In this document: piece by piece, positions 1 through 64,000 of the stretch
How the letters are laid out: the number at the start of each line of letters is the position of its first letter
Numbering within the stretch: position 1 is the first letter of the stretch
Origin: a virus
Reading direction: 5' to 3' (one strand)
Length of the DNA stretch: 64,000 bases
Virus record (IMG/VR): IMGVR_UViG_3300040786_000066
The notes under the pieces: model-generated
What the model was told of the DNA's origin: nothing
Seen by the model: the letters and a program-made list of their open reading frames with translations, nothing else
Database searches by the model: none
Program-made: the position numbers and the translations under genes

Positions 1-266
1 CTTGGGTAGGTCGATCGACTATTCCACAGCTATTCAAGCAGAGAGGGGTATAGGGGATATCAAACCTTTGCTGAAATATTTTATTGCATTATATTACAGA
101 CAGGGAGGGAGTACCTACTATATGTGTATACTCCAATCACTATAGCCAGGCTTGATACCTAGTGCATACCAGGGCAGGGAGGGAGGGTGTATATAAAATA
201 AAGGGCAGCTTCGCCTAGTCTTATTATTTCATTGTACTATAAACATAAACCCTAAACACATACACG

Positions 267-473
267 ATGACACACTTACCTATGATTACTAATGATGAAG
301 CTGTAGAATTGCTAGACTACATAGCAATGAATGATCTAGAGAACGCATATGATGCTGAAAGAGATGCTATCTCAGCAGACATGTACGACAACTGCGATCC
401 TTCGGAATTTTCGGATACTCGAACTATACGAAGACGAGCTTCCTTACTAACTAATAGCCCTTCGGGGCTTTAA
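267..473 (+). CDS. small highly acidic hypothetical protein (first early gene)
   Basis: ORF follows motif copy 1 and has a D/E-rich core. The C-terminus runs into a terminator, so the true stop may be earlier. Confidence 0.55.
   Translation: MTHLPMITNDEAVELLDYIAMNDLENAYDAERDAISADMYDNCDPSEFSDTRTIRRRASLLTNSPSGL
456..469 (+). terminator. hairpin AGCCC-TTCG-GGGCT
   Basis: C(UUCG)G tetraloop stem between a gene and motif copy 2. Confidence 0.65.
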
Positions 474-549
474 GTTTAATCAATAAAAGGGCAGCTTCGG
501 TAAGTCTTATTATGTTTTTGTATTTCTCTAATGAGATACCCAATTTAAA

Positions 550-930
550 ATGAAGATTATTGAACTAAAAGGAGATATATATGATGTGTTATCTGATGGC
601 GTTGCAGGTGAAAACTGCATAGTGTACCATAATGGTACAGCTAATGTATTTAGCAACATGGAAAGAATATACCACTCTCCAAACTTTACAAATTCAGAAG
701 TGTTAGGAGAAATCCGCACACAAGAAGTTGTATCTACAGAGAATTTTGACTCTCGATATGGAGGACAAAACTCTTTAGTATCTTCGGATATGAAGAGGGT
801 GCAGGACTTCTCAAGAACCAAGGTTTTCGATGATATCGTAGGCGATCTTAAAATAGATGCTCTATATATATTTGATAAAGCCTTATTAACAACACATCAT
901 TTTGTAGTGTTGAAAGATGATAAGTTATAA
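550..930 (+). CDS. hypothetical protein
   Basis: Intact 126-aa ORF between motif copy 2 and a terminator. Confidence 0.7.
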   Translation: MKIIELKGDIYDVLSDGVAGENCIVYHNGTANVFSNMERIYHSPNFTNSEVLGEIRTQEVVSTENFDSRYGGQNSLVSSDMKRVQDFSRTKVFDDIVGDLKIDALYIFDKALLTTHHFVVLKDDKL

Positions 931-935
931 TACCA

Positions 936-960
936 AAGCCTCTGCATATTGTGGAGGCTT
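936..960 (+). terminator. intrinsic terminator-like hairpin
   Basis: AAGCCTCTGC/GTGGAGGCTT 10-bp stem directly after the stop codon. Confidence 0.65.
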
Positions 961-979
961 AATTTTAAAACAAACTGAT

Positions 980-1362
980 ATGAAAACTACAATGCTATGG
1001 TGTTCCGCACACCAACCAACTCAAGAACAAATTAACGAGCTTGAGGAAAAGGAAGATTAATTCTTCTAAAAGAGCACTCTCCAAAGATGATGGAGAGGAT
1101 ATCTAACTGTCCAAACAATAGACAGGAGATTAAAGAACTCATCTCTGATTTCAGAGATGTATTAGAAAGCTTCGATGCTTGTACTATTGTACAATTGGGA
1201 GGAAGCCCATTGTTCTTATTCATGGCAGGATCATTCATCCAAGGGGCGATGAATAAAGGGAATATACTATTCTCTCATAGCGAGAGAGTGAGCATAGACA
1301 CGCCTCAGCCTGATGGTTCTGTGGTTAAGACGAGTGTATTCAAACACTTGGGCTTTATATAA
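980..1362 (+). CDS. Csx20-like putative cyclic oligoadenylate ring nuclease (one apparent indel near 1050)
   Basis: Reconstructed MKTTMLWCSAHQPTQEQI...SNCP...IVQLGG...SHSERVSIDTPQPDGSVVKTSVFKHLGF matches the Csx20 pattern I recall (SH.LT.EQ, SNIP, LIQG, RVS.E..DG.V.K.S.FKH..F). Confidence 0.65.
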
Positions 1363-1365
1363 TCA

Positions 1366-1381
1366 TATCCCTTCGGGGATA
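1366..1381 (+). terminator. hairpin ATCCC-TTCG-GGGAT
   Basis: UUCG tetraloop stem between a stop codon and motif copy 3. Confidence 0.65.
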
Positions 1382-1455
1382 ATGGTTCTCAAAAGGGCAG
1401 CTTCGGCTAGTCTTATAATGTCTTTGTACTTGTCTAATCAGGTACCAACATAATT

Positions 1456-1617
1456 ATGATTATCAAGATATTTCTTAGTGTTATTGCAGTGTTATTCATT
1501 GCAATATCGTACGAACTTCACCAAATAGGTGATGTCAATCTGTACGCGTGGTACGGATTCGGAGGACTGATGGTTGTTTTAAGAACTATCAGAGCTGTTC
1601 AATTATCTAAACTTTAA
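1456..1617 (+). CDS. small membrane protein
   Basis: MIIKIFLSVIAVLFIAISYELHQIGDVNLYAWYGFGGLMVVLRTIRAVQLSKL, two hydrophobic segments (below the ORF-track cutoff). Confidence 0.55.
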   Translation: MIIKIFLSVIAVLFIAISYELHQIGDVNLYAWYGFGGLMVVLRTIRAVQLSKL

Positions 1618-1621
1618 ATAG

Positions 1622-1804
1622 ATGAGAGCATTGAACATTATCAGAGGAATTTCGAAGGCTTTGATGTTTGTAGTTTTGTACTTTATCTTGTACAATTACA
1701 CTCAAGGTCTTCAAACCATGGCTATTGGATTCTGCCTAGCCATGGTATTACTAATCAGCATCGTGCTGGTTATCAATTATTATGAAATAAATAAAGAGTT
1801 ATGA
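1622..1804 (+). CDS. small membrane protein
   Basis: 60-aa ORF with two hydrophobic helices, overlapping the next ATG. Confidence 0.6.
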   Translation: MRALNIIRGISKALMFVVLYFILYNYTQGLQTMAIGFCLAMVLLISIVLVINYYEINKEL

Positions 1805-2103
1805 AAAATGTATTGAGATTTATCGGCGTGATAGCTATAATAGTATCACTAAGTAATGTCATCGTATTGGCATTAAAAGGGTATAATGAAAACATTGTAC
1901 TCATTGGAGCATCTGTATTTATCACAGTAGTGGGATTTGTACTCCTTATTGCTGCTGATAATATGCAGATTAGGTTAACAGATAAGCAAATAGCAGATGC
2001 TATTACTAGCTTAGAGAGGCAAAGTCTTAGAGATAAGATGGCTCATTGGGGAGATGAACTCAATGAAGAAGAGATTGAGCGTCTATCTAGAGGAAGGTAT
2101 TAA
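1801..2103 (+). CDS. membrane protein
   Basis: Two N-terminal hydrophobic helices and a charged C-terminus. Confidence 0.65.
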   Translation: MKNVLRFIGVIAIIVSLSNVIVLALKGYNENIVLIGASVFITVVGFVLLIAADNMQIRLTDKQIADAITSLERQSLRDKMAHWGDELNEEEIERLSRGRY

Positions 2104-2548
2104 TCAAATGGTCGGGGATATTCCTCGGCCATTATTTATTAACAAATTAAATCAAGAAGTTATGTGGAGAACAGAATCAAAATTGGCATTAGTTGCAATA
2201 GCACTAATTGTCTTAGGAGGCATATATGGTATGTCAAACAAGAGTAACAATAGAAAGGCAGATGCCATCGCTGTACTCATGGAGAATGGAGAAGTTGATA
2301 GTTACAATAATGTATTGTTCTATACTGCCAATGATGAGCAGATGGATCAAAGAACATTGAGTGCATTGTCCTATCTATCAAGAGGATATGATATGGTTCA
2401 GGTATACAATAAGATGTCTGACTACAATGACAAAGAGTTATGGTCTGCTAATAAGCCAAGTTGGGATACAGTATACCAAACACCTAAGGAGAAGTATATC
2501 AGTATGCTTATAACAGAGAATGCGGCTGGAGGTATCAAGGAAGATTAG
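2054..2548 (+). CDS. membrane-anchored hypothetical protein
   Basis: Single hydrophobic helix (LALVAIALIVLGGIYG). The true start is probably downstream (2107 or 2161). Confidence 0.6.
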   Translation: MNSMKKRLSVYLEEGINQMVGDIPRPLFINKLNQEVMWRTESKLALVAIALIVLGGIYGMSNKSNNRKADAIAVLMENGEVDSYNNVLFYTANDEQMDQRTLSALSYLSRGYDMVQVYNKMSDYNDKELWSANKPSWDTVYQTPKEKYISMLITENAAGGIKED

Positions 2549-2555
2549 AAAAGAT

Positions 2556-2575
2556 GGTTGGGCTTCGGCTCAATC
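2556..2575 (+). terminator. hairpin GGTTGGGC-TTCG-GCTCAATC
   Basis: UUCG stem followed by a T-run, before motif copy 4. Confidence 0.65.
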
Positions 2576-2646
2576 ACCTCTTTTAAAAGGGCAGCTTCGT
2601 GTAGGCTTATCATGTGTTCATGCAACTGTGCATTAAACTTATAATT

Positions 2647-2925
2647 ATGGAAGAGTCTACAAAGAAAATTTTCAAACCAAAGTTCGAATTGGTTCAAGAA
2701 TGTAATGGCCTTGTTTCAATACATTTGGGTAAGCACGCTGCTGCGGCTATACTTCAAGGGACAGAAATCACTGGAACCACCCAGGAAGATCATCAAATGT
2801 TGGTGGTGTGTCGTACAATTCTTAGAGACATTGCCCTTAACGCATTGGGAGTTAGGCCTGAAGAATTGTGCCAGGACAAAGCAAGGAATCTTTTATATAA
2901 TCTATCAGATAGCCTACGTGGTTAA
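2647..2925 (+). CDS. hypothetical protein
   Basis: ORF between motif copy 4 and a terminator; start taken at MEESTKK. Confidence 0.6.
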   Translation: MEESTKKIFKPKFELVQECNGLVSIHLGKHAAAAILQGTEITGTTQEDHQMLVVCRTILRDIALNALGVRPEELCQDKARNLLYNLSDSLRG

Positions 2926-2932
2926 TATTCAA

Positions 2933-2950
2933 ACCTCTCTTCGGAGAGGT
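2933..2950 (+). terminator. hairpin ACCTCTC-TTCG-GAGAGGT
   Basis: Perfect 7-bp UUCG stem before motif copy 5. Confidence 0.65.
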
Positions 2951-3164
2951 ATGTTTATCTCAAGGAAAAGGGCAGCGTCGTTCTGTCTTATCAATTCCTC
3001 GTACTATATCTAAGTAGTACGCAAAACATATAACATGGAAAATACTATTGACTTAAGAAAGACAGGCGCTGAGAACATTATTGGTAAATTCAGTAAAAAC
3101 ATTCTTCTCAACATATTATACCTGTACGTGAGAACGGTTCGTTCATCGTGGAGCAAATATCTAC

Positions 3165-3416
3165 ATGACTGCTCGTCAAGCTGAAACTATTCTCATGCTA
3201 TCTGATTTCTTGGAAAAACGCCCAAGTGGTGATTCTAAGCATTGTGAGGATAGAGAATCAGAGGCTAATGTCATGCGTGAAAACACTGTGTTCGAACTTG
3301 CAATGCTTGTTCGTACTATGGCTAAAGGCGTTGCAGGTGTACCTTCTATGATTTCCATTAAGGACATGTCTATTGGCTACGGCCATGTATGTGATGAGCA
3401 TAATGGCAGATACTAA
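3165..3416 (+). CDS. hypothetical protein
   Basis: 83-aa ORF followed by hairpin AGCCTCTC/GAGGGGCT (3426-3447). Confidence 0.55.
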   Translation: MTARQAETILMLSDFLEKRPSGDSKHCEDRESEANVMRENTVFELAMLVRTMAKGVAGVPSMISIKDMSIGYGHVCDEHNGRY

Positions 3417-3450
3417 AGTATCAAAAGCCTCTCTTGATTGAGGGGCTATA

Positions 3451-3681
3451 CTATATCAGCGTAGAGAATATTTGATATAGTAGCAACAATGCAGGGGTAA
3501 ATGCACACGAGTATATCAGAACAGCGATATACTTGGGCGTGATTGCTGTGGTGCTTAGGCATCGGCGCTGGGTGAAGCCTGCACGTGAGAATTTAGTTTA
3601 TTGTATAGCCCGAGGTAGAAATACCTGTGACAGCATTGACTACAATAAGTGGATTCTCCAAACAACTACGATAAGGTTGTT
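3451..3681 (+). ncRNA. candidate structured RNA (unassigned)
   Basis: Nested helices CGAGTATATC/GATATACTTG, GCAGG/CCTGC, GAGAAT/ATTCTC, TTATTGTA/TACAATAA and AGGTA-GAAA-TACCT. Confidence 0.45.
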
Positions 3682-3720
3682 TAATAAAAGGGCAGCTTCG
3701 TTCGGTCTTATCAATTCTTC

Positions 3721-4265
3721 ATGAGCACACAAATTATAACTATCAGCGAAGATGTTATGAATACTGTAATCAAACCTATTTCCCTTTTCTTGAACGATAT
3801 CGAGAAGAATACTATCTTCACTCATAACCCTGCTAATGCTAAAGGCGTTAGTAATTATGACATCGTTGATAAAAGCTACCTGTCTTCTTCTACACATCAT
3901 CGAAAGGTGGTACGTATAAGTTTACTGCGTATGACTTGCGTAACTTTTCTCATAAAGGAGTACCGTTCAAGGACTCTTTTCAAGTAGAGAACGGCAAAGT
4001 TATACATGTAGCTGAAACGTTCACCATCACTAAGAAGAGCACGGCTCTACTTGTGGACGACGAGAAGGTATATCCACCGTTCTGTTATAAGAACTATGCG
4101 GAATACGCTGTCATGAAAGCCGCTCAACCAATAGGGACTTACCCTACTGCTGAGATGTTGACTTTCTTGAAAGAGGACGGAGTAAAGGAAGCAGACGTTG
4201 AAAAGTACTATCGTACTATCGACACTGACAAACCTTTATTCTTCTATAAGGCTAACGGCAAATAG
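3721..4265 (+). CDS. hypothetical protein (indel-split), paralog of 4629-5230
   Basis: Joined from ORFs 3721-3987 and 3936-4265; contains YPPFCY. Confidence 0.55.
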
Positions 4266-4359
4266 AAACGGGTTTGATTACGCATACGCATATCGCATAC
4301 AAATAACATCTTCGCGGATGTAGACCTCGAATAATAGTAAGGGTCTATATTATTGAACT

Positions 4360-4390
4360 AAGCACTCTCTTAATTGGGAGTGCTTTTTTT
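4360..4390 (+). terminator. intrinsic terminator
   Basis: AAGCACTCTC/GGGAGTGCTT stem followed by a long T-run. Confidence 0.8.
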
Positions 4391-4628
4391 ACGTCTATGT
4401 ATTGCAATAACTAACCGACTGTACTCTGCAATAGCTGACCTGACCGCAATGGCTACGGACAATATTGAGACTCTACTACCCCAAGGGCAGCTTCGTCCTG
4501 ACAAAGAAAAGGGCAGCTTCGTCTTGTCCAAATATTTCTTTGTCGCTCCCGCGTGTGGGATTGATACAACGGCTTCCCTGAGGATGTTTGTTGTCACTTA
4601 TAACACGAAATATAAAACCTATATTACA

Positions 4629-5230
4629 ATGTCAAAATCAAGCACGATTAGTTTAGATGTATTAAATGCATTAAGCCCACAAAAGGAATGTTGAACGCTT
4701 CAGTTAAGGAGCTAGAGAACCAAGTATTCACTTTTCATTCTATAGTTGCACCTGCTGAGAAACTGCGGATCTTACTGCTGTCAGCGATGACAACTCGTAT
4801 GTGAAAGCTCGTTATATCAATTCAAAAACAAAGAAGAGTTTCTTGATCCCAATCAGAGGATTATTGAATCTTGGAATTGTTCAGATGGGTACAACTAAAG
4901 TGAAAGCATTAGACCCTAAAGCAGAAGTTGCAAAGTGAATGATTATTTACTTGAGAAATCAACTGATGGTAAGGAGTGAGTCTTCCAATGTCTTTCTATG
5001 TAGTTTCTGTCAAAGATAGAATCCAAGAAAGCACTGGGAACATTATGTACCCTCCGTACTGCTACCAAGCGTTCTCTGATGAGATTGAGACGCTTAGAGC
5101 GACAGATCCTAAAGCGGATTTGGGTCCTATCTACCAAAATTATGACTTTATGCAGTCATTATATGCTGGAGAAAGATCTGCTCGCTACGCCACTGCGGAA
5201 GCAACTAAAGACATAGTTATCTCAGTTTAA
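4629..5230 (+). CDS. hypothetical protein (indel-split), paralog of 3721-4265
   Basis: MSKSSTISLDVLN... through YPPYCY to the stop at 5230; followed by a terminator at 5260-5300. Confidence 0.55.
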
Positions 5231-5708
5231 TCCCAAAGGATTTAATAATGATACTATTTACTCTCATACCAGACCATGTGTCCGGTGTGGGAGTTCTTTT
5301 GTCCTTTTCAACAATACACCACTAAAAGCACCTGACATTGCACCATTCATCCATAGGTTTATATAACATTACCGTCTTTTCAACAACAAACTACCCATTT
5401 CCTCTTAACAAACTGGATTTATACTCGATATCGAGTGTATTTATCTCCGATTTGTAATAAATAACAGGAAATAAGTGTATTTTGGTTCGTTGATAACAGG
5501 CAAAAGCGATGAGTACAAAAAATTGAATAATAACGTTAAGTATAAAAGGAGATCCTCGATTACTGAAGAAAGTAAGTAAGTCGAATGGGTTAACCCGAGT
5601 AAGAACACAACGATAAAAATATAGTTAATCAGTCCACAGCCTTCCAGGAACAAACACACTTGTTTTCCATAATTATAAGAGTCATTAATCACGTCAGACA
5701 AGACCGCG

Positions 5709-6093
5709 AAGCTTGTTTGACTGGGTTAGTTACTAAAGTACCAATCCCTGGTCGGCGAAGGGAACTGAGGTTAGAAAAACTGCGAAGCAGCAGGCTGAAT
5801 GCAATGTGATGAAGTACAGTAATCATGTTAGTAAGTCTCTCCCGAGTAGATTGAGTATAACGATTTACAATATTAGCCCCGGATATAGGTTGATTACCTT
5901 ACCCTGTATCAGATAGACACGTTTCATCGTCGGGCAATAACAAAAGTCCAGAGTGCACATAGGTATATGAAAATTAAGAACCTACCTGCATTAGATTTAT
6001 TAGAGAATCGTCTGGCAACAATAAGTCCTGAGTGGATTGCATGATACGTCATACAACCTCGAGCTCTTCATAAGTGGAGAGCTTTACAGGCTT
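5709..6093 (+). ncRNA. candidate large (~385 nt) structured RNA, unassigned
   Basis: No credible ORF. Closing helix AAGCTTGT(5709-16)/ACAGGCTT(6086-93). Internal stems GATATAGG/CCTGTATC, AGCTCTTCA/TGGAGAGCT and CTGC-GAA-GCAG. Confidence 0.5.
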
Positions 6094-6104
6094 ATAGAAA
6101 AGTC

Positions 6105-6226
6105 CGGAATTAATCTTGACGCTGATAGTATGTGCACATATAATTTCAGTTGAGGTACGAGAGATAATCATAAATTAAGTTGTACAGCTTGATTCAATGA
6201 AAGGGTTCGATTCCCGAATTTCCGCA
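6105..6226 (+). ncRNA. tRNA-like RNA (acceptor plus T-loop, non-canonical core)
   Basis: CGGAATT pairs with AATTTCCG (one bulge); GGG-TTCGATT-CCC T-arm; no canonical anticodon arm. Confidence 0.4.
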
Positions 6227-6593
6227 TAATATGGAGAACTTCAGAAGAGCTATCCAAGTTTAATAAACCATTTAATAACCAAACCATTATGAAAAGATTT
6301 TGTTTTATTCGTATTGGCTTTCAGTCTGTTTTCCTTTATGGGAGCTAGAGACTATGTGAAGCCTGTTTCAAGTCATGAAGCTGTATTTGTAGGAAGTACT
6401 AACTTTCCCTAAAGATCTACAACGGTACAATCAAAAGCCGAAGTTCCATAAGGAAAGACAAAAGAATTAGAATACTGCAGGCCTCCTTTATAGTTTGGAA
6501 CGAGCCTGAAGTTAGAATTAACATTGTGTATAATATCGTTGCAAGCACAGACTTAAAATCTGGATACTGACAACTATACTATATATAAAATAA

Positions 6594-6652
6594 AAAATAC
6601 CCTTGAGAGGCGAGTGCCGTTTAGGACTCAAGGGTATTTTATTAACATGGGG
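6594..6652 (+). terminator. long hairpin/terminator upstream of the tmRNA locus
   Basis: AAAATACCCTTGAG/CTCAAGGGTATTTT 14-bp inverted repeat. Confidence 0.6.
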
Positions 6653-6708
6653 AGGCAACTAAGCTTTCTAATATTACGAAGCCGTGTAATAATATGCATT
6701 ATAAAAGC

Positions 6709-6791
6709 GGGTAAGTACTCTAGAAAAGGCGTTATTGTTTGTCGCGGTATACAGTCGGCATACAAGATGGGTTCGATTCCCTACCTATCCA
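6709..6791 (+). ncRNA. tRNA-like RNA with Ala-type acceptor (G3:U70, A73)
   Basis: GGGTAAG/CCTATCC acceptor (one mismatch), TTCGATT T-loop, and a long hairpin instead of an anticodon arm. Confidence 0.45.
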
Positions 6792-6792
6792 C

Positions 6793-7062
6793 AAGATTGT
6801 TCATTGACGTATTATGAGTTTTGCAAGACGGGAGTTCGACTCTCCCAACTCCACAAATCGAAGACCGTGTATGTTGTCGATGGTGTAGCTAGCCGATATA
6901 CAAATAGCCGAACTTATGGGGTTGCCTGGTTTTGATTGCAATACACAAGTTTTACTGAGAATAGTCCCAACTATAACTCCAAAAGTTATACAACTTTTAG
7001 TGCAGCTGATTTAGAATTAGCAGCCTAGACGAAACTTGGGGAGCGTCAATCCCCTTATTTTT
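6793..7062 (+). ncRNA. ssrA: circularly permuted (two-piece) tmRNA
   Basis: Acceptor piece first (GACGGGAG-TTCGACT-CTCCC-AACTCC-A, 6827-6853), then a spacer, then the 5' piece GGGGTTGCCTGGTTTTGA at 6918 (G3:U70). P2 TTGCAA/TTGCAA. Tag frame ends ...FSAADLELAA-TAG (7028). Inter-piece pairing TTGACG(6804-09)/CGTCAA(7044-49). Confidence 0.88.
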
Positions 7063-7083
7063 AAACCCTAAATTTATCGATCG

Positions 7084-7425
7084 ATGAAAAACGAAACTCT
7101 AATTAATCCCAAGATTACGAGGACTCGTAATTCTGTGAACGTAAATTGGTTCTCTGTATGTAAAAGTAGCGTTGATAACGTTATTCAAATTACATCAAAA
7201 TCCGAGTTCTTTAACACTCCTCTTGTTTATAAAGTAACAGAGGATTTAATTATACTTAGAAAAGTCACTATACGAGATAACAAAAGAATAGTAGTACCTA
7301 AAAAAGGCCGCGATTCTGAGTTTTATCGCATGAGCATCATAACTAAATTTGAAATCGAAAACAACAGATACGATTTTGAATTTGATGAAGATGATGAGGA
7401 TGTAGTATCTGCTTATTATAAGTAG
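7084..7425 (+). CDS. hypothetical protein
   Basis: Intact 113-aa ORF with an acidic C-terminus inside the ncRNA island. Confidence 0.6.
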   Translation: MKNETLINPKITRTRNSVNVNWFSVCKSSVDNVIQITSKSEFFNTPLVYKVTEDLIILRKVTIRDNKRIVVPKKGRDSEFYRMSIITKFEIENNRYDFEFDEDDEDVVSAYYK

Positions 7426-7459
7426 CATATTTGTAAATTAATTGAGATCTTTGAATTGA

Positions 7460-8770
7460 AATAACGGCTTGAGCGAAACGTGGGCCGTGGTTCAAAGAAT
7501 ATACAACACTAGTCCTGGAATTCCTGGCAAGCCTATGAAGATAGGAACTTGGTAGAGGATAGAGGCACGTAATCCTTCATATTGCATCGGTACAAATAAA
7601 CAAAACCGAGCCGCACAACACCGTGATTCTTTTAGATAACGGAATATGATTGACTACAACCGGAGCACGGATTCAAACTAACTGTACTGTGTCGAACAGG
7701 ATGAAATCGATTGATGCTAGCCGTAAGGCAACTAACATCTTGTTGCATTTAAAAGGGACAAGAAATGATAGGGATTCTGCAGGATCCAGCTATTGAATAA
7801 GGGTAAGAATAATATCCCCTTAGAACCTCGCTGACACCAGCCAAGTCAGGAGAACAAATCGGGTGGCATCCCTCTAAGCATAAGGAGAACAACAATGCGC
7901 ATTAGCATAAGGTGTACAACAATGCAAGTACTGTCGGCCAGCCATGTCAGCTTGGACCCAAAGTTGGAGTTGATAACTTTGCCGGCAAGTACTTTAACCA
8001 TGCTGAAAAGCAATTGCAAGGAGACTATTAGGTACGTCTTCCCAGAGTAACGTGTGCCAACACCCTGGGTATCTTAGGTCAAGGATGCAATACTTTTCAT
8101 AAAGTCTATAATCTGCGATAACAGAATGAATACATCAACCGCGCAACAAGGCGAGTTTAGTTTTTAGTATGTGAGCGGTAGACACAACTACACACAACAA
8201 ACAAAGATTGCTACTTAAGCTAGTTTATGAACAGCGACTCTGACTCGGGCATCTAATGTACCGGCTAACCTTACAGAGAAAAGGTGTAATCCCTTGCCAG
8301 TATGATTTTAGGCAAATGCAAACTTCGTCAATGTTCCTTAGCGTTCGGGTATTAAGTATAAGATAGCATAAGCCTAAAAGTTGTTGGCATTAGGGCATCA
8401 AGGGATTGATGTGATGAGCTGTAACGGAACTCAGCAGGCAGGTTCGATTCCTGTTAGCCTCACTATTTTAACAACATCCAACGCTCAAAGGAATTAAGAG
8501 GGCAGGCGTTATAGTGACCCGCCGAGAATGAATGGTCACTGAATTTCTAAGTAGTAATGGTCATCTTAAGATACCTGAGTAGAGTGAGTAGTAAGAGTGG
8601 TGCCTATATGGTATTTCTGAAATGAACGTAGTAGCTCAAAAGGCAGATGGACTCAATAGAGAAGATTATTATTGAATTTGCGTGTTCGTTCAGTCCAGTT
8701 TGCATAGCAGGATCGCGCACGTTAAAACTAAGGTAGGAGCAGTCATCAAGTATGGTGATTGTCTCCCTTT
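7460..8770 (+). ncRNA. giant structured RNA, GOLLD-like, with an embedded tRNA-like element (~8393-8462)
   Basis: About 1.3 kb with no ORF of 60 aa or more on either strand. Many helices, e.g. AAGTACTGTCGGC/GCCGGCAAGTACTT, AAAGTT/AACTTT, CCCAG/CTGGG, AGTGACC/GGTCACT, TGGACT/AGTCCA. Ends in a terminator-like hairpin. The class assignment is from recall only. Confidence 0.55.
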
Positions 8771-8798
8771 TGTATACTAAGAACTAACAACAACTAAC

Positions 8799-9161
8799 AT
8801 GGAAGAGTATGTAGATTACCTGAAAGGGAAAATTCAAGAATGCGAGCTGGAAGATATGCACGTATCTGTGTCTGTTTACAAAGAAGTACTAAATACTTAT
8901 TTAAGTTTCCTTGATGCCGCCAAGCTGAAAGCATCGTTACATAATAAAGTAGGCATAGTTACAGCAGGCTCAAGACAATTTGGTAAAGCTGCCAGATTTG
9001 CAGAGCTCTATGGTATGATGAAACCTGCAGTTCACATCATGGTGGGCAGCAAAGAGATGCATGACAATATGGAAAAAGCACTTATTGATGCTGTAGAGCA
9101 TGTAAAGAATGCACCTATTCAAGGAAGATTTACAGACGCTTTTGAAAAGAACGCGGTATGA
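8799..9161 (+). CDS. hypothetical protein
   Basis: Intact 120-aa ORF preceded by a CAACAACTAAC leader. Confidence 0.65.
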   Translation: MEEYVDYLKGKIQECELEDMHVSVSVYKEVLNTYLSFLDAAKLKASLHNKVGIVTAGSRQFGKAARFAELYGMMKPAVHIMVGSKEMHDNMEKALIDAVEHVKNAPIQGRFTDAFEKNAV

Positions 9162-9533
9162 GCATAAACGAGTCCATGGCAAAAGACAACAGTATAATGA
9201 TTACTGCTCTTCCAAAGATGACAAAGCCTCTACTCCCGTTGGATAAATATGGCCAACCGCTTGAATTACCTAAATCCAAATACCACAAATAATCATGAAC
9301 AGCAAATTTATAGGTTACGTAGCAGGGTTGTTGGTAATAGACAGGCAAATGAAAAAATGCTTGGCTGTTGTAAGAACAGCTGGCCACCAGAAAAGAACAT
9401 CAAGCAAGTCTAAGCTGAAGCAGAGTAAGCCGGCGACTAATGCAAATTACAAGAGCACTAAACCGATGAAATCTAAGTCGACCTCGCAATTTCGAAACAA
9501 GTCAAATATCTAACAACAACTAAACTAAGAAAA

Positions 9534-9752
9534 ATGGTAAAGAAAAACACCTCAATTGAATTGGCCGTAGCGCTAATGTTAAAAGGCATGGCTTATATGT
9601 TGTGCATATTAGTTTGTGCAATGTTCCTTCCTTTTATTGTCAGCCTTATCGGAGTGACATTTGTAAAAGAGCTCACATTGGATGAAGCAGTAAGCTCTCC
9701 ATTGTTTATCGTTTTCACAGTAATTGGCGGATTTATATCCTTTTTGTGTTAA
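9534..9752 (+). CDS. membrane protein
   Basis: Two hydrophobic segments. Confidence 0.55.
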   Translation: MVKKNTSIELAVALMLKGMAYMLCILVCAMFLPFIVSLIGVTFVKELTLDEAVSSPLFIVFTVIGGFISFLC

Positions 9753-9828
9753 TGTCAGCTCTTGAAGAACAAACAAAACAAGAGCGCGCTCAAAGAATCA
9801 GTAATTCTATTAAATAGCATGTAGGAAA

Positions 9829-9859
9829 TTTGTACTAATTTATTATATTCGTAAGTTGC
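9829..9859 (+). promoter_or_regulatory. Bacteroidota sigma-A-type promoter candidate
   Basis: TTTG-N19-TAAGTTGC; one T short of the TAnnTTTG consensus, possibly a homopolymer error. Confidence 0.45.
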
Positions 9860-9883
9860 GGTACTAATCGACAAGCAATAACC

Positions 9884-10300
9884 ATGAAAGAAATAAATAA
9901 AGACATTGTAAAAGAAACATCAAATAGGCTGTTGGGATTATGTGAAAACAATCCGGCAGCCTATAAATGTATGATAGAGCTGCTGTCTTCTAATAGACGT
10001 ATCGATCCCAGTAACGGTTTTGGACCGTTAGGGGCTGTAGTAACATTACACTCCTCAGGCATAAAAGGCAACAAAATAAATCTGTTGTTCAACTCAATAT
10101 GTCAAGGCAACATTGCCAGACTAATAGCCATTTTAAGAGCTGTACAGTTGGGGTTGATCTGTAAAACAGAGGTTCACCAAGCAATGTCTATATGTGAAAA
10201 CTCCAAGGAAGAAGCTCTTGACGTAAGAAACATTTATCATAAAGTCAAAAAATACTTGGCACTCAACTTTGACATAAAGAACGAGGCCAGGTTCACCTAA
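9884..10300 (+). CDS. hypothetical protein (tandem paralog 1)
   Basis: Shares the ID-P...G..G..I..LF..IC..N.AR..A.LRA.QLG pattern with the next gene. Confidence 0.7.
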   Translation: MKEINKDIVKETSNRLLGLCENNPAAYKCMIELLSSNRRIDPSNGFGPLGAVVTLHSSGIKGNKINLLFNSICQGNIARLIAILRAVQLGLICKTEVHQAMSICENSKEEALDVRNIYHKVKKYLALNFDIKNEARFT

Positions 10301-10310
10301 AACCAAACAA

Positions 10311-10694
10311 ATGGCACACATAGAAAGAATAAACTGGACAGACAGCGTGCCCGATGCGGTAGCTAAAATAGCGGAAGGGAACATCGGGGCGGCAGTATGC
10401 ATTATGGACCTGATGAAACACTCAGAAGAAATAGACCCTTTGAGTTACCTAAAAGTAATAGGACCCGTTATGCTGTTAGACAGCCTTGGGATATATGGAC
10501 CAAACGTATGGGTAATATTCAAAGACGTCTGCGAACAGAACCATGCAAGAATGCTCGCAGTGCTGCGTGCCACACAGTTGGGCATGCTTTCAAGCGAAGC
10601 ATTGTTGGAGGTTTCAAACAGGCAGTACAGAAATGAAGGAAAAGTAAAAAATAGACGTTGCCGAATTATATTTCAAGGTGAAAGACTTTCTTGA
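10311..10694 (+). CDS. hypothetical protein (tandem paralog 2)
   Basis: Paralog of 9884-10300; the 3' end is probably shifted by an indel. Confidence 0.7.
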   Translation: MAHIERINWTDSVPDAVAKIAEGNIGAAVCIMDLMKHSEEIDPLSYLKVIGPVMLLDSLGIYGPNVWVIFKDVCEQNHARMLAVLRATQLGMLSSEALLEVSNRQYRNEGKVKNRRCRIIFQGERLS

Positions 10695-12314
10695 AGACTT
10701 CGACCCCAACAACAGGGCCGATTTACATAGATAGACCACAGGGACCTGTAACAAAGCAACTTCCAAAATTACAAGGGTCTTTAAAAGCCCTTTTTAATTT
10801 AACAACTAACCAACTATGGAAGTAGCAATTAACCATGTGATAGCGATAGCTGAAAAATCACGAGAATGGAGGTCCTTGAGAAGATTCATTAGGCCTTGGA
10901 GTACATAAAAATAATTCTGTCCTGTTTGATAAGAAAAACAGAAGCCACTATTTTTATATCGAATACAACAAGAAATTCAAAACAGCTGTAGTAGCAATAT
11001 TTATCAAAGAATCTTTAGTGCAGCAAATAGCCATCAAGGCTCATTTCTTAAGAATATCCGGATACGATATTGCAAGCAGGCTAGAGATCGTAGGCAAAGA
11101 AACTATTACTGACGAAGAAATCAGAACAAATTACATCACCCTTCCTCATTTCGTAACACTGAAGGATGAAATCATGAGAACGTTACAAAAATAAAGACCA
11201 ATAAACCCTAACAACAAAAATCATGTTAAAAAACATCAAGAATTCCGGAGCAACTAAAGTATTGACAGTTGTAGTATTATTATCATTAGGCAAAGAATCT
11301 ACTCAAAGAGAGTACAAAATTGCTTTTGCTGAAAATGCAATAGTTGACGAACATGCAGAAGCTGTTAAAGTAGCAACGGCTGCTAAGAAAAGTATACTAG
11401 TATTATACGTCTTGAGGTAACACGTCAGTGTTCACCAGCGTATTGGCAACAACAGAAGTATAATAAAACAAAATCCCCTAAGCAAAGAGCGAAGGGGTTT
11501 TATATAAATCAAGCAGTGAGCCAACGTTAAAGTAAAAGACCAATAATGCTTTAACAACAGTAATGATAAATAAACAGAGTAAATAAACAACATTTATTTT
11601 AATTACACAAGCGGATCAGCTTAAATCTTACTCCCATGGCTCATATTAATACAGAAAACAAAGTAGATGCCCTTATTTTATCTAGAAGAGCTAGCCAAAA
11701 CCAAAATTCACAAAACACTGCAACCTTAAAGGAAGCCTTACATGAATTCATAGGTACAGCTTACATAGTCCAAAAGATTGGGGATACGGAGAAATACCGA
11801 TGTACAAAGAAATGCATAAGATTACAGATATTACAGTAAAAAATGGAGTAGTCTATTTTTTATCAGAGGTAATGCTCATAGAAAATGATATCAAGACAGG
11901 GCACATCAGTGTGAGTAGAAGCTCCCAGGAAGTGTTACCAGTCGTGTATGAAAAAAGCACAGAGCTCTCAGGTATATTTTACGAGGAAATAGTTATGTAC
12001 TATAATAAATCCTTAAGTAAAATGTTCAAAGACTTGAATGACATGATTACAGATCAGCTTGTCATAGGAAGACAGAAAAGCCATCAAAAACGGAACAGTA
12101 AAATAAGTCGAAAGACTCTAAAACATACAACATGCAAGATACTTTAATAGTTATTTTGTCTTTTGTTCTACCCAATTTTCATAGGAGGTATGTTATTTTT
12201 ATTAAGTTTTCTCATTTCTAAGAATACAAAATCAAGCTTAGAAGAAGGATTTAGATTAACACAAATAATGTGGGTAGTGCTAGCAGTAGCAGTACTAATA
12301 TTTCTATTCAGCTC

Positions 12315-12485
12315 ATGATAAAATACGAGTACAAAAAAGAGACGTTAATAGAAAGCACGATAGAAAATCGATTAAACGATTTAGGAGGAAAAGGTTGGGA
12401 GCTAGTATTGCTTATGCCAATACCACTTAGAGCCAGCCTTGACGCTTTATTTACAGGATATTTTAAAAGGATCAAAGATTCTTAA
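12315..12485 (+). CDS. DUF4177-like small protein
   Basis: KYEYK...LNDLGGKGWELV motif. Confidence 0.6.
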   Translation: MIKYEYKKETLIESTIENRLNDLGGKGWELVLLMPIPLRASLDALFTGYFKRIKDS

Positions 12486-14022
12486 ACCAAACACAGTTGG
12501 GATAGCAATATCCCGTTGTCGTTGTTAGTTCAAAGGGCGGCTAGTTACCGCCCTTTTATTTTTAACCTATAAACCATAGAAAAATGGATGCAATTGAATT
12601 CAATAAAACTCTTTCTGAAGCTCATTCGATAAGCTCAAAGCTGGAGCACCAGAAAAAATGCTTACTGAATGCCGAAATATGGGCTTCGAAAAGCATACTA
12701 CTGTTAAATTACTTCACTGTAGTTTGAACTCTATAAATGAAGACGAGTATACAATACTCAAAGAAGTTTCGAAAACGTGTTGGCCTTAAGAGTTGACGTG
12801 CTGAGAAAACAGCTTAGTAAATTCACAATCAGTAAAGACACAGATGAGTAATTACAGTCTAATAGAGCTGCAGTTTTCTGATATAGAGATGATCGATTTC
12901 CTTTCAAACCACGGTGTAGTGGTACGAAAAGAAGAACGTCGTTTTGCAGACGAGCACAGCATTCAAAGACAACATAGAAAGTCAGGTACTAAGATGCCAG
13001 AACCAGAATACTTCGAAAAGAAGTGTTTGTTTTGTATGTCAACAACATAGAGATTCTTTGCGATGACGAAGAGTTCGTTTATGATAAAGAGCGTTTACTG
13101 CCCATCTTATTTACCAGGCAGTTGAAAAACAGTTATTAACCCTATAATTTTCAGCAAATGAAATACAAAGGCATCGTAGGGGCATGGAAGAAGACAGAGG
13201 TAAATACGCCTGCTGTTAAGTTACTATCCATAGTCACTGATACAAAAGAAAACACAGAAGTGATTGGTCTCATGTTTTACCCAAGCATGAAATCACCGAT
13301 AAAGAAAGAGCTACGGCTCAAATGATTGCAGCATCTCATCAAATGTACTCAGCCCTTAAAGCGCTTGTAGATTTGAAAGAATGGAAAAATGTGCATGGAA
13401 AAGACAGCACATACACTCTTAATAGAGACATTGTATGGGCAAAGGCAGAATATGCGCTCGAGCTGGCTTTAAATTTCAAAAGTAATGGTAGTCGAAGGAT
13501 TTGCGCTATATTTTTTAATAGGCATGCAATTTATGATCATAGCTACTATGAGCGCTAAAGGGTACGGTATCTTTCTAGGTATGGTAGCAGCATTGATATC
13601 TTGGTTTACTTCTCCATTATTAGTATTATTATTATGTTTATTCCTTGTTCCAGCCCGTAAAGGGAGTTTCTGGGACGCTGATTAAGTAAGGACGTCGGTG
13701 TGTTAAGGGTTTTCATACCGATATCCTTTCACAGCAACAAAAGTATTAACAACAACTAACAACAACTACCATGGAAAATTCAAAAAAGACGAGTTTACTC
13801 CAATATTATCTGATATCATAAGAATGATGGTAATGACAAGACTAGGGCTTGCAAAAGAAGAAAATAGACCGATACTTGCAATGAATATATTAACAAAAAA
13901 TAAAGGCATATCAACAGAAGATCGCTTGTCTTTGTTAATAGCAATGCCTGTAATACTTGACAAAATAAACAGGACTCTTAGTGATGAATCTATCCAAGAT
14001 TTAAAAGACGCTATAGAAGAGA

Positions 14023-14448
14023 GTGGAGAGCGCTAAAGACTTCATAAATGAAATGATGGTAGAGGAAATAGACGGCAAAGAATTTGTTGAAGCAGCCTTA
14101 GCACATAAGAACAGAATCGAAAAATTAGAGGATTTAAGAGGTCGTCTTGTAGATCAAGCAAAAAAACAAGTAGGAGACCAAGTGACTATATGCCACAAGT
14201 TACTTACTAATATGCTTGTTACTTCTGATGGAGTTCAAATGCCTAGTAAAAGCCGTGACATAGCAGCTGTACCCGAATTAATGGGGCTCAAAGCAACCGT
14301 AGTTTCTATAAACAACACAACCCATTCTTACCTATGTGGCGGATGTGCTAATAATCACCTGGCAGATGTTAGAATAGCTTTTGAAGACTTTAACATGGAG
14401 TTTTATATCGATAATGATTTCATAATAGCTGTAGAAAATGAAGATTAG
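14023..14448 (+). CDS. hypothetical protein
   Basis: 141-aa ORF with a CGGC motif. Confidence 0.55.
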   Translation: MESAKDFINEMMVEEIDGKEFVEAALAHKNRIEKLEDLRGRLVDQAKKQVGDQVTICHKLLTNMLVTSDGVQMPSKSRDIAAVPELMGLKATVVSINNTTHSYLCGGCANNHLADVRIAFEDFNMEFYIDNDFIIAVENED

Positions 14449-17349
14449 TAAAATAAAACCTCGAGAACCTAGCCTCAAATTTTTTCTGGAAGAAGATGGG
14501 AAAATAGAAATAGTTCCTCAAGATATTAATGGTATACATAGACTAGCTCAATTTTTGCTAAACAGATTTGTAAAAGCGTTCTTTTGAATCCACTCTAAAG
14601 GAAAATTTGAATTCATCAATGAAATTCTTCAAGACGATCTCAATAAAAATATGGACATAGAAGACTCAATACCGGCGCTCGCCAGTGCAATTATCAGTGT
14701 CTATGATATACGTAAAAATATTGTCAACAACGAGCTCAAAGGAAGAGACCTGAAACACGTAGAATATGGTATAATGAAGGAGCTAGAAAACGTTTGGAAT
14801 ATGTACAGCAAAAGATTGTTTCAGCTTAATAATCGAACTCAAAAGCGGTATAAGCAAATAAAACCCATATATTTGCAAAAACATATAGAAGGGTATACTT
14901 ACAAGATACTTTTCTAACTCAAGCTTAACCATTAATCTAAATAAATAAATCATGCAATTAAACCAAGAAGTTATCGTAGTTTTATCATAGCAGTATCGCT
15001 AGCAATGGCCGGAATATTTATTTTGTCTATGTATTTTCAAGCATTCATGAAAAACAAAAAAAAGAATTTAAAATAAAAGTTGTTTTAAATCCTAAACCGC
15101 TTGTAGTAGAAAATGGTATACAAAGACCACCGATTGTAGCAATAACGCCAAGCGGTGAGCCCATGGATCCATTTACTGAGCAAGCACAGTCAGACAACTA
15201 CAACAATTCTCCTGCAATAGATATGACCAGAGGAGGTGTATTTGAAAATGGACAAGAAGGAATCATAGCTATAGATATTCAAGATGGATACGACAAGTTT
15301 AACGATAACGTAAAAAATACTTTCGACAGCTCTCAAGACCTAAACATTACTATAAACGAAGATGTCTTTACTTCTAATAATGAAAGTCAAGCGCAAGCTG
15401 AGGGTAATGGACTGTTTGAAAAGATTTTGTAGCTCAACCAGACCTTACAGAAATAGGCAAAACTGGGAACAGTTTGATGTTATAGATCGTCTAGGTGCTT
15501 TCGAGATGTATTCTCCAACAGCTGACATATTCAAATGGAGGCTTGATGAAAAAAGCGGTTTAATACTTAAAAGCAATGCTAATTACCTTTCAGAACTGAC
15601 ATGTAGAAACGGCATATTATCTGCTTTGAGTAGACTAAGCAATAAAAGTCTAAAACGATCCTTTAGTTATATCCTTCACACAAGATTTCGGGTACAGAAT
15701 GCTGCTCAAAGCAGTAAATGGAAAACACCTGGCTTATGGAGAATACTTTGACAACGAGGAATCAGTGAAAGAAGCAATAGTTAAAGCTGTAATCATATTA
15801 AAAGACAACCAGTTGTTACTGAAAAATAAACTAAAGCAGCTTTAATCAGGCTGCTTTCTTATTAACTAACTTTTCCACACCTACATGGAACCATTCAAAC
15901 CACGAACTAAGATACTTCTAATAGTTGGAGCATCTAAGATCACATTCTCTGGAAACAAAGAGATGCTCAAATAGCCACACTAGCCAATGGCGCAGAGGTG
16001 AGAGCAAATAAGCTATCAACAGCATTCCGATTCAAAGCCGAAGGATACAGACCTATCGAAATAAGTTTCGACGATATCAGAGCACAAAACTTCAAATTAA
16101 CACTTCAATCTAAGTAATATGAGCCATATGATAGAAGGAATACAAGTCACAGAAGATCACATAGGGGATCCGGTAACTTACATACCAAACCATGCAAAAG
16201 GTGACGTTAATCATTCAGACGTAGAACATGGAACGATATCATCGTTCAATGAAAGCTGCCTGTTTGTGAGATACAGATCAGCATGCGGGAGAGCACTCCG
16301 ACGAACCTATTAGTATGGGGATAATACCAGCTCAAAAATAAAATACAACCTACATCAAATGAACAAAGAAATTATACATCAAGCGGCACAAGCTCACGCA
16401 GAAAAATCTTTTATACAACCATTGAACGCTCAAGGAGAAGTAATGTCTATACCTACTGGGCATACTGTTCCGTACGGCTACAGAAAGCATTGCAAATTGG
16501 CTGAAAACATTTTAAAGCCGGAGTACTTTGGTATCAAGAACAACAGCTTAAACCAGCTGCAAAGCCTTTGATTAAAAAAGAATCTAAGACGTGGTTCAGT
16601 GTAAACTGCTGGCCTCTAAAAAGAAAATAATTTATGAAATTATACGAAACAGAAAGTCTATCAGAAAAACAAAGAGACAAATTAACCAGCTATTTTAAAC
16701 TCGCAAAAAAATTAAAAGAATTTCAAAATGGTTGCACTCCTCTTGTTATGATAGCCCTATTCGGAGAAAAGAAGGAGACAGATTATGGGTATCTTTGCAG
16801 GCAAATGTGATAGAAACGCTGATATGTGGCTTACTTACTTGTGCTCAGAACAAAAGATATATTCTGGGTACAAATAGTGAAATACGAAAATCTTTGCAAA
16901 GGGATAAAAGAATATGGAGAAATATAAACAGACAACACTATGTATAATATATCAGCAAGAAGAGCAACTGAGTCAGATTATGGCTTAATCACAAAAGACA
17001 ACAAACCTTTAGAGTTTGAAACAGAGCAAGGAGCTAGAAAATGGGCATCGGCTAACATAGAAGCTAAGAAAAGTATGATTGTAAGCTGGTCTATAATAAG
17101 AGCAGAAGTAACTAACGCTGACAAGTAAAGTTATGGAGTACTGTGGGACAATAAGAATATCAAACCCTAAAACGCTGCAAAGCTGGATAGATAGGGGCTG
17201 GTATCAAAAAGTCTATCTGAAGGCTACATATTTAACGTAGGTTGCGGAAGATTCAAAACAGAGAAGTGTACCTGCTCAGCTTGTAGAACTAGAAAAGACC
17301 GGAGCTATCTAAAATAGTAAATAAATTTAATAATTTAAATATCAATAAT

Positions 17350-17623
17350 ATGGAAAATGGATTGAATTTCGGAAAGCCATTGAGGCTGCTAAGGCAGGCA
17401 AAAGAGTGGCAAGAGCAGGATGGAACGGAGCAGGAATGTTCGCATACATAGTTCCTGCATCACAATATCCTGCTATTACAGGCGTTGCAAAAGAATATTG
17501 GGAGAAGGAAACTTTGTACCTTATCGCGCATATTGGGCTCTTAAAACTGCTCAAGAAGACGTAGCAACCTGGGCTCCTTCTGGAAGCGATTCTCTCGCTG
17601 AAGACTGGTCAATACTAGACTAA
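17350..17623 (+). CDS. DUF2829 / Tad2-like anti-defence sponge candidate (two apparent indels)
   Basis: Reconstructed [26 protein letters not shown]...YWALKTAQEDVATWAPSGSDSLAEDW. Confidence 0.8.
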
Positions 17624-18382
17624 TGAGCAGAAGAGGAGAACCAGTGAAACATACCTGTCCGGACATTGACAGGTTGATCAAAACAGTGACAGAGATAGTC
17701 GCTGGTATGAATTTCTGTAAAGAAGAAGATACCATGGAAGACACGCTATCTTTAATGTCCGACTGGAAAGCAGAATTAGAAAGCTTAGGCATAGGTAAAT
17801 GGTCTGAACTTGAAACATTAAGAAACTCAAATCACTCTTTAAGAGAGTGGGGAGTTGAGATGTATGAAGATGCAGAAAATATGGAAAAGAACGGGATGAT
17901 TTCGAAAACAAATTAGCTGATCTATCAAACGAAAAGAACTTTTAGTAGAACAAATTGCTAGTAAAGAATTTGAAATTGAAAACCTACAAGAAACTATAGT
18001 TGATTTAAACGATAAATTAGTGAATAATGGATTCTAAAACATCAGCTACTGATAGCAGCAAAAGTTCTGGAATACGCTTTCCGATAAAAGCCGCACTCTT
18101 ATAAAACCGGTCACTGGGACGGTATGATGTCAGATGAGATCCTCTTCCAAGACGCTGACGGTAATAATTTCATTGGCACATGTTATCAAGGATTTATGGA
18201 CGGCAGTGAATTCTGTTGCTTCTATGATAGAAGTGACTACGATGTTTGCTCCGTAGTAGTTTGGGCAGAGATACCGGACGTAATAGAAAACAAGAAGGTT
18301 TACTCACAGGTAACAACAGACAAAGAGCATAAAAAATTGATGAAAGTATTATACCCAAAAAACAACAAATAAAACTAACAAC

Positions 18383-18750
18383 GTGAAAAAACTATTATTG
18401 CTACTGCTTGCACTAACTATGCTAAGCTCTTGCGGATCATCGAGATACGCCAAACTTAAGGAAGAGAACGAGAGACTCTCTGATGCCCAAGGTATGAGTG
18501 ATTCAGATAAAGGATATACTACTTATTCTGCTACTTATAAATCTGACGGAAATCTAGTTAGAAACATAGGCGGCAGCATCATAGCCAAAGCAGTAAACAG
18601 ACAATCAAAGGCTGTTTCTTTTACATACATCTAGATAACAATAAAGAAGTACGTTGGGGAACAAGCAGAAAAAAGTATGATGCCAAAGATATAGGCGACC
18701 GAGTCTTCTTTGATTATATAGGTAAATACAGGTTCAAAACAAATATTCTA
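18383..18750 (+). CDS. putative lipoprotein
   Basis: MKKLLLLLLALTMLSSC signal peptide and lipobox; the end is uncertain because of an indel. Confidence 0.55.
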
Positions 18751-19030
18751 AACCGGTAATGGAAAATATCATAAACAAATTAGGCCATTCTAGGTTGCTA
18801 GAATATTTCTTGATTATGTGGATAGTTACGTTAGTAGCTATTAAATTAATCGATCGATCCATGTACTACATTTTAGTACTAACTGAAAAACAAAAAGAAC
18901 TGGAAAAATACAGTGGTTTTGCTTTGGCTTTACCATAATATTAAAATTTGAGTAATAATGCTCTTCTTGATAGTATTTTATATAATGTTCAAAAAGACTT
19001 AGTTGATTTATAACTACAAACAAAAAAGAT

Positions 19031-19284
19031 ATGCCAATAGTAAAACAACCATCTAAATTAATAACTGCTTCAGGTCACAAAAGTTTTCTAAACAAGAAAC
19101 TGCAGTTTTCAAATTATTATTAGAAGAAAATAAAGCTTCAGAAATAGCTAAAATAATGAGGCTTGATGAAAACCATCGGTACCTACAAGCTACGGCTGCT
19201 TCAAAAAACAGGGCTAAAACTATTATAGGGCTGTATTTATTCAATGAAAAATACAAACTTGTCTCTTTAAAACAACCTGCATAA
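19031..19284 (+). CDS. stand-alone LuxR/GerE-type HTH protein (indel-split)
   Basis: Reconstructed SKQETAVFKLLLEENKASEIAKIMRLDEKTIGTYKLRLLQKTGAKTIIGL. Confidence 0.65.
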
Positions 19285-19710
19285 CCATGTCAGGCCATTT
19301 ATCAACAGAAGAGCTTTATTTAAAGCCGAAATAGATGCAATAAGAAGAAAGGATTATGCTTTTCATAGAGTTTTAGAGGCAAACAAAATAAAGTTCAAAA
19401 GAACAGGGGAACCATTGTGCTAGACGGTATGGTGGTATACGAAGATCTTCAAGTTTCTTTCGGCAGTCCCAAGACGTATCAATACAATCTTGAGACACTA
19501 AAAGAAAAGTAAGCTCAAATACAGTATTAAGTATAAAAGCTAAGTTTATAGGTGCAAACAGCCTAGGTTACATAACAGGTTTGAATTACATCTTAAATGT
19601 ACTTCCATCTAGTGGTATAACTATATGCAGAAAAGATGGATCAGGTAAATGCGTTTACCAATCCCTAACAGCTTTTCTTGTAAACTGGGATAGCATAGAA
19701 AAATAACAAG

Positions 19711-19806
19711 CGGGAAACCACAAGATCAAGCTAGCCTATAAACGGGGATGCGTGGGAGGATGATAAATAAACACTGTCTGATAAGGGTTCGAATCCCTTT
19801 TCCCGT
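19711..19806 (+). ncRNA. degenerate tRNA-like RNA
   Basis: CGGGAAA/TTTCCCG acceptor and AAGGG-TTCGAAT-CCCTT T-arm; no canonical D or anticodon arm. Confidence 0.5.
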
Positions 19807-20339
19807 TATTTTAACAACTAAATATATGGCACAAGAAAAGAACGTTGCCTGCATTTGTCCTAGTATTATGATCTACAACGAGTGGGTCAGAGAAAACGCA
19901 GTAAAGGAGAGCAATATATCTGGGTCTATAATGAAGACAAAATCAGAGGACTACGCTTCCATAGACTAGTTAAGTTATTTAAATATTGGACAATAAAAGA
20001 TATAGATAGAATATTGAGGTTTATTATAATAGACCCTCAAGATGTCGAGATTCAATAGTAATCTCATATAATTTAATAAGAACAATATGAAAGCGTATCA
20101 AATAAACATCGCCCCTAGAACTGGAGTCGGTATGGGATTTGTGACTGTTGGAGAAAACGAGAACCACGCTCTTGCAGAGTTCTCAAAGTCTCTTAGGGAT
20201 TCCATCAAGATAATCAACGCCAAAATAGCGTGCGGACCTGAATGTAATATATCAATACACGAAAGCCAAAAGAGCGCAATGTAGAGATCCTTAGAACACT
20301 TAGAAAACCAGGTAGGCTTGCTTTCCAAAAAACGACTTC

Positions 20340-20545
20340 TATAGGCCAAACTCTTGGCCTAAGGTTACAGTAACAGAGATTACCCGTACAATCACAACAT
20401 CGTACGTGAAAGAAGTTTGGCTCGGAAACTAGTATCTACAAGTAGGAGGGAACAAACCTACAAACCAGAACTAGTAACCTATGAGCCAAGTGCAGGTGTC
20501 GCGGTGGATTATGTCTGATAGACTAGATCGCGACCGGCCTGCTAG
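20340..20545 (+). ncRNA. candidate structured RNA (unassigned)
   Basis: TTGGCTC/GAGCCAA enclosing ACTAG/CTAGT and GTAGG/CCTAC; GCAGG/CCTGC enclosing GTCGCGGT/ATCGCGAC. Confidence 0.45.
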
Positions 20546-20763
20546 TATTCAACTAACAACTAGCAACAATGAAAACAAAGCTAATCGACTTCATCCCTTT
20601 TACGGAATACGTACGTATGGTGGAAGGCTTATAAAAGCACAAAGATCCATAACGATAAAGGAGCAACAGATAGACCAAGCTCTTATGATTTACCATGTGG
20701 TAGTTAGTATAGTACTAATAGAAATTGTCATAGAAATGGTAAAACAACTAACAACTTAACATT

Positions 20764-22428
20764 ATGAAATCACTACATTTTGGACAGATGGTGAGTCTAT
20801 GACTCGTCTGTTACTCGATTTTACCAATCAGGTGAGTTCCATAAAGTGGAGCAAATCTTAATTGATGCAGGGCTAAATGAAAATCAAATACGCATGTCTT
20901 TTGAATTAAAGCTGCAACTTACAGGAACTACAAAAACGGTGCTTTTATGGAATGTAATTTCTTAGAAAAAAGTCCGGAAGAATTTGTAGAATTATTTTAT
21001 TCCGATTGCTTTCCGCAATAGGCTGCCAAGCAGACTATGACGACACTTTCGAAGCAATAGTGATGAAAGAGCACGACAAAGACAAAAATATCCTCACAAT
21101 ACTCAAATATTTTTCTATAGATTGGATCAAGAAAACATGCTGGAAAGAAATTGTAAACCTGGCTGGGTATGAAGTGACTACCCTTATAGAAGCGGTAGAG
21201 GCAAGCGACAATTCCATATCAGGCATGCTTCTAGCAACAGGAGAATTTGTACAGTGCGGTTATCAAAGTCATATGGCATTATTTCCATTGCTTAAAACTG
21301 CAAGAGTAGCTTCAGGTGAAAACTCTTTAAGTCTGATGCTTTATCTGTATCTTCTAACTTACTTACTGGCTCTATGGCGTATTGCCTCCAGTCACAAAGT
21401 TTTTCAGAAGAGAAATACTTGCTGACCAACAGTCAAGTAGCAGAACTCTGGAAAATCAGAGAGCACAAATTTAAACACTATTCCAATACTAACAGAAATG
21501 AGAGCGTTACTGCTCAACTCCTCGGTTATTTTAGTTATAAAAAGGTTTGGGTGGAAAATTTGGTGGCCTTGAGTTTCTAGCAAATTTTATCCTGAAGTAG
21601 CATTAGCCAATTACGCAAGAACTCCAAATAAAGACTGGAAAGCTATGTTAGTCAGAACTTCGCCTAAAGAATCCATGCCCGGACTTCTCAACAGTATAAA
21701 AGCAGAAACAGAAGAAGAAACATATTCTGCAGTTTCCAAGATAATTTCAGACTTCAAAGTACACATGAACGTTATACGTAACAACGAAATTTATTGGTTT
21801 TCCAAGAATTTATAGAAGGGCAAAATGGAGTAGTCAATTGTCTTGAAAGACCTAAATGGGAGCAACCTAGAAACCTTTCTGCAGAATATACAGCCACACT
21901 CAAGTATGACATACAGATAGCCTGCTCTACAGTGCAAGGAAATATTGTTATAGGGCATACTACCAATTATGAAGTAGGACCTGAAAATGCACAGTATTTA
22001 AGAAGACTTTCAAGAAAACTGGCAGCAGACCTAAACAGCGACATTCAGCTTGAATTTGTTATAGATAAAAAAGGTACAGTAAAAATAGTACAGTTACGCG
22101 TGCTAAAAACAAAGCTGTAAGCAACTTTCAAATTAAAAGAAATTTTAGAAGATGCTTTAGTAATAGGCACAACATTCTGCAGTCCTACGTACGGCGCCAA
22201 CATACAACTAGAGCTAGACGACATTCTTATAGTGGAGCAAGATTGTTCTTCTGAAATGCTGATAAGTAAAAAAGCTTTGATTGTAGAAAACCACACTAAC
22301 TTTTCGCATATTCTTGCCCTGTCCAAAGCTTTAAACATTCCTTCAATTTACGGGACAGGCAAAATTATTCTAGGAGGAAAACCCTCTTTAGATTTAACAC
22401 AGAGTACGAAACAGGATACATAAAATAA
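20764..22428 (+). CDS. PEP-synthase/PPDK-like ATP-grasp plus swivelling phospho-His domain protein (multiple indels)
   Basis: GGKFGGL, LVRTSPKESMPGLL, VFQEFIEG and DIQLEFVID..KIVQLR (ATP-grasp); ALIVENHTNFSHILALSKALNIPSIYG (His domain). Confidence 0.7.
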
Positions 22429-23936
22429 AATAATTATGGAAGTAAAGCTAATTAAAGTAGAAGGCTGTGTAGTCGGCTGGTCTATGGAAGGAGAAAACCT
22501 TGAAGAAATGAAAAACTAGGGGCTATCAGAGACATCCAATTCTTTGGTTTTGAAGATACAGAAATAGTGTACGCAGGTAGAAAAGGCGGTGACTATGTAA
22601 CAGATCCTGGAGTGTTGTCTTGGAAACAAAAAAAGCACGACACTAGCTCCCCAAAAAAATAATGAAAAGCTAGAAGCTACAATAACAGTAGATAACTTAG
22701 TGTCGACCATGAAAACATCAATGCCATCAGAGAAGATCCTAAGAGAACGAATGAAATATTTCGTGCTGCAGGATTTTAGAGGGTATATTGTATACTAGGG
22801 AGGCTAGTACCAGGCAAACAACTTGTCTTTAAAAATATCACTTATGTGGAGATTGGATGGATAGGCCAGAAAAGAATAAAGACCAGAGAACAAACCTACA
22901 TGGAGCTGATGGTAGAAATGATGGAAGAATTCATCAAAGAACTCACTTAATAAATTGACTTATGGAAAAAGAAGTAAATGTTAGAACATACACATACGCT
23001 CAACTAGACTGTAAATATGATGCACTATGTTTAAAAGATAAAAATACAGTGCTTAGAGGAGCTTTAGAATACATGCAGCAGTACAACGGTAGGACTATAA
23101 AACATGCATTTTCATGGCTATGGGCTATGAGGATTGCGTAGGGAAGGAGAATACATAAAAGTAATAGACCATGGGTAACATACAAGAACTGGAAAACAGC
23201 TGGCTGAGGCAAAAGCTGAAGAAAAGAGAAAAGAGCTTCAAACCTTGACAGAAAACCTCATCTCTAAATACCAAGGAAAGCTTACGGGAGTCACAGTTTC
23301 GAAAGAAAAACAGATCAGCGTACGCTTCAGCTGTGTTTTATGAAAAGTTCTGGGTTACAGGCAATACGATAACAGTATTGAAATGGAACATATCCTTTTG
23401 CAGAGCAGGAAGAAATTACAAATTCTCAAGTGATAAGCTGTCTTTGACAGAAACAAAACTGAGGTATCCTCACAGGAGAACGGCTATAGTTTTGAGCACA
23501 ATTTAATAAGTTCAGGCGCCTATGGTAGGGACAAAGAAATGTCCGTAAACAAATTCATGCAACTTTGGGAGTACGGATATTTTGTGGTACAAGAACTAGA
23601 CAACGTATACACAAAACTGTGGGACAGCCGTGGGACTTGACTAGAATGGGCACAGCAACCGATGAACTAAAGTTAGATATAGCTATAAAAGCCACTGGTA
23701 TTGATGTTATAGATATAACAGAAGACTACAAGGTATTCAACGTACTCAAGTATTGTCAGTTACCGTTCTTTCAAGAACAGAAGTATCTGCCTAGAATATT
23801 CGCAGTAAAAATACTCGAATATCAGATATCCAAAATGAAGGAGGATATGGCACATCCATTCTCTACACGCACAGAACACACACGTGGAGAAATTAAAATT
23901 CTAGAAGATTTTATAAAACAATTTAACTCTTACATC

Positions 23937-24842
23937 ATGCAAGTAAAAACGATAAAGAAAATAATCAGTAAAAAAATGATCGACTGGTTAGAAACTATTC
24001 CCAACGAAAAGTTGAGATCTGACGTCAAGAAAAATATCCTCGTATCAGGAGGTTGTATCACATCATTGTTTCAAGGATTACCAGTTAACGACTACGACGT
24101 ATACATTCAGGACATGGATGTTCTGATCAGACTGGCTCAGCATTATTACCCAGGAACAACTACCACAGGTGTTGATAAAGTGCTTGACGGAAGAAAACGT
24201 GAGGACTATCTTAACAATATACAGAGCTCTTTTGAAATTGACGATAACGAATCTGAAGAAGCAGTTCGCTACAAAACACTTAAACTAGATCAAGTCAAAT
24301 TGAACATAAGTTCGATAGGAATGAAAAAAGAGCTGATTGAAGGTAAAAAATACCAGGTTGCTTTCTTTTCCCAAAATGCTATCTCCCTTACAGAAGATTT
24401 GCAGATTGTATTAAGATTCAGTGGTAACGTTACTCAAATTCACAAAACTTTCGATTTCGTGCATGCCACTAACTATTTCACCTTTGAGGAAGGATTAGTT
24501 ACAAACGTAGCAGCACTAGAAAGCATATTGACAAAGTCTTTGAGATACCAGGGATCCTTATATCCTCTTACCTCTGTAATACGTATGAAGAAATTCATAC
24601 AACGTGGTTGGACCGTAAACGCGGGAGAAATCCTTAAGATGTTGTTCCAAGTGTCTGAGTTAGACCTAAAAAACATAGAGGTGCTAGAAGAGCAGCTTAT
24701 AGGAGTTGACGTAGCTTATTTTTCGCTACTGATAACAGTGCTAAGAGATACTGAAGGAAAGCTTACCGCTCATCATTTATCTGAATTGATAGACAAGGTA
24801 TTCAATGAATACGAAGAGCCGGTTGACGAAGAAGTTAAATAA
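23937..24842 (+). CDS. phage nucleotidyltransferase (Pol-beta superfamily, poly(A) polymerase/CCA-enzyme-like head)
   Basis: ILVSGGCITSL...NDYDVY and FDFVHATNYF...R..KF..RGW motifs. The ORF track starts at 23565; the likely start is MQVKT. Confidence 0.75.
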   Translation: MQVKTIKKIISKKMIDWLETIPNEKLRSDVKKNILVSGGCITSLFQGLPVNDYDVYIQDMDVLIRLAQHYYPGTTTTGVDKVLDGRKREDYLNNIQSSFEIDDNESEEAVRYKTLKLDQVKLNISSIGMKKELIEGKKYQVAFFSQNAISLTEDLQIVLRFSGNVTQIHKTFDFVHATNYFTFEEGLVTNVAALESILTKSLRYQGSLYPLTSVIRMKKFIQRGWTVNAGEILKMLFQVSELDLKNIEVLEEQLIGVDVAYFSLLITVLRDTEGKLTAHHLSELIDKVFNEYEEPVDEEVK

Positions 24843-24857
24843 TTAAAGCATAAAAAA

Positions 24858-25615
24858 ATGAATTATTACTTAGACACGGAATTCATAGAAGGACAACAAT
24901 CTTTACGCCTTTTCGGAATACCTACAAAATCCCTTCCCACCATAGATCTGATATCGATAGGAATAGTGTCCCAAGATGGCAGAGAATATTACGCAGTTTC
25001 AAAGACTTTAATCTTAAAGAAGCGTGGAATAGAAATCAAAAGAGATCACGGAACTGCGTATAACTCGTATGGCGAAAAGCTTCAGGTAAAAGAATTCTGG
25101 ATACGGGAAAACGTGCTCAAACCGATATGGAGAGTTTGTTGCAAAAGAAACTTTAGATATTGTAAATACCGTGCTGAGCAATGGAGCCGCAGTGGCTGAT
25201 GTCAACATGGATTTTAACAGAAAAACTTTCGAAAAATTACTGCTCAAGCACGGAAAATCCAATCAGGAAATAGCAAAAGAAATAAATGACTTTTGTTCTG
25301 GTCCTAATGTACAGTTCTACTCTTACTTTGGAAGCTATGATTGGGTGGCTTTCTGTTGGTTATTTGGAAAGATGATCAATTTACCAAAACACTTGCCAAG
25401 ATATTGCAGAGACTTAAAACAGATTCTTGACGATAAAGCCGAAGCACTGGCAATGAGAATAGCTTACGAAAGTGGAAATCACACGGTATGGACCAATGAA
25501 AGATGCTTAGCAGACTTAAAAGTCATAGAGATTACCCCAAAAAACAAATGATCATATTGCTATAAGCGATGCAAAATGGAATAAAGAACTACATAAATTC
25601 CTTGAGACTAACTAA
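24858..25615 (+). CDS. DEDDh 3'-5' exoribonuclease, Rv2179c-like (indel-split)
   Basis: YYLDTEFIE, LISIGIVS.DGREYYAV, YFGSYDWVAFCWLFG.M..LP and H.AISDAKW motifs. Confidence 0.8.
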
Positions 25616-26173
25616 TTAATCAAGTGAGGTTTTCACAGGCAAAAGCGACAAACTGTAAAGCACGCTTTTACTCACTTTTAATTTAAATATTATTTATATG
25701 TCAAAAGCACTAAAAGAGAAAACACCTCTATTTTTGGACACACACATGTGTTCACAGGGTATCAGGGATCTGTACCCTATCTAAAGCCTAAGAAAGGCGC
25801 TGTAGATAATACAGGTAGACATCATGTAGGTCTATACGGAACTTGTGATGTATGCGACAAAGAATTTTATTAGCACATGTTCACATAGATGATTTGACTG
25901 GTAAATTGTTTAACTAAATAAAACCAAATACTATGGCAGATAAAAGAATACATGCTACAATTGCATACACTCCGGTGATAATGACAATATGAACTCTGCT
26001 CACATCCACTGCAAATTGTTTTGGAGAGCTGGACATAGTTCGCGTAGCGAGCAACCAAAAGGAAATGAAAACGCAATCAAAACGGGTGGTATGACTTTCC
26101 GTATAACTTCGACCCAGTATGGATGGAAGAAGATTGCAAGTATCACACAATTAAACCCTCTAAAATTTAAAAC

Positions 26174-26562
26174 ATGGAAATTACAAGAAAAGACCCTTTC
26201 ACGGGTGACATCAATACGCATAATTTGAACATCACAGGAGAAGAAATGACCCTCTGGGAAAAAGAAATACCTATATTCAAGATGCTTTTCCTAATCTTAC
26301 TGGAGACGAAAGAGAGTTTGTTAAAACAGGAATCAATATAGGAACGTTTGATGCTTTGTTTGAAGATGAAGACGAGGATGAAGATGAGGATGAAGATCTT
26401 TCTGACGACGAGTACCTTAGAATAAAATCTGGAGTAGGTAGGGATATGTACGATGAAGATGATGATGAAAATGATGATGAAGATGATGAAGACGATTGTC
26501 ATGAGTTTGACGATATGATGAGGTTGGCTAAAATACTGGCTGCAGAGTTATGTTGTGCATGA
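26174..26562 (+). CDS. protein with D/E-rich low-complexity C-terminus (indel-split)
   Basis: EDEDEDEDEDEDL...DEDDDENDDEDDEDD tract. Confidence 0.55.
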
Positions 26563-28859
26563 TGGCCATGGGAGAAAATGATCACGATTACGATATAGCG
26601 CTAGATTGGTTGATTGATAACGGGCATTATACACCTGAAAACAGCTAAGTAAATGATTAAGAAGCCGCCCCCCTTTTACCGGAAAAGAAAAGCCTAAGGA
26701 TGATAAACCAAATTTACCTATAGATTTTGGAGTTAATTACGCTATTGTAATTGCAGTTATACTTGCTTTTGTATCCATGTTTAAGCCTGAAATATCAGCT
26801 TTAAAAGAGCGTATTAAAATAAACTTTAAAAAATAAGAACATGACTAAGCAAGATCCCGCATCAACTTATACAACTGCAAAGTTCATGAGTGAGTTATCT
26901 GGTATACCAATGAACTACGAGGAGAAGTATCCTACGCTAAATTCGATGTGCTATTCTACCAAACACAAACCACCAAAAGAAAAGTAATTTTCCCAGCGGC
27001 TTATATAAAAGTGGTGACAGAATCAGGCGATATAGTAGAATACTATTCAGAGAACAGCCGCTTCGACCAGAAAGGAATTGTGGCTAAAGAGTTCATAGTA
27101 ACCAGACAAAGAGCGCTAGTTGATTTCAATGTTGAATTTGCTGTAGTTGGTAAATATAAAGACTGCGAAGGAGGGCTGGTACTCTATGGTACCGCTTTAC
27201 AAAATTAAAGATCACGATTTTTATTTCATTTAAAATATAAAACAATGGATAACACAATTAAAAAACACACACCTAAGAAAAAAGCAGAGATTTGGTCAGA
27301 TGAAGAAAAACAAAAGCTATGGTATCTTTATTTAGATAACTCTGATCTTTCTTGCTTAGATCTAGCCGAGAAAGTTAAAGGGTCTTTCATAACAGAACTG
27401 AGAACGCAATAACAGCAATGATATACAATCTTAAGCAAGCAAGCGAGCCCTCGCTCATAAAAGCAAACAATTTATCAGAAAGTGACGTTAAGAAAATAGT
27501 ACTTGAGTGGTATACTAATGGCATGTTTGCTGACATACTTCAGGACGAATACGGAAGAGATCTAGAAGAGATATTACAAGAAGAACCAAAACAGCTGAAG
27601 AACTATTAAAACAGCTATGGATATTATCACTGATTTAGAAAAGTTTGCAAACAAAAAAATTAAAAATGAGATAAAAGACTTTTGTAGACGCAGATATTTG
27701 GATCTTTAAAGAAGGAGATATATAATGGGAGGATTTGCAAAGATATGATACAAGGAAGAACATGCTCGCATTGCGGGATTATGTTTGAAAAAGAGCACGG
27801 TCATCCAGTGCTATGTAACGCCTGCTATTTTGAAGCGGACGATGAAGACAAGAAAATCTACGTGAAAGCCACGGAGAAAGAACTATAAAACAAGTACCAT
27901 GACAATAAACCTGATCACTAAAAAGAATGTAAATTTCTTTTGATTCTTATAAAAAACACCCTGCATTAACGCTGCAAAATCAAGGCTACGAAAAATAAAC
28001 AGGGATAAACTAAGTGATTTAGATAAAGCTAAGATAAAAGAAATCGAAGCTTTATTAGGTAAATCTATCGTCGGATTCAGTAGCTTTCAAAACTTTAAAC
28101 TGAGCACAAAAAATAAAGTAGGCCTAAGGTTTCAATATAATTACGATGCTGATTATGAAGGCGGTGGAAACAAAATATACTTTATAGGTGTAGGCTACAT
28201 ATTAGTAAATGAGCTCTTAGTAGGGTTCAAACCTGCTCCAAAACAAAAATTAAAAGAACCCACTAAATAAGGAATCAATGGATCAAAAGAAGATTTAATC
28301 AGCCAACACGACACTCTAAAAAAAGCGTACGACGAAGCTATAGCTCAAAACAAGCTTATATTCGAGGTAAAAGGAAACCTATTTGGTGGCATATGCTAAG
28401 TACAGACTGGAATATTACCAGACATTGATTAACCCAAAGACTAAGGAAGTTAAGGACATTGACATGGATTTCAAAAAAGAATCAGAGTAATGATAACACT
28501 TTCAGCAGGCTACGAACCAATAAAATAACACTTATGAATAAAAGCAGCTGTTCCAACATGAGGATGATAGACAGAGAAAAGACTTGCTGTAGAAAAGTGA
28601 ACCAAAGTGAAGGCAGATACGTTTATAACGTAAAAGTGTGCGGCAAAGCAGCTCCCTATACAAATAACGGTACTCACTTTTATTGTAGGCAACATTCCAA
28701 GATAGGCAGATTTGTCATCAGAAACGGAAATGTCGGTGAAATACTGGCACGCTTCAACACAGAAGAGCAGGTAAGAGCTGCTTTTCCTGATTACCCAGGC
28801 ATGCGAATGCAAAAGATTACCCTTCACACAGAAAAGATATTCACTAAAAACTAGTAAAC

Positions 28860-29589
28860 ATGAAAAACATACACGTGTTACAGACTGCCCAACCGAGCAG
28901 GCTGTTTTATTTCAATAATGAATTGAGGCTGGAACACAACACTGTTGAAAGAAAGACAAACCAGAACATCTACATCACTTCTGATGAAAAAATTAAAAAG
29001 GAGATTGTTTCATAGAAAACGGAAAGTATATTTTCAACGGAAGTTCCTCACCAGTATCAGATACTTTTATACCAAGAAGGAATCAAAAATCATCCTAACA
29101 ACAGACCAAAACTTAATCAAAGAGAGTGCAAGCCATTAATGATGAGTTTCTGGAGTGGTTCGTAAAGAATCCAAGTTGTGAGGAGGTGGAGGTACTTCAT
29201 CAAGATGTTTATTCTATGGGTAAATGGGATAGAAGAAGTAACATAATCATTCCAAAGAAACGCCTAAACAAAACCTAGAAAAGGATATGTTTGAATTAGA
29301 ACAGGAACTTGACATACCATCCCATTTAAGATTTCACAATTCTAAGCAAGAAACGCTTGAGGAAGCCGCACAATCCCACTTGTCAAAAGTAGCTGACGGT
29401 AAAAGAACAACCGGATATGCTGATGAAGACTTCATTGCGGGAGCTATATGGCAACAGCAAAGAAGCTACACAGAAGAAGAAATGAAGCTGTTTGCAAGAA
29501 GCTACTTCAGAGAAATTAAATTAGACACAACTAACACATTGTGGAGCGACCTTGCTGACAGGTGTTTTGAGGAATTTAAAAAAAAGTAA
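28860..29589 (+). CDS. hypothetical protein of a family I recall from Bacteroidota phages (indel-split)
   Basis: IILTTDQ.LI...VQAI.DEFLEWFVKNPSCEEVEV and KQETLEEAA motifs. Confidence 0.5.
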
Positions 29590-30854
29590 ATTGAAAACAA
29601 CCATACACTACCTTGTAGTCGGGGATCTGTTGGGAAATAATGCCAATTCGTATCATCCGACATATTTTACTACTATTGAAGAAGCTTTTGCTTGCTGGGA
29701 AAAGAGTATAAGTACAGAGATAAAAAAGATGGGTACGATGCTAAGTGGCATAAAGTTCCATTTAGAGTGCAACAAGTGATCACCAATAACCTTTGGGATA
29801 TAAATGGTGAGACATTAGTAACAGTAGTTAAGAAAGATAAATTCTCCTTAATCAGTTGGTTTGAACAATTCAAAAAAAATAAATATGGAAGCAGATAAAT
29901 TAGGAGGCTATACTGTAAAGGAATGGCGTCAGATGATAGAAGACAAGGTGGTGGCCGATATATCAGACGAAGTTCTTGAGTTCGTCAAGCCAAATATATT
30001 CGAAAGAAAAATGCTCAAAACAAAGAGGCCCGTAAAGAATCGGTTACTGAGGAACTATACTACGTAAGAAACGAAGGCTTTCTGGGCAACGCTTTATTGT
30101 GGTGGACAAAAGGCTGTAACGGCTATACCTGCGATATAAATGATGCCCACAAGTTTACGAGAGAACAAGCAGAAAAACTTGTAAAGACCTCAAGATTCAG
30201 CTTACCTTTGTACGTACATAGACGGACTAGAGAAAGCCAAAAAAGTGATAATAGATTCTCAATACGTAGATAAGTCAGAAAGATTATGGAACTAAAGTCA
30301 ATGATCGACTTTGTTTTCTATATAGGAAACTTAGACATAGCTCGTAAATCATCTCATAAAGAAATGGTTACCCTTATTTTTAATTATGCTCTGCTGCTTA
30401 AAGACAAACTATCCCTATGGATGTTTGTTCCCTGTGATAAAGACGGTAAAATAATGGAAGAACCGCAATCTATAAAAAACACATTTATTCAAAAAAGCGA
30501 TAATGGAGACTTCTTTAACCAAAAAGGTTTCTAGAATATATTGTAAATTATGACCAAGCAAAAGTAAATGCCTGTTTAAAGATTTCGATTTATGGAGAAG
30601 TGGTAACGGCTTTCTAGTAAGAAATGCATTTATAAAATACACGACGTAGAATTTGAAAATGTAACTATAGAATATCTATCTGTTCAAGGAGGTATCTATA
30701 GTACTACTCCAGCTTTATGAACAAAGTTGGCTTATAGAAGCTATAAACAAATTCATTATGGAAAAATTACAAGGTTATTTAACTGAAGTTCTTAATAAAC
30801 TAAAATAAAGTATCCCTGTTAACAAAAGATAAGGCTAAACATTAATCCTTTGAA

Positions 30855-31180
30855 GTGCCCATGCAAAATACTTATCGTTCGAACGAAGAAGATACAAGCA
30901 CCATAATTAAGATATCGGGCGAAATCCGGACGTGTAGCTTTCCTTGAGAAAGAAAGTAGAACAGAAGTAAAAGGTGTGCCAAGATAATTGAGCTGCACGC
31001 ACTACGCGAATGAGCAGCTATCCGTAAGGACGCTGAACTAGTAATAGTTTTCTCAGCAAGAATTAAGAAACTACGGGGAATCACTTGTGATGGCCGTGAG
31101 TGTAAAATACGTGACCCTACTCTTACGGCATTAAAGTAGATGTAAATCGAAAAGTACTGGTTGGTACGTGAGTAAGAAAG
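30855..31180 (+). ncRNA. candidate structured RNA (unassigned)
   Basis: AGCTGC/GCAGCT, TCC-GTAA-GGA, TAGTTT/AAACTA and GCCGTGAG/CTTACGGC helices; no + strand ORF. Confidence 0.4.
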
Positions 31181-31183
31181 AGG

Positions 31184-31489
31184 GTGCTAAACAATCTAAA
31201 ACTAAGCAACAATGAAAAAATATTATTATTAACAGTCTGTATTCAATTACTAGCATCTTGCGGTTATGCATGTATAGACACCAGTAAACTCGTGGTGATT
31301 ACCTCAATAGAATCTGCAGGGGCTAATAAGTGCGACTATTATGGCTACGGTAATTCCGGTATGACTTATAATATTTGGACTAGCGAATTGTTCAAAATGA
31401 GAGACATATGTGGTAAATTCCAAATAGGCGATACTATTACATTTACAAAAGTAAAAGCATACAAAAACACTTCTGTGAATACCAATTAG
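31184..31489 (+). CDS. putative lipoprotein/membrane protein
   Basis: Hydrophobic N-terminus with LLASC. Confidence 0.45.
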   Translation: MLNNLKLSNNEKILLLTVCIQLLASCGYACIDTSKLVVITSIESAGANKCDYYGYGNSGMTYNIWTSELFKMRDICGKFQIGDTITFTKVKAYKNTSVNTN

Positions 31490-31713
31490 AGGTGGTAAAT
31501 ATCCGCTAGTACAAACAAATTCACATAAGTAACCGGTTAAACTGAGGCCCCTTGAGGGATAGTGTAAGACTGTAGACAAGCCTCTGTGAAAGCAAGCTTC
31601 TTTAGTTATCGGATTAAACTTTTGATACGGGTCATGCAGCCCCGATACAAGACTGGAAGAAACCAGAGCTATTAAAAATTTATTTGATAAGTTCCCTCAC
31701 ATGAGGGCTTTGG

Positions 31714-31893
31714 GAGGTGATGTAACTGGCAGGCATGCCTGCGGTAATGCAGCAGGTGGTAAGGGCAATAATGAAAGTCATCAGGAATCAGGCCTGATTT
31801 TTAAGGTGATGGACAAGAATGACCCAAAAGTGAAAGCGGCAATTGTACATTACCCGTGAAAGCTCCGTGCAGGTTCGAGTCCTGCTCACCCCA
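31714..31893 (+). ncRNA. expanded tRNA-like RNA (180 nt)
   Basis: GAGGTGA/TCACCCC acceptor, GCAGG-TTCGAGT-CCTGC T-arm, A73, and internal helix GGTAATG/CATTACC. Confidence 0.7.
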
Positions 31894-32151
31894 CAAACTA
31901 CACATTGAAAAACAAACACAGTTATGATACATTAAACAGCAAGAGAAGTAGGGGCACTGAAAATTTTGTGATATAGGCATCATAATGCACTATCAAGATA
32001 ACCGGAAGCATAGATGAGGAAGGTTAAGTGCCAGGTTTGTTGAGTAAGATAAGCTCTTGTTACGTTGCTCCGAGTAGGACAGTACGTACTTGAAGGACTA
32101 AGTGAACCTTGTAGAGTAATATCCCTATCTTGAAGGATGGGTGGTTTATAA

Positions 32152-32351
32152 GGCCGGATGGCGTAGAGGCATACGCTAAGGTTATAGGCCTAGAATGGAT
32201 TATCAAAAGCCTATCTGTAAGACAAGTCAGGTAAATAAGCGGCAAGATAGGATAGTCCAGCAAGTTCTGTGAAAATAATAACTATTATCCCTGTAAAGGT
32301 GCTGACTAACACAGAATATAATTCATGCAGGTTCGAATCCTGCTCCGGCCA
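32152..32351 (+). tRNA. tRNA-like gene with a ~130-nt structured variable-region domain (identity uncertain)
   Basis: GGCCGGA/TCCGGCC acceptor, class II-like D arm GCG-TAGAGGCATA-CGC, weak anticodon arm (loop TTATAGG), T-arm GCAGG-TTCGAAT-CCTGC and A73. Confidence 0.75.
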
Positions 32352-32383
32352 CAAACAGTATTTTAATTAAACAACTAACAACC

Positions 32384-33271
32384 ATGCTTGAGATAAAAAA
32401 TCAAAAGACCAAAACCACGGCATGTAGAGAAAACGGCAGAAGCGCAGACTTTACAAGCGGTAATTTCATCTTAGGCTGCTCCCACAAAAAAGGAGATACT
32501 TATGATAATCCCTGCTCTTATTGCTATGTAGCAAGATTCGGCAGACAAAAATTGTACGTCAATACTAACACAGATGAGTTGTTGGCAGAGTGCGACAAAG
32601 CCATACAAGACCTGCCTTCCCTAGAGTACCTAACCAAGTAGATGAGAAATACTACTACGTTGACATCTCTTGTGATACAGATATTAATCTGCATTGGAAC
32701 GACTATGATTGATTTATGTGTTTGATTATTTCAAGAAGCATCCCAAGCTAGCAGCTACTTTTGCTACAAAATGGGTGAATACAAAACTGCTGGACTATGT
32801 TCCTGAAAACAAAATCAGAGTAAGAATGAGCTTGATGCCTGAGAAAATGAGAGCTATACTTGAAAACGGTACCAGTCCTATAATAAAAGAGTTCAGTTCC
32901 TGGAGAAGCTTTTCCAAGCAGGATACTCTACGCACATCAATTTCAGTCCAATTATTTACCACGACAAAAAACTGAGCGGGTACAAAGAACTCTTCAACAT
33001 CATTAACAACGAAGTATCAGAGGAGTTTAAAAACAAGCCGGTCTCGAATGTATTTTCCTTACTCACAATGCTAATCTTCACAAAATAAATTTGGAAAAGG
33101 CCTTTAAAGCAAGAAGAAATACTTTGGACACTAGAGAACCAAGAACAGAAAATCAGTCAGTATGGAGGCTCAAACCTGCGGTACAATCAACGTGTAAAGC
33201 CAGCTTTAATTAGAGCTTTTACAAAGTCGGTAAACCAAGACCTCAACATACCTATTAGGTATATATTTTAA
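32384..33271 (+). CDS. spore photoproduct lyase-like radical SAM protein (indel-split)
   Basis: GC...CSYCY, FATKWVN, IRVRMSLMP and E.GTSPI motifs. Confidence 0.75.
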
Positions 33272-33453
33272 AGAAGATCCAAGCAGCAAGGATGTGCAAA
33301 TAAAACTGCAGATATGGCCCTCTACATGTGGGCTCGTATAAAAGGACGCAGGCTTTTGGCTAGCAGGAATAGACTGCTTTTTTAGTTTAAATAAATATTC
33401 AATTCAAAGTAAAGCTATATGGCTTGTAAGGTCATTTCAATAAGAAAATGTAA

Positions 33454-33461
33454 TATCTTTG
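33454..33461 (+). promoter_or_regulatory. Bacteroidota -7 element TATCTTTG
   Basis: Exact TAnnTTTG after a terminator and just upstream of a structured ~100-nt region; no well-spaced -33 element. Confidence 0.4.
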
Positions 33462-36040
33462 AAAAGAATTGTTAAAAATAAATACACGTGTTGCAAAAGT
33501 CGAATGCAAGGCAAACTTAGAAGGAGTAATTACCCTCGACAGCAGCAGGTGCCTTGTGGATCCCTGGACAAGCGCAACACGTTTATTTTATAAATTACCC
33601 TGAATTTATTTACTAACCTATACATCTAACCAAAATGAAAAAATTATGCGCGTCTTTTGCTGTACTTATCCTAGTTAGCTCTTTAACTTATTCTGTAGTT
33701 TACCTATTAAGCCAGAATCCAAATGCTTTAGAGTGGGAAGCAAATATCCAAAACATATCGATTGCTATTGTTGTCAACATTACCCTTTTGTATCCTTATG
33801 GATGTTTGAACAAAATGGTTTGCAATCACTGAAAGAATTAAAGCAAAGCCAATAAAAAAAGATTTTAATGTTTTATTGACAAGATTCGAGGAGAAGAATA
33901 CATGAACGGTAATATAATAAAAACGCAGCTACAAAATTAACAATGGAAAAAAGCTATAATTTCAAAATGCAAATGGGGTGGTGTTCAGTTCTTAGCTGGG
34001 CAGCTACTCTATCTCTAGCTTTAAAGCCCCAGAGAAAATAGATGATTGGATGGTAATTCCATTCGGGGCAATAGTATTTACGATTATCCACTTCAAGATG
34101 AGTATGCTTATCTCAGAATACAAAGATAAATCAAAAAACTAGTCATGGTAGTTACAGGACCACGAACACTAGCAGATTACTTAGCCGTGCAGAAAACGAT
34201 AACAGGTATTCTAGACAGTCGTTACTGCACTTGCCAGATGAAAAAGACTTGAACGTAAAGCTCAACAGAGTTAAAGAAAAATAAAAAACCTCGGCAATGG
34301 AGATATATAAAAAAGTGGAATATATCCACAAAGATAAAGCGCAAAAAATATATAAGGATATAGCAGAAAAGCAGTTTATTATGGCTTTTTCAAGGAAATG
34401 CCCTTAGATAAATTAAAAAAGCTGATAAGCTTCAAAGAAACAGATCCAGACAAAGAAGAAGAGTGGAAAAACAAAGATCAGGTAGAGATGCTGTGCCATC
34501 TCAGAGACACAAACAGTCTGCTGCTCTGTCATTTAGAAATAGGCCCTAAGCCTGTTGATGACACCTTCACTCTAAATTTCGCAGAGTGGTTGCGAAAAGA
34601 GTCTTACGATGTTGGAGACAAGTGGTATTACCAGCAAGACAATGAATTATACACCTCGGCTGGAATGCTTTCCATTTACAGGGCAGTATTATCTGTTGAT
34701 AAAACAAAAATTAGCCATGGATCTTAATAGATTCTCTGTAAATTTTATTTGTATGTTTACACAAATAATGTGGTTTTACGTAATGGGGCTTACTACTCCG
34801 TTTCAAATAAGAAGCTATGTGACTACCTGTGGAGCAAGAATTGAACTAATGCGTTAATAAATATGAGAACAGAAAACACACACAGAAAGTAATTTTGTTG
34901 GTAATTTGGGATTACTAACAGCCGTATTACTTGCATTAAGCTGGTTTCACTTTGCCTGGCAATACCTGGGCATAACAACCGGTATCCCAAAAAACATAAC
35001 TAACAATTTTAGCTCAAGTTGGGAAGCTTATAGTTATTTTTCTCCAGAGACTACGGTACAGGAGGATTAATTTATATCACGCTATTTGGTTACTATTGGT
35101 GGCTTACTAGTAAAGCTTTCTTGTACATACTGAAAAAGCAAAAAAGAGACAGTAAAAAAAGTAAATATTATGGACACAATTAGAATAAAATGTAACGTAG
35201 CAAAATTACTAGTTACGGAAACGGTGGAGGTACAAAAGTAACGTTAATGCCTGTTACAGGTAATAGCGAAGAAAACAAACAGTTTTGGAACAATGTACCT
35301 ACTGGAAAGATAGTTCTGCACGTAGATGCTGAACCGTGTGGTTTTGAAAAGGAGAGTACTATGTAGACTTTACTAAGCTATAATGTACACTTTAATTATT
35401 GAGAAGAAAGACATACTGGCCCCAGGTACCGTTATATTAAGCGGTAATTTCAAATTGGTCAAGAAAATAGAAGATTTAAACGAGTTTTGGGCAGTGTTAA
35501 AAACACAAAATCGTTTTATGCAAGGCATAGAATGTACCCCACCTCCTTCTTTTCTTGGACATTAAGAACAATAGACGCCTGGATAAAGGCCGGTTACTTC
35601 TGGACTGTTGCACCTTGCGGGAAACCAAAGCGCGAATTTCCAGTTAAATAAATAGCCCTTAACTTACCGAGATGATAAAAAAACTAAATTAACGAAGTTT
35701 TATGTATTCTGTGGAACTTGGTAAGTAAAGTAAGCTTGCTGCTGTTTTCGGTTGAAGCCTGAGAATCAGCGAGGACGATGGACAGGCAACCGTCAAAACT
35801 CGGAGTCCTCATTACGGTAGCGAAACGGCTCTGGGCACGAAATCCAGGGCCGTTTTATATTTAATACAATTGTAAAATAATTCAGGTCATGATGCAAAAC
35901 ATGTACATTGCTTATATGAGAGGTTTTGAAAACAAACCTAAGCCTAAATATATCAAAGGAAGCCTTGTCGAAAAAGAGTACGATAAAGGCAAAAAAGACA
36001 GAGTAAATAAATTACCTAACAGGTATTTAAAGTCTTAAAT

Positions 36041-36179
36041 GGAGGCATAGCTGTTAAGATTGCATTCTAACACAGTAAGTGGGTCGCCGATGAGCTGATA
36101 TTACTGCACAACATGCGCGCTAAAGATGTAAGTGATCAGTTATGTACGCGGCAAGGAGGTTCGATTCCTCCTGTCTCTA
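36041..36179 (+). ncRNA. expanded tRNA-like RNA (139 nt)
   Basis: GGAGGCA/TGTCTCT acceptor, GGAGG-TTCGATT-CCTCC T-arm, A73, and two long hairpins replacing the D and anticodon arms. Confidence 0.72.
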
Positions 36180-36322
36180 CAAACAATTAAATAAGAAACA
36201 ATGAGAGAAAATGAAAAGAAAAGCAAGGTCATGCTCTTAAATTATCAGAGCTTGTAGTAGGTGAATGGTATGGTTGTAGCAGTTGGGAATCAAACATAAA
36301 AGCAAAATACAGTATTCATTCA

Positions 36323-36736
36323 TTGTTTGATGCAGATAAATTCGACTATACGGAGAGAACAAATAAAGACGGCAGTATTAATACTAGACCTGATTGGTTA
36401 AGAATATACAGTTATTCAAGGTTTTCTAAAACAACCATCGAAACCGGGCCTGCAGATTCAACAGAAACTCCTTGGTATGTGTACGTTCCGAACAAAAGTA
36501 GTGAATATCCGCAACTTGAATTTTGGAGAAGAGGAACTGGATTAGATAAACGAGGAAGTTGGTCTATAGGTCAGTATATAAAACACGATAGAACTGTACA
36601 TAAATTTAGACCGGATAACTGTATTGCAAGATCCTACGAATCTTTTTTAGAAGACGTCTATTTACCTTATTTAAAAGGTTTATTAGAAGTGATGCACAGA
36701 CTTACTGCTACCCTTTCAGTTAAAAGAAGGAGATAA
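36323..36736 (+). CDS. hypothetical protein
   Basis: 137-aa ORF; the true start is probably upstream across an indel. Confidence 0.5.
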   Translation: MFDADKFDYTERTNKDGSINTRPDWLRIYSYSRFSKTTIETGPADSTETPWYVYVPNKSSEYPQLEFWRRGTGLDKRGSWSIGQYIKHDRTVHKFRPDNCIARSYESFLEDVYLPYLKGLLEVMHRLTATLSVKRRR

Positions 36737-38051
36737 GTTTAAATTGACCTCTTCTATATCTGCAAAAGTTGAAGAGTTAAGGAGAATAGTGAGTATTACT
36801 CATATCGGCCTAATTTATTACACTACAGACTCTTTACTCGCTAAATCCATGAATAACTTAGTTAGTTTAAAGTTATGTAATAATACATCACTTAGCGAAA
36901 AGCCATAGATTTTCTAAAAAATACTCCAATTGAAAACTACCATGTTTTTAACCCGTATTCACCTGGAGTGTTTTGGACCTGGTATAATACCAATGATTAC
37001 AACACCTGCAGAACCAAAAGAAATAATATACCCTAAAATGCCAAACAAAGGGTTAAGAAAAATGCAGGCAAAACCACTTTTAAACATAACAAAACAATTT
37101 AAAACAAAATCATGAGCACAATTTCAAATTTCGTAAACACAGTTATTGCAATCATCAAAGGAGATGATGCTGAAGTTATCGGTTTAAAATACAAAAAAGA
37201 GCTGTTGCGGTACTTACTGCTCAAATTGCTGTAAAAGTATGCAGAACTCTTTCTTTAGAAGGAATAGAAGATCTTGCTGAAGATAACCTAAACAAAGCCA
37301 GGGTGAATAATGGTACTCTAATTGTCAACGACGATCAGTATATACAAAATTACTTGACGCTAAATTCAAGTTCGATCAAGCGGCTTCTGATCTTTCAGAC
37401 CACAAACAAGATATCGAGTTCTTGAAAAAGAGCTTGAAAACGCTAAGAAATAATGTCCAAAATAAAAGTTGAAAAGTAATATACCGCCATGGAAAAGGCC
37501 ACGCTTTAAAATGGCGGGATATAAAACACCTTGAACTAAAGGATGACGATGTAATACATGCAGCTTGGGTTGATGATGATAATTTTGATTATCAAGGATA
37601 TTGGCTAGGCAACATAACTAGGATGGTTGAAGAGTCAGATGAACAGTACGAGAAAAGAATACAAAGGGCAAAGATTTCTGTAGCTGAGTTAAAGAAACGC
37701 AGGTATGAAAATTACCTTAAACTTAAAAAAGAATTTGAAAATGACAAAAAAAGGTCTAAATCAGATCCCCGAAAGAAAAAGCAGATGAGAGCAACATTCT
37801 TAGTTACACTGTTTCAGGTACATTATATGGAACAGTTTCATCAATTCCTGCAATGCAAGCAATTGAAGTATGGAGTCCTACAGTCCAAATAAGACAGTTA
37901 CTACGAGAAGAGAAAATAAACTCTCAAGACGCTAAAATGACTTTATTTCTACAGCAAGGTTGGATAAATCTTCAAGGGAATATAAAATGGGTAGACGTTC
38001 CGATAGTCTTTAACCCATAATTAAATCATTGAAATATTACATTTAAACGCG

Positions 38052-38078
38052 TATAAGTTAATTTTAACCTATATTTGC
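38052..38078 (+). promoter_or_regulatory. Bacteroidota -7 element (TATATTTGC) overlapped by an inverted repeat
   Basis: TAnnTTTG at 38070-38077; TATAAGTTAA-tt-TTAACCTATA palindrome. Confidence 0.5.
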
Positions 38079-38121
38079 GTATGTAGAAAACCTACAGAAA
38101 TATAACTCAAACATTTAGATA

Positions 38122-38371
38122 ATGGAAAGTACAAACAAAACCCATCCTTAGGAGAAACAAGAGTAAGAGTCGATTTTAATGTTGCAAACAGTTCTGATGT
38201 AACTAAAGTTAAAATTGAATCTGCAAAAGCATAGACTTCATGCAATCTTTAAGAGTAAATAAAGATGGAGTATCAGCAAGCTCTGAAAAGCAACGTCTAA
38301 TATCAATGGCTCAAACAGCTTATGAGGAAGCAGGAATGTGGGCTGTTAAAGCAATAACTGAAGGTATATAG
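38122..38371 (+). CDS. Acb2/Tad1-hairpin-like small protein (indel-split)
   Basis: Reconstructed SLGETRVRVDFN...QRLISMAQTAYEEAGMWAVKAIT. Confidence 0.55.
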
Positions 38372-38373
38372 TT

Positions 38374-39541
38374 ATGGCGCACACAGACAAAACATATAAA
38401 ACCCTCTGTACCAAAATAAACACAGAGGGCAGGTTATATGAAGACAAGAGCAGAAATGTATCTCGTATTCAAATTACGAGTCACACACTGAGACACAACT
38501 TCAGCAATGGTTTTCCGGCTTTATCAGCAAAACAACTCCCTTACAAGTTTGTAAAGGAGAACTGATATGGTTCCTTAGAGGAGACACACATATCAAGTAC
38601 TTGTTAGATAACGGAATTCTATATGGAACAAAGATGCCTACAACCTTTATGTCAAAGTAACTTCAGCAAATCTTGACTCTGATGCAAATCATATGTACAG
38701 AAAAACTTAGATGGAAGCTTCAGTATGTTCAGCATGGAAGAATTCATTCATATAGTAATGCTGCACCCAATTGAAGTTTTGCATGAAGCATTCTCTTACG
38801 AAAGGTATACCATGGGAGATGTAGGTAGAAACTACTCTGCGCAATGGAGAAGCTATAAAGGAGAAGCTATTGCCTATAACTCTGATAATAACAGTTTCAT
38901 TTATGAAAGACATGATCAAATTAAAGAACTGATTGCAGACATGCGCGAAAACATCATGAGTACCAGATTAAAAGTTGCCTCATGGAATCCAAGCGAAATA
39001 AACAAAACAGCGCTTCCTCCATGTCACGACAATTTCCAAGTCATAGGAGTTCCTTTGTTCGATAATGAAATGATCGCTCTAGCCGGAAAGAACGGAGCAA
39101 ATATTTCAAAGCAAATGAAACGCGAAGAGTTAATAAAATGGGTATTCCAGAGTACGGATTTGAAGTGCATTGGGGACAAAGAAGCACAGATACGTTTCTT
39201 GGTTTCCCATTCAACATAGCTTCTTACGCTACACTAGCTAAGATACTTGAAGAAATTACTTTGTTTGTAGCCTTAGGAGTCGAAGGTAATCTAAAATGCG
39301 TTCATTTCTATGACAACCAATTTGAAGCAGTAGAGACCCTATTAAAAGAGATACTGATGTGCACGAAGACTGCACACTGGAGGTTTCTCAAGAATTCAAA
39401 GACCTGTGTCAATTGTTTAGAGAAAATCAAATCACCCTAGACGTATTATTTAATCTAATGAGTATCGATATGTTTAAGCTTAGCGGATACACTTCCGATA
39501 AAGCTATAAGTGTAGAAATGCTTGCACCAATAAAAATATAA
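38374..39541 (+). CDS. thyA: thymidylate synthase (indel-split)
   Basis: GELIWFL.G, G..Y..QWR, ALPPCH, QRSTD.FLGFPFNIASY and HFYDNQ motifs. Confidence 0.93.
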
Positions 39542-39834
39542 AAAATGCCAAGTCCTAAAGACAAGCTGTTATCTGTCATAAGATAGCAGCTTTAAGCTAT
39601 TTATTAGCCGAAGCTCTAGATGAGCTAAATCCAGAAGTTGCAGACTCTAATCCATTCAAAAGCAATGTGATGCCATGGCTGATAAGTGCAATGAAATTGT
39701 CAGTGATGTCTTTGGAGTACAAGAAATAGCCTCCTCTACATATCTTCAAAACATGAGTACTCAAGTGGATACTGCGATAAGAAGAAATTATGTTAGAATT
39801 CCAGGCAGTGAGTAATAACCCTTAAAAAAGACCG

Positions 39835-40483
39835 ATGAATAAACAATCGTATAAAAAAGCAGCTTTAGAGCACGGAGACTTTCAAAGCCCTGTACAAGCA
39901 ATTCAACACCACGTAGAATTGGCTATGGCACATGCATTTCTATTTATGGACGGAACCGAGCCGGACAGAATAATGCATATTTTAAATATGGCCTTAGTTG
40001 AAATACTATCTCCAAAAGCTTTGGTGCCTGAAGTTATTGCAGTACCAGAAAAGCCTCTTGTTATTGATTTATTTTCAAATGTACCAGAGCCTTCTTCAAT
40101 ACCTGAAGAAAATGTAATAGCTGAAGAGCATATCTCAACTGTAAAACTGTCATAGTAGGAGATACAGAAAAATAGTGTTCCCAGACCGTGCAGTAGCTCT
40201 AGCTACATTAATTCAAGACTCCATGTTGTCCAGCAGAGCAAAAATAATTTTCTCAAGGACTTCTTTATTAACCCTAGGAGATGTTATGAAGTATAATAAC
40301 AACGAAATAAGCGTATTTGCTGGCATTGGGTTCAATACTTTAGCTGAAATAATAGGTCGATTAAAGACTTACTATGGCCTTCACTTAACTATTTTTGAAA
40401 AAGGGCCTACATTACAAGAACAAAAAATGCCAAGAAAGCAGCAAATCAAAAAAAGCCGTCTTCTGATGATTTTGGTAGAATAA
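39835..40483 (+). CDS. protein with C-terminal RNA polymerase alpha-CTD-like domain (probable indel near 40150)
   Basis: IQDSMLSSRAKIIFSRTSLLTLGDVMKYNNNEISVFAGIGFNTLAEII resembles the alpha-CTD (LSVR..N.L....I.T.GDL......EL....N.G.KSL.EI). Confidence 0.65.
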
Positions 40484-40833
40484 GCGTTTAGTCTAATCCC
40501 CAAATAAATCTAAAATGTATACCTGCGACAAATGTAAAGGGACTTCTACAGACTCAAAGTTCTGTGAAAACCCTGCCTGCCCGTTAATGCCCTGCTGCAT
40601 GCAAGTTGAAGAAATGTGTGCCTGTGATATTGAGAGCTCTTTTACTCTCCACTGGATTCCAAAATACTCAATAAAATATTCGAAGTGTCTTTAATAAACG
40701 ATACTATGAAGTTCTTTTGAAGATCAGGAAATAACTGTCTTACACTGCTATGCTTCCCTAAGTCAAAACTAAATTAAACATAAGCCTTTGCTGCTAACGT
40801 ATCAAGGGCTTTTCTATCTAAAACTAAGCAGAA

Positions 40834-41124
40834 ATGATAAAACATAATATAGAAGAAGAGGCAAAGCTTATGGCTTTACCTGAAGGAACCTCGGTTACAG
40901 TAGAAGGAATTACAGGCAAACTTACTATTAAACCTTATCCTGCCGGCTATGAAAATACTATAAAAGTAGTTCTTGAGTACATGGGAGAAATGGATGAAGA
41001 TCTCTTTGATGATTTTGATGAAGCAGTTGGAAATACATTTGATGAACTCATTGAATTTTACAGAAAGCACGGTGGAGGATTTGTTGAAGATAAAAGTCTG
41101 TTGCATTCAGAAAGCCTACGTTAA
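40834..41124 (+). CDS. hypothetical acidic protein
   Basis: Intact 96-aa ORF after a terminator. Confidence 0.6.
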   Translation: MIKHNIEEEAKLMALPEGTSVTVEGITGKLTIKPYPAGYENTIKVVLEYMGEMDEDLFDDFDEAVGNTFDELIEFYRKHGGGFVEDKSLLHSESLR

Positions 41125-41556
41125 TAGAGATTTACGAATTTAACGCTTTTACGAATCTTATGAGTTTGGTATTGAATACGAACAAGAAGAAGACTTTAAT
41201 GTCAATCCAAGAGACATAAGTAAAGGCCTTATTAAAAGGACAGTCTGTAGTATGCTACGAGTACCCTGCATCAGCTTATCAAATAAACGTAAAAAAATAA
41301 CTGTCATGATACTAAAAAAGGAAAATTCACTGTTGACAGACAAAAGCTCGTAATTTATTCAACAGATGTAATTACAACTTTAATTGCCTGTAATGCAATA
41401 AAAGACATAGTCTTAGGAGGAGAATTCATAATTACCGCTGAAGATATTTTAGAAAAAGAAAGCACATTCCCGCATCTCTTTTAAACGAAGAGTTGCCTGA
41501 AGGCTATACCAGCGCGCATCACTCTATTATTAACATAGTTTATAAACCAAACTAAC

Positions 41557-42650
41557 ATGAAATTTTCACCTCAACTATTACCAAATAACCCTGCAGGAAT
41601 AACACCTGATTGGGAAGCATTATTAACTCAATTTCTGACTACATGGCCTCTGATAAGGCTGATGGAGGTCGTGTAGAATGCGGAGAAGACGGATCAGCAT
41701 TAGGAAGAAGCTTAAAACCTATTCCAAGTGAGCATATTAAAGCAATGACAAAAGACCTTTCGCTGTTATTACAACACGAAGGATACGTTGAAGCTGAATT
41801 GTACAGCCCCAACATGAACTTTGCTGAGATCATGCATTTCTTTCGATCGGAAGACGTTACTTCATTAAAATCTCGTAAAAAACATGAGGCAGAATGGAAA
41901 AAACAGTCGGTGGAACTATCTCCTACACTAAAAAAGTAGGTAATGTAAATGTAGATCAGCACTGGGAATATCCGGGAAGAGATGTCGACTGGTTATGTAC
42001 TTGGCAACCTTGCCTAAAGCTGTACGTTTTGACCATATTAAAGGAATTGATGACAGCCGCACCAAAGAACAGCGCTATGAATCCCTTCAAGCTATATGGG
42101 ACAACAGCAGAATAATCGATGATTTAAATGACATAGCAGTCTTAGTTAAGCAAACTCAATATACAAGTATTGACGAAGTTTTCCAAGCTTATGATCAAGC
42201 TATCATCAGTGGATACGAAGGCCTTGTAATGATGCATAAAAACTCTTCTTATAAAATGGGAAGACATAGCCTAAATTCAGGTATGGCATACAAAATCAAA
42301 GAAGACAACCTTCAATTTGATGGTGTGATTCTGTCGCTAGAAGAGGGTACAGAAGTCATAGAAGGAGTAGATAAGAAAATCAACGAGTTAGGCAGAAGTG
42401 TAACTTCAAAATTAAAAGAACACCGTACTCCAAGTGGATTATGCAAAGGCTTCAAAGTTCTTATGGACGATGGTAACGAACTTACCGTTTCTTTAAAGGA
42501 TTACCCTCACCCAGAGCGTAGGGCTATGCTTTTAGACCCTTCTCCTTATATTGGACAGACAATACGTTTCACCGGAATGGGTGCCGTAAAAGAAGGCGGA
42601 TGTCCTCGTCATGCCCATTACACAAAGGGAATATCAGGGATGAAAAGTAG
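41557..42650 (+). CDS. lig: ATP-dependent DNA ligase (indel-split)
   Basis: KADGGR (motif I), EAELY, YEGLVM (motif IV), YKIK (motif V) and OB-fold IRFTGM...PRHA. Confidence 0.88.
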
Positions 42651-43771
42651 CACTTTACAATTACTTGAAAAACTAAAATACGACGTGCTTGACATTCATT
42701 ATATCTACAGCTTTTTTTCAATAAAATGATCATAGGAGGAGTAGAAACAACATCAATGAACTCTCCTAACGGATATTGCAAACTAACTAAACTAGCTGTA
42801 GGTGGAGACAAATTCTATATAAACCAAGCTATAGAGTTTGAAGAGCAGGACTAGAATTCACTGATGTGCAATTCAGATCAAAATAATTAAACTTTAATAA
42901 CAATTAAATGAAAAATACATTACAAACCGTACTAACTATATCAAACACAGACATAGTGACAATGCTTGTAGTAAAGCAAAAGAAGAGTTAATCTTAAAAG
43001 TTCCAATTCTAAGACAACAAAAAATAGATTTATTATCAAAATACGTAGCTATTTTAGAAGCAAATTTGCAAAAAAGATGGGATGAAAATAATTCAAAAGA
43101 TGCAATACTAAGCGCTGCAAAAACAGTTGTTTCTCTTTATAACCCAGGTATAGAGTTTACTATACTTGCAGATAACACTATGCTTGAAGCTGCAACAAGA
43201 AGAGTACATAACACTTTCGGTAATAGATTAAATTATTCTGGTAATAACCTGCCTTCATATAAAACTCGTTTTCGGTAGGACCTCTTCCAATGTTATCAAC
43301 AGAGTGGGTACACGAAAAGACGAAAGATCGTTTAATGCGTTTATGTTTGCAAGTTTTTCACTTGTAGAAAAAATAAAGAGTCTGAAAAGCTTATTTCTCT
43401 AGAAAAGAAGATAACATTAAACTTGTAGAAATTGACGTAGAAATAACTAAAATCGATAGCTTTCTAAAGACGATAAGAAATTACACGACCATATCGTTGC
43501 CCAAATGACTGAAAGAGCTATTGAAAACAATCAAGAAATGAAAGTACTGCTTTCTGGAATCAAACTACTTTCTTAAATGAGCTTCGACGAGATAGAAACA
43601 ATAGTTATATTAGTACAACTTAAAATGGTTCTGCCCATCAAGTACTTACATCTAAAGAAAACAAAGAAGTAGCTTTAAGAATGATAGCTATTCAAGATGA
43701 GTCGTTGAAACTGGACAAAGAAATAATGCCAGTAGTATTCACCATTAAAAGTAACCAATAAATACGTTAAT

Positions 43772-44110
43772 ATGGATAAAATTGAACAGATTGCAAGAAT
43801 GTGCCATCAAACCAACAAAGCTTGGTGCGAGCTAAATGGAGATAATTCTCAAAAGACTGGGACGAAGCACAACAATGGCAAAGAGACAGCGCTATCAAAG
43901 GCGTAGAATTTAAACTTGACAACCCTGATGCAGGGCACGACGCGCAACACAATGCTTGGATGGCTGATAAAATAGCTGACGGCTGGGTGTATGGCGAAGA
44001 AAAGATGAGATGCTTAAGACACATCACTGTATAGTAGCGTTTGAAAACTGCCGGAATTCCAACAGAAAAAAGATGCATTATTTGTTAACATTGTAAATAC
44101 CTTAAAATAA
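43772..44110 (+). CDS. RyR-domain phage protein (indel-split)
   Basis: IARMCHQTNKAWC...GD.SQ..W...QHNAWM..KI.DGWVYG..K...K.H motif. Confidence 0.7.
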
Positions 44111-44571
44111 GATGGATTTAAGAGAAGAAATTAAAGCGTCGATCGAAAAAACTTACCTAAACAAGTAGGGGATACTTTAAGAAAACGTCTAGAGCAAGCA
44201 GATAGTTTTGAAAAGAGAATGAAGCCTTAAAAGCAGGTCTTGAGCAATCAAAACCCTTGCAGAAGTATTAAGAGGCCAAATATCTCAATTAGAAAAGCTA
44301 AAAATGGTTGTGGCAGAGTTAAACGCAAGAGAAAAGGCCCTTGAACAAAGAGAAATTGGCTTAGAAGTAACACTGCTTAAAGCAGAACTTGAGTCAGAAA
44401 AATCAAAATCTGAGTTTGGTTTCAATGTAGCACTCGGTCTTGTAAGAAACTCAGTATTTAGAAAAGCCTTATTGATAGCAAAACATTGCCTCCAATACCG
44501 GGGCAAAACGGAAACTATAATACACCTCAAAATACGTTTCAAAATTCTAATGAAACTACTACTGAAGAATA

Positions 44572-45329
44572 ATGTTAGTAGGTATAAGTGGAGACATTAA
44601 TTCCGGTAAAGATGTAGTAGGTAGGATGTTTCAATATTTGACATCAGAGTATCAAAACAAATATTCTTTCGAAAATTGGTTAGATAGAGTCGACAAGTAT
44701 AAATCAGATCCTTACAGCCCTATTGAAATCAAGAAGTTTGCTGATAAACTCAAAGACATGGTATGTGTATTACTCAGTTGTACAAGAGAAAAGTTGGAAG
44801 ACAGGGAATTCAAGAACACTCCATTAGGAGAACATTGGAGAAAATGGTATTACACAGCTGAAAGTGAAGTTTTGTAAATAATCCTACAGGAAGAAACAAG
44901 TTAGTATTTAGCTCAGAAGAAGCCTGTTTACTACATATCAGAACTAATAAATACTGGTTGTTACATTCAAAATCTGCTTACACTATACAATCTGAAATTC
45001 TTACCCCTAGGCTTCTTATGCAATTAATAGGAACCGACTGTGGAAGAGATATCATACACCCTAACATCTGGCTTAATGCTACTATGGAAAAGTATGTACC
45101 TGGCAAATCTAACTGGGTATTGACTGATACTCGATTTCCTAACGAAGGAAGTGGAATATATCAAAGAAAAGGTATTGTCCTTAGGATACAAAGACCTGAA
45201 ACAGATATCAAAGACAGAACTAATCTGCATGAGTCTGAGACGGCTTTGGATCTATTCCAGTTTACGGGTATTATTAACAATACAAAAGATCTGCCTTATT
45301 TGCTAGATCAAGTAAAAGAATACCTTTAA
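44572..45329 (+). CDS. deoxynucleoside monophosphate kinase (indel-split)
   Basis: GISG.INSGKD, FADKLK, TPR.LMQ.IGT, TD.RFPNE and HESE motifs. Confidence 0.88.
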
Positions 45330-45337
45330 TAATAAGT

Positions 45338-45366
45338 AAAGCCGGCGGTAAACACTGCCGGTTTTC
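45338..45366 (+). terminator. intrinsic terminator
   Basis: AAGCCGGCGG/CTGCCGGTTT stem after the kinase gene. Confidence 0.7.
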
Positions 45367-46790
45367 ACATAAAAACTACACCATGAAATATAAATTAAAC
45401 ATAGACACTCTGGTAATTGACGGCTATACAGGCACTGGAGATATTCAGCTTACAGAAGGAGATGACAATACTCAATAGCAATGTTTGATGATTTGCATAC
45501 TACTAAAAACATTAGGCTTCTTGGAAATTACTTAGCAAGACCAATAAGAGACCCAAAAGGACTTAATGGTGAGATGAAACGTATAATAATGCTGATGCAC
45601 CTCTCTAGAGATACTGACTGTAACGTTGATATGATATACAGCAAGGATTTCAAAAGAATTCGTACACAAACATATACGAAAGAAATATCACCTTTAAGAT
45701 ACTCCTAGGTACAAAAAACAATCAAATGAAGCTCAAAAAAGTAATTGTAAGCAACAATACTTTAGACGGTTTTGAAATCTCACTTAAAAGCCAGTTAGAG
45801 TCCGTTGACTCTATAAATAGTCAAATAAAGTCGCTAAACGCGTCAATAGAAAACACCTTTAATAAATACTAAAATGAAAGAAAAATAAAGCTTTGGTTAG
45901 TTACTATGCTGCTCTCAAAAATGGATCCTATTACAGTTGAAGACATCTACAAAAAAAGAATTAAAATAGCGCTTTCGAATTGTACAGAAATAATTTAAGT
46001 CCTCAAACAACAGACAGAGAAGTAGCAGCAATGATTTTGACGCCAAGTATACTGAAGTTCTTATAGATTTAGGCTTCAGAACTCTTAGTGGAGAAGATCC
46101 AAAACCAAGCGAGCTTTGTCAGGCTATTATCAAAAGCCAACAAAGGAGATATTTCTTTTATGAAAGGAGACTTTTATAGACACCTTGTGCAAGTAGGAGA
46201 CAATGAAGTAAGAAAGCTGCGTTACAGAATAAAAAGAAACCAATAAATTTAAAGCTATGATTAACATTAAAGAAAATGCGGTCATATGCTTAGGCTACCC
46301 TGATTACGCTTCCTTTAAGAATTCTACAGGCCTAAAATGGAGTTTAGTACTTATAATAATCACCTAAGCATCTCAAACAGTGAAGACGGTTTTATGGTAG
46401 CTACTCTAGAGGAACGTCTATGTATGTAGGTAGGCAAGCACCTGATTTCAACCCGTTTAAAAACAATAAAGAAAACGAAAAGCCCTTAAAGGAAAAGTAA
46501 GTTCTTTATTGAGACAACAAAGATCTCTAGAAGAAATCAAACAAAGGGGAATACCAAAGATAAAAGCGTTTATATCAACTTCTTTCAATGTCCCTGAAGA
46601 ATGTATAGAAACATCTGACATTGTATTTAATAAATGCTGGTCATTCACAGTAGCAAGCGTTACCTTCAACTATGAAGGAGAAATAAAAACAAAAGCTTCA
46701 ACATCCGTGAAACTTTGTACACAAGCTATAAAAATGCTTATGCAATGACCCAAGAAATAAAAAATTATTTTAACCTTAAAGAGAAAGAAT

Positions 46791-49126
46791 ATGATTCCAA
46801 ATATTAAATCATCGGAAGGTATTGGAGACGGTGTCCTGAAAAAAGTTATACATGCGGGCTCAGAGTCTATCATGTTCAGCGTGCTTCAGGAAACCCAGTA
46901 CGTATACCCGTTCAAATCATCAGTCAGAGAAATTGTATCCAACTGCCTAGATTCTGTCACTGAGAGAAACAACTCCAGAAAAATTATAAACGGAGAGCTG
47001 CTGGCCTCAGATCTGTACATTATAAAAGAAGGAACCGAGTTTTCTGGGTCCGGCTTTAACGCTGATTACTACGATCTAAATTGGCTTAGTAATAACGATA
47101 ATGTTCAGATAGTTTATGTAGATAACGATACACCTACAAGAGATAGAATCAAATTTATCGATCACGGTGTGGGGCTTGGTGGTGAAAGACTTATCAACTA
47201 CTTCTCCTTAGGATACTCTACCAAGAGACTAAGTAAAACCAGTTGGGCTCTTTCGGACTAGGCGCCAAGTCGTTGCTTGCTACAGGAGTAGATTTCTATA
47301 CTGTAACTTCTAGGTATAACGGAAGAGAGTATTCTTTCATGTGTACAAAGACCACGTAGTATCTGCAATTGCTAAGTTCGAAGACGACATAGTAAACGAA
47401 GTAGAAATTTTCTTTGAAGGCCTTGATAACGAGTATTCTGTGTACTATAGAAAACAGAAAAACTTAACGGAGTTATTATAGAAACAGAGGTAAAACGCCA
47501 TAGAAGAATGGATTTTATCAGCAGTATAGAGAACCAACTAGGGTTTATACCAAATATCGAATTGCTTATAGCAGACGGTAACATGGAATATGTATCTCCA
47601 AACAAAAGAAATATTGCAGTAAATGTGCTGTTCTCAAACGACAAATTGTTAGTTGGAGAGTCAGACTATTACGCCGTACCTCAAATTCTATTGAAGCCAG
47701 GGGACGACTCAAATATCATGATCTCGTATGGAACCATTAATTTCGAAGAGCTAGAGATGAAAAAGTACACAGGAAATGTGTCTTTCATTCTTAACATAAA
47801 CGAAGTAGATGTAACTCCTTCCAGAGAAAATGTGATTTGGAATACCAAAACTAGAGAAGCTGTAAAAGAATGTTTATCTCAGCTCAGAAAACGGTAACAG
47901 ACCTAATAGAAGATAAGATTAAGAACGAGACAAATCTTCCTGATTATCTTGCCTTACTTGCAAACTTCAAGGACAAAACACTATTTCAGGTATCAATGAG
48001 CTTTACAAGATAATTGACGTATCTCAGATAGAAAACACGTACAGAGATTTCAAAATAGGTGAGGCGGCTTTACAGATGTCAGAGCTAGATGTTAGAAAAG
48101 ATTTCATATGTACTACCACAGAAAATACAAACCAGTACGGTAGTAGAAGAATTGCCGACACTAATTATTCTAGTAATCTTTCTAAGGAGTTTGTTTCAAA
48201 GCTGAGTGTAAAAAACACAGCCTCTAATCTAACAATATACATAGGAGAGCCTAAATTAAATGGTATAGCTAGGTACATTGCAGACAAGTTTAACATCAAT
48301 GACAGGCATGTGGATATTATTTATATAAAAAAAGACATGCTGACCTAGTGCTAGAAAAGGGTTGGAAGTATACCTAGACGAATTGTATGAAGCAAAAGCT
48401 TTCCGTTCTGTACTTATTGCAGAGATAGTGAGATTTGTAACAGCTCAAGAAACAGCGCACCGCGTGCTATATCATGAAGATATAGATCTGACCAAAATGA
48501 ACAATCTTGCCAAAGTAGAAGAAGAGCAGCATAAAAACAGATACTTATCTTATGCAGAGCAACAAAAGCACAAGGAAAAGTGACGGGAATTTTCATTATA
48601 CACCCACGTCTACTACTAGAAACTACTATGATGAAGAAATCATTGACAGAGACGGTCCTTTTATCATTTACCAACTTGGAACCCAGTATGCGAAAGTATT
48701 TTCAAAACGCTGCTGACAGGTTTCCAACTGGTATCAATATTGTAGGCTTTTCACAAGAAAATTTCAAGCGCTTTTATAAGCTACCTAAAGTACGACAATT
48801 AACAGATTGTTTGTACAATGTTGCGTTTGAGATTTAAACTTTACCGACCTAGGTAAAACATGTTTACCTGAAAGTGTAAGGAAAGAAATTCAAAAGCTGT
48901 ACACTAAAGAAAAGCATCATACAAGCCTTCTTGGTACATCTTTTCACTTTTAAGTGATAAATTTAAGGATTTTAAAGTAGATAACACTATATTTGAAAAA
49001 GCTATTTTATCCAAAGAATACAGTATTAGAAATAAGCGAGATCGCTATTTAAAAGCAGAAAAACAGTGCTCCTGCGAGGAGTGCAAAACGCTATAATGGC
49101 AAACTAGAATATCAAATAACAAGTAA
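46791..49126 (+). CDS. rIIA: rIIA-like protein with N-terminal GHKL ATPase domain (multiple indels)
   Basis: Y....SSVREIVSNCLDS, FIDHGVGL and GYSTK...LG.FGLGAKS motifs; adjacent to an rIIB-like gene. Confidence 0.8.
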
Positions 49127-49157
49127 GTAATTAATTAATAAATAAACAATTAGTATT

Positions 49158-50365
49158 ATGATCACAATCAATGTAATTAAAGTAAACGAAGTAGAGTATT
49201 TAACTGGAAAAATTGGAAAAGAAGGTTACTCAGTAGAATTCTCAAAAGACCTAAGAGATGTTTTATTGGACGCTGCTAAAAGTACAGCAATTCAACTACT
49301 GTCGTAGAAGCTAACGAGGTCCTTGCAGACGCTCTAATAGCTGTAGACACTGTCAAATCAGTGAGCAACAACGCTCTTACTGAGATCCTTAAAGATGACT
49401 TAAGCTACAATCCTAAAACACATTCTTACCACATTATTAGCGATGGTAAAACAAGTGTTGAGCCAGTTCACCAATTCTTTGTCAAAAATGATTGAAGCTA
49501 GCGAAAAGGGCTTTCTCCTAAACCATGGTTAGTTTTCTGGGTACGTTTGATGAGAAACAAGCTGTACATGAAAAACAGCACTAAAGTTGAAACTTTAGTT
49601 GAGTATTTAAAAGCACAGTACCTTGATGAGGCTGCTTCAGCTAAATTAGTAGAAGAAGGGTATTCTTCTACAATGGCAAACCAATTGTCTACTTTTGATC
49701 AGATTAGCATCACAGAAGAGGGTATTCTTGCCGCATTCAAATATGTGAAATTAATTGACCAAAAATACATCGTTGAAAAGACGATAAAGGGAGCAAGTAA
49801 TCAAACGTGTGGCAATGTATGAAAGAAAATTAGAGGTTGATCCAATTACAGGAGAAGTAACTAAAGATGAACTTGAATTACCTACACACGCAGAAGACTT
49901 CACATTTGAGCCACCTATGCAAAGACAAAACAACGACCCTTTCACTTGTCAAGATATCAATGATACGACTACTGAGCCTGCAATGGCGCACGTTATTAAG
50001 ATAGGTAAAATTCACGCATTAACTGCTGGATTTGGTCAAGTAAATACTAACGACAACCAGTCTTGTGTTAAAGGCTTACACCTTGGAGGACACTATTATG
50101 TGAAATCTTACAATGGAGTTTCTTCTTACCTTGTTGATTGTCTTGTAGCTCCTGAAGATATCGGAGCTGTTTGTGATGTTAGAAGAGAAGATGGTGCTAT
50201 CAGATGTAGACGTTACATGGTAACTGGAGGTCACTTTGCTGTAAGTAAGGTATGTACCACCCATCATCTTACGCAAAAATGTTGGATGCAGAGTGGATTG
50301 AAGTAAAAGCAAAGGTAATTGCTGATTTAAATGCTGCAAAAGCTGAAATAGAAGCAAAACTCTAG
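49158..50365 (+). CDS. rIIB: rIIB-like protein (indel-split)
   Basis: RLMRN, IT.EG..AFK.V, C.KGLH.G and V.PEDI.AV...IRC.RY motifs. Confidence 0.8.
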
Positions 50366-50373
50366 TTATATTT

Positions 50374-51178
50374 GTGTACCCAATACACAAAAAACTTAAC
50401 CCATGGCTCCTACTAAACCAAAGACACTCCAGAAATACTGGAATTGATAAAAGCGCCCAGGCTGGGAATTCCCGATCTGAAGACAAACTTATATTAATTT
50501 ATGCATCTTACGTCAATTTTATGGTCAGACAATATTCCAAAAAAACAGAGATCAAAGAAGACGACGATTTACGATCGTACGTCAACCAAGGTCTCTTAGA
50601 TGGAATTAGAAAGTTCGACCCAAAACGTGGTTCTAAGTTTATCTACTTCGCCCACATATGGATGAAGAAAAATATATTTCTTGGAGAGGCGTCATACAGG
50701 TTTATTAGGATACCGGTTAATCAAAAGTATTCTACGACTCGCATGTCAAAGAACGTGCAGCAGCAGAGCTCTTGAATTCAGAGCATAGCCACAGTCACGG
50801 TCAAAAATTCATGGCGTTAGAAAATACAAAGACAGATTTTTTCACAGATTTAGTAACATTCGATGTAGAGTCTGGTTTGCAGGAGCTCCCAGAGCATCTA
50901 CTACACCAGACAAACATCAAAACCTTCAACGAAGATGAAGAGACCCTTTCGCTAGATGTATTGAAATCCAATATTCAACAAGTGTTAGCCAACTTCAATC
51001 AGAAGGAAATTTATATTATAGAGCACCTTTTGGGCTCAATGGGAGAGAGCTGTTATCTTCAGAAGAGATAGCAGCTAATCTTAAAGTTACCAAAGTAAAC
51101 ATAACATTCACAAAGACCAGAATTATCCGGATGTTAAGACACAGTTCACTTAGTAATAAAATACTTAACGGAATATAA
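50374..51178 (+). CDS. sigma-70 family RNA polymerase sigma factor (indel-split)
   Basis: Region 2 DDLRSYVNQGLLDGIRKFDPKRGSKFIYFAHIW...IRIP; region 4 KEIYIIEHL.GL...EEIAANLKVT. Confidence 0.88.
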
Positions 51179-51199
51179 ATAAACAAACCACTCAAAATT

Positions 51200-51875
51200 A
51201 TGGCTACTAAAAAAGTCACGACCGCCTCAGTAGAGGTATTTAAGGTCAAAGGAGAAACTATGAAAATAGCTTTCAATAACTTGAAACAAGAAAAGGTTTT
51301 GACAATCATCACCTAGAAATCGAAGATGACGAGTTACTAAACCAAGGCAACATTTGTAACGGAGCTATCTACAAAAAATCTAAAGATTTATATCCTGAAT
51401 ACATTAACAACAAGCTCTCTGAATACACTATCAAAGGTGCTTTGTACAATCTAAAGCCTAAACTTAAGGATGAAAGTAGATTGCTAATGCACAACATTGT
51501 AATCAAGGGAACCAAACAATGGGAAACCATAAACTCTTTCAGAACAGATAATGGAGAAACAGTTTTCGAAGATGCTAGTACTAAAGAAGATGCTATTGCA
51601 AAAGCTAGAGAACTTGCCTTAGAGAGAAATGCTACCATCAATGTTGTAGTATCAAAAGATTAGTGGGAATAGACGGAGTTATAGCTATAGCAGAGTTTAT
51701 ACCATTAGAATGTGCTGATGATACAAACATTTATGTGTTCTGGGTATTTCAAACTAAAGTAGAAGAGCAGGATGAGGATGAGCTAGCAGACGCACATACT
51801 GAAACAGATTCATACGGCCAACTTTCAATCAAAGAAGATTTGTTCGGATTTGTCGGACGTTCTTTAATATCATAA
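51200..51875 (+). CDS. hypothetical protein (indel-split)
   Basis: Joined ORFs between the sigma factor and the exonuclease. Confidence 0.5.
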
Positions 51876-51877
51876 CT

Positions 51878-52610
51878 ATGGAAAAGAAAATAACTTAGTC
51901 ATAATTGACGCTGATTCAATGATATACATCATAGGATCTGAGCTTGAGCACCTGCAACTAGAGCCTCTTGGTATCATGAAATTAGACGAGTTTATTTCAG
52001 ATATTCTTATCACTACCGGATCAAAAGATTACTTAGGATTCATAGGAGGTAAAGGAAGAAATTTCAGAAAAGATATCGCTATTACTAAGCCCTACAAAGG
52101 GACCAGGCCAGAAAACCAGAGTGGTTCGTATTTTGGCAGCCTATATTGGCCCAAAGAATGATAGAACACTGGGGATTTCAACCCTGTGACAATATTGAAG
52201 CCGACGATGCCTGCGCAATTGCCAGGGTTAAGTACGGAGACATGTACAGTAAAATTACTATAGCATCACCAGATAAGGATCTACTTCAGATTGCCGATAC
52301 TTGGTTCTATGATTATAGTAAAAGAACTACTATATTTTGTAACGAGACTGTGTCGCTTCATAAATTTTGTCATCAATTAATCACGGAGATTCTACAGACA
52401 ATATCCCAGGATGTTTCGAGCAGGAGCTGCGGCAGCTACTCTTGAAGTAAATATTATAGCCAAAGAAGGCTTAGACAAAGTCGCTGCAATCTTAAGAATA
52501 AAAGCATTCTACATAAGCTGGCATACTGTTGTCTATAAAAGAAGCAAGCTGTAAAGCAAGAAAAGAATTCTTAGAAAGCTATAAGAAAACAAATGCTATT
52601 GCCAGGTTAA
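51878..52610 (+). CDS. 5'-3' exonuclease / RNase H (FEN-like; indel-split)
   Basis: IIDADS, NFRK.IA...YKGTR, EADD, SPDKDLLQI and GDSTDNIPG motifs. Confidence 0.88.
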
Positions 52611-52893
52611 CTGCAGCTTTAAAAGCACCGCTCTTAAAGATTTTGTTGTAGACACATCTATGATAATGAGCGAAGTAGACGCTATAATTTTGTTCAAAGA
52701 GCAGTATACACTTGTCAAATTAATTGACAACGAAGAAGAAGCTGCTAAGTACAGTTTTATACTTCGAGAACCTGTAACTAATAATTCGGTCGACTGGGAT
52801 AGCATAGATATCTTCCACAATGAAATGGAGATGGTGCCTGAAGAAGAACACTTCGATTTCGAAGACGACCTTTAACCAATTAAATATGTAACA

Positions 52894-53944
52894 ATGGAGT
52901 TATTAAATCTAAGCAAATGCAAAACAAACGCGGATGTTTGTAAGCTAGTCTCAGAAAGAGTAAACTCTGTACCCTATACCGCGCTACTTTCGGAAGTAGA
53001 GAAAAGATTTATATACCAAGAACCGGCTACAAACGCTATTTACACCGGGCTTTCAGAAAACATGAACGTGTTTTAAGCGGCCCTGGCGGTTACGGTAAAA
53101 GTAACTTGATAAAATTCGTCCTTGATTTCTATAAAATTCCTTACACAGTAGTTGTAGGGTATAAAGACATGCCTGTGGACGCCTTGTTAGGTATTCCAGA
53201 TATGTCCAAATTACTTAATGAAAGCAAGTACGAAGTCAATTTCAAGGAGTCACCTTTCTATAAACCAGGGATCCTTATAGGGAAGAATTTACAGATATAT
53301 TACCTTCTACCGCAGCAGCGCTAAAGGATATACTGACCGAGAAGGGCTTCCATACAAAATCAGGAAAAGTTGAGTCATTGATCTCCTGTATGATAATTGC
53401 AGCAAATAAATCCTCCAAAGAGGTTATTGACGACGAGAGCAAGAGAGCGTTCTACGAAGAACGCTTTCCAATACAGTGCGAAGTTAACTGGGATACGCAT
53501 ACTGCACAGGATTACTTTAAACTTCTAAAGCTTTCTTTGCTGATTCTGATACGGCGTTGTTGTTTTCATGTCCAAATTGTTCGAAGACAATCATGCTAAC
53601 TTTAACAATACGCCTCCGAGAATCGCCATAGATATTACCAAAGTGTACATAAACAAGGGTATCGATTTTATAGGCAACTTTTCAATCAGCACGGCTAACA
53701 TAGCCCAAATAAAAGCTGCAGCGGCTAGGAGTATAACATCAAATCAGTATCCAAGTTGCTCAAAGAAGTTAGCTTTGTAATTTACTCAGTAAAGTCTGCT
53801 AAAGACCATAGACTAGTAGGTTTACATGCATTAAAACTACTTAACAGTATTAAGGTTACTGATGATACTATGAGTGTTGTAATGGAAGCCAAGAAGACAA
53901 TAGAAGACCAACTATCGGCCAAACCTTTTCTGATAATATGCTAA
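52894..53944 (+). CDS. MoxR-like AAA+ ATPase (indel-split)
   Basis: L.GPGGYGKS Walker A, IIAAN and ERFP motifs. Confidence 0.75.
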
Positions 53945-53977
53945 ACGACATCGATCAATTATTCAAACTAATCAACA

Positions 53978-54892
53978 ATGATTAGGAAGCATCCAAATGT
54001 AAGTGATGCCAACTTTGATATACTGATCGATATCGCCATAAAAGATGCAGAACTAACCGGGTATGTCTCAAAGACACGCTCAAGCAATTCTACAATTTGT
54101 TTTCCTGGGTTTACATCCAGGGGAACACTTATGGAGCATTCAGCAAAAACACTAAACTTGAGAAGTTTCTTTCCCGGTTTGATTTGTTTCGATTCAAGGG
54201 AGAATCAATGTGCTATTCTGCGGTATTGTTTTACCAAAAGCTAAGCAAAGTGATAAACCTTAGAGATCTGGAAACAGACCTGATACAAGGTTTAGGAACA
54301 GGCGACAATAAATTGTTTGTAAGTAATGATTTTACATATAAACAGTTGTATGATTTGTACGCAGAGAATGGAGGAGATTTGAGCACTGACTTTCTGTTAT
54401 TCAACGAGCTGTTTAAAACCAGCACAGAAAAAGAAGTCAAGAAGTTGAGCTCGTACAGTGAACTGACTAAGCTGACCAACATCACTAATTTAGTGAGACC
54501 TGACCTAGCATACAGTCTGGCCACCAACAAGCTTAACGTGAATTTTGAGAAAGAAAGCAGCAGCAAAGAAGATAAAAAATATATGTTCTTCAAGACAGCA
54601 CTTTCTCTATACAGAGATACGAAAGGGTGAAAGCTTTTATTTTAGATACCGCTTTCAAAACGACTACCAAGTAGAGTGGCTGTTTGTATCAAATAGAATA
54701 AACCACAGGGTTTCATACAATAAAGCTAACATAGCCAACATTGATATGCAATTCCATTACAGCGGAACGTTTGTAGACACGTCTTCAATACTTATAGCTG
54801 ATGAATTCATGGGGAAACAAGTCGTGATAATCACTGACGGCACCGACATGTTTGACTTTCCGTTCAACACAAAACTAAGAAGATTAGTGTAA
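53978..54892 (+). CDS. putative VWA-like partner of the AAA+ ATPase (indel-split)
   Basis: C-terminal VVIITDG motif; adjacent to the MoxR-like ATPase. Confidence 0.5.
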
Positions 54893-54936
54893 TAAGCTTT
54901 TAGACAATATTAACATCAAAGATAAAATTTCAAAAT

Positions 54937-56430
54937 ATGGAAGATTCTTTAAAATCACAACCTGATAAAGAAGGTAAAGTAAGCAAGCTCTCCTTATTTG
55001 ATATTGGAGATGAGAGTACCGGACTAAGTATAGCGGCAGTACCTGTTCATGCAAGTCTAACTGAAGAGCACTTGGTAGGACTGAACAGTGATCAAGGAAG
55101 CATGGTTATGGGAATATCTGAGTATCTAAAAGGAAAGAGCGGTAAACCTTTCTTTCTAGTTCAAGGAGGCGCTGGAACCGGTAAGTCGTTTTCGATAAAC
55201 AGAGCACTACTTGGAATAGATCCAAAACATGTTATAGCTGCTGCTCCAAGTCACTTTGCCAAAATGTGCTCCAAGATTTCCTAGGACCTAGGTACAAAGT
55301 AACTACCATTGCAGGATTGCTTGGTAAAAAAGTTACAATGATCAAGGTGACCAGATTCTGGTCAGAATAAACAAGTATGTTCCGCCGCCGATCAACTTCT
55401 ACCAAATCATACTTATAGATGAGGGGTCCATGGTGAATGATGAGACTGCAAAAGAACTTATAGGATACGTTAAAGAGGGTAATAAAGCACTAATCGTTTT
55501 AGGTGATTACTGTCAATTGCCACCTGTTAACCAGGAAACAGACTCCTATTCTTTGAAAACATTTCTTCAGAGCTTACCATACCAATGCGATTTCAAGGTC
55601 CGCTGTACTATCTCGTAAACTTAATAAGAACAGAAATCATAAAAATGCGTTCTGGGCTAGTTCCTTCGTTAAATATCATTAACATGGAAACCAATAGAGT
55701 AAGTCAACTAGATGAAACAGGTAGTGGGTACATCTTTCTTAACAACATGCCTCTGCTACTAAAAGCCGCTATCCGCCGATTCAAAAGGAAAAGGGACTGG
55801 GTATGTCAGGCTTCTGGCTTATAGAAACAAAACTATTGAAAAGCTAAACGTGCATATTAGAATAGGCTTGTATGGAGAAAACCAAAGCAGTTCGAAATAG
55901 GTGAGTTGCTCATAAATAACGGAGGATACTCTGTAGAAACTGTTACCGGCAAAGAGCAGCAGATTATCATGAACGGAGAATTGTTTAAAGTAAGATCAGC
56001 CACTCAATTATAGGCCCTTACGAGATACCTTGTGTTTCTTTGACATTCGAAGACGAAGATTTCGACGTGTCTATTATAGTAGTGGCTACTGAAGGCGAGG
56101 ATAGATACAGTAATACTCTAAAAGACTTACCGGCCTTGCAAAAGAAAACACACAGTTGTGGAGAGACGTATTTGCATTCAAAGAGTCTTTGCGTACTTCA
56201 ATTATAGCTATGCTGCATCAATACACAAAGCTCAAGGAAGTACTATAAACCATGTATTTATCATAGAAGACGACATCTTAGAAGTTAAATTAACTACTAC
56301 TAAAGAAAAGCTTCAATCTATAAATGTAGGTATATCAAGGGCTTCTTACAGAGCTTATATCTATAATAAGATATACAAGGTGGACAACTCAAACTTAGAT
56401 AAAAAATTACTTCAAATGGATGTACCATGA
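54937..56430 (+). CDS. Dda/RecD-like SF1B helicase (indel-split)
   Basis: GGAGTGKS, AAPSH, IDEGSMV, LGDYCQLPPV and YAASIHKAQGST motifs. Confidence 0.9.
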
Positions 56431-56893
56431 AAGAGGGTAGTTTAATATTCAAGCTAGAGCACCTAGATAGATATGCAATTGTAAAGAACCTTGTACGTTG
56501 ATTGTAAAAAACAACTCCAAGCTTGCAATGGATGATCTTTACACAGAAGACAACAGTCCCCGGTGGATCCTAAATCTAAAGGTTATCTCTGAGTTTAATC
56601 TTATGCTACTAAAAGAACTTAGCAAAGAAGGAGAGCGCTTAACCTACAGTGATATGGGACATCTATTAATGACTGGAGCCCTATGGGAAGATCAGATTGC
56701 AACAGACGCAGATTTACCGTCTAAAGGAGAAGAGATGATTGCTGTTTTTGGTTACGTGAGAGAAGTACTTATGTGTACTAACATCACACTTATACCCAGA
56801 AGACAGCCGGATATCTACCTTTATTCTAGTGAATCAATGGACGAGATTAATGAATTTGAACAAATTATTAAAGACATGAGAGATGAAAAATAA
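56427..56893 (+). CDS. hypothetical protein (indel-split)
   Basis: ORF between the helicase and the polymerase. Confidence 0.5.
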
Positions 56894-59019
56894 AAGAAAA
56901 GTGTATGTCTATAGCGAGACTAGAGATTATATGACTGCTGAGTATATCGATCTATTCGAATCCATGAACGCGGAGCTTGTAAAAGGAACAGAAGAAGATT
57001 TAGAAAGATTCATTACCTCTAATCCAATGCAGCAGCTGGATACAGAGACTAATGTAACCGAACACTACACTCTAAGAGAGCTGTATGTAATACAACTTGG
57101 TACTTACGCAGCAGACGAACAGCACATAATTGATGTAAAAGACATGTCAACAGGCGTTGATAAGCTATTAAGAAAGTTGTTTGCTGATAAAGAGATTGTA
57201 TTCTTAGCTCATAATGCTAAGTTCGAGTACATGGTATTATACAAACATTTCGGAATATACGTAAAGAATTTTAAGGATACTTTTCTTGCTTCCAAGCTGA
57301 TAACGGCAGGTCTTGAAGTACCTAAAGGGTATAATGGTTTGGCCAGTTTAGTACTGCATCGATTTGGTGTAGATCTTTCAAAAGCTTCTCAGACTAGTTT
57401 TACAGGAGAAATGATGACTCGGAACAGCTGCTGTATGCTGACACAGATGTGCTATATCTAGGAAAACTGCTTGAAGCTCTAATGGGCCCAATAAAAGTGG
57501 GGTCTTGTCAAGTGTTTTAATTTAGAAAACAAAGCCTTAAGACCTATTGGAGATCTTACTATCAACGGAATACATGTGGATACTGACATTTTGGATGAGA
57601 ATATTATTTCTTATGATCAGATGGCAAGTGTCACAAAGCAAGAAATGGTTGAAGCTTTCAAGAATGATGCTACACCAGGTGTTCAAGCAAGTATATCTGC
57701 TCTAAACGTTATACAAAAGAAAATGAGGTAACCATAAACTGGAATAGCTCAGTCCAAAAGAGCAATACTAAAGAGACTGTATCCTGAAGAGGACTTCACC
57801 AGCACAGCAAAGACTATTTTGTCTAAGATGGCTGACAGGCTAGATAATCCTACCAATCTTAACAAATTACTTAACGGAGATACTGAAGGACTTGAAGTGT
57901 TGTTGGCAAGTAGGCACCTTGACTTCCTTAAAGAAAGAGGAATGTTTATAGAAAAGGCGCTTTAAATATGAACTTCAACTCTCCTACACAGCTGTTAGCT
58001 TTCTTTAAGATATGGTATCCTACCTTAGGTGGTACAGGTGTTAAAGAACTAAAGAAACTGAAACACCCTGTGATAGAGTCGTTCAAAAGTTCACTAAAGC
58101 CAGCAAGCTAGTGTCCTCATTTGGAAGAAAGATGTTTAACTACATTGAAAAGAGGATGGTAGAATACACGCTGGGTTCTCTCAGCTAGTACCTACTGGGT
58201 CTAGGATGAGTAGTTCTAAACCTAATATGCAGCAAGCTCCTTCTACAGAGCAGTACAGAAAAATGTTTGTCGCTAAGCCGGGATGGAAACTTGTAGATTC
58301 AGATTACTCTTCCGCAGAGCTGTTTATAGCCGCCTATCTCTCAGGAGACAAGCAGTTACTGTTTGCAATTGAGCAAGGGTATGACCTTCACAGTTACTCT
58401 TCATTTCTAATATTTGGCCAGAAATGGTTAGATGCAGGAGGAAGTGCTGAGCCTGTTGGAAAACCACCTACTAAAGAAGCTGCAGACCTTAGAAAAGTCT
58501 AAAACCTTTCGTTCTCTCTACTTTACGGTACCGGAGTAGTTTCTTTTAGCGAGAACTCTAACGTACCAACATCAGAGGGCAAAGTATTAATGGAAACTTA
58601 TTTCAAAACATTCCCACAGTTATCCGAGTTCTTTAAGCAATCAGGACAGAATGCACTTAAGTTCAACTACGTGAGAGCCTTATTTTGAAGAGTGAGATTC
58701 TTTAACAAGCCTAAAACGGCATGGAAGCATCTCACAATAAAAATGCAGGTATGAATTACCCGCCGCAGTCAACCAACTCTTCTATTATGAAGTACGCGTT
58801 ATGCCTTATGAAAACGCATATTGAAGATAACGACCTAGACGACAAAGTCAAGTTACTTCTTTCCGTCCATGACCAGCAGGTATCAGAAGTGCGAGAAGAT
58901 TACGCTGCACAGTGGGCAATCACACAAACAGAGCTAATGGAAAAGCTGCTATGTATGTTATACCCTCGGGAGCTTTAAAAGCAGAATCAGACATCATGGA
59001 CCACTGGACCAAAGGATAA
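56883..59019 (+). CDS. polA: family A DNA polymerase with 3'-5' exonuclease domain (indel-split)
   Basis: LDTET, AHNAKFE and DTFLAS (exo); DSDYSSAELF (motif A); DLHS; K.LSF.LLYG (motif B); NYPPQST; VHD (motif C). Confidence 0.92.
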
Positions 59020-59044
59020 ATAAACAACCCTAAATTAATCAGCA

Positions 59045-59788
59045 ATGACCATACTATTAAACAACGTCTATGTTGCCTTGGAACAGGGCATCATAAACAC
59101 AGATCAAGCGCTTTACTTGATATACACCCACAGAGAAATAACTTATCCTATAAAGGTAAAAGAATTGTTTCAGCTTACACAGCTCAAATACATAGTGGGA
59201 AATAAAATAGGCAAGGAATTGCTGATTGAAGAAAACATTAAGCTTGCTCTAAAAGGTACTATCAAACCTATTTACAACACAGAAGTATCCAAGAAAATAC
59301 CTGCTAAGATATTAGCTCTTGTAGGTGTAAAAGATCCTGTTACAGAGCAGCTTAAATTTCCTTCAGGAGAGGTTACTATCCAGCACACTGCTGATAATTT
59401 CCTCCTCGGAGAGGGCTTAATAGCTTACCATTACCTTATCTTTTATTTATGTTTCCAATAGAAGGAGAAAACAACAAGAGATGGGAAAACATTTCAACAA
59501 TAATTTTCCTTACAGAGGAGTTCGATTACGCCTAAGATCCAAAGGCACAGCAGGACTGTTCAAAAGCAGTTAAAACCAAAGACATGGGTGTTTTCCTTTA
59601 CGCTACATATCTCTTTGTTAAATCCAGTGTAAGAGAAAATAAGTCCTATGTAAAATCAGTGACTAATTATCTCAAAGAATACGACGAGTGGTATATCGAA
59701 GCAGAACAAAAGTAAAAAGGCTAAAGATCTCGAAAGTTTGTTTAAAATAACCTCGGCCACTGAAGGTCGTTTAAATGTTGCAATATAA
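59045..59788 (+). CDS. hypothetical protein (indel-split)
   Basis: Joined ORFs directly upstream of the DnaB-like gene. Confidence 0.5.
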
Positions 59789-60850
59789 TGGCTAGTATAT
59801 TTTCAAAGTTCAAAGATCCCATTCTGGATTTCATTGAAGACAAGGAAAAAACAACCTTAGGTTCCCATTAAGAAAAACGGGAAATATCTTCAATAATTAC
59901 ACGAGAGGCGATTTTATTATAGTTGGTGGAAGAAAAACATCAGGAAAAGCTCTTTATTCTACATAATTATGTAATTTCACCCCTCATTCAAAAAATAAAT
60001 GCGAAGAAACAAGGAACCCCTTTGATGTAAAAGTTATCTACCTGAATACCAGGAAGAATGTCAAATCTACCATAGAAAGGATGATAGTTAACTATAATTC
60101 CCAAAAAAACAACGGTACAAAAATTGGTGTTCCATCATTGTACGGATTCGAAGGAAATCATATAAAGCTATCCACTACGAAGGCGAAGGAGATGATAACT
60201 TCTACAATGAGCACGTTCGATCAGCTATCTGACAAAGGAATTCTAAGCGCTATTAGTGCCAGAAAATCCTTGTACGAAATAGATAATCTTATACGCTCAT
60301 CCATGGAGGAATACGGGGATCTTGATGAAGAGACGGGAGAGTTTACCTATAAAGAGGAACACTCCAAACTTATCCCGATAATTGCAATAGATGACGTTAC
60401 CGGTATTTTTACTGATACAGGTAGCAATAATATTAAGAATGAGAATTCTCATCAATTAGCGATCAAACTTAAAGATTTGGCTAAGGTATACAATATGATA
60501 ATCGTATTGGCAGTGCCTTCTTCAAATACTTATATCAAAGCTACTGGGCACATGAGCTCCTTAGAGGAAGTAGCGCCTTACCATATATATGCCGACAGGG
60601 TAGTGATACTGCATAATCCAATTGAAACAGGAGATAAGCACATGCTAGGGTACGAGACCGGGGATTTTGTAAATCCACGTACTGGAATATGTTACCTAAG
60701 GACAGCATTTATTGCTGCCAATTATATGGGCCCTAGTGGTATCTATATAGGGTATTTTTATATCCAGAGAATGGCCATATCATGGAATTACCTACCTCAG
60801 AAAATATAGACGAGGTAGATATATTCGCTGATTTAGCAAGAAATAAATAA
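59788..60850 (+). CDS. DnaB-like (SF4) helicase ATPase domain, divergent (indel-split)
   Basis: IIVGGRKTSGKSSF Walker A, IAIDD, LKDLAK.YNMIIVL and ADRVVILH motifs. Confidence 0.7.
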
Positions 60851-60870
60851 ACAACTATAAAATAAGCAAA

Positions 60871-61679
60871 ATGGACAACAAAGCAGGAAAAAAGACCAAT
60901 GAGGATGACAACATCGAATTCGAAGAAATTAATGATGGTCCTAATGAGGAGGGAACTCCGGTAAATGAAAAAGCAGCACAAAAAATACTGCTAAAAAAGT
61001 AAATAAGCCAGAAGAAGGCTTAACAGTATCACAATCCCAACAGCTGGATAATACCTTTGAAAGAGCATCAACGCTTGACGAGAAGAGACTAGCTGCCGTC
61101 CAGATGATTCAATCAGGTTTATTACCTAACACCCTGGCAACAATTGATCAGCTGGATGATCCAGAAACACGTGAAAAGGCAATTGGTGGAGTAATCGCTA
61201 TTATCGAATACGGTAGAGAGATGAAAATCACACCTTGGATCGCCTTGAATGGAATGCACGTCGTGCAGGGCAAAGTTGTAATGGGTATTCATATGTATAT
61301 GGGGCTCGCTTTGAAGAACAACATATTGGTTGATGTAACGGAAGACTACAGAAAAATGTACTCTGCCTCAGACAAAACTAAGCTAGTTGATATTCAAACC
61401 ACTGTGGAGATTACAAGGAAACACGCAGAATTTGGAGGCATGGTAAAGACTTACAAATTCTCTAAGCGATGGAGCGAGATCACCAAGGCTGGTCTTGCTG
61501 AAAGGGACAACTACAAGAAACGCCCCATCTTGATGTTGCGCACCCGTTGTATAACTGAAGCGCTACGTTTGTACGCAGCAGATATCTTCATGGGAACTTA
61601 TGAGACATCGGAAATGATAGACGTTACTGAGTCATCTTATGAATTAGATGATGATGGGAACGTTTTAAGCAGAAATTAA
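60871..61679 (+). CDS. RecT/Red-beta-like ssDNA annealing protein
   Basis: GREMKITPWIALNGMHVVQGK...KAGL...NYKKRP.LML..R..TEALR.YA.D.F.G.YE.SE pattern. Confidence 0.65.
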
Positions 61680-61709
61680 ACTAATAATTAATCTATAAAT
61701 AAAGTAGTC

Positions 61710-62386
61710 ATGAGCGACAAAAATAATGATTTAGTAGGAAATGAGAATGAGGATGCGTTTGATATCTTAAACATATTTAACGAACAAGCATCGTCATCAG
61801 AATTAGGTGCAGGCGTTCACGAAAGAGTACGTCTTATCACAATAGACCCAGAAAGACGTAAGGATAACAATGGTAACCTTATCAAGAAACAGCTGTTTCT
61901 TAAGTTCAAAAAGTTCAATAAAGAAGGTGTAGATATCGGAGAAAAAGATGTATCATTCTTCTTGGTAGATCCTTCCAAGGAGTCTGCTATTGATAACTTG
62001 CATGCTTTCCTTTCACAGACAAAGGAATTACTTTCCTTATTCTTGACCAGTGAGGAAATCAGCAAAGGTTTCGACCCGTTAGCCGTTCTGTATGATTCAG
62101 ATAACGATGACAGGGAAGACGATGCTGTCGAAGAAGATTTTAAATATGATTCTTTGAAGAAAAAAGTGATGAAGAAAGAGAAAACTTCACAGATGTTGAA
62201 CTAGCAATTTGCGACCAATTCAACAAGCTTCTGTCTGATAAGATTGGATTTGATTCCAAAGCTTTCAGATTAAAACTAGAGGAAAGCAAGGATGCAAAAT
62301 ACATCCAAATTCCTAGATACGATCGATTCGTAGAAAAAGCCGGAGTAGAGAAAGAAGATTCGGTATTATACACTAACCTTAAATAA
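61710..62386 (+). CDS. hypothetical replication-module protein (tandem paralog 1)
   Basis: LGAGVHERVRL..ID...RKD.NG...KKQLFLKF. Confidence 0.6.
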
Positions 62387-62395
62387 TTTAATAAG

Positions 62396-63123
62396 ATGAG
62401 AAATTTAACAGATGTATTTTTAGATTCAGCACCTTCTAGATTCAAATTAGGTTTTGGAGTAACTAAAATGTAATGCTTAAGTCAGTTGACAACGATGTTA
62501 GACGTGACAAGAATGGAGTAAAATTCAATAAGAATTGTTATTTAACGTTTGCTGCTATTGATGCAGAAGACGGTAACAAAATTACTGCACAAAGTACTTT
62601 CAGCTATTTTAATATAGACAAGCCAGCGTTTGCTACAAAAAACTTCATTCACCAATTTAACCAGTTGATCGAAGTAGCTAAAGCGGTAATCCCTAAAGAT
62701 AACTTTAACAAAGCCATAGGTAAAATACAGAAAGTACTTATCGATGACGTGAGCTTGTTCAAAGAAATCAAAGCAGAGAAAGTGCCTACTGCCAAAGAGA
62801 CTAAAGCTATCAACGAGCTTCAAATAAAAGTAGTTGATGCGTTTGTTGATGCTATCACTCCTTACACAGGAGAAAATGGTGACCTAGTTAATATGGTTGT
62901 TGTAACAGATCCTAAAGGGATGTTCTTAGATCTTCCAAGAGAAGATAAAGGGTTTATAACTAAAGCCGAAGGAGGTAGAGAATTACATGTTGATGCTAAG
63001 TATGCTAGATGGTATGCTGACAAAGACAAAGTAGAAACTTCTACAGCAGAAGATCTTGGAGATGATAACATCATTGACGAAGACGAGATCATGGTTGATG
63101 ATGATGATTTAGACGGTATCTAA
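62396..63123 (+). CDS. hypothetical replication-module protein with acidic tail, SSB-like (tandem paralog 2)
   Basis: LGFGVTKNVMLKSVD...RRD.NG...KNCYLTF; C-terminus DEDEIMVDDDDLDGI. Confidence 0.6.
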
Positions 63124-63124
63124 G

Positions 63125-64000
63125 ATGAACCTTACTGATGTATTCCTCATGAGTAAGCGTTCTTTAATGGAACGTTTATTCGAGTGCGTCAGTTCATATG
63201 ATATATTCTGCAGCTTCATTGGAGAAGATGTAAAAGTAGGGAGGTTATTCTAAGTCCAATACGGAAAGATAACCACCCTACTTTCATTTTATTCGTTCCC
63301 GAAGACAAAGACGAGGTCTATTTTAAAGACTTTGCCTGGCAAGGAGGTAACGTATTTAAGTTTGTAAAGTTGTTTGCCTTATATCAAGAAAGCATAAATC
63401 TGAAAGAGTTCACTGATGTCGTGCACTATATCGACCAGCGAATGGGCATTGGATTGTTTGGAAACACCAAGGTAAAACCCATACAAAGAAGAGTACTGGA
63501 CAAAGCGTTTTATGCCTCTAAAAGGATCATAAAATTCAAGGCCAGAGAGTTTACAGAGAGAGACTTAGCGTATTGGAAAAGTTATCATATTTCTGAGAAA
63601 ACACTGAATTTTTTCTGTGTTAAATCAGTACATAAGATACTAAATGAGAATAGTGAAGTTGTTTGGACAGTTTCCTCAAGAACCCTTACATTTGCGTATG
63701 TGGTCTTTAACAAGATAAAACTATACAGGCCAGAAGAAGCTCCTGATTTCAAGTGGAGAAACACTTGTCCAGGGCATTATATTCAAGGACTGAAACAAAT
63801 GAATGACAGGAAATCAAACAATGATACCCTTATAATCACCAAGTCACTAAAAGATGTGATGGTGTTCTATGAGTTTATCGGAGACAGATACGATGTCATC
63901 GCGCCGCACAGCGAAACTTATATTTTACAGAGACCTTTCTAAAGTCTTTATTTGCCAAGTACACAAAAATCATAATAATATATGATTTTGATTTAGCCGG
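63125..64000 (+). CDS. DNA primase (Toprim; truncated by the window edge, indel-split)
   Basis: SPIRKDNHPTF, YFKDFA, ITKSLKDVM, APHSE and IIYDFDLAG motifs. Confidence 0.85.

Follow-up and report, generated by a model that had tools for sequence, protein, structure and literature searches.

Putative phage-specific promoter modules mark an array of exchangeable gene cassettes in a distant crAss-like phage

Results

A repeated module punctuates an array of small genes

The window analysed here is a 64,000-nucleotide stretch of viral DNA (IMG/VR record IMGVR_UViG_3300040786_000066) from a phage of an ice metagenome that is distantly crAss-like by its capsid. At the head of a replication-strand block, 3′ of strong terminators and 5′ of ncRNA and replication genes, it carries an array of small genes and hairpins punctuated by eight same-strand copies of a core sequence, AAGGGCAGCTTCG, within positions 199-4521 (Table 1). 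From this position we infer that the array genes are expressed early.

Table 1. Features of the array in window coordinates.
Feature	Position	Strand	Remarks
Module P1	199..236	+	only three A's 5′ of core, then N4-G-TCTTAT block; no upstream hairpin
Gene 1, ORFan	267..473	+	68 aa in window; 56-61 aa as called on polished copy
C(UUCG)G hairpin closing unit 1	456..469	+	15 nt 5′ of P2
Module P2	485..522	+	
P2 leader hairpin	520..539	+	7 bp, loop UCUAAU, z -3.9; begins where module conservation stops
Gene 2, ORFan	550..930	+	126 aa; replaced by different genes in other strains, junctions 554 and 926
Hairpin 3′ of gene 2	936..960	+	no module follows; read directly from sequence
Gene 3, Csx20/MJ1673-like CARF-type protein	980..1362	+	127 aa on polished copy; broken in window by 1-bp deletion near 1050
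C(UUCG)G hairpin	1367..1380	+	10 nt 5′ of P3
Module P3	1391..1428	+	TATAAT within second block
P3 leader hairpin	1426..1445	+	7 bp, loop UCUAAU, z -4.2; compared with P2, both bases differ in the 4th and 7th pairs
Three small hydrophobic genes	1456-1617, 1622-1804, 1801-2103	+	first missing from X3/X4 relatives; hairpin in place of second in an X1 variant
Internal hairpin of unit 3	2107..2133	+	12 pairs
Gene with N-terminal hydrophobic stretch	2162..2548	+	128 aa; ~90% conserved in X3/X4
C(UUCG)G hairpin	2555..2576	+	9 nt 5′ of P4
Module P4	2585..2622	+	GCTTAT variant
ORFan gene after P4	2647..2925	+	92 aa
C(UUCG)G hairpin	2933..2950	+	15 nt 5′ of P5
Module P5	2966..3003	+	core variant GCGTCG
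P5 leader hairpin	3001..3020	+	7 bp, loop AUCUAA, z -2.1; preserved in X3 copy via A-U to G-U change
Gene after P5	3035..3416	+	127 aa once deletions at 3094 and 3149 are corrected
Hairpin closing unit 5	3426..3447	+	
236-nt geneless stretch	3450..3685	+	found in some strains only; in an X1 variant 3449 runs straight into 3686
Module P6	3686..3723	+	
Gene after P6	3721..4265	+	~169-181 aa; start 3721 or in-frame ATG 3757; 1-bp window deletion 3870
Three hairpins	4307..4385	+	last (4360-4385), followed by a T-run, is the strongest terminator-like site of the array region
P7a, core only	4481..4495	+	CCAA upstream; lacks TCTTAT block; 26 nt to P7b in window, 28 nt on polished copy
Module P7b	4507..4544	+	second block TCCAAATAT
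Gene after P7b	4584..5230	+	216 aa on polished copy; split in window by deletions 4680 and 4970; true start may be ATG 4629

A search with AAAAGGGCAGCTTCG, allowing at most two mismatches, returned eight matches, all on the + strand (199, 485, 1391, 2585, 2966, 3686, 4481 and 4507), and none elsewhere in the 64 kb, as a preliminary description had held for the first 4.5 kb. Five are exact, two have one mismatch and one has two. The chance expectation in 64 kb is 0.14, none of 100 shuffles reached eight copies, and the core is the most over-represented 10-12-mer of the window; AAGGGCAGCTTCG was not found in the 26.8 kb upstream of the array on a polished copy of the genome. All copies fall within 4.3 kb, are intergenic and are co-oriented with the genes. 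Seven lie 58-73 nt upstream of a start codon (core to ATG on the polished copy, taking the later in-frame ATG for P6).

The six copies at 199-3686 carry the N5-(T/G)CTTAT extension originally described and each form a ~38-nt module, in which 13 (near-)invariant bases are followed by four free bases and a second block. The layout is asymmetric and has no dyad; an invariant G comes after the four free bases, ahead of a TCTTAT(Y)A(W)-type block, and further A's usually precede the core. The downstream TGTACT ascribed to several copies is recognizable as TGTACT-like bases in four. The core and the second block are separated by 4-5 nt, against ~16-18 nt between elements of sigma-70-family promoters, and the core would lie in the spacer, so that the geometry does not fit a sigma of this family. 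Position, orientation and spacing of the module all fit a putative promoter role.

C(UUCG)G hairpins stand 9-15 nt 5′ of four of the eight cores (485, 1391, 2585 and 2966), the number first reported, and the 60-nt upstream folds of these copies have dG values of -12.8 to -16.6. A weaker hairpin precedes P6, and the U-tracts of the array hairpins are weak. A significant 5′ leader hairpin is present in only three of the eight leaders (P2, P3 and P5), which have a 20-nt frame and the loop UCUAA in common and in which both bases of pairs 4, 6 and 7 are changed.

Assembly errors and gene content

Numerous 1-bp deletions mark the window as an error-prone long-read assembly: the ThyA reading frame jumps 1>3>2>1>3>2, and the polished copy (L063), an independently assembled 167-kb contig of the same phage, differs from it by 70 gaps across 10.9 kb. 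Deep short-read contigs add bases at window positions 1390, 2138, 2548, 3094, 3149, 3493, 3685, 3870, 4383, 4502, 4680 and 4970. Because of these deletions several of the window's "small genes" are fragments, and most core copies truly begin AAAAAGGG, five A's being usual once the deletions are allowed for. Array genes range from 53 to 216 aa, and three are split solely by assembly errors. Together, the window and the 26.8 kb upstream on the polished copy cover ~91 kb of the 167-kb contig.

Of ten array proteins searched against Pfam and NCBIfam, only the Csx20-like one came at or near a family threshold, and six compared with PHROGs gave no match. The proposed anti-defence content of the array is supported for the Csx20-like gene only. 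Many of its genes had been described as independent units; seven promoter-like sites are present for 12 or more genes, and some genes must therefore share a unit.

Related strains differ by whole cassettes

A ~90%-identical relative (L062) lacks the whole cassette 2966-3685, with the junction within a module, and carries a chimeric P5/P4 leader. Strain contigs split apart at two points, 554 and 3044, and come together again at three, 926, 1391 and 3686; they diverge just 3′ of the ATG and rejoin at a stop or hairpin or at a module, and different genes stand behind the same module in other strains. The crossover point varies by event, lying in the core/N4 region (N4 being the four free bases) in one and near the ATG in another. 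Genes between motifs vary by strain, the outcome of a comparison that the preliminary description had recommended, and the cassette loss, the chimeric leader and the strain-contig junctions support its proposal that cassettes may be swapped at the motifs. Compared across related strains, genes appear, disappear and are replaced exactly at the modules. Such shuffling is no proof of regulation, since any 38-nt repeat would draw homologous recombination. An integrase was looked for in the 26.8 kb upstream and in scanned fragments of the window, and none was found; upstream, an HNH gene was all that turned up. We rejected integron-type cassettes: these stretches have no integrase, the core has no dyad and crossovers occur at differing places.

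Phage lineage and transcription genes

The capsid protein matches Crass_capsid (PF23898) with an E value of 8.6e-16 and 57.8 bits against the Pfam cut-off of 27, and its identity to named Crassvirales is just 21-23%; a T4-like myovirus was rejected on this match. The phage also encodes a PolA-type exonuclease domain, and rIIA/rIIB-like, GroES-like and RNase H genes that are not diagnostic. A phage sigma gene lies at window positions 50347-50772, matching PHROG 351 "RNA polymerase sigma factor" with an E value of 1.2e-11 and Sigma70_r2 with 1.2e-4, just under the cut-off. In the ~91 kb of the 167-kb contig we found no RNA polymerase (RNAP) gene: the DFDxD motif of giant two-barrel RNAPs is absent in every frame, no HDS or RKxxK motif of a T7-like RNAP is present, and the RNAP of Tenacibaculum phage Larrie has no match at E<=1e-5. 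The closest database relative by capsid is MT835470.1, in which no repeat comparable to the module was found and whose giant ORFs have no PDB sequence match.

Discussion

Altogether, we consider it probable that the array consists of seven portable expression units, whose phage-specific putative promoter modules double as exchange patches. In the model that we favor, each unit would open with a ~38-nt module acting as a promoter specific to the phage and different in type from host sigma-A promoters, with a start site around module position 36-37 or else at G21, the invariant base. In three units a covarying stem-loop begins where conservation stops and would be the first part of the mRNA leader, and the hairpins that close the units could be terminators or 3′-end stabilisers. 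Because they are nearly identical, the modules would also serve as homology patches for deletion, insertion and exchange of cassettes between co-occurring strains.

This organization recalls the promoter-early stem-loop (PeSL) cassettes of T4-like phages (Arbiol et al. 2010, PMC2839356; Comeau et al. 2014, PMC4122927), an analogy already drawn in the preliminary description and supported by cassette indels and replacements that end in modules and by the chimeric leader. In both systems an intergenic composite of a stem-loop and a conserved promoter-like sequence recurs in a clustered, variable region upstream of ORFans, marks the ends of insertions, deletions and replacements among close relatives, and leaves chimeric elements behind. 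The array, as read from its sequence, matches PeSL cassettes in logic and not in promoter type: PeSLs are host sigma-70 promoters (PMC2839356), whereas the module has neither -35/-10 nor Bacteroidota -33/-7 elements. In addition, the array hairpin is always 5′ of the conserved block and never overlaps it, and the phage is crAss-like by capsid rather than T4-like. Promoter and terminator activity and mini-circles have been demonstrated for PeSLs.

Which polymerase might read such a module? Crass-like phages have their early genes transcribed by a virion RNAP (bioRxiv 10.1101/2020.03.07.982082; PMC7886860), and the crAss-like capsid makes a virion-delivered enzyme plausible here. Possession of one is not assured, because the capsid is so distant from named members and because the RNAP block is missing from one group of crAss-like phages (PMC7886860). 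Given the crAss-type capsid and the sigma gene, both candidates originally put forward, a virion RNAP and the phage sigma, are possible in principle. We rank a virion-delivered crAss-type RNAP first, tentatively; a host core enzyme given a new specificity by the phage sigma or some other factor of the phage comes second and seems unlikely, and the host enzyme alone comes third, with a still smaller chance. The fuller proposal, that the module is a promoter for a virion-delivered or otherwise phage-supplied RNAP specificity in a deep-branching crAss-like phage and that the 13-nt core is the cassette homology patch, is one that we regard as somewhat doubtful.

Promoters of the single-subunit RNAPs of T7, T3, K11 and SP6 are long, near-identical and asymmetric, with an A/T-rich 5′ part and a G/C-rich specificity part. 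The module is likewise long, near-identical between copies and asymmetric, running from A/T-rich to G/C-rich, and its invariant G, which follows the core by 4-5 nt, could be the +1 position. However, T7-type promoters are spread over the genome and drive middle and late genes, whereas the module is restricted to 4.3 kb and has four free bases where T7-type promoters have a conserved melting region. Larrie, which encodes a T7-like RNAP, has a repeat unrelated to the module. The early promoters of phage N4 take the form of DNA hairpins, in which a short stem carries a 3-nt loop, whereas the core described here lacks a conserved inverted repeat. What the N4 virion-RNAP early promoters (PMC4496689) and the array have in common is a small number of sites of one class, found only in the early (here presumably early) region and not host-like. 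Early virion-RNAP transcripts of phi14:2 showed no shared upstream motif (Drobysheva et al., bioRxiv 10.1101/2020.03.07.982082), in contrast to the near-invariant 13-nt core of our phage; phi14:2 also has a virion RNAP, and we found none in ~91 kb. The two phages are alike in a capsid of the crAss-type family, in having promoters (here putative) unlike those of the host, and in small ORFans at the head of a replication-strand block beside long, probably non-coding stretches.

An alternative that we judge improbable is that these are ordinary strong early promoters for unmodified host RNAP, with sigma-A or an alternative sigma, in which case they would be true PeSL equivalents and the core a UP-like or extended element particular to the host. 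PeSLs are themselves host promoters, no phage RNAP gene came to light, and the second block includes a -10-like TATnAT (TATAAT in P3) 6-7 nt 5′ of the leader hairpin; in P2, P3 and P7b a TTTG at module positions 34-37 resembles the 3′ half of TAnnTTTG. Yet none of the eight copies fits the Bacteroidota consensus TTTG-N19-TAnnTTTG (-33/-7), which is that of the presumed and perhaps not the actual host, confirming the misfit noted at the outset: no copy has TTG or TTTG at -33 or TA at the required place. A TTGACA-like -35 is likewise missing from every copy, TAnnTTTG is not enriched on the window coding strand (33 observed versus 23 expected), and an invariant GC-rich 13-nt block is unlike variable host promoters.

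The core could instead bind a protein of the phage or host (as a shut-off operator, or as a site for a recombination or packaging-related factor) or act at the RNA level, for example in processing, with transcription starting elsewhere. P7a, a lone core in tandem with P7b, is what one would expect of a protein-binding unit; the core is conserved far more strictly than typical promoters, and cassette-variant junctions fall in or beside it. Its asymmetry, its fixed orientation and distance to the gene after terminator-like hairpins, with no other candidate promoter left, and the absence of an integrase from the 26.8 kb upstream argue against such a role, to which we give little credence. A fixed site-specific recombination point is disfavored as well, because crossover points differ between events. 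That the repeat is a functionless assembly or duplication artefact is scarcely credible, even though the window is an error-prone assembly. The same eight copies are present in the independent polished contig, in the contig of a second sample (L064), in raw long reads and in short-read contigs of three studies, and the core is retained in a diverged relative; these observations refute an assembly artefact.

Our findings caution annotators that many of the window's "small genes" are sequencing artefacts, and cassette modules explain why assemblies of this phage break in the array region. Since phi14:2 yielded no motif for crAss-type virion polymerases, the invariant core offers a concrete template for in vitro work. 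If the model involving a virion-delivered RNAP is correct, the modules would be the first early promoters of such an enzyme to be defined as a class by their sequence, and early ORFan and anti-defence genes would move as ready-to-express cassettes. The array extends the concept of mobile promoter/terminator cassettes, known so far from T4-like phages, to a distant crAss-like phage, with evidence from natural populations that the same modules mark gene gain, loss and exchange.

Results

A core repeat confined to the first kilobases

A search for AAAAGGGCAGCTTCG allowing up to two mismatches returned eight sites, all on the plus strand (P1-P6, P7a and P7b; see table), and none in the other 59 kb of the window; dinucleotide-shuffled windows gave a mean of 0.14 matches and a maximum of one. 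The core is the top over-represented 10-12-mer across the window, and in a repeat search it extends into families of 39-44 nt. As the preliminary description correctly reported, the extension N5-(T/G)CTTAT is present at six of the eight sites and C(UUCG)G hairpins precede four of them; the hairpin-to-site distance is 9-15 nt. Since the 26.8 kb upstream of the window hold no additional copy, all eight are confined to 4.3 kb out of the ~91 kb covered. An exact-motif scan of IMG/VR produced 53 chance matches, one each, several of which are UUCG terminator hairpins of unrelated phages. The extended motif pattern had no match in JGI metagenome contigs or GTDB genomes, and no Rfam family matched.

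No close relatives emerged from DNA and protein searches of IMG/VR and the phage collection in which DNA of the early region, early proteins and a DnaB-like fragment served as queries. Scans with upstream proteins were empty in one case and in the other recovered the phage's own 19-kb contig and three distant structural loci without comparable repeats. JGI "contigs" matching early proteins were rejected as relatives: most of them resemble raw long reads and come from this phage itself, and their apparent 64-98% identity reflects read errors. Two further loci (L056, L057) have a Gad2-like gene in common with this phage, but their synteny is absent or partial and does not reach the array.

Features of the array and its genomic surroundings (window coordinates unless L065 or L071, regions of the polished contig, is named)
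Feature	Core site or coordinates	UUCG hairpin upstream	Content or remarks
Unit P1	199		one gene
Unit P2	485	456-469	two genes, hairpin between
Csx20/MJ1673-like gene	980-1362		NCBIfam E 1.5e-7, below cut-off; Atlas clusters mostly viral
Unit P3	1391	1367-1380	four small hydrophobic proteins, hairpin inside unit
Unit P4	2585	2555-2576	one gene
Unit P5	2966	2933-2950	one gene plus 236 nt gene-free
Unit P6	3686		one gene, then three hairpins including the best terminator-like site
Unit P7a/b	4481, 4507		one 216-aa gene, then a long stretch
Major capsid protein	L071:16103-17434		~25 kb upstream of window; Pfam Crass_capsid E 8.6e-16, above threshold
Late block	upstream of array		minus strand; terminase, GroES-fusion, portal, capsid
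19 tRNA genes	L065:9548-12942		array at switch from minus-strand late block to plus-strand block
Plus-strand genes	after tRNA array		include HNH gene and tail-lysin-like protein; then two strong terminators
GC-rich spacer, ~450 nt	L065:18420-18895 and window 1-198		gene-free; after the two strong terminators, just before P1
Replication-type genes	downstream of array		RNase H, thymidylate synthase, ligase, dNMP kinase, PolA-type exonuclease domain, DnaB-like gene, primase
rIIA/rIIB-like genes	46.7-50.3 kb		directly before sigma factor gene
Phage sigma factor gene	50347-51175		Sigma70_r2 E 1.2e-4; PHROG 351 E 1.2e-11; frameshift-broken

Sequence errors and gene content

Single-base deletions occur throughout the window, at intervals of roughly 150-400 nt and frequently within homopolymers (for example at 1050, 3094, 3149, 3870, 4680 and 4970 and within 38368-39538). 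The longest ORF in the 64 kb is at most 425 aa, and nearly all long genes are split into frame-hopping pieces. Stop-codon reassignment was rejected as the source of the short ORFs because no reassignment cures them; the cause is the 1-bp deletions. The thymidylate synthase of the Tenacibaculum phage Larrie, compared with 38.4-39.5 kb, passes through frames 1, 3, 2, 1, 3 and 2, every hop being one missing base, and deep short-read contigs from the same sample add single bases at 1390, 2138, 2548, 3094, 3149, 3493, 3685, 3870, 4383, 4502, 4680 and 4970. A polished copy of the phage (L063; JGI 3300040772, contig Ga0450658_0022, 167,412 bp) shows 70 gaps and 4 mismatches when aligned to window positions 1-10,864. 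On this copy most core sites have the form AAAAAGGGCAGCTTCG, the Csx20-like gene encodes 127 aa, and P5, P6 and P7 precede unbroken genes of 127, about 170-180 and 216 aa, respectively. Because the genes are whole there, the smallness ascribed to them in the preliminary description is partly an artefact of the deletions, with polished genes of up to 216 aa. The large terminase is called as two genes (420 + 238 aa) at L065:2624-4805 versus a single 726-aa gene at L066:2625-4805, on the 19-kb contig from another sample; either one contig is misassembled here or the sequences truly differ.

The suggestion that the cassettes carry anti-defence functions was a reasonable guess that finds support in one gene: the Csx20-like product, as judged from its sequence, would fit a counter-defence role directed at type III CRISPR signalling. 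Small proteins with hydrophobic stretches are the products of five array genes. For the others, no relatives of known function could be detected, and two early proteins looked up in Atlas were uninformative. The proteins of unit 6 (3721-4265) and unit 7 (4584-5230) both carry (V/M)YPP(F/Y)CY (single-pair BLASTP E 6e-4 over 22 residues), a weak sign that they may have a common origin. Outside the array, a Pfam scan of window fragments at 8.7-20.8 kb gave almost no matches; a Thoeris anti-defence Tad2-like domain was detected on the fragment 17393-17620 (PF11195, E 1.8e-7).

Lineage and genomic setting

The capsid protein is 32-36% identical to its nearest matches, two unannotated faecal phage records, and 21-23% identical to named Crassvirales. 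The Crass_capsid match and this low identity suggest that the phage, from ice and ~167 kb in length, is probably a distant, deep-branching crAss-like virus. From the genomic position of the array and its ORFan content we infer that it is early. The spacer just before P1, inside which the window starts, has a GC content of ~50% versus 37% for the genome and contains repeats of CAGGGAGGGAG; it may be a genome end, a packaging site or an origin.

Anatomy of the module

Alignment of ten sites, eight from the polished copy and two from a relative, defines a module of ~38 nt. Positions 4-16 (AAGGGCAGCTTCG) show little or no variation, the next four (17-20) vary freely, and an invariant G21 is followed by a second block, TCTTAT(Y)A(W), with weaker conservation up to about position 38. 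Conservation in this block peaks at every third base (23, 26, 29, 32, 35, 38), among few independent sites. P7a consists of the core alone, and P7b follows it at 28 nt in L063 and at 26 nt in the window. Seven sites have a core-to-start-codon distance of 58-73 nt, the value for P6 being taken from an in-frame ATG 36 nt past the first. Start codons lie in A/T-rich contexts with no Shine-Dalgarno sequence, a pattern known from Bacteroidota (PMC6847099).

The end of conservation coincides exactly with the start of a 20-nt stem-loop at P2, P3 and P5. These leader hairpins have seven pairs and a UCUAA-containing loop (z -3.9, -4.2 and -2.1, respectively); the other leaders contain no significant hairpin. 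Compared directly in a gapless 20-nt register, which a MAFFT alignment broke, pairs 4, 6 and 7 of the three stems differ on both sides, and in the relative's copy an A-U pair becomes G-U.

Gene content varies between modules

A short-read contig from a different ice study (L062) is ~90% identical to the window (88% mean column identity including an unalignable tail). It retains the gene at 2162-2548 with its hairpin and the P4 gene with its hairpin, and the leader ahead of the P4 gene is P5-like through GCAAAAC and P4-like thereafter. The entire cassette 2966-3685 is missing, with the junction inside the module: the hairpin of the P4 gene is followed by a P5-type upstream spacer and then by a module that continues as P6 and the P6 gene. 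Further differences were found in three sets of strain or relative contigs (X1, X3 and X4). Variants match P2 and its leader to 554 and then carry other genes, one in X1 and another in X4, the latter rejoining the window sequence at 926. In another X1 variant the divergence sets in at 3044, directly past the ATG of the P5 gene. X3 differs in the gene and the UUCG hairpin ahead of P3. The first small gene of unit 3 is missing from X3 and X4, and the second is replaced by a hairpin in an X1 variant. An X1 variant lacks 3450-3685; this gene-free stretch, which separates unit 5 from P6 in this strain, is missing from a co-occurring variant and the X3 relative. The joints 136>485 and 2576>2967 were not counted as deletions, being better explained by a repeat that fits two places, as L062 demonstrates for the latter.

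Because gene content between the modules differs among L062, X1, X3 and X4, the cassette idea of the preliminary description survives, and these comparisons support a role of the modules in recombination.

Discussion

Which polymerase reads the module can be approached from its layout and from the genes of the phage. The misfit to the Bacteroidota consensus is borne out: no copy has TTG or TTTG ~19 nt ahead of TAnnTTTG, the latter shows no coding-strand enrichment (33 observed versus 23 expected), and a sigma-70 scan gave no match at the module sites. The nearest Bacteroidota-like bases are TATnAT at positions 25-30 and, in three copies, TTTG at 34-37. One possible transcription start lies around position 36-37, at the base of the leader hairpins; TATnAT would then span -12 to -7 and the core roughly -31 to -21, a possible activator-box or appropriated-sigma layout. 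The phage sigma factor, with a region-4-like HTH near 51056, is encoded 46 kb downstream of the array among replication genes, and it could serve immediate-early genes only if delivered with the DNA.

Alternatively, a start at G21 is possible, with an A-rich stretch and the GGGCAGC core at about -20 to -5, and this layout resembles that of single-subunit RNA polymerase promoters. crAss-like phages generally inject a giant RNA polymerase that makes the early transcripts (bioRxiv 10.1101/2020.03.07.982082; PMC7886860); one crAss-like group has no RNA polymerase genes (PMC7886860), and the early transcripts of phi14:2, which has a virion RNA polymerase, share no common motif (bioRxiv 10.1101/2020.03.07.982082). 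No RNA polymerase catalytic motif was found in the ~91 kb. MT835470.1, the closest database relative by capsid, has giant ORFs and no sequence-recognisable RNA polymerase, PDB sequence match or similar repeat. Separately, 40145-40480 weakly matches the RNA polymerase alpha C-terminal domain (E 0.0084, below cut-off). Larrie (L054/L055, ON950054.1) encodes a T7-like RNA polymerase and has its own repeat, TTTTAACAAAA(T/C)TTTAAC, unrelated to the core; its 10-mer TTTAACAAAA occurs ~20 times on the coding strand and the full 14-mer forms 5-6 times, and the repeat may mark Larrie promoters.

The closest described system is the PeSLs of T4-like phages, composite stem-loop/early-promoter elements that precede ORFans and between which recombination deletes, inserts and swaps genes (PMC2839356; PMC4122927). 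The array shares with them the composite element, the ORFan context, junctions within elements and chimeric elements, but it has no host-consensus promoter and does not belong to a T4-like phage. With four defining features present and two absent, the array would be a variant of the PeSL class rather than a member of it. Altogether we favor, with moderate confidence, a model in which the modules act as both promoters and cassette boundaries as the best explanation of these patterns. The module is a tangible candidate non-host early promoter from a crAss-like lineage.

What the first reader, a model, noticed from the sequence alone, without database searches (positions are those of the whole stretch)
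980..1362. Csx20-like ring nuclease in the phage early region: candidate anti-type III CRISPR protein
Restoring one A near 1050 gives a ~127-aa protein matching the Csx20 signature I recall (SH..T.EQ; SN.P; Q.G; RVS...DG.V.K.S.FKH..F). Established: Csx20 is a type III CRISPR accessory protein linked to cyclic oligoadenylate turnover, and viral ring nucleases such as AcrIII-1 block type III immunity. No CRISPR locus is in this window, and the gene sits in the first-expressed array. Inference: it is a hijacked ring nuclease acting as an anti-CRISPR.
Basis: partly seen in the sequence, partly recalled or inferred. Interest (0 to 1): 0.8.

Follow-up and report, generated by a model that had tools for sequence, protein, structure and literature searches.

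The report
Phage Csx20-like ring nuclease gene
A small phage gene that looks broken only because of a sequencing error encodes a distant relative of Csx20, an enzyme that destroys the alarm molecule of type III CRISPR; it is therefore a plausible but untested anti-CRISPR, of a kind already noted in the literature.

Summary
Window 980-1362 is one 127-aa gene split by a missing A at 1047-1050. The break is a long-read homopolymer error. A 99.3% identical 167-kb metagenomic contig carries A5 there and an intact ORF, and it differs from the window by 61 deletions, none of them insertions, nearly all within or beside base runs.

The product is a true but distant homologue of Csx20/MJ1673. Three Csx20 profiles match over the full length, though below NCBIfam's cut-off (31.8 against 70 bits). 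A profile-profile comparison with bona fide Csx20 gives 99.2% probability. The only significant Swiss-Prot fold match is MJ1673. A symmetric homodimer is predicted.

The gene belongs to a large, unnamed, metagenome-only clade. All six long contigs I inspected look like phage and carry no cas genes within 10 kb.

Csx20 is a published cA4 ring nuclease, and phage csx20 homologues have already been proposed as counter-defence. The enzyme activity, the anti-CRISPR role, the host and the early timing are all untested here. Other windows of this scan have also flagged phage Csx20-like genes.

Verdict: a real feature, a new member of a known kind, of moderate to low interest.

The parts
980..1362 (+). 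Csx20/MJ1673-family gene. The true product is 127 aa (P0002). In the window it reads as 26 aa (980-1060) plus a -1 frame open from 1045 to the stop at 1360-1362.
1047..1050 (+). A4 run that is A5 in the near-identical contig L001. This one-base homopolymer deletion causes the apparent frameshift.
   Evidence: (window 1047 aligns to L001 10068)
936..960 (+). 11-bp stem hairpin followed by AAUUUUAAAA, lying between the upstream ORF and the gene. It is terminator-like with a weak U tract.
   Evidence: -15.2 kcal/mol, z -4.1
1367..1380 (+). C(UUCG)G hairpin directly after the stop codon, marking the end of the cassette.
   Evidence: -10.9 kcal/mol, z -2.8
486..513 (+). Copy of the repeated promoter-like motif (AAAGGGCAGCTTCG..N..GTCTTAT[AT]AT). 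It heads the two-gene cassette of ORF 550-930 plus the Csx20-like gene and is the likely source of the gene's transcript (inference).
550..930 (+). 126-aa orphan ORF in the same cassette, upstream of the gene. It has no family match and is not conserved next to the gene in a related phage.
1392..1419 (+). Next copy of the cassette motif, starting the following cassette.

Best explanation
The gene encodes an intact 127-aa protein of a large phage genome; one related contig is 167 kb, and the host is probably Bacteroidota. The protein is a diverged member of the Csx20/MJ1673 family, which has a CARF-like Rossmann fold. Most likely it forms a symmetric homodimer whose conserved loops line a pocket on the two-fold axis. 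Those loops are S9-A10-H11 after strand 1, G74-G75-S76-P77 after strand 4, H100-S101-E102-R103, and the Q110/D112/G113/K117 hairpin. By analogy with Csx20, the pocket would bind cyclic tetra-adenylate and cut it without metal into linear A2>P products. Made during infection, the enzyme would remove the Cas10-made second messenger before it activates effectors of the Csx1, Can2 or Csm6 type. That would make it an anti-type III CRISPR factor, working like AcrIII-1 but from an unrelated fold. Shown here: the gene is intact, it is homologous to Csx20, it sits in a phage, and a dimer is predicted. Inferred: substrate, catalysis, timing and biological role.
For: Intactness.

Homology:
- NF040559 CAS_Csx20 matches at E 1.5e-7, 31.8 bits, profile positions 6-121 of 124.
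- Two PADLOC Csx20 models match at E 2.7e-7 and 4.6e-5, both full length.
- The database's precomputed Pfam family is PF27247 MJ1673.
- hhalign of the 96-sequence clade alignment against four bona fide Csx20 (144-162 bits) gives probability 99.2%, E 6e-20, over 124 columns.
- The Csx20 profile rings over its cut-off in M. jannaschii.

Residues: those invariant in bona fide Csx20 are kept (H11, T14, Q17, R103, Q110, D112, G113, K117, F121, H123).

Fold:
- The AF2 model has pLDDT 80.
- The only significant Swiss-Prot match is MJ1673 (E 4e-5, TM 0.67, residues 3-127).
- Eight of the nine best PDB representatives are SAVED or CARF cyclic-oligonucleotide sensors (Z 5.3-6.0).

Dimer: score 0.75 against 0.00 for the best of 3 controls. 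That mark was reached by 20 of 30 proteins solved as pairs of one chain and by 1 of 23 solved as single chains; these counts hold only roughly because my own alignment was used. The runs agree in at least 94% of contacts, and the partner's pLDDT is at least 87. The interface includes the GGSP loop and H100.

Phage context: a tail protein lies upstream and DNA ligase and polymerase fragments downstream. There are no cas genes and no CRISPR array. Six long contigs carrying clade members are all phage-like, and in most the gene is among the first genes of a block.

Literature: Csx20 degrades cA4 in vitro and was found in 4 of 28,114 phage genomes (PMC12409355). csx20 homologues occur in Aca14-regulated acr operons and were proposed as co-opted counter-defence (PMC13551039).
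Against: The score is far below the curated Csx20 cut-off (31.8 against 70 bits). Two loops that are invariant in CRISPR-linked Csx20 differ: GDFG becomes GGSP and YATT.R becomes FSHSER, so substrate or chemistry may differ. No catalytic residues of Csx20 have been defined experimentally in the papers I read, so 'active site retained' cannot be tested. The structural matches to solved CARF and SAVED domains are only Z 5-6, and Foldseek against the PDB gave nothing below E 0.02. The host is unknown, so a type III system in it is unproven. A sister clade of the family occurs in CPR bacteria in which no Cas10 was detected, including a 655-kb assembly labelled as a chromosome, so the wider family is not strictly tied to type III CRISPR. 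The gene has no promoter motif of its own and follows a hairpin.
Confidence: 0.55

Rival explanations
1. It is a cyclic-nucleotide enzyme or binder aimed at a signal other than cA4. Candidates are cA3, cA6 or CBASS-type cyclic oligonucleotides, so the target defence would not be, or not only be, cA4-signalling type III CRISPR.
For: The best solved-structure matches are SAVED domains of the CBASS effectors Cap5, Cap4 and Cap14 and of TIR-SAVED. Csx20 itself degrades cA3 at high enzyme concentration (PMC12409355). The loops around the predicted pocket differ from CRISPR-linked Csx20. Family members occur in genomes where no Cas10 was detected.
Against: The only biochemically characterised relative is specific for cA4. 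Sequence and fold are closer to Csx20/MJ1673 than to any SAVED protein. SAVED and CARF share one fold, so the ranking at Z 5-6 carries little information.
Confidence: 0.15
2. It binds cOA without cutting it and acts as a sponge, as was suspected for Csx15 and as is known for the phage sponges Tad and Acb2.
For: The dimer has a predicted pocket on the two-fold axis. The ATT.R loop of Csx20 is replaced. The sponge idea is discussed for Csx15 in PMC12409355.
Against: The polar residues are strictly conserved across a very diverse clade: H11, G75 and K117 are invariant, and Q17, S76, R103, S105, D112 and H123 are at least 90% conserved. That pattern fits an enzyme better than a binder. A later paper titles Csx15 a ring nuclease (PMC13148439, title and abstract only).
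Confidence: 0.12
3. It has a role unrelated to defence signalling, for example a nucleotide-binding or regulatory role in phage metabolism. On this reading the likeness to Csx20 reflects only an old shared Rossmann-like fold.
For: No cas genes are nearby and the host is unknown. The neighbours are all orphans. A sister clade of the family lies in CPR genomes without detected Cas10. Other Rossmann-like enzymes appear at Z around 5.
Against: Full-length profile-profile homology at 99.2% with shared invariant polar residues goes beyond fold likeness. Small, phage-early, stand-alone genes of this family fit the known anti-defence pattern (PMC13551039).
Confidence: 0.13
4. The gene is truly frameshifted in this phage, either as a pseudogene or through programmed -1 frameshifting or transcriptional slippage at the A run.
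For: The window as given has A4, and GAA AAG is weakly slippery.
Against: Over 11.3 kb the window shows 61 deletions, no insertions and only 3 substitutions against an otherwise identical contig. The intact allele occurs in two samples. Many truncated JGI fragments of the same protein point to error-rich long reads. An A4 run is too short for known transcriptional slippage (established knowledge).
Confidence: 0.03

Closest known systems
Csx20 (NCBIfam NF040559; Pfam PF27247 MJ1673), the CRISPR-associated cA4 ring nuclease (Hoikkala et al. 2025, PMC12409355)
   Same: Size is about 125-130 aa. The order of motifs is the same, and H11, T14, Q17, R103, Q110, D112, G113, K117, F121 and H123 are shared. 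hhalign gives 99.2%, the best fold match is MJ1673, and a homodimer is predicted, as was modelled for Csx20.
   Different: It scores 31.8 bits against a 70-bit cut-off. The GDFG and YATT.R loops are replaced by GGSP and FSHSER. It is not next to cas10 or any cas gene. It is encoded by a phage. It falls in a separate clade with no member among the GTDB genome hits of my motif scan.
Phage and MGE csx20 homologues already reported: Csx20 in 4 of 28,114 phage genomes (PMC12409355), and csx20-aca14 operons such as that of Pasteurella multocida (PMC13551039)
   Same: A stand-alone Csx20-family gene on a mobile element, proposed as counter-defence against cOA signalling and untested as an Acr.
   Different: No RHH or Aca-like gene lies beside it; the neighbours are orphans. 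It belongs to a different clade, with the WCSAH.PT.EQ / GGSP / HSERVS motifs. The proteobacterial genome hits carry the NLTQH / IGGAP type instead.
AcrIII-1 / Crn2 (DUF1874), the viral ring nuclease anti-CRISPR
   Same: The proposed job is the same: a small dimeric phage enzyme that destroys cA4 to blunt type III immunity.
   Different: The fold and family are unrelated. There is no DUF1874 match in Pfam, and the model is a CARF-like Rossmann fold.
Stand-alone CARF ring nucleases Crn1 (Sso2081) and Csx15/Csx16
   Same: A CARF-like alpha/beta fold, with a dimer whose ligand site lies on the two-fold axis. An AlphaFold DB cluster representative named Csx16, a fusion protein, appears among the fold hits.
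   Different: There is no sequence-level match. Crn1 was not among the 50 best solved representatives.

Membership tests
Csx20 (NCBIfam NF040559, equivalog) | Whole-protein score at or above the curated cut-off of 70 bits | tested here: not met
   31.8 bits for the intact product and 22.1 bits for the C-terminal 105 aa. Bona fide members found here score 144-162 bits.
Csx20 (NCBIfam NF040559, equivalog) | End-to-end alignment to the family profile with significant E-value | tested here: met
   Profile positions 6-121 of 124, E 1.5e-7. PADLOC Csx20 models: positions 5-123 of 128, E 2.7e-7, and 3-123 of 128, E 4.6e-5. hhalign against four bona fide Csx20: 99.2%, 124 columns.
Csx20 (NCBIfam NF040559, equivalog) | Family-invariant polar residues (His after strand 1, T..Q, Arg, Q.DG..K, F.H) | tested here: met
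   H11, T14, Q17, R103, Q110, D112, G113, K117, F121 and H123 align with invariant columns of the bona fide set.
Csx20 (NCBIfam NF040559, equivalog) | Loop motifs Q-G-[DE]-F-G and Y-A-T-T-x-R, invariant in the four bona fide sequences | tested here: not met
   The window protein has Q-L-G-G-S-P and F-S-H-S-E-R.
Csx20 (NCBIfam NF040559, equivalog) | Encoded in or beside a type III CRISPR-Cas locus (cas10 nearby) | tested here: not met
   No cas genes in the 20 kb around the intact copy and no CRISPR array in the window. By contrast, all 5 genomes with an over-cut-off Csx20 have Cas10, one within 6 kb on the same contig.
Csx20 (NCBIfam NF040559, equivalog) | cA4-specific ring nuclease activity | not testable with these tools
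   Shown for one Csx20 in vitro (PMC12409355).
Csx20 (NCBIfam NF040559, equivalog) | Homodimer | tested here: met
   Prediction only: score 0.75 against 0.00 for the best of 3 controls. The mark was reached by 20 of 30 known homodimers and 1 of 23 monomers (roughly, as my own alignment was used). At least 94% of contacts agree between runs, and pLDDT is at least 87.
Pfam PF27247 (MJ1673) | Match to the Pfam model | tested here: inconclusive
   The database's precomputed annotation lists PF27247 for P0002 and nearly all clade members. The local Pfam copy returned no hit, apparently because it lacks this model, so I could not re-score it.
Pfam PF27247 (MJ1673) | Fold like MJ1673 | tested here: met
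   Foldseek against Swiss-Prot AlphaFold models ranks Q59067 (MJ1673) first, at E 4e-5 and TM 0.67/0.66 over residues 3-127. The next hit is at E 0.046.
AcrIII-1 / Crn2 (DUF1874) | DUF1874 domain | tested here: not met
   No Pfam match at E up to 1. The model is a Rossmann-like alpha/beta fold.
CARF/SAVED superfamily | CARF-like Rossmann fold resembling solved cOA sensor domains | tested here: inconclusive
   Eight of the nine best of 48,161 PDB representatives are SAVED or CARF domains, but at Z 5.3-6.0 only. Foldseek against the PDB gives a best E of 0.023.

The most novel reading that the evidence does not exclude
The window's gene represents a very large, phage-restricted branch of the Csx20/MJ1673 family: 419 clusters at 50% identity matched at E up to 0.001, and every hit listed is unnamed or 'hypothetical'. 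Its remodelled pocket loops (GGSP, HSER) could give it a different or broader cyclic-oligonucleotide specificity than CRISPR-linked Csx20. If so, it would be a widespread, unrecognised family of phage anti-signalling enzymes. It might even be the viral stock from which cellular Csx20 was recruited, as has been argued for AcrIII-1 and Crn2.
Probability: 0.15. Interest if true: 0.6.

Novelty: new member of a known kind. Interest (0 to 1): 0.35.

Why it matters
AcrIII-1 is the viral ring nuclease whose anti-CRISPR role the papers I read cite as demonstrated. Csx20 was confirmed as a cA4 ring nuclease only in 2025, and phage copies have been noted but not tested.

This gene gives a concrete, intact candidate from a clade that is abundant in uncultured large phages. 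Annotation misses that clade because it scores below the curated cut-off. A positive assay would add a second, structurally unrelated family of viral anti-type III enzymes, and would suggest that cOA signalling exerts strong pressure on environmental phages, probably of Bacteroidota.

A practical point follows as well. This window is riddled with homopolymer deletions, so apparent frameshifts elsewhere in it should not be read as biology.

Tried and rejected
- Alternative genetic codes do not explain the lack of long ORFs: no recoding restores them. The cause is indel error.
- Programmed frameshift or pseudogene is rejected.
- Megablast of window 500-3000 against 50,697 phage records found no match.
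- tblastn of the C-terminal part found only 4 weak phage hits: an uncultured Caudoviricetes, Rhodothermus phage RM378, and Fusobacterium phages JD-Fnp4 and JD-Fnp7.
- Sequence searches of the PDB, with the single protein and with the clade profile, found nothing meaningful.
- Foldseek against the PDB gave no hit below E 0.02.
- The local Pfam copy gave no hit, and PHROGs gave none.
- No whole genome is held for the window. The records behind L001 and L043 are not held.
- The search for related loci on species genomes failed with A2, which has no conserved stretch, and found no relative with A3. A degenerate DNA motif of my own then found 43 stretches, of which 33 are true family members.
- The last word-index search, seeded with a jumbo-phage homologue, found no source-named Csx20.
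- Neighbouring ORFs have no Pfam, PADLOC or informative PHROG match.
- The upstream 126-aa ORF is not related to the gene upstream of the homologue in another phage, so there is no conserved partner and no Aca-like regulator.
- No tRNA genes and no CRISPR-like repeats were found.
- The careful tree did not finish, so only the quick tree with SH-aLRT support is reported.

Full report
**1. Observation**

The window reads ATG at 980, then 26 codons to TAA at 1058-1060. A second frame, shifted by -1, is open from 1045 to the stop at 1360-1362. The two frames overlap only in 1045-1057, which contains an A4 run at 1047-1050.

A word-index search with the downstream part returned P0002. This 127-aa protein is exactly the read-through product if the run is A5. 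P0002 is encoded intact on a 167,412-bp JGI contig (L001) and on a 3.7-kb contig from a second sample (L002).

Window 1-11296 aligns to L001 at 99.34% identity. The differences are 3 substitutions, 61 deletions in the window and no insertions. Nearly all deletions lie within or beside runs of one base, typically five read as four, and a few are 2-3-base losses. One falls at window 1047. This is the signature of uncorrected long-read data.

The same pattern explains two other things. The 64-kb window has only 13 ORFs of 150 aa or more. The database also holds dozens of truncated fragments of this same protein on 3-5 kb JGI contigs. Alternative genetic codes do not rescue the ORFs. The start at 980 is supported by the conserved N-terminus of the family, M-K-x-L-L-W-C-S-A-H.

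**2. What the protein is**

Sequence evidence:
- The intact product matches NCBIfam NF040559 (CAS_Csx20) over profile positions 6-121 of 124, at E 1.5e-7 and 31.8 bits. This is well under the curated 70-bit cut-off.
- Two independent PADLOC Csx20 models also match end to end.
- The database's precomputed Pfam label is PF27247, 'MJ1673'. MJ1673 is a ~130-aa protein associated with type III-A systems of Methanococcales (PMC3973734). The Csx20 profile rings over its cut-off in M. jannaschii.

To get true Csx20 sequences I scanned 185,579 species genomes with a degenerate motif, Q.DG[ST][VI].K...F.H..[FW]. Of 43 stretches, 33 are family members. Five exceed the Csx20 cut-off at 144-162 bits. All five genomes have Cas10, and in one it lies within 6 kb on the same contig.

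A profile of 96 relatives of the window protein aligns to four of these bona fide Csx20 with hhalign probability 99.2% and E 6e-20 over 124 columns. Residues invariant in the bona fide set are kept: H11, T14, Q17, R103, Q110, D112, G113, K117, F121 and H123. Two loops differ: Q-G-[DE]-F-G becomes Q-L-G-G-S-P, and Y-A-T-T-x-R becomes F-S-H-S-E-R.

Fold evidence:
- An AlphaFold2 model (pLDDT 80) is an alpha/beta Rossmann-like fold with a C-terminal beta-hairpin.
- Its only significant Swiss-Prot match is MJ1673, at E 4e-5 and TM 0.67 over residues 3-127.
- In AlphaFold DB clusters it hits uncharacterised small proteins, entries named 'CRISPR-associated protein', and a fusion protein named Csx16.
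- Among 48,161 PDB representatives, eight of the nine best are SAVED or CARF cyclic-oligonucleotide sensor domains, but only at Z 5.3-6.0. Foldseek against the PDB was not significant.

Dimer prediction: a homodimer test passed with score 0.75 against 0.00 for the best of 3 controls. That mark was reached by 20 of 30 proteins solved as pairs of one chain and by 1 of 23 solved as single chains. These counts hold only roughly here because my own alignment was used. The runs agree in at least 94% of contacts, and the partner's pLDDT is at least 87. The symmetric interface uses the helix at 77-91, the GGSP loop and strand 96-100. This places conserved loops near the two-fold axis, as in CARF dimers.

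**3. Where it sits**

Upstream of the window, the near-identical contig carries a tail-protein homologue. Inside the window there are fragments of DNA ligase and DNA polymerase. There are no tRNA genes, no CRISPR array and no cas genes.

Two matches hint at the host. The best phage match for ORF 23565-24842 is Tenacibaculum phage Larrie at 51.5% identity, and the polymerase fragment resembles crAss-like phages. Together with 37% G+C and no evident Shine-Dalgarno sequence before the start (my reading), this points to a Bacteroidota host. That is inference only.

The gene lies in an array of cassettes. A motif, AAAGGGCAGCTTCG..GTCTTAT[AT]AT, occurs eight times in the first 4.6 kb and nowhere else in the window. 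In most copies it lies roughly 45-60 nt before an ATG, and several copies follow a UUCG-loop hairpin. The Csx20-like gene has no copy of its own. It is the second gene of the cassette headed by the copy at 486. It is separated from ORF 550-930 by a strong hairpin at 936-960 (-15.2 kcal/mol, z -4.1) and followed by a hairpin at 1367-1380. Its expression therefore probably depends on read-through. 'First-expressed' is plausible but not shown.

**4. The family at large**

An exhaustive search of 1.84 billion cluster representatives found 419 clusters at E up to 0.001. The 120 best hits of a profile search are unnamed or 'hypothetical protein', and nearly all carry PF27247.

Six long contigs carrying clade members (L001, L003, L006, L087, L088, L089) all show dense small orphan genes, phage markers and no cas gene within 10 kb. 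In most of them the gene is among the first few genes after a strand switch or a contig end. IMG/VR holds 27 loci. Six of these carry the motif [FY][AS]HSERVS.D, which found no relative in the species genomes.

A quick tree (SH-aLRT only) separates three groups:
- (i) bona fide Csx20 together with a clade from 174-242-kb contigs (one homologue lies on a 203-kb IMG/VR viral contig), support 94;
- (ii) a cellular 'NLTQH / IGGAP' clade of 18 rows, support 98;
- (iii) a metagenome-only clade of 96 rows that includes the window protein, support 93.

The window's gene is thus not a recent capture from a CRISPR locus. Members of clade (ii) occur in ten CPR genomes in which no Cas10 was detected. They also occur in proteobacteria that do have Cas10, either far from the gene or on a different contig. 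In Holdemanella, one of three sub-threshold copies lies 1.5 kb from cas10. I did not place that particular copy in the tree.

**5. Mechanism**

By homology with Csx20, shown to degrade cA4 and, weakly, cA3 (PMC12409355), the most likely function is a dimeric, metal-independent ring nuclease. It would clear cA4 during infection and so blunt type III CRISPR effectors. This is the job of AcrIII-1, done with an unrelated fold.

This step is inference. The changed loops leave open a different ligand or a sponge mode. The presence of the wider family in genomes without detected Cas10 leaves open a role beyond type III CRISPR.

**6. Comparison with what is known, and novelty**

Phage-borne Csx20 is already in the literature. 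It was found in 4 of 28,114 phage genomes (PMC12409355). csx20 homologues occur in Aca14-regulated acr operons, where they were explicitly proposed as co-opted counter-defence (PMC13551039). Other windows of this scan have also flagged phage Csx20-like genes.

What this case adds:
- a verified intact allele;
- proof of homology despite the sub-threshold score;
- the recognition that it belongs to a large, unnamed clade found so far only in metagenomic, phage-like contigs, with distinct loop motifs.

I rate it a new member of a known kind, interest 0.35.

Noticed in passing
window 1-11296 (probably the whole window): The window carries about one homopolymer deletion per 185 bases relative to a near-identical contig: 61 deletions, no insertions, 3 mismatches. 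Apparent frameshifts and the scarcity of long ORFs (13 of 150 aa or more in 64 kb) are sequencing artefacts. Every ORF call in this window needs the polished relative.
   Followed up: yes
window 200, 486, 1392, 2586, 2967, 3687, 4482, 4508 (+ strand): Eight copies of AAAGGGCAGCTTC with a GTCTTAT[AT]AT-like extension lie in the first 4.6 kb only. Several follow UUCG hairpins, and most lie roughly 45-60 nt before an ATG. This looks like a phage-specific promoter-plus-terminator cassette array. Terminator-like hairpins are enriched, 12 found against 2.8 expected.
   Followed up: partly
L044-L086 (species genomes); G008, G011, G012, G018, G020-G023, G029, G035: A distinct 'NLTQH...IGGAP...YAFS.R.S' clade of the Csx20/MJ1673 family occurs in ten CPR (Patescibacteria) genomes in which no Cas10 was detected, including a 655-kb Saccharibacteria assembly labelled as a chromosome. 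Either these copies are on mobile elements or the family has a role outside type III CRISPR.
   Followed up: partly
L038, L039 (IMG/VR contigs of 203 and 187 kb); P0308-P0317 (contigs up to 242 kb): A second, separate clade of Csx20-like genes on very large contigs (174-242 kb; two homologues lie on IMG/VR viral contigs) groups with bona fide CRISPR-linked Csx20 in the quick tree. It scores 41-55 bits on the Csx20 profile, closer than the window's clade.
   Followed up: partly
G032 (Holdemanella biformis DSM 3989) contig 39: 262068-262412, 377070-377315, 386516-386692: There are three sub-threshold Csx20-like matches in one genome. One lies 1.5 kb from cas10/csm1 (258215-260512). CRISPR-linked members therefore exist that the NCBIfam cut-off misses.
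   Followed up: no
P0233 (261 aa, metagenomic): A single chain made of two tandem Csx20-like domains. This fused pseudo-dimer recalls how SAVED domains relate to CARF dimers.
   Followed up: no
window 23565-24842 (+): A 425-aa ORF is 51.5% identical to a hypothetical protein of Tenacibaculum phage Larrie. It is related to proteins annotated as putative tRNA nucleotidyltransferase in Vibrio phages. This is the best clue to a Bacteroidota host.
   Followed up: partly
window 41995-42729 and 56883-57461 (+): These are fragments of an ATP-dependent DNA ligase and of a family A DNA polymerase, the latter closest to crAss-like phages. Both are probably cut up by the same homopolymer errors.
   Followed up: no
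NC_004735.1 289-714 (Rhodothermus phage RM378, Rm378p002): A cultured thermophilic phage carries a 141-aa hypothetical protein whose C-terminus matches the family (42% identity over 55 residues), at the very start of its genome record. It is a candidate for testing in a culturable phage-host pair.
   Followed up: no

What the first reader, a model, noticed from the sequence alone, without database searches (positions are those of the whole stretch)
5709..36179. System-level: a phage RNA toolkit of tRNA-framed RNAs, a two-piece tmRNA and giant ncRNAs, with its own RNA 3'-end enzymes
Seen: I found no canonical tRNA. At least six RNAs keep a tRNA acceptor stem and TTCGA T-arm while replacing or expanding the interior (6105, 6709, 19711, 31714, 32152, 36041), and a further T-arm element sits at ~8393-8462. 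Five elements (6709, tmRNA, 31714, 32152, 36041) end in discriminator A followed by CAA, with no encoded CCA. The window also has a permuted tmRNA, two large structured RNAs, about six unassigned structured segments, and an adjacent nucleotidyltransferase plus DEDDh exoribonuclease. Established: the acceptor/T-arm half is what RNase P, RNase Z, CCA enzymes, EF-Tu and synthetases read. Inference: the phage uses the tRNA elbow as a processing and stability frame for cargo RNA domains, or as decoys for host anticodon nucleases and uncharged-tRNA sensors.
Basis: partly seen in the sequence, partly recalled or inferred. Interest (0 to 1): 0.9.

Follow-up and report, generated by a model that had tools for sequence, protein, structure and literature searches.

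The report
Phage RNA islands in error-ridden contig
Most of this 30-kb "RNA toolkit" is ordinary phage genes that look non-coding only because the deposited sequence has lost about one base in every 100-140, but it also holds a real two-piece tmRNA, several tRNA-like RNAs with large inserts, and two long gene-free stretches that behave like structured RNAs.

Summary
The window is part of a 166-kb phage contig from an ice metagenome, and the sequence is riddled with single-base deletions. Contigs built independently from a ~450x run match it with almost no substitutions but about 190 indels in 20 kb, including the thymidylate synthase frameshift points. About 81% of the flagged span is protein-coding in shifting frames. 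A clean relative is syntenic and gene-dense over 19-30.5 kb.

Real RNA features remain:
- **T-loops:** seven exact GGTTCGANTCC motifs, all on the + strand, against about 1.4 expected.
- **tmRNA:** a circularly permuted tmRNA at 6796-7029 scores 40.1 bits here and 49.1 bits (cut-off 47) in a clean relative. Phage two-piece tmRNAs are already known (PMC9004378).
- **tRNA-framed RNAs:** no standard tool calls a canonical tRNA. F (32152-32352) is strongly supported. B, D and G are moderately supported. A, C and E have acceptor pairing no better than chance.
- **Long ORF-free stretches:** 5225-6240 and the start of 7426-8790 show structure-preserving substitutions. No Rfam family matches them.
- **Enzymes:** the nucleotidyltransferase has a CCA-adding/poly(A)-polymerase-like fold and falls in the Gad2 family. 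The neighbouring DEDDh exonuclease is real, but the pairing is not conserved.

The scan has noted similar tRNA-framed RNAs in other phages.

The parts
5225..6240 (+). About 1-kb ORF-free stretch, a candidate long structured RNA that ends in tRNA-like element A
   Evidence: The coding HMM calls it non-coding. The clean relative L074 has no gene across the equivalent stretch. Substitutions between the window and L074 preserve pairs predicted from a single sequence on the + strand: kept fraction 0.53-0.65 against 0.33-0.36 for permuted substitutions (p<=0.0015), and 5-6 compensatory pairs against about 0.7 expected. The effect is weaker on the - strand. No Rfam match.
6105..6227 (+). Element A: T-loop motif with a 3-bp T-stem and a 6/7 closing stem. 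A weak tRNA-like end.
   Evidence: An internal hairpin shows compensatory change (GCTGA/TCAGT in the window, GCTAA/TTAGC in L074), and the 3' ~60 nt are nearly identical in L074, with one difference. The acceptor pairing is no better than chance.
6709..6793 (+). Element B: near-threshold class II-like tRNA-like RNA with G3-U70, A73, a UGU 'anticodon' loop and a long variable arm. It directly abuts the tmRNA.
   Evidence: ARAGORN calls it only at 90% stringency, and gives the same cloverleaf in L074. The T-stem has 3-4 bp and the acceptor stem has 1-2 A-C mismatches. The distant phage G001 has a canonical tRNA-Met in the same position, just upstream of its permuted tmRNA.
6796..7062 (+). Circularly permuted (two-piece) tmRNA gene with a terminator hairpin. 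The tag reading frame ends at 7029.
   Evidence: RF04321 scores 40.1 bits (E 7e-5) in the window and 49.1 bits (cut-off 47) in the clean relative L074. The acceptor stem GGGGUUG/CAACUCC has G3-U70 and A73. The tag ends ...AADLELAA-stop, with TAG in the window and TAA in L074. The window lacks one C at the junction of the T-stem and acceptor stem.
7426..8790 (+). About 1.3-kb ORF-free stretch, a candidate long RNA with tRNA-like element C inside it
   Evidence: In the four-copy consensus no frame is open for more than 74 aa, with 20-40 stops per frame. The first 250 nt show a hairpin with several compensatory pairs and a long-range A-U to C-G change relative to L074. GOLLD, ROOL and all other Rfam families are negative even in a 1.5-kb sensitive search.
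8386..8462 (+). Element C: good T-arm, poor acceptor pairing
   Evidence: tRNA-Sec model 19.9 bits, E 0.66. ARAGORN calls it only at 90% stringency. The best acceptor pairing has 2 mismatches.
19711..19809 (+). Element D: tRNA-like frame with a ~65-nt interior. Discriminator T, no CAA.
   Evidence: The deep run inserts a T after 19797, which gives T-stem AAGGG/CCCTT and acceptor CGGGAAA/TTTCCCG at 7/7. It is absent at the syntenic position in relative L037.
23919..24842 (+). Minimal nucleotidyltransferase of the Gad2 family (PF26128) with a CCA-adding/poly(A)-polymerase-like fold
   Evidence: Precomputed PF26128 on all 120 listed homologues. phrog_4400. Invariant GG...DxD motif. AlphaFold2 model pLDDT 83.5. 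VIA Z 10.0 to bacterial poly(A) polymerase 3aql, 9-9.8 to CCA/A-adding enzymes, 8.3-8.7 to TENT5, and <=4.2 to other families.
24858..25551 (+). DEDDh 3'-5' exoribonuclease (RNase AS/T-like), split by a frameshift error
   Evidence: Fragments 24858-25196 and 25171-25548 match NF033638 at model positions 1-50 and 62-128 of 155 (E 1e-9 and 1.5e-12), and also match phrog_2259.
31714..31893 (+). Element E: perfect T-arm, 6/7 acceptor pairing, ~150-nt interior, A-CAA end
   Evidence: Five copies of the phage agree on the interior. The locus varies between strains: relative L079 and a co-occurring strain in run X1 carry a different tRNA-like start here.
32152..32352 (+). Element F: tRNA frame (7/7 acceptor, D-arm, T-arm) with a ~125-130-nt structured insert and an A-CAA end
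   Evidence: It is the only ARAGORN call at default stringency with introns allowed: tRNA-Val(AAC) with a 124-nt insert and a weak anticodon stem. Fold z = -4.6. All copies agree.
36041..36179 (+). Element G: 139-nt stretched four-way cloverleaf with a perfect T-arm, 7/7 acceptor pairing (two G-U) and an A-CAA end
   Evidence: Identical in copies L075 and L076. The fold z-score is not significant.
38368..39550 (+). Thymidylate synthase broken by at least five frameshifts. It lies outside the finding and serves as proof of the sequence errors.
   Evidence: tblastn against the Larrie enzyme changes frame five times while the active-site motif is conserved. The deep run inserts bases after 38555, 38618, 38700, 39134, 39343 and 39556, and lacks one at 39540.

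Best explanation
The flagged span is an ordinary gene region of a large (166-kb contig) phage from an ice metagenome. The deposited sequence carries roughly one single-base deletion per 100-140 bases, so genes appear as strings of short ORFs and were mistaken for non-coding RNA.

Two true RNA islands are embedded in it, at about 5.2-8.8 kb and 30.8-36.2 kb. The first holds a working-type two-piece tmRNA. It is transcribed as one precursor behind a tRNA-like element (B) and ends in a terminator. Two ORF-free stretches of about 1 and 1.3 kb flank it and evolve like structured RNAs. The second island holds tRNA 'top-half' RNAs (E, F, G) in which an acceptor stem and T-arm enclose 100-150 nt of extra hairpins.

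Inferred mechanism (not shown): the tRNA-like modules are handles for the host's tRNA-processing enzymes. RNase P and RNase Z cut at them, which releases and defines the ends of the tmRNA pieces and of the cargo RNAs. After the encoded CAA trailer is removed, a CCA end is added. The phage's CCA/PAP-like nucleotidyltransferase and its DEDDh exonuclease may or may not act on these ends.
For: SEQUENCE ERRORS. Thymidylate synthase has at least 5 frameshifts with conserved residues. Contigs from the ~450x run match the window with 0-2 substitutions but 5-19 gaps per 1.2-2 kb piece, including the frameshift sites. Homopolymers of 5 or more bases are depleted relative to Larrie. Other JGI copies of the same phage differ mainly by gaps.

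CODING CONTENT. The HMM% of the + strand non-coding, against 77% for the - strand and 98-99% for shuffles. Frame switches occur every 220 bp, against every 566 bp in the clean Larrie genome. L037 is syntenic and gene-dense over 19-30.5 kb.

tmRNA.. A distant phage, G001, has a permuted tmRNA at 63.7 bits directly behind a tRNA-Met.

tRNA-LIKE ELEMENTS. T-loop enrichment, frame F, and the shared A-CAA ends.

LONG RNAs..
Against: No expression data exist; no RNA run holds this DNA. The covariation rests on one diverged relative (L074), and the permutation test ignores clustering of substitutions. Folding z-scores are unremarkable. Acceptor pairing for A, B, C and E is within chance. D is absent from relative L037, and E is replaced by a different element in another strain, so some elements are dispensable. 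Corrected sequence for E, F and G was not obtainable, so structural details may shift. The processing-handle mechanism is inference by analogy.
Confidence: 0.6

Rival explanations
1. A tRNA graveyard. The T-arm elements are decaying or insertion-disrupted tRNA genes with no function of their own, and the long ORF-free stretches are degraded remnants or regulatory spacers.
For: A and B have 3-4-bp T-stems and mismatched acceptor stems. Acceptor pairing for A, B, C and E is within chance. E is strain-variable, and D is missing in L037. Related phages carry ordinary tRNA arrays.
Against: F and G have perfect T-stems and fully paired acceptor stems. Five elements share the A-CAA ending. The 3' ~60 nt of A are nearly identical (one difference) in a relative that is 6.5% diverged elsewhere, and the flanks show compensatory changes. 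All elements lie on the transcribed strand.
Confidence: 0.17
2. Intron-bearing functional tRNAs. F and similar elements are real decoding tRNAs whose anticodon loop is interrupted by an intervening sequence that is removed after transcription.
For: With introns allowed, ARAGORN at default stringency calls exactly one gene in 64 kb: tRNA-Val(AAC) at 32152-32352 with a 124-nt insert.
Against: The proposed anticodon stem has a mismatch and a G-U pair, and anticodon AAC is unusual. From my own knowledge, 124 nt is too short for a group I intron (the smallest known are about 200 nt), and bacteria lack the archaeal/eukaryal splicing endonuclease. No intron family matches in Rfam. G and E have no plausible anticodon arm.
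Confidence: 0.08
3. Decoys. The tRNA-like frames mimic tRNA tops to soak up host tRNA-targeting defences or sensors, or tRNA-binding proteins. They have no anticodon loop that could be cleaved.
For: The frames keep the elbow but not the anticodon arm. The neighbourhood includes a family named for counter-defence, Gad2.
Against: Anticodon nucleases recognise the anticodon loop, which is the part that is missing. There is no conserved linkage with any defence-related gene.
Confidence: 0.1
4. Pure artefact. All the RNA features, including the tmRNA, are by-products of the error-ridden assembly.
For: The sequence has about 1% indels, and the tmRNA is below threshold in the window.
Against: The clean relative L074 keeps the tmRNA above threshold, keeps elements A and B, and keeps the ORF-free stretch. 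Five to six independent copies agree on E, F and G. T-loop enrichment cannot arise from deletions.
Confidence: 0.03

Closest known systems
Phage-encoded two-piece (circularly permuted) tmRNA, e.g. OM43 phage Melnitz and other marine phages (PMC9004378); Rfam RF04321 (PMC11915505)
   Same: The gene order is the same: the T-arm and 3' acceptor strand come first, followed by the 5' acceptor strand and the tag frame. It has G3-U70 and A73, a tag ending in ...LAA-stop, and an aquatic or cold environmental phage as source. It scores above the gathering score in the clean relative.
   Different: It has no encoded CCA (A-CAA). The coding piece is short, with no modelled pseudoknots. It is preceded by an alanine-identity tRNA-like element rather than a riboswitch or a canonical tRNA. 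The phage's protein relatives include Tenacibaculum phage Larrie (Tenacibaculum is a Bacteroidota host); the paper names Alphaproteobacteria, some Gammaproteobacteria and Cyanobacteria as the two-piece lineages, and says other bacteria have one-piece tmRNA.
GOLLD and ROOL large phage/prophage RNAs (Rfam RF01998, RF03087; bioRxiv 10.1101/2024.12.08.627333; PMC5737381)
   Same: They are large ORF-free RNAs in phages, located beside tRNA-type genes. GOLLD sometimes carries a tRNA in its linker, as 7426-8790 carries element C.
   Different: Neither covariance model matches, even at E<=10 in a 1.5-kb search. No multimer-forming motifs could be assessed. The covariation evidence here comes from one relative only.
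CDS-less, tRNA-like-domain-only tmRNA relatives (mycobacteriophage DS6A; 'no CDS' forms in PMC11915505)
   Same: They have an acceptor stem and T-arm without a normal anticodon arm, they are phage-encoded, and they lack a tag frame (one search finds no AA-stop frames in E, F or G).
   Different: E, F and G lack the G3-U70 alanine determinant and carry much larger inserts. Only B has G3-U70.
tRNA-like processing handles such as MALAT1-mascRNA, and the mitochondrial tRNA punctuation model (from my own knowledge)
   Same: A tRNA-like fold sits at the end of a long non-coding RNA, or between RNAs, and recruits RNase P, RNase Z and the CCA-adding enzyme.
   Different: Those systems are eukaryotic or organellar. 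Nothing of the kind has been shown for these phage RNAs.
Class II CCA-adding enzymes / bacterial poly(A) polymerase, and the Gad2 anti-Gabija family
   Same: The head and neck fold is shared (Z 8-10) along with the GG...DxD catalytic signature. Family PF26128 is assigned to all homologues.
   Different: The protein is only about 300 aa and has no body or tail tRNA-binding domains. The substrate is unknown. Gad2 itself is about 400 aa and its mechanism is unknown.

Membership tests
Permuted tmRNA (Rfam RF04321) | Covariance-model score at or above the gathering score (47 bits) | tested here: met
   The window as deposited scores 40.1 bits, below the cut-off, because one C is missing. The clean orthologue at L074:3101-3336 scores 49.1 bits.
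Permuted tmRNA (Rfam RF04321) | Permuted order: the T-arm and 3' acceptor strand lie upstream of the 5' acceptor strand and the tag frame | tested here: met
   Alignments: T-arm near 6833, GGGGTTG at 6918, tag stop at 7027-7029.
Permuted tmRNA (Rfam RF04321) | Alanine identity (G3-U70, A73) | tested here: met
   GGGGUUG pairs with CAACUCC, followed by A.
Permuted tmRNA (Rfam RF04321) | Tag reading frame ending in hydrophobic residues plus a stop codon | tested here: met
   ...AADLELAA-stop. The stop codon is TAG in the window and TAA in L074, and the codons before it are unchanged. The resume codon was not determined.
Permuted tmRNA (Rfam RF04321) | Mature 3' CCA end, processing into two pieces, charging, and an SmpB partner | not testable with these tools
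   CCA is not encoded (A-CAA). No RNA runs hold this DNA.
Canonical tRNA (RF00005 / ARAGORN) | A cloverleaf with a 5-bp anticodon stem and 7-nt loop, scoring above the tools' thresholds | tested here: not met
   There are no calls in the window or in its copies. Single-base insertion rescue gives only marginal calls for C and D. B, C and D appear only at 90% stringency.
GOLLD / ROOL | A match to the family covariance model | tested here: not met
   No hit at E<=10 in sensitive searches of 7350-8850 and 30700-36300, or in L074.
GOLLD / ROOL | A phage location next to tRNA-type genes, with a large ORF-free structured RNA | tested here: inconclusive
   The location and the absence of ORFs are met. 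Structure is supported by only one diverged relative, and z-scores are not distinctive.
CDS-less tRNA-like-domain tmRNA relatives (DS6A type) | G3-U70 alanine determinant in the acceptor stem | tested here: not met
   The 3:70 pair is G:C in E, C:G in F and A:U in G. Only B has G:U.
Class II CCA-adding enzyme | Head and neck domain fold with catalytic carboxylates | tested here: met
   VIA Z 8-10 over model residues ~5-260. G44, G45, D58 and D60 are invariant in 34 sequences.
Class II CCA-adding enzyme | Body and tail domains that bind the tRNA elbow | tested here: not met
   The protein is 307 aa. The alignments cover only residues ~5-230 of targets that are 390-420 aa long.
Gad2 (PF26128) | A match to the Pfam family model | tested here: inconclusive
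   Precomputed PF26128 is attached to all 120 listed homologues, including those 98%, 87% and 79% identical. The local Pfam copy returned no family for the window's protein. Anti-Gabija activity is not testable here.
DEDDh exoribonuclease (RNase AS/T type) | A family-model match that covers the DEDD motifs | tested here: inconclusive
   Two fragments cover model positions 1-128 of 155 at E 1e-9 and 1.5e-12. Their bit scores (39 and 48) are below the equivalog cut-off of 200. phrog_2259 also matches. The motif residues were not inspected.

The most novel reading that the evidence does not exclude
The phage encodes a family of tRNA top-half 'framed' RNAs and roughly 1-kb structured RNAs. Their ends are made by tRNA-processing enzymes. 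Their unusual A-CAA termini are then rebuilt by the phage's own minimal CCA/poly(A)-polymerase-like nucleotidyltransferase, working with its DEDDh exonuclease. Together these would form a self-contained viral system for RNA 3'-end maturation or repair. It would also assign an RNA substrate to the Gad2 family.
Probability: 0.1. Interest if true: 0.8.

Novelty: new variant of a known kind. Interest (0 to 1): 0.45.

Why it matters
The report matters in three ways.

First, it shows that an apparently spectacular 30-kb 'RNA toolkit' is mostly a sequencing artefact. Any annotation of this contig, and of its sister JGI contigs, needs polishing first.

Second, it adds a two-piece tmRNA to a large cold-environment phage whose protein relatives point to Bacteroidota hosts. 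That group is not among the lineages reported to use two-piece tmRNA.

Third, it leaves a set of RNAs that no database family explains: tRNA frames with large inserts and two long ORF-free RNAs. They resemble elements this scan has noted in phages of other phyla. If these are processed, stable RNAs, they would extend the idea that phages use tRNA shapes as general-purpose RNA handles. The CCA/PAP-like fold of the Gad2-family enzyme would then have a candidate substrate.

Tried and rejected
- **Alternative genetic codes.** Recoding TGA, TAG or TAA does not restore long frames.
- **Nucleotide similarity to cultured phages.** No hits for the tmRNA region, E/F or 7430-8790.
- **Exact-pattern scans of IMG/VR.** Four conserved RNA segments gave no hits.
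- **Metagenome scan with a tmRNA T-arm/acceptor pattern.** It returned 31 loci, none related to this phage.
- **G001 as a close relative.** Rejected, because it shares little beyond the nucleotidyltransferase.
- **Rescue of canonical tRNAs by single-base insertion.** Only marginal calls appeared, for C and D.
- **Exact look-up of the ORF next to the tmRNA.** Not on record.
- **The last contig look-up (P0127).** It gave only another error-laden copy.
- **Folding z-scores as evidence for giant RNAs.** They did not discriminate; even the true tmRNA has z = -1.3.
- **Tag-like AA-stop frames in E, F, G and the long stretches.** None found.
- **PDB sequence search with the nucleotidyltransferase.** Only noise.
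- **attP or integration-site fragments as an explanation for the T-arms.** Rejected, because both acceptor strands are present in F, G and D, and there are seven copies on one strand.
- **Corrected sequence of E, F and G.** The read-laying run lists only 12 of about 190 indels and is capped at one call, so the corrected sequence could not be obtained.

Full report
**What the standard tools say.** ARAGORN finds no tRNA or tmRNA in the 64-kb window, and Rfam finds nothing at gathering thresholds. A permissive Rfam search of 5000-37000 gives one meaningful hit: the permuted tmRNA model RF04321 at 6796-7028, at 40.1 bits against a cut-off of 47 (E 7e-5). It gives no hit to the tRNA model, even at E<=10. 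The T-loop word GGTTCGANTCC occurs seven times exactly, always on the + strand. About 1.4 matches are expected even with one mismatch allowed, and none of 100 shuffles reached seven.

**The sequence is damaged.** Under table 11 only 13 ORFs in the window exceed 150 aa, and no stop-codon reassignment repairs this.
- The proteins are typical phage replication and nucleotide-metabolism enzymes. The nearest cultured relative is Tenacibaculum phage Larrie, a Cbastvirus.
- The thymidylate synthase gene (38368-39550) matches the Larrie enzyme along its full length, including the active-site motif, but the match changes frame at least five times.
- Homopolymers of five or more bases are depleted relative to Larrie.
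- The decisive evidence comes from two public runs of one ice-metagenome sample that hold this DNA. The contigs of the deep run (~450x) match 19701-39700 with 0-2 substitutions per piece but 5-19 gaps per 1.2-2 kb. That is about 190 indels in 20 kb, nearly all extra bases relative to the window. They include bases after 38555, 38618, 38700, 39134 and 39343, which are the thymidylate synthase frameshift points.
- Other JGI contigs of the same phage (L038, L070-L073, L075-L078, L080) differ from the window mainly by gaps.
- The window's own contig is 166,282 bp long.

**How much of the span is coding.** I trained a frame-aware codon HMM on the window's own long ORFs. It labels 12% of the + strand as non-coding, and 19% of the finding's span. 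The controls give 77% for the reverse strand and 98-99% for shuffles. Frame changes occur every ~220 bp, against every ~566 bp (gene boundaries) in the clean Larrie genome. A clean 28-kb relative, L037, whose nucleotidyltransferase is 79% identical, is syntenic with window 19-30.5 kb and is densely packed with genes. The 'unassigned structured segments', and much of the impression of giant non-coding RNAs, are therefore broken genes.

**What remains non-coding.** The HMM's non-coding islands include 5221-6291, 6568-7122, 7414-8709, 22942-23436, 30805-31182, 31486-31641, 31846-32313, 33163-34002 and 35560-35871. The claimed RNA elements fall in or beside several of them.

**The tmRNA is real.** L074 is a clean, diverged relative, 93.5% identical over 5864-7678 with 99 substitutions and only 21 gaps.
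- It carries the orthologous locus and restores bases that the window lacks in homopolymers. The T-stem becomes GGGAG/CUCCC, followed by the acceptor strand CAACUCC, and the terminator hairpin becomes GGGGG/CCCCC.
- In L074 the RF04321 score is 49.1 bits, above the cut-off.
- The acceptor stem GGGGUUG/CAACUCC has the G3-U70 pair and A73 that specify alanine.
- The tag frame ends ...AADLELAA-stop. The stop codon differs (TAG against TAA) while the codons before it are unchanged.
- The 3' end reads A-CAA, not A-CCA.
- A distant complete phage that shares the nucleotidyltransferase (G001, 75.7 kb) has a permuted tmRNA at 63.7 bits. ARAGORN also calls it. It sits directly behind canonical tRNA-Phe and tRNA-Met genes, and G001 carries about 20 ordinary tRNAs as well.
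- Phage two-piece tmRNAs are already documented. In one survey 53 of 133 unique phage tmRNAs were two-piece, and 50 of those came from marine or aquatic phages (PMC9004378). RF04321 itself comes from a database that lists 79 unique bacteriophage tmRNA sequences (PMC11915505).
- This element is therefore a new member of a known kind.

**The tRNA-like elements, one by one**.
- **F (32152-32352)** is the strongest. It has a 7/7 Watson-Crick acceptor stem, a D-arm with GG in the loop and a perfect T-arm. It is the only ARAGORN call in the window at default stringency once introns are allowed (tRNA-Val AAC with a 124-nt insert), and its fold z-score is -4.6. The proposed anticodon stem is weak, so I read F as a tRNA frame around a ~125-130-nt structured insert, not as an intron-bearing tRNA.
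- **G (36041-36179)** folds as a stretched four-way cloverleaf with a perfect T-arm and a fully paired acceptor stem (two G-U pairs).
- **D (19711-19809)** becomes a 7/7 acceptor plus a 5-bp T-stem once the T that the deep run inserts after 19797 is restored. It has discriminator T, and it is absent at the syntenic site in L037.
- **B (6709-6793)** is a near-threshold class II-like cloverleaf with G3-U70, A73, a UGU loop and a long variable arm. L074 keeps the same fold. B abuts the tmRNA, in the position where G001 has its tRNA-Met.
- **A, C and E** have good or partial T-arms, but their acceptor pairing has 1-2 mismatches.
- **Control.** A 7-mer pairing with at most one mismatch is found 40-200 nt upstream of 70% of random sites, and a perfect one at 12%. 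'At least six acceptor stems' is therefore an overstatement.
- **Copies and strains.** All same-phage copies agree on the interiors of E, F and G, so the long inserts are not assembly noise. The E locus varies between strains. Relative L079 and a second strain in the deep run carry a different tRNA-like start at the same point.
- **Repair attempts.** Single-base insertion scans do not turn any element into a convincing canonical tRNA.
- **Other checks.** E, F and G lack G3-U70 and contain no tag-like frame.

**The long ORF-free stretches.** L074 has no gene across the equivalent of 5240-6290. I predicted structure from one sequence only and then asked whether the 81 substitutions between the window and L074 preserve the predicted pairs. 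On the + strand the kept fraction is 0.53-0.65, against 0.33-0.36 for permuted substitutions (p<=0.0015), with 5-6 compensatory pairs against about 0.7 expected. On the - strand the kept fraction is 0.37-0.44. This fits a + strand structured RNA of about 1 kb that ends in element A. The test rests on one relative and ignores clustering of substitutions.

The stretch 7426-8790 has no open frame above 74 aa in a four-copy consensus. Its first 250 nt, the only part that L074 covers, show a hairpin with several compensatory pairs and a long-range A-U to C-G change. No Rfam family matches either stretch, GOLLD and ROOL included, even in small sensitive searches. Folding z-scores do not differ from coding controls. 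GOLLD and ROOL are phage RNAs found near tRNA islands, and GOLLD sometimes carries a tRNA in its linker (bioRxiv 10.1101/2024.12.08.627333). The resemblance is one of setting, not of membership.

**The enzymes.**
- The nucleotidyltransferase (23919-24842) belongs to a large phage family. Precomputed Pfam labels it PF26128 Gad2 in all 120 listed homologues. The local Pfam copy returned no family for it. It also matches phrog_4400, a family of unknown function.
- Gad2 is an experimentally shown anti-Gabija protein with a predicted nucleotidyltransferase fold (bioRxiv 10.1101/2023.05.01.538930).
- A confident AlphaFold2 model (pLDDT 83.5) is closest to bacterial poly(A) polymerase (Z 10.0), CCA/A-adding enzymes (Z 8-9.8) and TENT5 (Z 8.3-8.7). 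There is a clear drop to Z<=4.2 for CD-NTases, MenT/TglT, ANT and Cid1. The GG...DxD signature is invariant.
- The matches cover only the head and neck domains, and the protein has no body or tail. The fold therefore supports an RNA 3'-end type of enzyme, but the substrate is unknown.
- The two ORF fragments downstream (24858-25196 and 25171-25548) match consecutive parts of the DEDDh exoribonuclease RNase AS model and also match phrog_2259. They are one gene split by a frameshift.
- None of the 25 loci that carry the nucleotidyltransferase has this exonuclease within 10 kb. Three of them (L012, L013, L021) have a canonical tRNA immediately downstream of the nucleotidyltransferase.

**Mechanism.** These points are shown:
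- The tmRNA gene has the features needed for a two-piece tmRNA.
- The tRNA-like modules lie on the transcribed strand, at the ends of ORF-free stretches or just before gene starts.
- Five of them share an A-CAA ending.

These points are inferred, by analogy with permuted tmRNA maturation and with tRNA-like processing handles elsewhere:
- Host RNase P and RNase Z cut at these modules. This releases the tmRNA acceptor piece behind B and defines the ends of the cargo RNAs.
- CCA is then added.

Whether the phage nucleotidyltransferase and exonuclease take part is open.

**Earlier notes of this scan.** Notes on other phages describe similar tRNA top-half RNAs with variable inserts. They are unverified leads, but they suggest the phenomenon recurs.

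**Verdict.** The system-level 'toolkit' is largely an artefact of a deletion-ridden sequence. The tmRNA is a new member of a known kind. The framed tRNA-like RNAs and the two long ORF-free RNAs are real leads of unknown function, and they need a polished genome, more relatives and RNA data.

Noticed in passing
window 1-64000 (whole window): The deposited sequence has about one single-base deletion per 100-140 bp relative to deep-coverage contigs of the same sample. Sister JGI contigs from samples 3300039023 and 3300039218 have even more. Any gene call on these records is unreliable until they are polished.
   Followed up: yes
window 31184-31486 (protein P0129): The window's own contig is 166,282 bp long, so this is a large phage. 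The 'no canonical tRNA' statement covers only 64 kb of it.
   Followed up: no
window 6290-6415: A small ORF (about 41 aa) with a signal-peptide-like N-terminus (MKKILFLFVLAFSLFSF...) lies between element A and the terminator that precedes B. It is conserved in L074.
   Followed up: partly
window 31706-31760; L079:2336-2510: This junction varies between strains. A second strain in the deep run, and the clean relative L079, replace the start of element E with a different tRNA-like sequence that has a D-arm-like GCGC...ACGC segment and its own insert.
   Followed up: partly
L074:2055-2160 versus window ~5863: L074 carries an extra ~105-nt block (alignment A1, columns 662-766) inside the 1-kb ORF-free stretch, which suggests a modular, variable region in that RNA.
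   Followed up: no
window 7462-7490: All long-read copies disagree with each other on the 5' arm of one hairpin. The 3' arm (TGGGCCGT) predicts ACGGCCCA for the 5' arm. This is a local error hot-spot at a strong hairpin, and L074 has a fully compensated version (ACGGTTAG/CTAACCGT).
   Followed up: partly
window 8462-8475, 19810-19822, 32360-32383, 8780-8798: A recurring A-rich leader (TATTTTAA...CAAC / TAACAAC) follows elements C, D and F and precedes start codons. It is probably the phage's translation-initiation or promoter context.
   Followed up: no
L020 (IMGVR_UViG_3300028549_003126): This related contig has only 3% of its length in stop-free frames of at least 100 aa on either strand. 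It is either another badly error-ridden assembly or a recoded phage.
   Followed up: no
L012/L013:11001-11075, L021:10988-11063: In three relatives a canonical tRNA (Leu-UAA or Lys-UUU) lies within ~100 nt downstream of the Gad2-family nucleotidyltransferase gene.
   Followed up: partly
L035:6664-6749 (G001): G001 has an unusually long (86-nt) tRNA-Phe(GAA) call upstream of its tRNA-Met and permuted tmRNA.
   Followed up: no
window 20764-22428: The broken gene here corresponds to a single 583-aa gene in L037 (6952-8703).
   Followed up: partly

What the first reader, a model, noticed from the sequence alone, without database searches (positions are those of the whole stretch)
5709..6093. Unassigned ~385-nt multi-domain RNA closed by a terminal helix
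The ends pair (AAGCTTGT/ACAGGCTT) around several strong stems (5882-89/5903-10, 6062-70/6075-83, CTGC-GAA-GCAG). It abuts a tRNA-like element at 6105 that could define its 3' end by processing. It does not fit RNase P or group I intron cores by eye.
Basis: partly seen in the sequence, partly recalled or inferred. Interest (0 to 1): 0.6.

Follow-up and report, generated by a model that had tools for sequence, protein, structure and literature searches.

The report
Modular phage RNA with repeated junctions
An ice-dwelling phage carries a real, uncatalogued folded RNA of about 420 bases built like beads on a string, ending in three similar branched units of about 75 bases; the end-to-end helix proposed earlier is an artefact, and the RNA's job is unknown.

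Summary
The RNA is real; the proposed architecture is not. The terminal helix (5709-16/6086-93) has probability 0.90 when folding starts at 5709 and 0.00 when 30 more upstream bases are included. Its 5' strand belongs to a hairpin at 5680-5734, and its 3' strand closes a local module. An independent strain (about 95% identical) has 19 substitutions in 5680-6100: none breaks a model pair and 3 are compensatory (0.05 expected; P about 2e-5 on a structure predicted from the window alone). Layout: 5' hairpin; variable middle domain (105-nt insertion in relatives); three tandem three-way-junction modules A, B, C closed by G-[U/C]-CCNG/CNGG-C; then a tRNA-like element (6105-6226). A and B are duplicates; C is a looser relative. 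It sits in a tRNA-mimic/permuted-tmRNA island of a phage of about 167 kb, probably infecting Bacteroidota. No Rfam hit; RNase P, group I and HDV-like tests failed; modules were found only in close relatives. Best guess (0.4): a stable RNA, cut off by RNase P at the tRNA-like element, presenting repeated protein-binding sites. No expression data. The scan noted this RNA before in a near-identical genome.

The parts
5535..5605 (+). Upstream conserved non-coding element E1 (core GAAGAAAGTAAGTA); could be part of a longer transcript or a DNA signal
   Evidence: Recognisable at the syntenic position of a distant relative, L214 (75% over 57 nt, BLAST E 1.3 so weak on its own; upstream protein about 44% identical)
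5661..5673 (+). Putative promoter motif (T-run then CATAAT, -10-like), about 7 nt before the predicted RNA start
   Evidence: Identical in L220; 87% over 32 nt in relative L186 (E 0.009), where a similar hairpin follows. Function inferred.
5680..5734 (+). 5' hairpin H1 (3+7+10 bp; loop ACCGCGAAG); sequesters the 5' strand of the proposed terminal helix
   Evidence: Pair probability 0.93-1.0; z -3.8; compensatory A5680-U5734 to G-C and U-A to U-G at 5728 in L220
5735..5870 (+). Middle domain, fold unresolved (candidate hairpins 5746-62, 5780-90, 5847-69); site of a 105-nt insertion between 5863 and 5864 in relatives
   Evidence: Insertion seen in L220 and in contigs of runs X1 (minor strain) and X3; the L220 insert folds on itself, closed by a 9-bp helix
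5876..5935 (+). Module A: three-way junction (P1 5878-81/5931-34, P2 5882-89/5903-10, P3 5912-15/5925-28; junction strands 0 nt, A, GU)
   Evidence: A covariance model built from module B alone finds it as best non-training hit (21-23 bits; E 0.016-0.05 in 717 kb); A vs B alignment P 0.001; A.C to G-C in P3 in L220. P1 and P3 are thermodynamically weak (0.16, 0.13).
5944..6016 (+). Module B: three-way junction closed by G-[U]-CCAG/CUGG-C (P2a 5952-57/5987-92, P2b 5960-64/5980-84, P3 5994-97/6006-09)
   Evidence: Helix probabilities 0.88-0.98 with span limited to 110 nt (outer G-C pair 0.55); compensatory U5964-A5980 to A-U in L220
6021..6095 (+). Module C: three-way junction closed by a 9-bp helix with bulged U (AUAAG-[U]-CCUG/CAGG-CUUAU), like RNase P P4 in sequence; UACG-capped arm and a 9-bp hairpin
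   Evidence: Closing helix probability 0.98; z -3.4; compensatory A6070-U6075 to U-A with loop UAAG to UACG in L220; a more distant X1 contig aligns over 71 nt ending at 6093 and then loses similarity
6105..6226 (+). tRNA-like element D: 7-bp acceptor-like helix with one U.U, T-loop on a 3-bp GC stem, no anticodon loop, no encoded CCA; candidate RNase P signal
   Evidence: Sequence, fold; not called by ARAGORN or Rfam; its inner hairpin covaries in L220
6594..6640 (+). 14-bp inverted repeat with U/A tracts, likely terminator of the primary transcript
   Evidence: I19, 100% complementary; arms identical in L220, changes only in the loop

Best explanation
A phage-encoded, non-coding, modular RNA. 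Shown: the + strand folds into a 5' hairpin, a variable middle domain and three tandem three-way-junction units separated by short A-rich linkers, and these folds are kept by compensatory change. Inferred: it is transcribed from about 5680 (or further upstream) through the tRNA-like element D; host RNase P cuts at the 5' side of D (about 6105) and releases a stable RNA of about 420 nt (525 nt in strains with the insertion). Inferred, least certain: the repeated units (same closing helix with a bulged pyrimidine; identical junction strands in A and B) are repeated binding sites for one protein, so the RNA acts as a multivalent decoy or scaffold during infection, not as a catalyst or a message.
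For: Covariation: 19 substitutions, 0 broken pairs (null mean 4.4, P 0.002), 3 compensatory (null 0.05); on an MFE structure from the window alone P(comp>=3)=2e-5. The third pair of P1 differs among modules (C-G, A-U, U-A) yet always pairs. Junction strands and closing helices are invariant between strains while loops and linkers change. A is a duplicate of B. A 105-nt domain can be gained or lost between modules. Context: an ORF-poor island with a permuted tmRNA (49 bits, above cut-off in L220) and tRNA-like elements. A distant relative, L214, has a different tandem pair of ~125-nt three-way-junction units at the same locus. Precedent for unexplained stable RNAs in phage tRNA regions: T4 RNAC/RNAD (PMC9697503), GOLLD and ROOL (10.1101/2024.12.08.627333).
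Against: No expression, processing or binding data. Covariation rests on one independent strain. C is not detectably homologous to A or B by alignment (P 0.2-0.8) or by model, and the module descriptor was derived from these three. Module A's closing helix is weak (0.16). D has a poor T-stem and no CCA, so RNase P cleavage is uncertain, and a more distant relative keeps C but not a recognisable D. No partner protein was identified. The modules are absent from more distant relatives.
Confidence: 0.4

Rival explanations
1. The modules are released as separate small RNAs (about 55, 60, 73 and 75 nt) by cleavage in the A-rich linkers, so the stretch is an RNA operon and not one RNA.
For: Every module folds locally; linkers are A-rich and tolerate change; one relative keeps module C without similar flanks; a weak EndoU-family hit lies among the ORFs scanned (E 2e-4, not located).
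Against: No internal promoters, terminators or tRNA-like signals between modules. No data on ends.
Confidence: 0.25
2. An RNA-only assembly of the GOLLD/ROOL kind: the modules dock with each other or between molecules through loops and junctions to form a compact or oligomeric particle.
For: Location beside tRNA-like genes as for GOLLD and ROOL (10.1101/2024.12.08.627333); possible loop-loop pairing of H1 (ACCG) with 5750-5755; in L220, GGAC in module A could pair with GUCC of module B.
Against: No Rfam GOLLD/ROOL hit at E<=10; no covariation for any long-range pair; shorter, AU-rich and lineage-restricted.
Confidence: 0.15
3. A Y-RNA-like decoy or partner for Ro60/Rsr, with several copies of the Ro-binding word and a tRNA-like domain.
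For: One exact GNCGAAN0-1G motif (PMC4201824) at 5754, kept in L220; near matches at 5705 and 5781; modules B and C start with GUCC-N-GA, close to vertebrate GGUCCGA; L214 units start with CGCGAAG.
Against: The motif occurs 25 times on the + strand of the window; no YrlA hit; element D has tRNA order, not the YrlA arrangement; no TROVE domain among the roughly 65 ORFs scanned, although about 100 kb of the genome was not visible and the window is frameshifted.
Confidence: 0.08
4. One reading: one 385-nt RNA whose ends pair (5709-16 with 6086-93).
For: The 8 bp are complementary and invariant in L220; probability 0.90 if the RNA starts exactly at 5709. It could form if the RNA were cut inside the H1 loop.
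Against: Probability 0.00 with 30 more upstream bases; compensatory change supports the competing hairpin H1; 27% chance level; no promoter or processing signal at 5709.
Confidence: 0.05
5. Single-stranded DNA hairpin signals (origin, or hairpin promoters for a virion RNA polymerase) rather than RNA.
For: Two copies of GCGAAGC (5706, 5782), a stable DNA mini-hairpin (own knowledge); a conserved AT-rich non-coding stretch lies upstream in all relatives.
Against: Changes move between G-C and G-U and create a UNCG loop, as in RNA; neighbours are RNA genes on the same strand; 5680-6100 folds better on + than on - (-111.8 vs -98.9), though modules A-C alone do not (-58.2 vs -62.8).
Confidence: 0.05

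Closest known systems
Phage T4 RNAC/RNAD (stable RNAs of the tRNA region; PMC9697503 calls them RNAs of unknown function)
   Same: Phage non-coding RNA of unknown role in a tRNA-type cluster; release by tRNA-processing enzymes is the assumed route (own knowledge).
   Different: Three to four times longer, with tandem three-way-junction modules; no similarity to T4-like phages beyond chance (E 8).
GOLLD and ROOL RNAs (10.1101/2024.12.08.627333)
   Same: Large multi-domain phage RNA next to tRNA genes, function unknown.
   Different: No Rfam match; shorter; local beads-on-a-string fold with no supported long-range helix; very narrow distribution.
Bacterial RNase P RNA, helix P4
   Same: Module C's closing helix has the P4 signature AAG-[U]-CC / GGCUUA with the bulged U.
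   Different: Here it closes a 60-nt three-way junction and is repeated; none of CR-I to CR-V found; no Rfam hit.
YrlA / Y RNAs (Chen et al. 2014, PMC4201824)
   Same: A tRNA-like domain without anticodon function nearby; one GNCGAAN0-1G motif.
   Different: No YrlA hit, no Ro60 gene seen, motif not at the 5' end and at chance frequency.
Repeat-type decoy RNAs: CsrB/RsmZ; type III antitoxins ToxI/AbiQ and phage pseudo-ToxI (own knowledge)
   Same: Tandem structured units that could bind one protein several times; A-rich linkers.
   Different: Units are 60-75-nt three-way junctions, not GGA hairpins or 34-57-nt near-identical pseudoknots; no toxin gene adjacent; no Rfam hit.

Membership tests
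RNase P RNA (bacterial) | P4 helix with bulged U | tested here: met
   6023-6030/6087-6093 has the P4-like sequence, probability 0.98, but as a local helix
RNase P RNA (bacterial) | Conserved regions CR-I to CR-V in order; P4 as pseudoknot spanning about 300 nt | tested here: not met
   No CR pattern in 5600-6240; no Rfam hit at E<=10
Group I intron | P, Q, R, S elements with P3/P7 core, in an interrupted host gene | tested here: not met
   Patterns absent; no Rfam hit; AAGUCC occurs three times, the first two paired locally and the third not conserved in L220
HDV-like / theta ribozyme | Nested double pseudoknot P1, P1.1, P2, P3, P4 with catalytic C | tested here: not met
   A loose descriptor finds nothing in either strain
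HDV-like or other small ribozyme | Self-cleavage in vitro | not testable with these tools
   Needs an in vitro transcription assay
GOLLD / ROOL / HEARO / RAGATH and other Rfam phage motifs | Covariance-model match | tested here: not met
   No hit at gathering score or E<=10 in the window or in error-free L220
YrlA / Y RNA | GNCGAAN0-1G motif near the 5' end | tested here: inconclusive
   One exact copy at 5754, about 75 nt from the predicted start; chance-level word
YrlA / Y RNA | Ro60/TROVE gene nearby | tested here: inconclusive
   None among ORFs scanned; genome only partly visible and frameshifted
YrlA / Y RNA | YrlA covariance-model match | tested here: not met
Type III antitoxin repeat array | Near-identical 34-57-nt pseudoknot repeats directly upstream of a toxin RNase gene | tested here: not met
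   Units 60-75 nt, diverged, three-way junctions; the next ORF is a 41-aa hydrophobic peptide with no Pfam hit
tRNA (element D) | Cloverleaf with anticodon loop, D loop and 5-bp T stem | tested here: not met
   ARAGORN and Rfam negative, also on error-free copies; only acceptor-like helix and T loop kept
Protein-coding gene | Open frame with a start, conserved across strains | tested here: not met
   Longest stop-free run 81 codons (17% by chance), first ATG 34 codons before the stop; the L220 insertion adds stops; codes 4 and 15 do not rescue it

The most novel reading that the evidence does not exclude
The RNA is a new class of phage decoy: it is released by tRNA-like punctuation and carries a variable array of three-way-junction units (gained, lost and replaced among relatives), each binding and neutralising one host RNA-binding or defence protein in Bacteroidota.
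Probability: 0.2. Interest if true: 0.75.

Novelty: new variant of a known kind. Interest (0 to 1): 0.47.

Why it matters
It adds an uncatalogued, covariation-supported RNA fold to the short list of phage RNAs in tRNA/tmRNA islands whose purpose is a long-standing blank (T4 RNAC/D, GOLLD, ROOL). Tandem duplicated units with an invariant junction give a small (75-nt) testable motif for pull-downs and structure work. If they are decoys for a host protein, they would be RNA-based counter-defence or host takeover in Bacteroidota phages. Limits: one narrow phage lineage, no cultured phage or host, no expression data.

Tried and rejected
Rfam at gathering and E<=10 on the window, L220 and L174: only the permuted tmRNA. 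BLASTN against GenBank phages: nothing beyond chance; the upstream protein has no match there. Phages reached through the 425-aa gene or the tmRNA tag lack the modules. Models of B and C find nothing in L186, L203, L213, L214; these models come from two near-identical sequences and have low reach. No RNA holder was listed among sequencing runs, which says nothing about expression. A 15-nt likeness between the L220 insertion and the second long RNA (8331-8345) is not significant. The helix 5710-16/5790-96 and helix Y (5827-33/5871-77) have near-zero predicted probability and were not adopted, although one G-U to G-C change fits Y. The fourth AAGTCC (6100) is not conserved in L220 and is not counted as a module start. 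The Bacteroidota-type promoter near 5451-5484 has a 23-nt spacer (19-21 is usual, own knowledge) and is left as uncertain. The shuffle control of the count of structure pairs is uninformative with two sequences. Most protein 'homologues' of nearby ORFs were raw long reads of the same phage. ESM Atlas gave no hit for the upstream protein.

Full report
Source and data quality. The window is part of a phage genome: a primase whose best GenBank matches are crAss-like gut phages at about 33-40% identity, DNA polymerase A, RecT and thymidylate synthase. It is found in ice and sediment metagenomes; a polished assembly is 167 kb (L174). A Bacteroidota host is inferred from the primase relatives and is not shown. 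The window is a long-read sequence with many homopolymer deletions; within the finding only two A's are missing and no helix is affected. The finding lies in an ORF-poor island: a conserved 216-aa gene and its terminator, the RNA studied here, a tRNA-like element (6105-6226), a 41-aa ORF, a terminator (6594-6640), a second tRNA-like element, and a permuted tmRNA (6796-7028; 47.7-49.1 bits on error-free copies).

Checking the observation. The listed stems exist, and Rfam has no family for the region even at E<=10. The terminal helix does not survive. It has probability 0.90 when the fold starts at 5709, 0.53 from 5700 and 0.00 from 5680 or 5490. The 3' strand of the supposed terminal helix has its own local partner at 6021-6030 (probability 0.98). 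Helices of 8 bp or more between the ends of arbitrary 385-nt stretches occur in 27% of cases.

What is there instead. AAGTCC recurs at 5944, 6023 and 6100. Folding shows three adjacent three-way junctions: A (5876-5935), B (5944-6016) and C (6021-6095), each closed by G, a bulged pyrimidine and CCNG/CNGG-C. A descriptor for that closure finds exactly these three places on both strands of the 64-kb window; it was derived from them, so this shows specificity only. The variable pair of P1 is C-G, A-U and U-A in the three units. A and B share the junction (0 nt, A, GU) and a P3 that starts GAU/AUC. A covariance model made from B alone picks out A as the best other hit in 717 kb (E 0.016-0.05; E 6e-4 in 8 kb), and direct alignment gives P 0.001. 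C shares only the closing helix and the next few bases; homology to A and B is not shown.

Evidence from relatives. L220, from an independent JGI sample, is about 95% identical. In 5680-6100 it has 19 substitutions and a 105-nt insertion after 5863. None of the 19 breaks a model pair (4.4 expected), three pairs change on both sides (H1 base A-U to G-C; module B U-A to A-U; module C A-U to U-A with the loop becoming UACG; 0.05 expected), two keep pairing through G-U, and two turn mismatches into pairs. With a structure predicted from the window alone the three compensatory changes remain (P 2e-5; 2 pairs broken against 5.8 expected). This is one comparison, but it supports H1 and so contradicts the terminal helix. 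An insertion of 105 nt at the same place also appears in contigs of runs X1 and X3, and a more distant X1 contig aligns over the 71 nt ending at 6093, i.e. module C, before similarity is lost. Among distant phages with the same upstream gene, L186 keeps the motif before H1 and a comparable hairpin, and L214 keeps element E1 and has two tandem units of about 125 nt of a different three-way-junction design. So the locus looks like a variable RNA cassette. Modules A-C were not found outside close relatives, with searches of limited reach.

Coding is excluded: the longest stop-free run is at chance level and the insertion adds stops.

How it most likely works. Shown: a conserved, modular fold on the + strand of non-coding DNA. 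Inferred: transcription from about 5680, 7 nt after a conserved CATAAT motif (a longer leader from about 5490 is possible); 3' end made by RNase P at element D, which keeps an acceptor-like helix and a canonical T loop but has a 3-bp T stem, no anticodon loop and no CCA, so cleavage is uncertain. Most speculative: duplicated units with invariant junctions and free loops are what repeated protein-binding sites look like, so I favour a multivalent decoy or scaffold (0.4) over separate small RNAs (0.25), an RNA-only assembly (0.15), a Ro60 ligand (0.08), the terminal-helix model (0.05) or DNA signals (0.05).

Comparison with known families. It works most like the unexplained stable RNAs of phage tRNA regions (T4 RNAC/RNAD, PMC9697503; GOLLD and ROOL, 10.1101/2024.12.08.627333) but is a member of none. 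Module C's helix copies the RNase P P4 signature, yet no conserved region of RNase P is present; group I and HDV-like descriptors are negative. The YrlA word GNCGAAN0-1G (PMC4201824) occurs once, at chance frequency, and no TROVE gene was seen in the part of the genome available. Seven literature searches found no description of this motif; the library searched is incomplete.

Verdict. A real, uncatalogued, modular phage RNA with a wrong initial closure and boundary. New variant of a known kind; interest 0.47, held down by narrow distribution, a single informative strain and no expression or partner data.

Noticed in passing
window 6796-7028: Permuted two-piece tmRNA; the tag frame broken in the window is intact in the polished copy (ends ...LELAA-stop). 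Six related permuted tmRNAs with the same tag start in IMG/VR phages (L179-L184).
   Followed up: partly
window 6650-6793, 8386-8459, ~19710-19810, ~31873, ~32331, ~36159: Several elements keep an acceptor stem and T arm but have non-canonical interiors; no canonical tRNA is called in the window or in L174, whereas relatives L203 and L213 have ordinary tRNA clusters near the same gene.
   Followed up: partly
window 4560-5230 (L174 7423-8073): Frameshifted copy of a 216-aa gene of an unnamed family (about 30 full-length relatives, no Pfam or Atlas hit); in all seven loci examined it is followed by a terminator hairpin and a similar AT-rich non-coding stretch with TTTTCAAC words.
   Followed up: partly
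L214 5550-5800: Two tandem ~125-nt three-way-junction RNA units, each starting CGCGAAG, in a related phage; no Rfam hit.
   Followed up: partly
L186 3400-5191: About 1.8 kb without called genes and with many hairpins downstream of the same gene; shares GGCAGATGGACTCAATA with window 8643-8659 (a shorter match also in L214); no Rfam hit.
   Followed up: no
L203 14190-14900: tmRNA-like sequence apparently interrupted by a group I intron (P7-type elements visible by eye); not called by Rfam at gathering score.
   Followed up: no
window 6290-6410: 41-aa ORF with a hydrophobic, signal-peptide-like N terminus, conserved in L220 and in a more distant X1 contig, sitting between element D and the terminator; no Pfam hit.
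   Followed up: partly
window 14000-62200 or L174 (one of the 48 ORFs of alignment A13): Weak EndoU/XendoU ribonuclease hit (E 2e-4); also sigma-70 region 2 and RNA polymerase alpha-CTD-like hits. The EndoU ORF was not located.
   Followed up: partly
window 7430-8780: Second long ORF-poor structured stretch with a tRNA-like element near its end.
   Followed up: no

Follow-up and report, generated by a model that had tools for sequence, protein, structure and literature searches.

A tRNA-framed RNA of 143 nt directly upstream of a permuted tmRNA in a Bacteroidota-type phage, and its possible part in setting the tmRNA 5′ end

What kind of RNA lies directly upstream of the permuted tmRNA of this phage, and could it take part in making the tmRNA 5′ end? 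The DNA analysed here (the window) is the whole stretch of 64,000 nucleotides of IMG/VR record IMGVR_UViG_3300040786_000066, a phage-like contig whose genes, among them those for a ligase, a RecT-like protein and a primase, lie almost without exception on one strand. The sequencing runs that contain it are ice metagenomes, and the phage is a cold-water one. A sequence-only reading had described positions 6709–6791 as a tRNA mimic of alanine identity, with a long hairpin in place of the anticodon arm, touching the tmRNA with its 3′ end; 3′ processing of the mimic was proposed to generate the tmRNA 5′ end, or else the mimic was taken for a second alanylated, tag-less rescue or decoy RNA. The letters of 6709–6791 are as that reading gave them.

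Extent and anatomy of the RNA

ARAGORN, and Rfam at gathering thresholds, detected no tRNA or tmRNA in the window. A relaxed Rfam search yielded a permuted tmRNA at 6796–7028 (RF04321, 40.1 bits, E 1e-5, the gathering score being 47), and the features of the class are present: an acceptor piece upstream of the coding piece, G3:U70, and a tag frame ending in AA and a stop. This neighbour is of the kind described by RF04321 (Nawrocki et al. 2025, PMC11915505) and defines the slot discussed below; the available text of that 2025 survey reports 79 phage sequences and three main permuted clades. Its parts are as follows:

6796–6853, + strand: tmRNA acceptor piece, from the RF04321 alignment, with discriminator A6853
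6918–7028, + strand: tmRNA coding piece, whose tag frame ends in ...ELAA and a stop
7038–7054: terminator-like hairpin after the coding piece

One C of the acceptor piece, lost in a homopolymer near 6844–6846, is restored in the related strains L028 and L316. The upstream element does adjoin the acceptor piece, as had been claimed, with 4 nt from A6791 to the start of the RF04321 alignment.

Homopolymer deletions are abundant elsewhere in the window and are filled in by short-read contigs. Positions 6710–6791 are reproduced letter for letter in L031, the remaining long reads show scattered short deletions only, and L028, a strain of the short-read type, has zero indels across 6709–6791. Sequencing error is thus ruled out as the source of the odd shape, since the same letters are found in other long reads and in L028 without an indel.

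The element was compared in three sequences (the window, L028 and L316), two of which are ~95% alike; L316 is ~75% identical to the window over the element region. The features delimited in this manner are:

6649–6791, + strand: whole tRNA-framed RNA, 143 nt, from conserved ends and the three-strain model
6649–6655, + strand: 5′ acceptor strand, pairing with 6784–6790; invariant in the window, L028 and L316
6657–6733, + strand: enlarged D region, 77 nt, with a tentative 3-bp stem around a ~62-nt insert of stacked helices
6709–6717, + strand: 5′ acceptor strand of the sequence-only reading, a look-alike in the window strain only, inside the D-region insert
6735–6765, + strand: long hairpin in the anticodon-arm position, with an 8-nt loop and no canonical 7-nt anticodon loop
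6769–6781, + strand: T-arm, with a canonical T-loop and a 3-bp stem of G-C pairs
6784–6794, + strand: 3′ acceptor strand, discriminator A6791 and CAA, read from the sequence and invariant in relatives

The feature noticed at 6709–6791 is therefore real, but its 5′ boundary and its size have to be redrawn: the RNA measures 143 nt rather than 83, since the strand at 6649 is invariant and paired while the strand at 6709 is broken in relatives. The first 16 nt (6649–6664) are identical in the window, L028 and L316; the last 31 nt (6766–6796) are identical between the window and L316, against an interior identity of just 63/101. Six of the seven positions of 6649–6655/6784–6790 pair (G1-C72, G2-C71, G3:U70, A5-U68, G6-C67 and G7-C66), and G4.A69 is a mismatch. 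As there is no covariation in that stem, its pairing was deduced from complementarity and conservation. A second strain, in run X1, matches the window at 6635–6669 and 6761–6794 and diverges between them; it was left out of the count because it may be the same strain as L316.

Might the functional form be the 83-nt RNA at 6709–6791 after all, possibly as a 9/3 allo-tRNA? In the window strain, 6709–6717 pairs with 6782–6790 at 8/9 positions, and a look-alike strand this good turns up in ~2% of interior shuffles. In L028 and L316, however, the pairing is lost: 4/7 pairs of the acceptor strand formerly placed at 6709–6715 are broken in relatives, uncompensated. G2-C71 of that strand becomes A.C in L028 and U.C in L316, and G3:U70 becomes U.U in L316, where positions 2, 3 and 7 are broken, the 3′ side carries no compensating change, and identity to the window over 6709–6717 is 5/9. 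Furthermore, the acceptor stem of an 83-nt form would cross the covarying helix 6665–70/6721–26, its constrained fold is 2.8 kcal/mol worse than that of the 6649 form, and a long variable arm is lacking. We give this form almost no credence, and the uncompensated changes in relatives rule it out.

The 3-bp stem of the D region (6657–59/6731–33) never varies and is tentative. Inside it, the insert contains the helices 6665–70/6721–26, 6683–85/6707–09 and 6689–92/6699–6702; the first shows two compensatory changes and one that is wobble-consistent, and the inner two are invariant or changed on one side only. The hairpin said to replace the anticodon arm is borne out, with 5/9 pairs of 6735–6765 compensatory in L316 (z −1.9 when folded alone). 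A gap of 1–3 nt separates it from the T-arm, whose loop is invariant and in which 49-65 is A.A and 50-64 is U.U (G.U in L028). The 3′ end, CCTATCC-A, is invariant, and CAA follows A6791, so that CCA is not encoded.

Over the whole structure, 91% of cells are paired and 7 pairs are compensatory, versus 0–1 when the partners are slid by 1–3 columns, the structure being derived from the same three sequences that score it; most of the covariation rests on L316, given the likeness of two of the three. Neither fold is more stable than its shuffles (z −0.26 for the 83-nt fold, −0.3 to −0.9 for the 143-nt fold). The structure is supported by conservation and covariation; folding energy adds nothing to the case.

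Two other folds were discarded. A class II cloverleaf with an Asn-like or Thr-like anticodon, offered by relaxed ARAGORN, depends on the 6709 strand and is incompatible with the hairpin that covaries. The terminal hairpin 6766–72/6783–89 is favoured by energy, but a change in L028 breaks one of its pairs and the T-loop is destroyed; it may be a misfold. Separately, an invariant motif of the D region, CATTATAAA at 6697–6703, is partly complementary to the hairpin loop at 6746–6753; pairing of 6 bp is possible in L316 and of 4 bp in the window, and might conceivably lock the loop, though this is unsupported.

That the stretch is a small protein gene instead is scarcely believable. A frame at 6614/6646–6817 runs without a stop in both the window and L028, as does its 3′ part in L316. 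L028, however, lacks the ATG, and L316 has a 1-nt deletion that puts the frame out of register. Changes are even over codon positions (13/10/11), and non-synonymous codons exceed synonymous ones by 17 to 5 in L316 and by 6 to 0 in L028. A coding frame over the element is ruled out, as it leaves no coding signature.

What occupies the slot in other phages

A query made of the tmRNA internal-junction pattern, which takes no account of upstream sequence, gave 45 stretches of viral contigs, most of which were called permuted tmRNA by ARAGORN. Merged at 90% identity, and with Panino and the window's clade added, they make up 32 distinct loci of Bacteroidota-type phages. In 14 of these, the host promoter box TAnnTTTG (background ~0.013 per 14-nt window) ends 32–45 nt before the GAC linker of the tmRNA. 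In 8 others, the discriminator of a tRNA or tRNA-like element lies 35–38 nt upstream of the linker. The remaining 10 show neither, and no locus shows both (0/32; Fisher p 0.007 on lineages). A tRNA T-arm farther up was found within 400 nt in none of the 32. In Flavobacterium the box occupies −12 to −5 relative to the transcription start (PMC9723704), which would place the start of promoter-led RNAs near the conserved GTTCRTTGA motif; cutting behind the discriminator would yield an RNA ~6–8 nt longer.

The occupants of the slot are diverse. They include an annotated tRNA-Asp in the Maribacter phage Panino, a tRNA-Cys (L068), a tRNA-Ala (L069) and a tRNA with a shortened anticodon arm (L065); in a contig from another ice run, a normal T-arm is found at the same junction (loose end at 6789). 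Enlarged or irregular mimics without G3:U70 are also found there:

L040, 13565–13710, − strand: mimic in the slot
L066, 170–245: mimic in the slot

Alanine identity is not needed at the slot, as shown by the Asp, Cys and non-Ala occupants in other phages. The recurring feature is a tRNA-shaped 3′ end at a fixed distance. In L040, two candidate 5′ acceptor strands exist, one near and one far, and another tRNA-like element lies at 12317–12420. A clade of permuted tmRNAs (L043, L051, L053, L054, L061, L075 and L078) has no host box; immediately upstream, these loci share a conserved TAAGAACTG motif that may be a phage promoter. The part of the tmRNA literature covered describes neither a promoter-or-tRNA alternation upstream of permuted tmRNAs nor an RNA of this architecture.

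A model built from the three strains finds strong matches in this element's own family only. Its best non-self match is the tRNA-Ala of Panino (20.4 bits, E 0.036), followed by further weak matches to the slot elements of L040 and L066 and to sister elements in the window; weak as they are, these matches suggest that the tRNA frame probably descended from tRNA-Ala. Exact-pattern scans of viral, metagenome and genome collections gave chance matches only, and no further homologues, among the matches listed. Protein-based locus searches in viral contigs found no relatives, and the element is absent from the DNA retrieved for the more distant relatives L318 and L345. In L318, an island of ~2 kb without genes (1650–3500) contains a repeated ACTAGTCC motif that heads several modules; neither a tmRNA nor a copy of the element was found in it.

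No canonical tRNA was detected across the whole window. The phage does carry other RNAs built on a tRNA frame:

6105–6227: sister tRNA-framed RNA, with a long D-region hairpin, a second hairpin, a 3-bp T-stem and a non-Ala acceptor
8386–8462, 19710–19808, 31714–31893, 32152–32351 and 36041–36179: further tRNA-framed RNAs, each with acceptor and T-arm and a rebuilt interior

The sister RNA is present in L028 and absent from L316, and its T-arm (6203–6215) has the same 13 nt as 6769–6781. Given these additional RNAs, the element belongs to a larger group that is still poorly understood.

A reading frame of 41 aa with a hydrophobic N-terminus lies at 6289–6412 of the window, where it is broken solely by homopolymer errors; it is intact in L028 and has a homologous reading frame in L316. 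A copy with 76% identity is found upstream of a one-piece tmRNA in L345 (868–993 and 1214–1607), an unrelated AT-rich contig that also has a tRNA with a collapsed anticodon arm near 1991–2065. The 41-aa frame and the tmRNA may have travelled together.

A proposed processing role and other readings

We take the element for a genuine RNA gene of a Bacteroidota-type phage that is under selection, has a tRNA frame and does not decode; that tRNA-type 3′ processing of it, probably via RNase Z, makes the tmRNA 5′ end seems to us, on sequence evidence, somewhat more credible than not. With tRNA-like processing signals, which are a functional class and not a sequence family, the element shares a tRNA top half ending at the start of its neighbour. 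RNase Z cleaves CCA-less precursors directly after the discriminator (PMC7479834), from which the cut after 6791 is predicted, and rnz is present in a Bacteroidota species (PMC5581868).

The following course of events may be proposed. The element keeps the top half of a tRNA (acceptor stem, T-loop, discriminator, no encoded CCA) around a rebuilt interior, and the 143-nt RNA and the permuted tmRNA would be transcribed on one precursor, the element standing where promoter-led relatives would start transcription. To the tRNA-processing enzymes of the host it would look like a pre-tRNA without CCA: RNase P would cut at 6649, and RNase Z, or another 3′ endonuclease, right after A6791. The second cut would free a tmRNA precursor with a defined 5′ end, to be processed at its own tRNA-like junctions; processing at the acceptor 3′ end and at the 5′ end of the coding piece is described in the available text of PMC3985003. 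Neither that text nor the available one of PMC11915505 describes an upstream tRNA as setting the 5′ end of the acceptor piece.

Of the original proposal, the idea that 3′ processing yields the tmRNA 5′ end thus gains comparative backing from slots that hold a promoter or a tRNA end and never both, and the idea that the slot calls for alanine identity is lost. Origin of the transcript is a difficulty for the processing reading, owing to a terminator-like hairpin 8 nt upstream and to the lack of a recognised promoter:

6594–6640, + strand: strong hairpin with a T-run, 8 nt before the RNA 5′ end, in the window and L028

A hairpin of unrelated sequence occupies the same place in L316. Tentatively, the structure is terminator-like or protects the 3′ end of an upstream RNA. 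No TAnnTTTG box was found in 5200–7100 of the window, and no copy of the phage's repeated early motif near the junction of element and tmRNA, so that neither motif reveals a separate tmRNA promoter; transcription must read through the hairpin or start at an unrecognised promoter. Recognition by RNase P or Z could be weakened by the 3-pair T-stem and the G.A mismatch of the acceptor. Finally, a cutting signal alone leaves the kept 62-nt insert and the invariant acceptor letters unaccounted for.

Another explanation is compatible with processing, as a second role: once released and CCA-added, the RNA might be an alanine-accepting or AlaRS-binding mimic kept off the ribosome, acting as a decoy for tRNA-targeting defence toxins or as a modulator of the balance between charged and uncharged tRNA. 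G1-C72, G2-C71, G3:U70 and A73, given earlier as alanine determinants, are indeed there, on the 6649 strand and not on the 6709 strand. None of the 7 acceptor positions changes, against covariation at 7/15 pairs of the two main interior helices; this contrast hints at recognition of the sequence itself, invariance over three sequences being weak evidence. The insert is maintained through compensation, the model's best non-self match is a tRNA-Ala (that of Panino, E 0.036), and the other tRNA-framed RNAs of the phage do not adjoin a tmRNA. Against this, the acceptor-end identity set of bacterial tRNA-Ala comprises A73, G2-C71, G3:U70 and G4-C69 (PMC9976931), and the last of these is G.A in all three strains; in addition, the slot holds non-Ala ends in other phages. 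Alanylation of the element is possible, and a mimic role of this kind is a speculation to which we assign a minor share of probability. A little more doubtful still is the combined view that such RNAs form a class of phage tRNA-framed RNAs not described before, each serving twice: first as punctuation of a polycistronic RNA, then as an alanine-accepting, elongation-incompetent mimic. The 62-nt domain in the D region would then be the binding site of a host or phage protein, the RNA acting, for instance, as a decoy for a tRNA-attacking toxin.

Decay offers a different account, in which a former tRNA-Ala drifts towards a pseudogene and the tmRNA cassette was recombined in at tRNA 3′ ends, with no processing link. 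Mismatches in acceptor and T-stem and a folding energy no better than that of shuffles would fit, as would varied tRNAs at one fixed junction, which tRNA-end recombination also explains. In some gut-phage loci (L052, L055, L081 and L082), moreover, the acceptor piece is replaced upstream of the 3′ strand of the T-stem; these breaks look like recombination or integration at the T-arm. However, the ends of the element are 100% conserved in L316 against a 62% identical interior with compensatory changes, which speaks for purifying selection and not for decay, and the promoter box is never kept in tRNA-led loci. We regard the pseudogene account as improbable, although shared ancestry or recombination at tRNA 3′ ends could explain the fixed 35–38 nt spacing, wholly or in part.

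A second, tag-less rescue RNA was also part of the original proposal; as a tmRNA-like rescue RNA or an SmpB sponge, after the fashion of the TLD-only RNA of mycobacteriophage DS6A, it fares poorly. The Ala-type acceptor ends are similar to those of the neighbouring tmRNA, the 3-nt GAT linker before the T-arm resembles the GAC of tmRNA, and a TLD-only phage RNA does exist (PMC4131195). Yet SmpB binds a short, stemless D-loop (PMC3968760), and the element has a 77-nt structured domain in this region, with a 62-nt helix in place of that loop. Its 5′ strand is not followed by the D-loop motif that tmRNAs conserve and that the neighbouring tmRNA shows, and Rfam tmRNA models match its T-loop only. 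The first two T-stem positions, 49-65 and 50-64, are contacted by EF-Tu, and both are mismatched here. A rescue function is accordingly a very unlikely one.

Comparison with known systems

If the processing reading is correct, a host promoter and tRNA-type cleavage of an upstream tRNA or mimic are interchangeable means by which phages define where a two-piece tmRNA begins, as the distribution in the slot suggests. Punctuation logic of this sort is known mainly from organelles. The element also indicates the extent of remodelling that a tRNA frame can undergo (to 143 nt, without an anticodon and with a 3-bp T-stem) and still be under selection, and genes of this sort are missed altogether by standard annotation tools. 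Were the released RNA charged and a decoy, it would add a new RNA to phage counter-defence.

Signals that set the end of a neighbouring RNA in a comparable manner are the tRNA punctuation of animal mitochondria and the mascRNA of MALAT1. The t-elements of plant mitochondria are likewise degenerate tRNA-like structures beside another RNA, proposed to act in cis as signals for RNase Z or RNase P and thereby to set the neighbour's end (Forner et al. 2007, PMC1920247). All of these are organellar or eukaryotic, whereas the element belongs to a phage, stands before a tmRNA and is enlarged, not reduced; unlike t-elements, it has a promoter or a normal tRNA as its substitute in other phages, and its cleavage is a prediction made here.

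With tRNA-Ala (RF00005) the element shares G1-C72, G2-C71, G3:U70, A73, a canonical T-loop and the lack of an encoded CCA, and the tRNA-Ala of L069, directly upstream of a permuted tmRNA, has the same slot and spacing. It differs in G4.A69, the 3-bp T-stem, the ~62-nt insert, the 8-nt loop on a long hairpin, the lack of an Ala (NGC) anticodon, its 143 nt, and in being missed by ARAGORN and Rfam. The short T-stem is shared with allo-tRNAs of the 8/4 or 9/3 type (Mukai et al. 2017, PMC5389517), and the 12-position branch can be drawn as 9/3. Unlike allo-tRNAs, the element has neither a long variable arm nor a Sec-like D-arm, and pair 8 would be C.A; a 9-bp stem of the allo-tRNA kind exists with the non-conserved 6709 strand only, pairs 4 and 8 being mismatched with 6649. 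The TLD-only tmRNA of DS6A, in the available texts of PMC4131195 and PMC11915505, is likewise a phage RNA with an Ala-type end and no tag. That RNA is little more than a tmRNA TLD, whereas the element has no stemless D-loop and contains a large D-region domain. The element would seem to work like a t-element or a tRNA punctuation signal; by the features compared, it does not belong among the tRNA-Ala, the allo-tRNAs or the TLD-only tmRNAs.

Follow-up and report, generated by a model that had tools for sequence, protein, structure and literature searches.

A phage contig recovered from an ice metagenome very probably carries a genuine, functional-looking, circularly permuted ssrA (tmRNA) gene which, judged from sequence comparison, is one of a large family found in Bacteroidota phages. 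In the window (the whole 64 kb stretch of phage DNA that was analysed) this gene occupies positions 6792-7062 of the + strand, with the acceptor piece first, then a 63-nt spacer, and the coding piece last. A first-pass annotation made from the sequence had described a minimal permuted tmRNA in a Bacteroidota-type phage, with the 3' half placed ahead of the GGGGTTG 5' half. Both points are borne out: the T-arm lies at 6830-6846 and GGGGTTG starts at 6918 with the spacer between them, four relatives score above the Rfam cut-off, the helices covary, and cultured members of the family infect Maribacter (phage Panino) and Chryseobacterium (phage MA9V-3).

Nearly all window genes lie on the + strand; RIIA and RIIB are present as fragments, alongside RecT, thymidylate synthase, ligase, a PolA exonuclease, and a primase that is ~34% identical to the primases of crAss-like and Cellulophaga phages. 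The tmRNA region together with 24 kb of the window gave no DNA-level match to cultured phages at E 1e-5 (blastn and megablast), IMG/VR returned no match to exact 18-20-nt words from the tmRNA gene, and no relatives were found for the ORF at 7084-7425 downstream of it. The features of the gene and its immediate surroundings are as follows.

6709-6791, + strand: tRNA-like element with a T-loop motif at 6770; called only by a permissive ARAGORN run
6792-6854, + strand: acceptor piece (Rfam and family alignment, covariation, cofold); ~65 nt once corrected
6795-6802, + strand: distal P2 strand of the acceptor piece (cofold, covariation)
6821-6826, + strand: P2a strand of the acceptor piece, followed by GAC at 6827-6829
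6830-6846, + strand: T-arm GGGAG/UUCGACU/CUCCC, a 5-bp stem with a 7-nt loop of the UUCGANY type
to 6852, + strand: acceptor 3' strand, followed by the discriminator A at 6853
6855-6917, + strand: intervening sequence of 63 nt, presumably excised
6918-7062, + strand: coding piece (Rfam alignment, cofold, partner tests); ~148 nt once corrected
6918-6924, + strand: acceptor 5' strand GGGGUUG with G3
6925-6935, + strand: D-loop analogue CCUGGUUUUGA
6936-6941, + strand: P2a strand of the coding piece
6959-6966, + strand: distal P2 strand of the coding piece
6972-6990, + strand: hairpin with the presumed resume codon in its loop (cofold)
6979-7028, + strand: tag frame, read from the resume position of relatives; stop TAG at 7026-7028
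7005-7011/7015-7021, + strand: hairpin inside the tag frame
7038-7062, + strand: terminal hairpin and U-run, GGGGGA/UCCCCC once corrected, GGGGA/TCCCC as given

Detection of the gene and its family

The Rfam model RF04321 (tmRNA_permuted) matches 6796-7028 from model position 1 to 213, scores 40.1 bits there (E = 2e-6 for 901 nt searched, 1.5e-4 for the whole window on both strands) and, under E-value thresholds, is the sole meaningful RNA-family match in the 64 kb. The comparison with this model that the first-pass annotation had recommended was successful as regards the end-to-end match, but not the score, which falls short of the gathering value of 47 bits; at gathering thresholds, Rfam reported nothing in the window. 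ARAGORN, the other recommended program, did not call the gene: its default run found no tRNA or tmRNA anywhere in the window, and the tmRNA gene remained blank after insertion of the missing C, T, G and C (see below), singly or together. Since the program also misses the relative L031, which scores 53 bits in Rfam, the failure in the window is best put down to limited sensitivity of ARAGORN towards this subtype. Among the lineage models run on the window, every clan member stayed below a 22.9-bit partial match to RF00023.

A 437-aa protein encoded at 23529-24842, used as bait, led to 18 related IMG/VR contigs. RF04321 scores related phage contigs at 63.7 bits (G001, a 75.7-kb genome with terminal repeats) and 73.3 bits (G006), and a conserved-block pattern search added three further contigs with 55.8, 53.2 and 42.8 bits, the last being below 47; the homologues above the cut-off (G001, G006, G011 and G012) span 53-73 bits. 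A blastn search of the tmRNA against cultured phages pointed to the annotated SsrA genes of Maribacter phage Panino (PP540027.1, 27557-27889) and Chryseobacterium phage MA9V-3 (PV245944.1, 22766-23124), while Tenacibaculum phage Larrie, the nearest cultured relative by the 437-aa protein, gave no permuted tmRNA match. ARAGORN calls a permuted tmRNA in six of the eight close members (Panino and MA9V-3 included), the window and L031 being the two that it misses.

A pattern scan of metagenomes for the permuted order returned at least 120 loci. Among the matches listed, 103 have no encoded CCA, many of them with tags such as GKSIQMFNQPLRMVA, VKVINIFSPQLRAVA and DNKVIQLNSVAKVAA; the remaining 17 encode CCA, and their ARAGORN-called tags mostly start with ANDD... 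or GNDD..., in keeping with the classical lineages. The comparison set used below consists of 101 distinct permuted genes among the matches listed, 86 of which are CCA-less. Overall, the permuted order is common to the eight close members and more than 100 metagenome contigs, and the habitats of the family comprise ice, freshwater, marine, sludge and gut metagenomes. One sub-group (L221, L222, L224, L226, L254, L255, L257 and L264) has tags GNNFVTDYTQLAVA or GNTFVTDYTALGAA; the source of L221 is titled human gut metagenome, and L222 is a 99.6-kb contig, crAss-like in size. Our literature search found no published description of tmRNA genes in crAss-like phages.

Base losses, helices between the pieces and the tag

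The ThyA gene of the window (38500-39200) is broken across frames at GTAAAGG and ATAAAATGG, so that, for example, FPALSAKQLPYKFV and KGELIWFLRGDT fall in different frames across GTAAAGG. From such single-base frame changes at homopolymers we conclude that the contig has deletion errors of the long-read type. The homopolymer losses are systematic in both regions inspected (6400-7400 and 38500-39200), single-base and once two-base, and many of the short window ORFs are probably artefacts of them. Contigs for comparison came from X1, a public ice-metagenome run that holds 76% of sampled window words, and from X3 (ice) and X4 (sediment), which belong to two other studies and hold relatives of the window at 90-95% identity. 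The runs listed for the window sequence include no RNA run. Over 6400-7400 these contigs show nine insertions and zero deletions relative to the window, five of them inside the tmRNA gene:

behind 6818, + strand: extra T in runs X1 and X4
behind 6843 (C-run 6844-6846), + strand: extra C in runs X1, X3 and X4
behind 6994 (run 6995-6998), + strand: extra T in runs X1 and X3
behind 7037, + strand: extra G in runs X1 and X3
behind 7050, + strand: extra C in one contig each from X1, X3 and X4

Relatives have C4 at the T-stem/acceptor junction and T5 ahead of the last part of the tag, where the window has C3 and T4; the C that opens the acceptor 3' strand, absent in the window, is present in the X1, X3 and X4 contigs. 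With the corrections, the T-stem has 5 bp, the acceptor stem 7 bp, and the cofold of the two pieces gains 5 kcal/mol. Homopolymer deletions in the assembly, rather than biology, account for both the shortened T-stem/acceptor junction and the interrupted tag frame. The single indel that the first-pass annotation had suspected behind an ambiguous tag start is real (the extra T in X1 and X3) and one of several such deletions.

The corrected acceptor stem GGGGUUG/CAACUCC with G3.U70, followed by A6853, is the alanine identity set; CCA is not encoded, the acceptor strand being followed by ACAA. Among the matches listed, this stem is complete in 98 of 101 genes, and its pattern-free positions vary and yet pair: position 5 is G-C in 48, C-G in 22, A-U in 14 and U-A in 12, and position 6 is U-A in 77, C-G in 15 and A-U in 7. 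G3.U70 was fixed by the search pattern in the wider set, so only the eight close relatives are independent for this pair. The T-stem is fully paired in all 101 genes among the matches listed (22 sequences); when the partners are shuffled, 3.8 of the 5 pairs form.

Cofolding the corrected pieces without constraints yields P1, the T-arm, P2a, distal P2, the resume hairpin, the tag hairpin and the terminal hairpin. That P2 joins the pieces, as originally annotated, is supported both by the cofold, which recovers its two parts, and by partner tests among the matches listed: P2a (6821-6826/6936-6941) reaches -5.6 kcal/mol with the true partner vs -4.0 with those of other members (p 8e-9), and pairing between the leader and the stretch of the coding piece 8-50 nt past the D-loop analogue is weakly better when the partner is the true one (p 0.004). 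In distal P2 (6795-6802/6959-6966) both sides change between members, the strands being GAUUGUUC/GAAUAGUC in the window, AAAUUUGUUC/GAACGAGUUU in Panino, AAUUAAGUU/GACUUAAUU in L034 and UUCGUC/GACGAA in MA9V-3. A second inter-piece pairing that had been proposed, TTGACG (6805-6810) with CGTCAA (7044-7049) in the loop of the terminal hairpin, has its letters in the window but is not conserved. CGTCAA occurs in none of the six relatives' trailers checked, L035 keeps the TTGACG leader while its terminal loop is ACGAAA, and in a leader-trailer duplex the true partner is no better than a mismatched one (p 0.11, among the matches listed). The predicted partner of the leader is instead 6959-6966 of the coding piece, i.e. 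distal P2.

As given, the PKVIQLF segment and SAADLELAA* lie in different frames, and the missing T joins the two. Adding the read-supported T to the run 6995-6998 turns the tag into PKVIQLFSAADLELAA*, which ends in SAADLELAA as first annotated, the frame closing at TAG 7026-7028. The window codon at the homologous resume position (6979-6981) is CCA, in agreement with the X1 contigs, and the resume codons of relatives start with G (GCA, GAA, GAC, GGU, GGA, GGC); from the sequence, resumption one codon after CCA is possible. Where a pseudoknot PK1 would be expected, ahead of the tag, the cofold shows hairpins only (6972-6990, or alternatively 6960-6964/6970-6974). In all relatives an open tag frame leads from the G-starting codon via K-(V/S/T)-I-(N/Q/E)-(L/M)-(F/N) to the stop, with length changes in multiples of three. 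Dozens of members spell the same tag peptide with different codons; in L245, for example, KSIQMF is encoded although the hairpin sequence is missing. Conservation at the peptide level, in-frame length changes and different codons together are evidence that the long tag is translated. A start of the relatives' tags at GGA/GGU (GNEAKLAA) was considered and dropped because the upstream KVI(N/Q)(L/M)F is conserved as a peptide, in frame and with varied codons.

The terminal hairpin at 7038-7062, which is kept among relatives with differing stem sequences, is the only terminator-like site within 6300-7400, and it is likely to be both an intrinsic terminator and the 3' end of the coding piece. The compact size of this piece (~145 nt in the earlier description) holds, with 6918-7062 coming to ~148 nt after correction.

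The state of the window as given could suggest a decaying pseudogene whose tag is frameshifted and whose T-stem/acceptor junction is damaged: PKVIQL and SAADLELAA* are out of frame, the junction is one base short, and the gene is below the threshold in Rfam and missed by ARAGORN. However, the extra C appears in X1 (the same ice sample, at a word depth of ~380) and in two other studies, and the extra T in X1 and X3; the same single-base losses at homopolymers occur elsewhere (ThyA), and nine insertions relative to the window fall within 1 kb. Moreover, strain variants differ less in the gene than downstream of it, the listed differences for X3/X4 being 5 per 244 nt of gene vs at least 13 per 230 nt downstream. 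As the C and T are restored in independent contigs, we count the pseudogene reading out as highly improbable. There is next to no probability that we are dealing with an attachment-site remnant or a misassembly, in which a host tmRNA 3' end would have been copied before unrelated sequence. The acceptor piece does closely resemble Flavobacteriia tmRNA genes at their 3' end, and phage att sites are often in ssrA (PMC4383910), but the 5' half, the P2 partner and the tag frame are all present and covary with the 3' half, and the order recurs in over 100 independent contigs as well as in the finished genomes of two cultured phages. Short contigs from independent runs also span the piece junctions. 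Together with the cultured-phage genomes, these contigs show that the assembly rearrangement named in the first-pass annotation as a possible cause of the order is not the explanation.

A further alternative, which we consider unlikely, is a decoy RNA that would titrate host SmpB or block host trans-translation without tagging, a role proposed for the tRNA-like-domain-only RNA of mycobacteriophage DS6A (PMC4131195). It would agree with the lack of a phage smpB, the compact form with hairpins only in the cofold, the unusual first codon CCA, and tRNA-like halves that closely mimic the host type. On the other hand, the tag frame is conserved as amino acids, with in-frame length changes and different codons in dozens of members, and the tags have Ala-rich C-termini followed by a stop, a pattern expected only if the frame is translated.

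Surroundings of the gene and its proposed working

The tRNA-like element at 6709-6791 has no Rfam tRNA match at E<=1, and its place is occupied by an ordinary tRNA in L034, L033 and Panino. A gap of 3-4 nt separates its 3' end from the tmRNA leader; processing at that end would therefore also produce the 5' terminus of the acceptor piece. The X1 contigs have no correction in 6700-6795, and sequencing errors therefore fail to explain the element. Seven T-loop motifs of the form GGTTCGAnTCC are found on the + strand of the window (6204, 6770, 8441, 19786, 31872, 32330 and 36158; chance expectation 1.4), each of which precedes an acceptor-like 3' strand, in several cases followed by ACAA. Despite these motifs no tRNA was found in the window by default ARAGORN or by the Rfam tRNA model (E<=1); relatives have ordinary tRNAs at places corresponding to the motifs. 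In L031 and L032 TAAATTTG or TATATTTG lies between a terminator hairpin and the conserved leader GUUC(A/G)UUGA, ~10 nt ahead of the latter. This fits TAnnTTTG, the promoter box of Bacteroidota, and suggests that the leader of L031/L032 is the 5' end of a primary transcript.

The spacer contains a hairpin with the stem 6888-6891/6905-6908 and the 13-nt loop GCCGAUAUACAAA at 6892-6904. Among the matches listed, the loop GCCGAUAUAYAAA is kept in 9 of the 86 CCA-less members (the window, L031-L034, L171, L191, L196 and L236) with differing stems, and an upstream hairpin bearing CCGUGUA is also predicted in most of these nine spacers. Conserved structure inside a supposedly discarded segment is unexpected. 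The X1 sample also holds a variant with 6670-6760 swapped for 90 other letters, as well as a second related tmRNA gene with a spacer like that of L033 (aligned at 6914-6951); several related tmRNA-bearing phages therefore coexist in the ice sample.

The absence of smpB from the window, noted in the first-pass annotation, was confirmed with two flavobacterial SmpB probes (best tblastn E 0.13), and SmpB is likewise absent from five whole relative genomes; as none is encoded, function would depend wholly on the host. The homologues of the 437-aa protein (23529-24842, + strand) are named tRNA nucleotidyltransferase in some phage records, and we considered it as a phage CCA-adding enzyme. This assignment was dropped: the protein has no match in Pfam, NCBIfam or PDB sequences, a protein atlas groups it with Gad2 (Gabija anti-defence 2, PF26128; score 0.97), and the tmRNA genes of the hosts likewise lack a full CCA. 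It is likely a Gad2-type anti-defence protein of the nucleotidyltransferase fold.

From sequence we infer a working scheme that comprises cleavage into two RNAs, charging, tagging and a benefit to the phage. A + strand transcript would join the upstream tRNA-like element and the tmRNA gene, and the precursor would be cut by tRNA-processing enzymes of the host, with 3' processing of the upstream element freeing the leader. RNase P would cut ahead of G6918 and a 3' endonuclease past the discriminator near 6853, releasing the 63-nt spacer, and the host CCA-adding enzyme would finish the 3' end; the tmRNA genes of Bacteroidota also lack a full CCA. The ~65-nt and ~148-nt pieces would be held together by the 7-bp acceptor stem and by P2 (6821-6826/6936-6941 and 6795-6802/6959-6966). 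Host AlaRS would charge this RNA via G3.U70 and A73, and host SmpB would bring it to stalled ribosomes, where translation would resume in the loop of the 6972-6990 hairpin and add ~16 residues ending in LELAA up to the stop TAG at 7026-7028. Finally, the LELAA-ended tag would mark the protein for host proteases.

Origin and comparison with known tmRNAs

Bacteroidota hosts use one-piece tmRNA, as the first-pass annotation had stated: Table S2 of PMC11915505 lists 24,380 standard and 48 permuted tmRNA instances in 29,415 Bacteroidota genomes. A scan of the 5' motif GGGGNNGNCUGGUUUUGA over one genome per prokaryote species gave at least 120 loci; 82 among the matches listed are standard one-piece genes by ARAGORN with GENNYALAA-type tags, nearly all of these, among the matches listed, from Flavobacteriaceae and other Bacteroidota. 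The Bacteroidota genes end in ...CUUGUUUGGAC, the T-arm and CNNCUCCAC, followed by non-CCA sequence. Several members of the phage family, such as L034 and L274, are nearly the same as Bacteroidota one-piece tmRNA in both halves. In pattern-free columns, 85 of the 86 CCA-less permuted genes among the matches listed resemble the Bacteroidota standard more than the CCA-encoding permuted set (mean identity 0.63 vs 0.54, among the matches listed). The window itself is equivocal (0.667 to the Bacteroidota standard vs 0.643 to the CCA-encoding permuted type); its identity test is weak, and the argument on origin rests on the family rather than on this member. The lineage models RF01849, RF01850 and RF01851 reject the relatives, with best beta_tmRNA scores of 46.8, 34.9 and 27.5 bits vs a cut-off of 84.

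The Bacteroidota-like halves, the rejection by the lineage models and the figures of 24,380 vs 48 make an independent permutation, separate from the classical lineages, plausible at the sequence level. This part of the original proposal is accordingly plausible from the tRNA-like halves and model scores but unproven, as the informative sequence amounts to ~60 nt. That is too little to settle between ancestry and convergence, and convergence on the requirements of host SmpB, AlaRS and RNase P could also explain the likeness to Bacteroidota. Our broader suggestion, that the family represents a fourth independent tmRNA permutation, derived from a host-type one-piece gene in phage genomes, whose tag (and, in the sub-clade, spacer) might give it a phage-specific role instead of just more rescue capacity, is tentative and somewhat doubtful.

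Permuted tmRNA has so far been regarded as marking three bacterial lineages and the phages infecting them. The phage form described here is two-piece and ~215 nt in total, as compared with 362-399 nt for the one-piece form of the hosts, whose tRNA-like part it copies. If its permutation is separate, it would represent a natural experiment in shrinking and rearranging a tmRNA that still uses host SmpB, AlaRS and RNase P, and the two members in cultured phage-host pairs make maturation, tagging and fitness directly testable. On the practical side, ARAGORN misses some members, some fall below the Rfam cut-off, and GenBank records have no permuted flag; long-read homopolymer errors can mask permuted tmRNA genes, of which the window is a documented case. 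The window adds a new member and a sub-clade with a conserved, structured spacer.

The novelty had been overstated in the first-pass annotation. Published work already covers two-piece tmRNAs of phages: PMC9004378 describes 53 unique phage structures, mostly marine, discusses them within the three classical lineages, and lists Cellulophaga phage phi4:1 as permuted in its Table S1. For Cellulophaga phage Calle one tmRNA gene is reported, its form not being stated. Our literature search found no published description of the CCA-less Bacteroidota-phage family or of its mismatch with the form of the host. The gene itself is of a known kind; the lineage to which it belongs is common and so far undescribed.

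The closest known genes are those of Panino and MA9V-3, which share with the window the permuted order, a GUUUGGAC...CUCCAC acceptor piece without CCA, a hairpin around the resume codon, and tags of the same type (GKVMNVSFAPTVRQFA and GNVIDINKYVAKLEVAA, respectively); Panino also shares the leader motif UUCAUUGAC. Both genes sit among or beside tRNA genes. Their spacers differ, and the sub-clade of the window has the conserved GCCGAUAUAYAAA loop. The GenBank records of both phages are silent on the permuted form, and the Panino paper treats the SsrA gene only as a possible integration aid.

The tmRNAs of marine myophages (Methylophilales phage Melnitz, pelagimyophages and cyanophages; PMC9004378) are similarly permuted and come without smpB. 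As in the scheme proposed here, tRNA-processing enzymes would cut them, and their presumed role is to support or redirect ribosome rescue during infection. However, they group with alphaproteobacterial and cyanobacterial lineages and match the form of their hosts, whereas the hosts of the Bacteroidota-phage family use the one-piece form. A glutamine riboswitch was not found in an Rfam scan of the 64 kb. Two-piece tmRNA is known from Alphaproteobacteria, some Betaproteobacteria and Cyanobacteria (Keiler 2000; Sharkady & Williams 2004, as cited in PMC9004378). The gene topology of this classical type (RF01849-RF01851) is shared by the window, whose tRNA-like domain would likewise assemble in trans and whose pseudoknot content may likewise be reduced. 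The D-loop analogue, on the other hand, is UGGUUUUGA in the Bacteroidota-phage family and UGGUUUCGA in classical two-piece tmRNA; in the metagenome set the classical type encodes CCA and has ANDD...-type tags, as opposed to no CCA, a Bacteroidota-like tRNA domain and xKVIxxF...LRAVA/LAA tags in the phage family.

The one-piece tmRNA of Bacteroidota (362-399 nt as measured here) has in common with the phage family the 5' end GGGGNNGACUGGUUUUGAC(AGC) and the 3' end ...UUGUUUGGAC-T arm-CNNCUCCAC without a full CCA. Its P2a AGCAAG/CUUGUU is also found in the phage family, the window having the variant type GAUUGCAA/UUGCAAGAC. In contrast to the phage form, it carries a long pseudoknot-holding segment. 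Its tag GENNYALAA differs from that of the phage and, in line with the first-pass annotation, is shorter.
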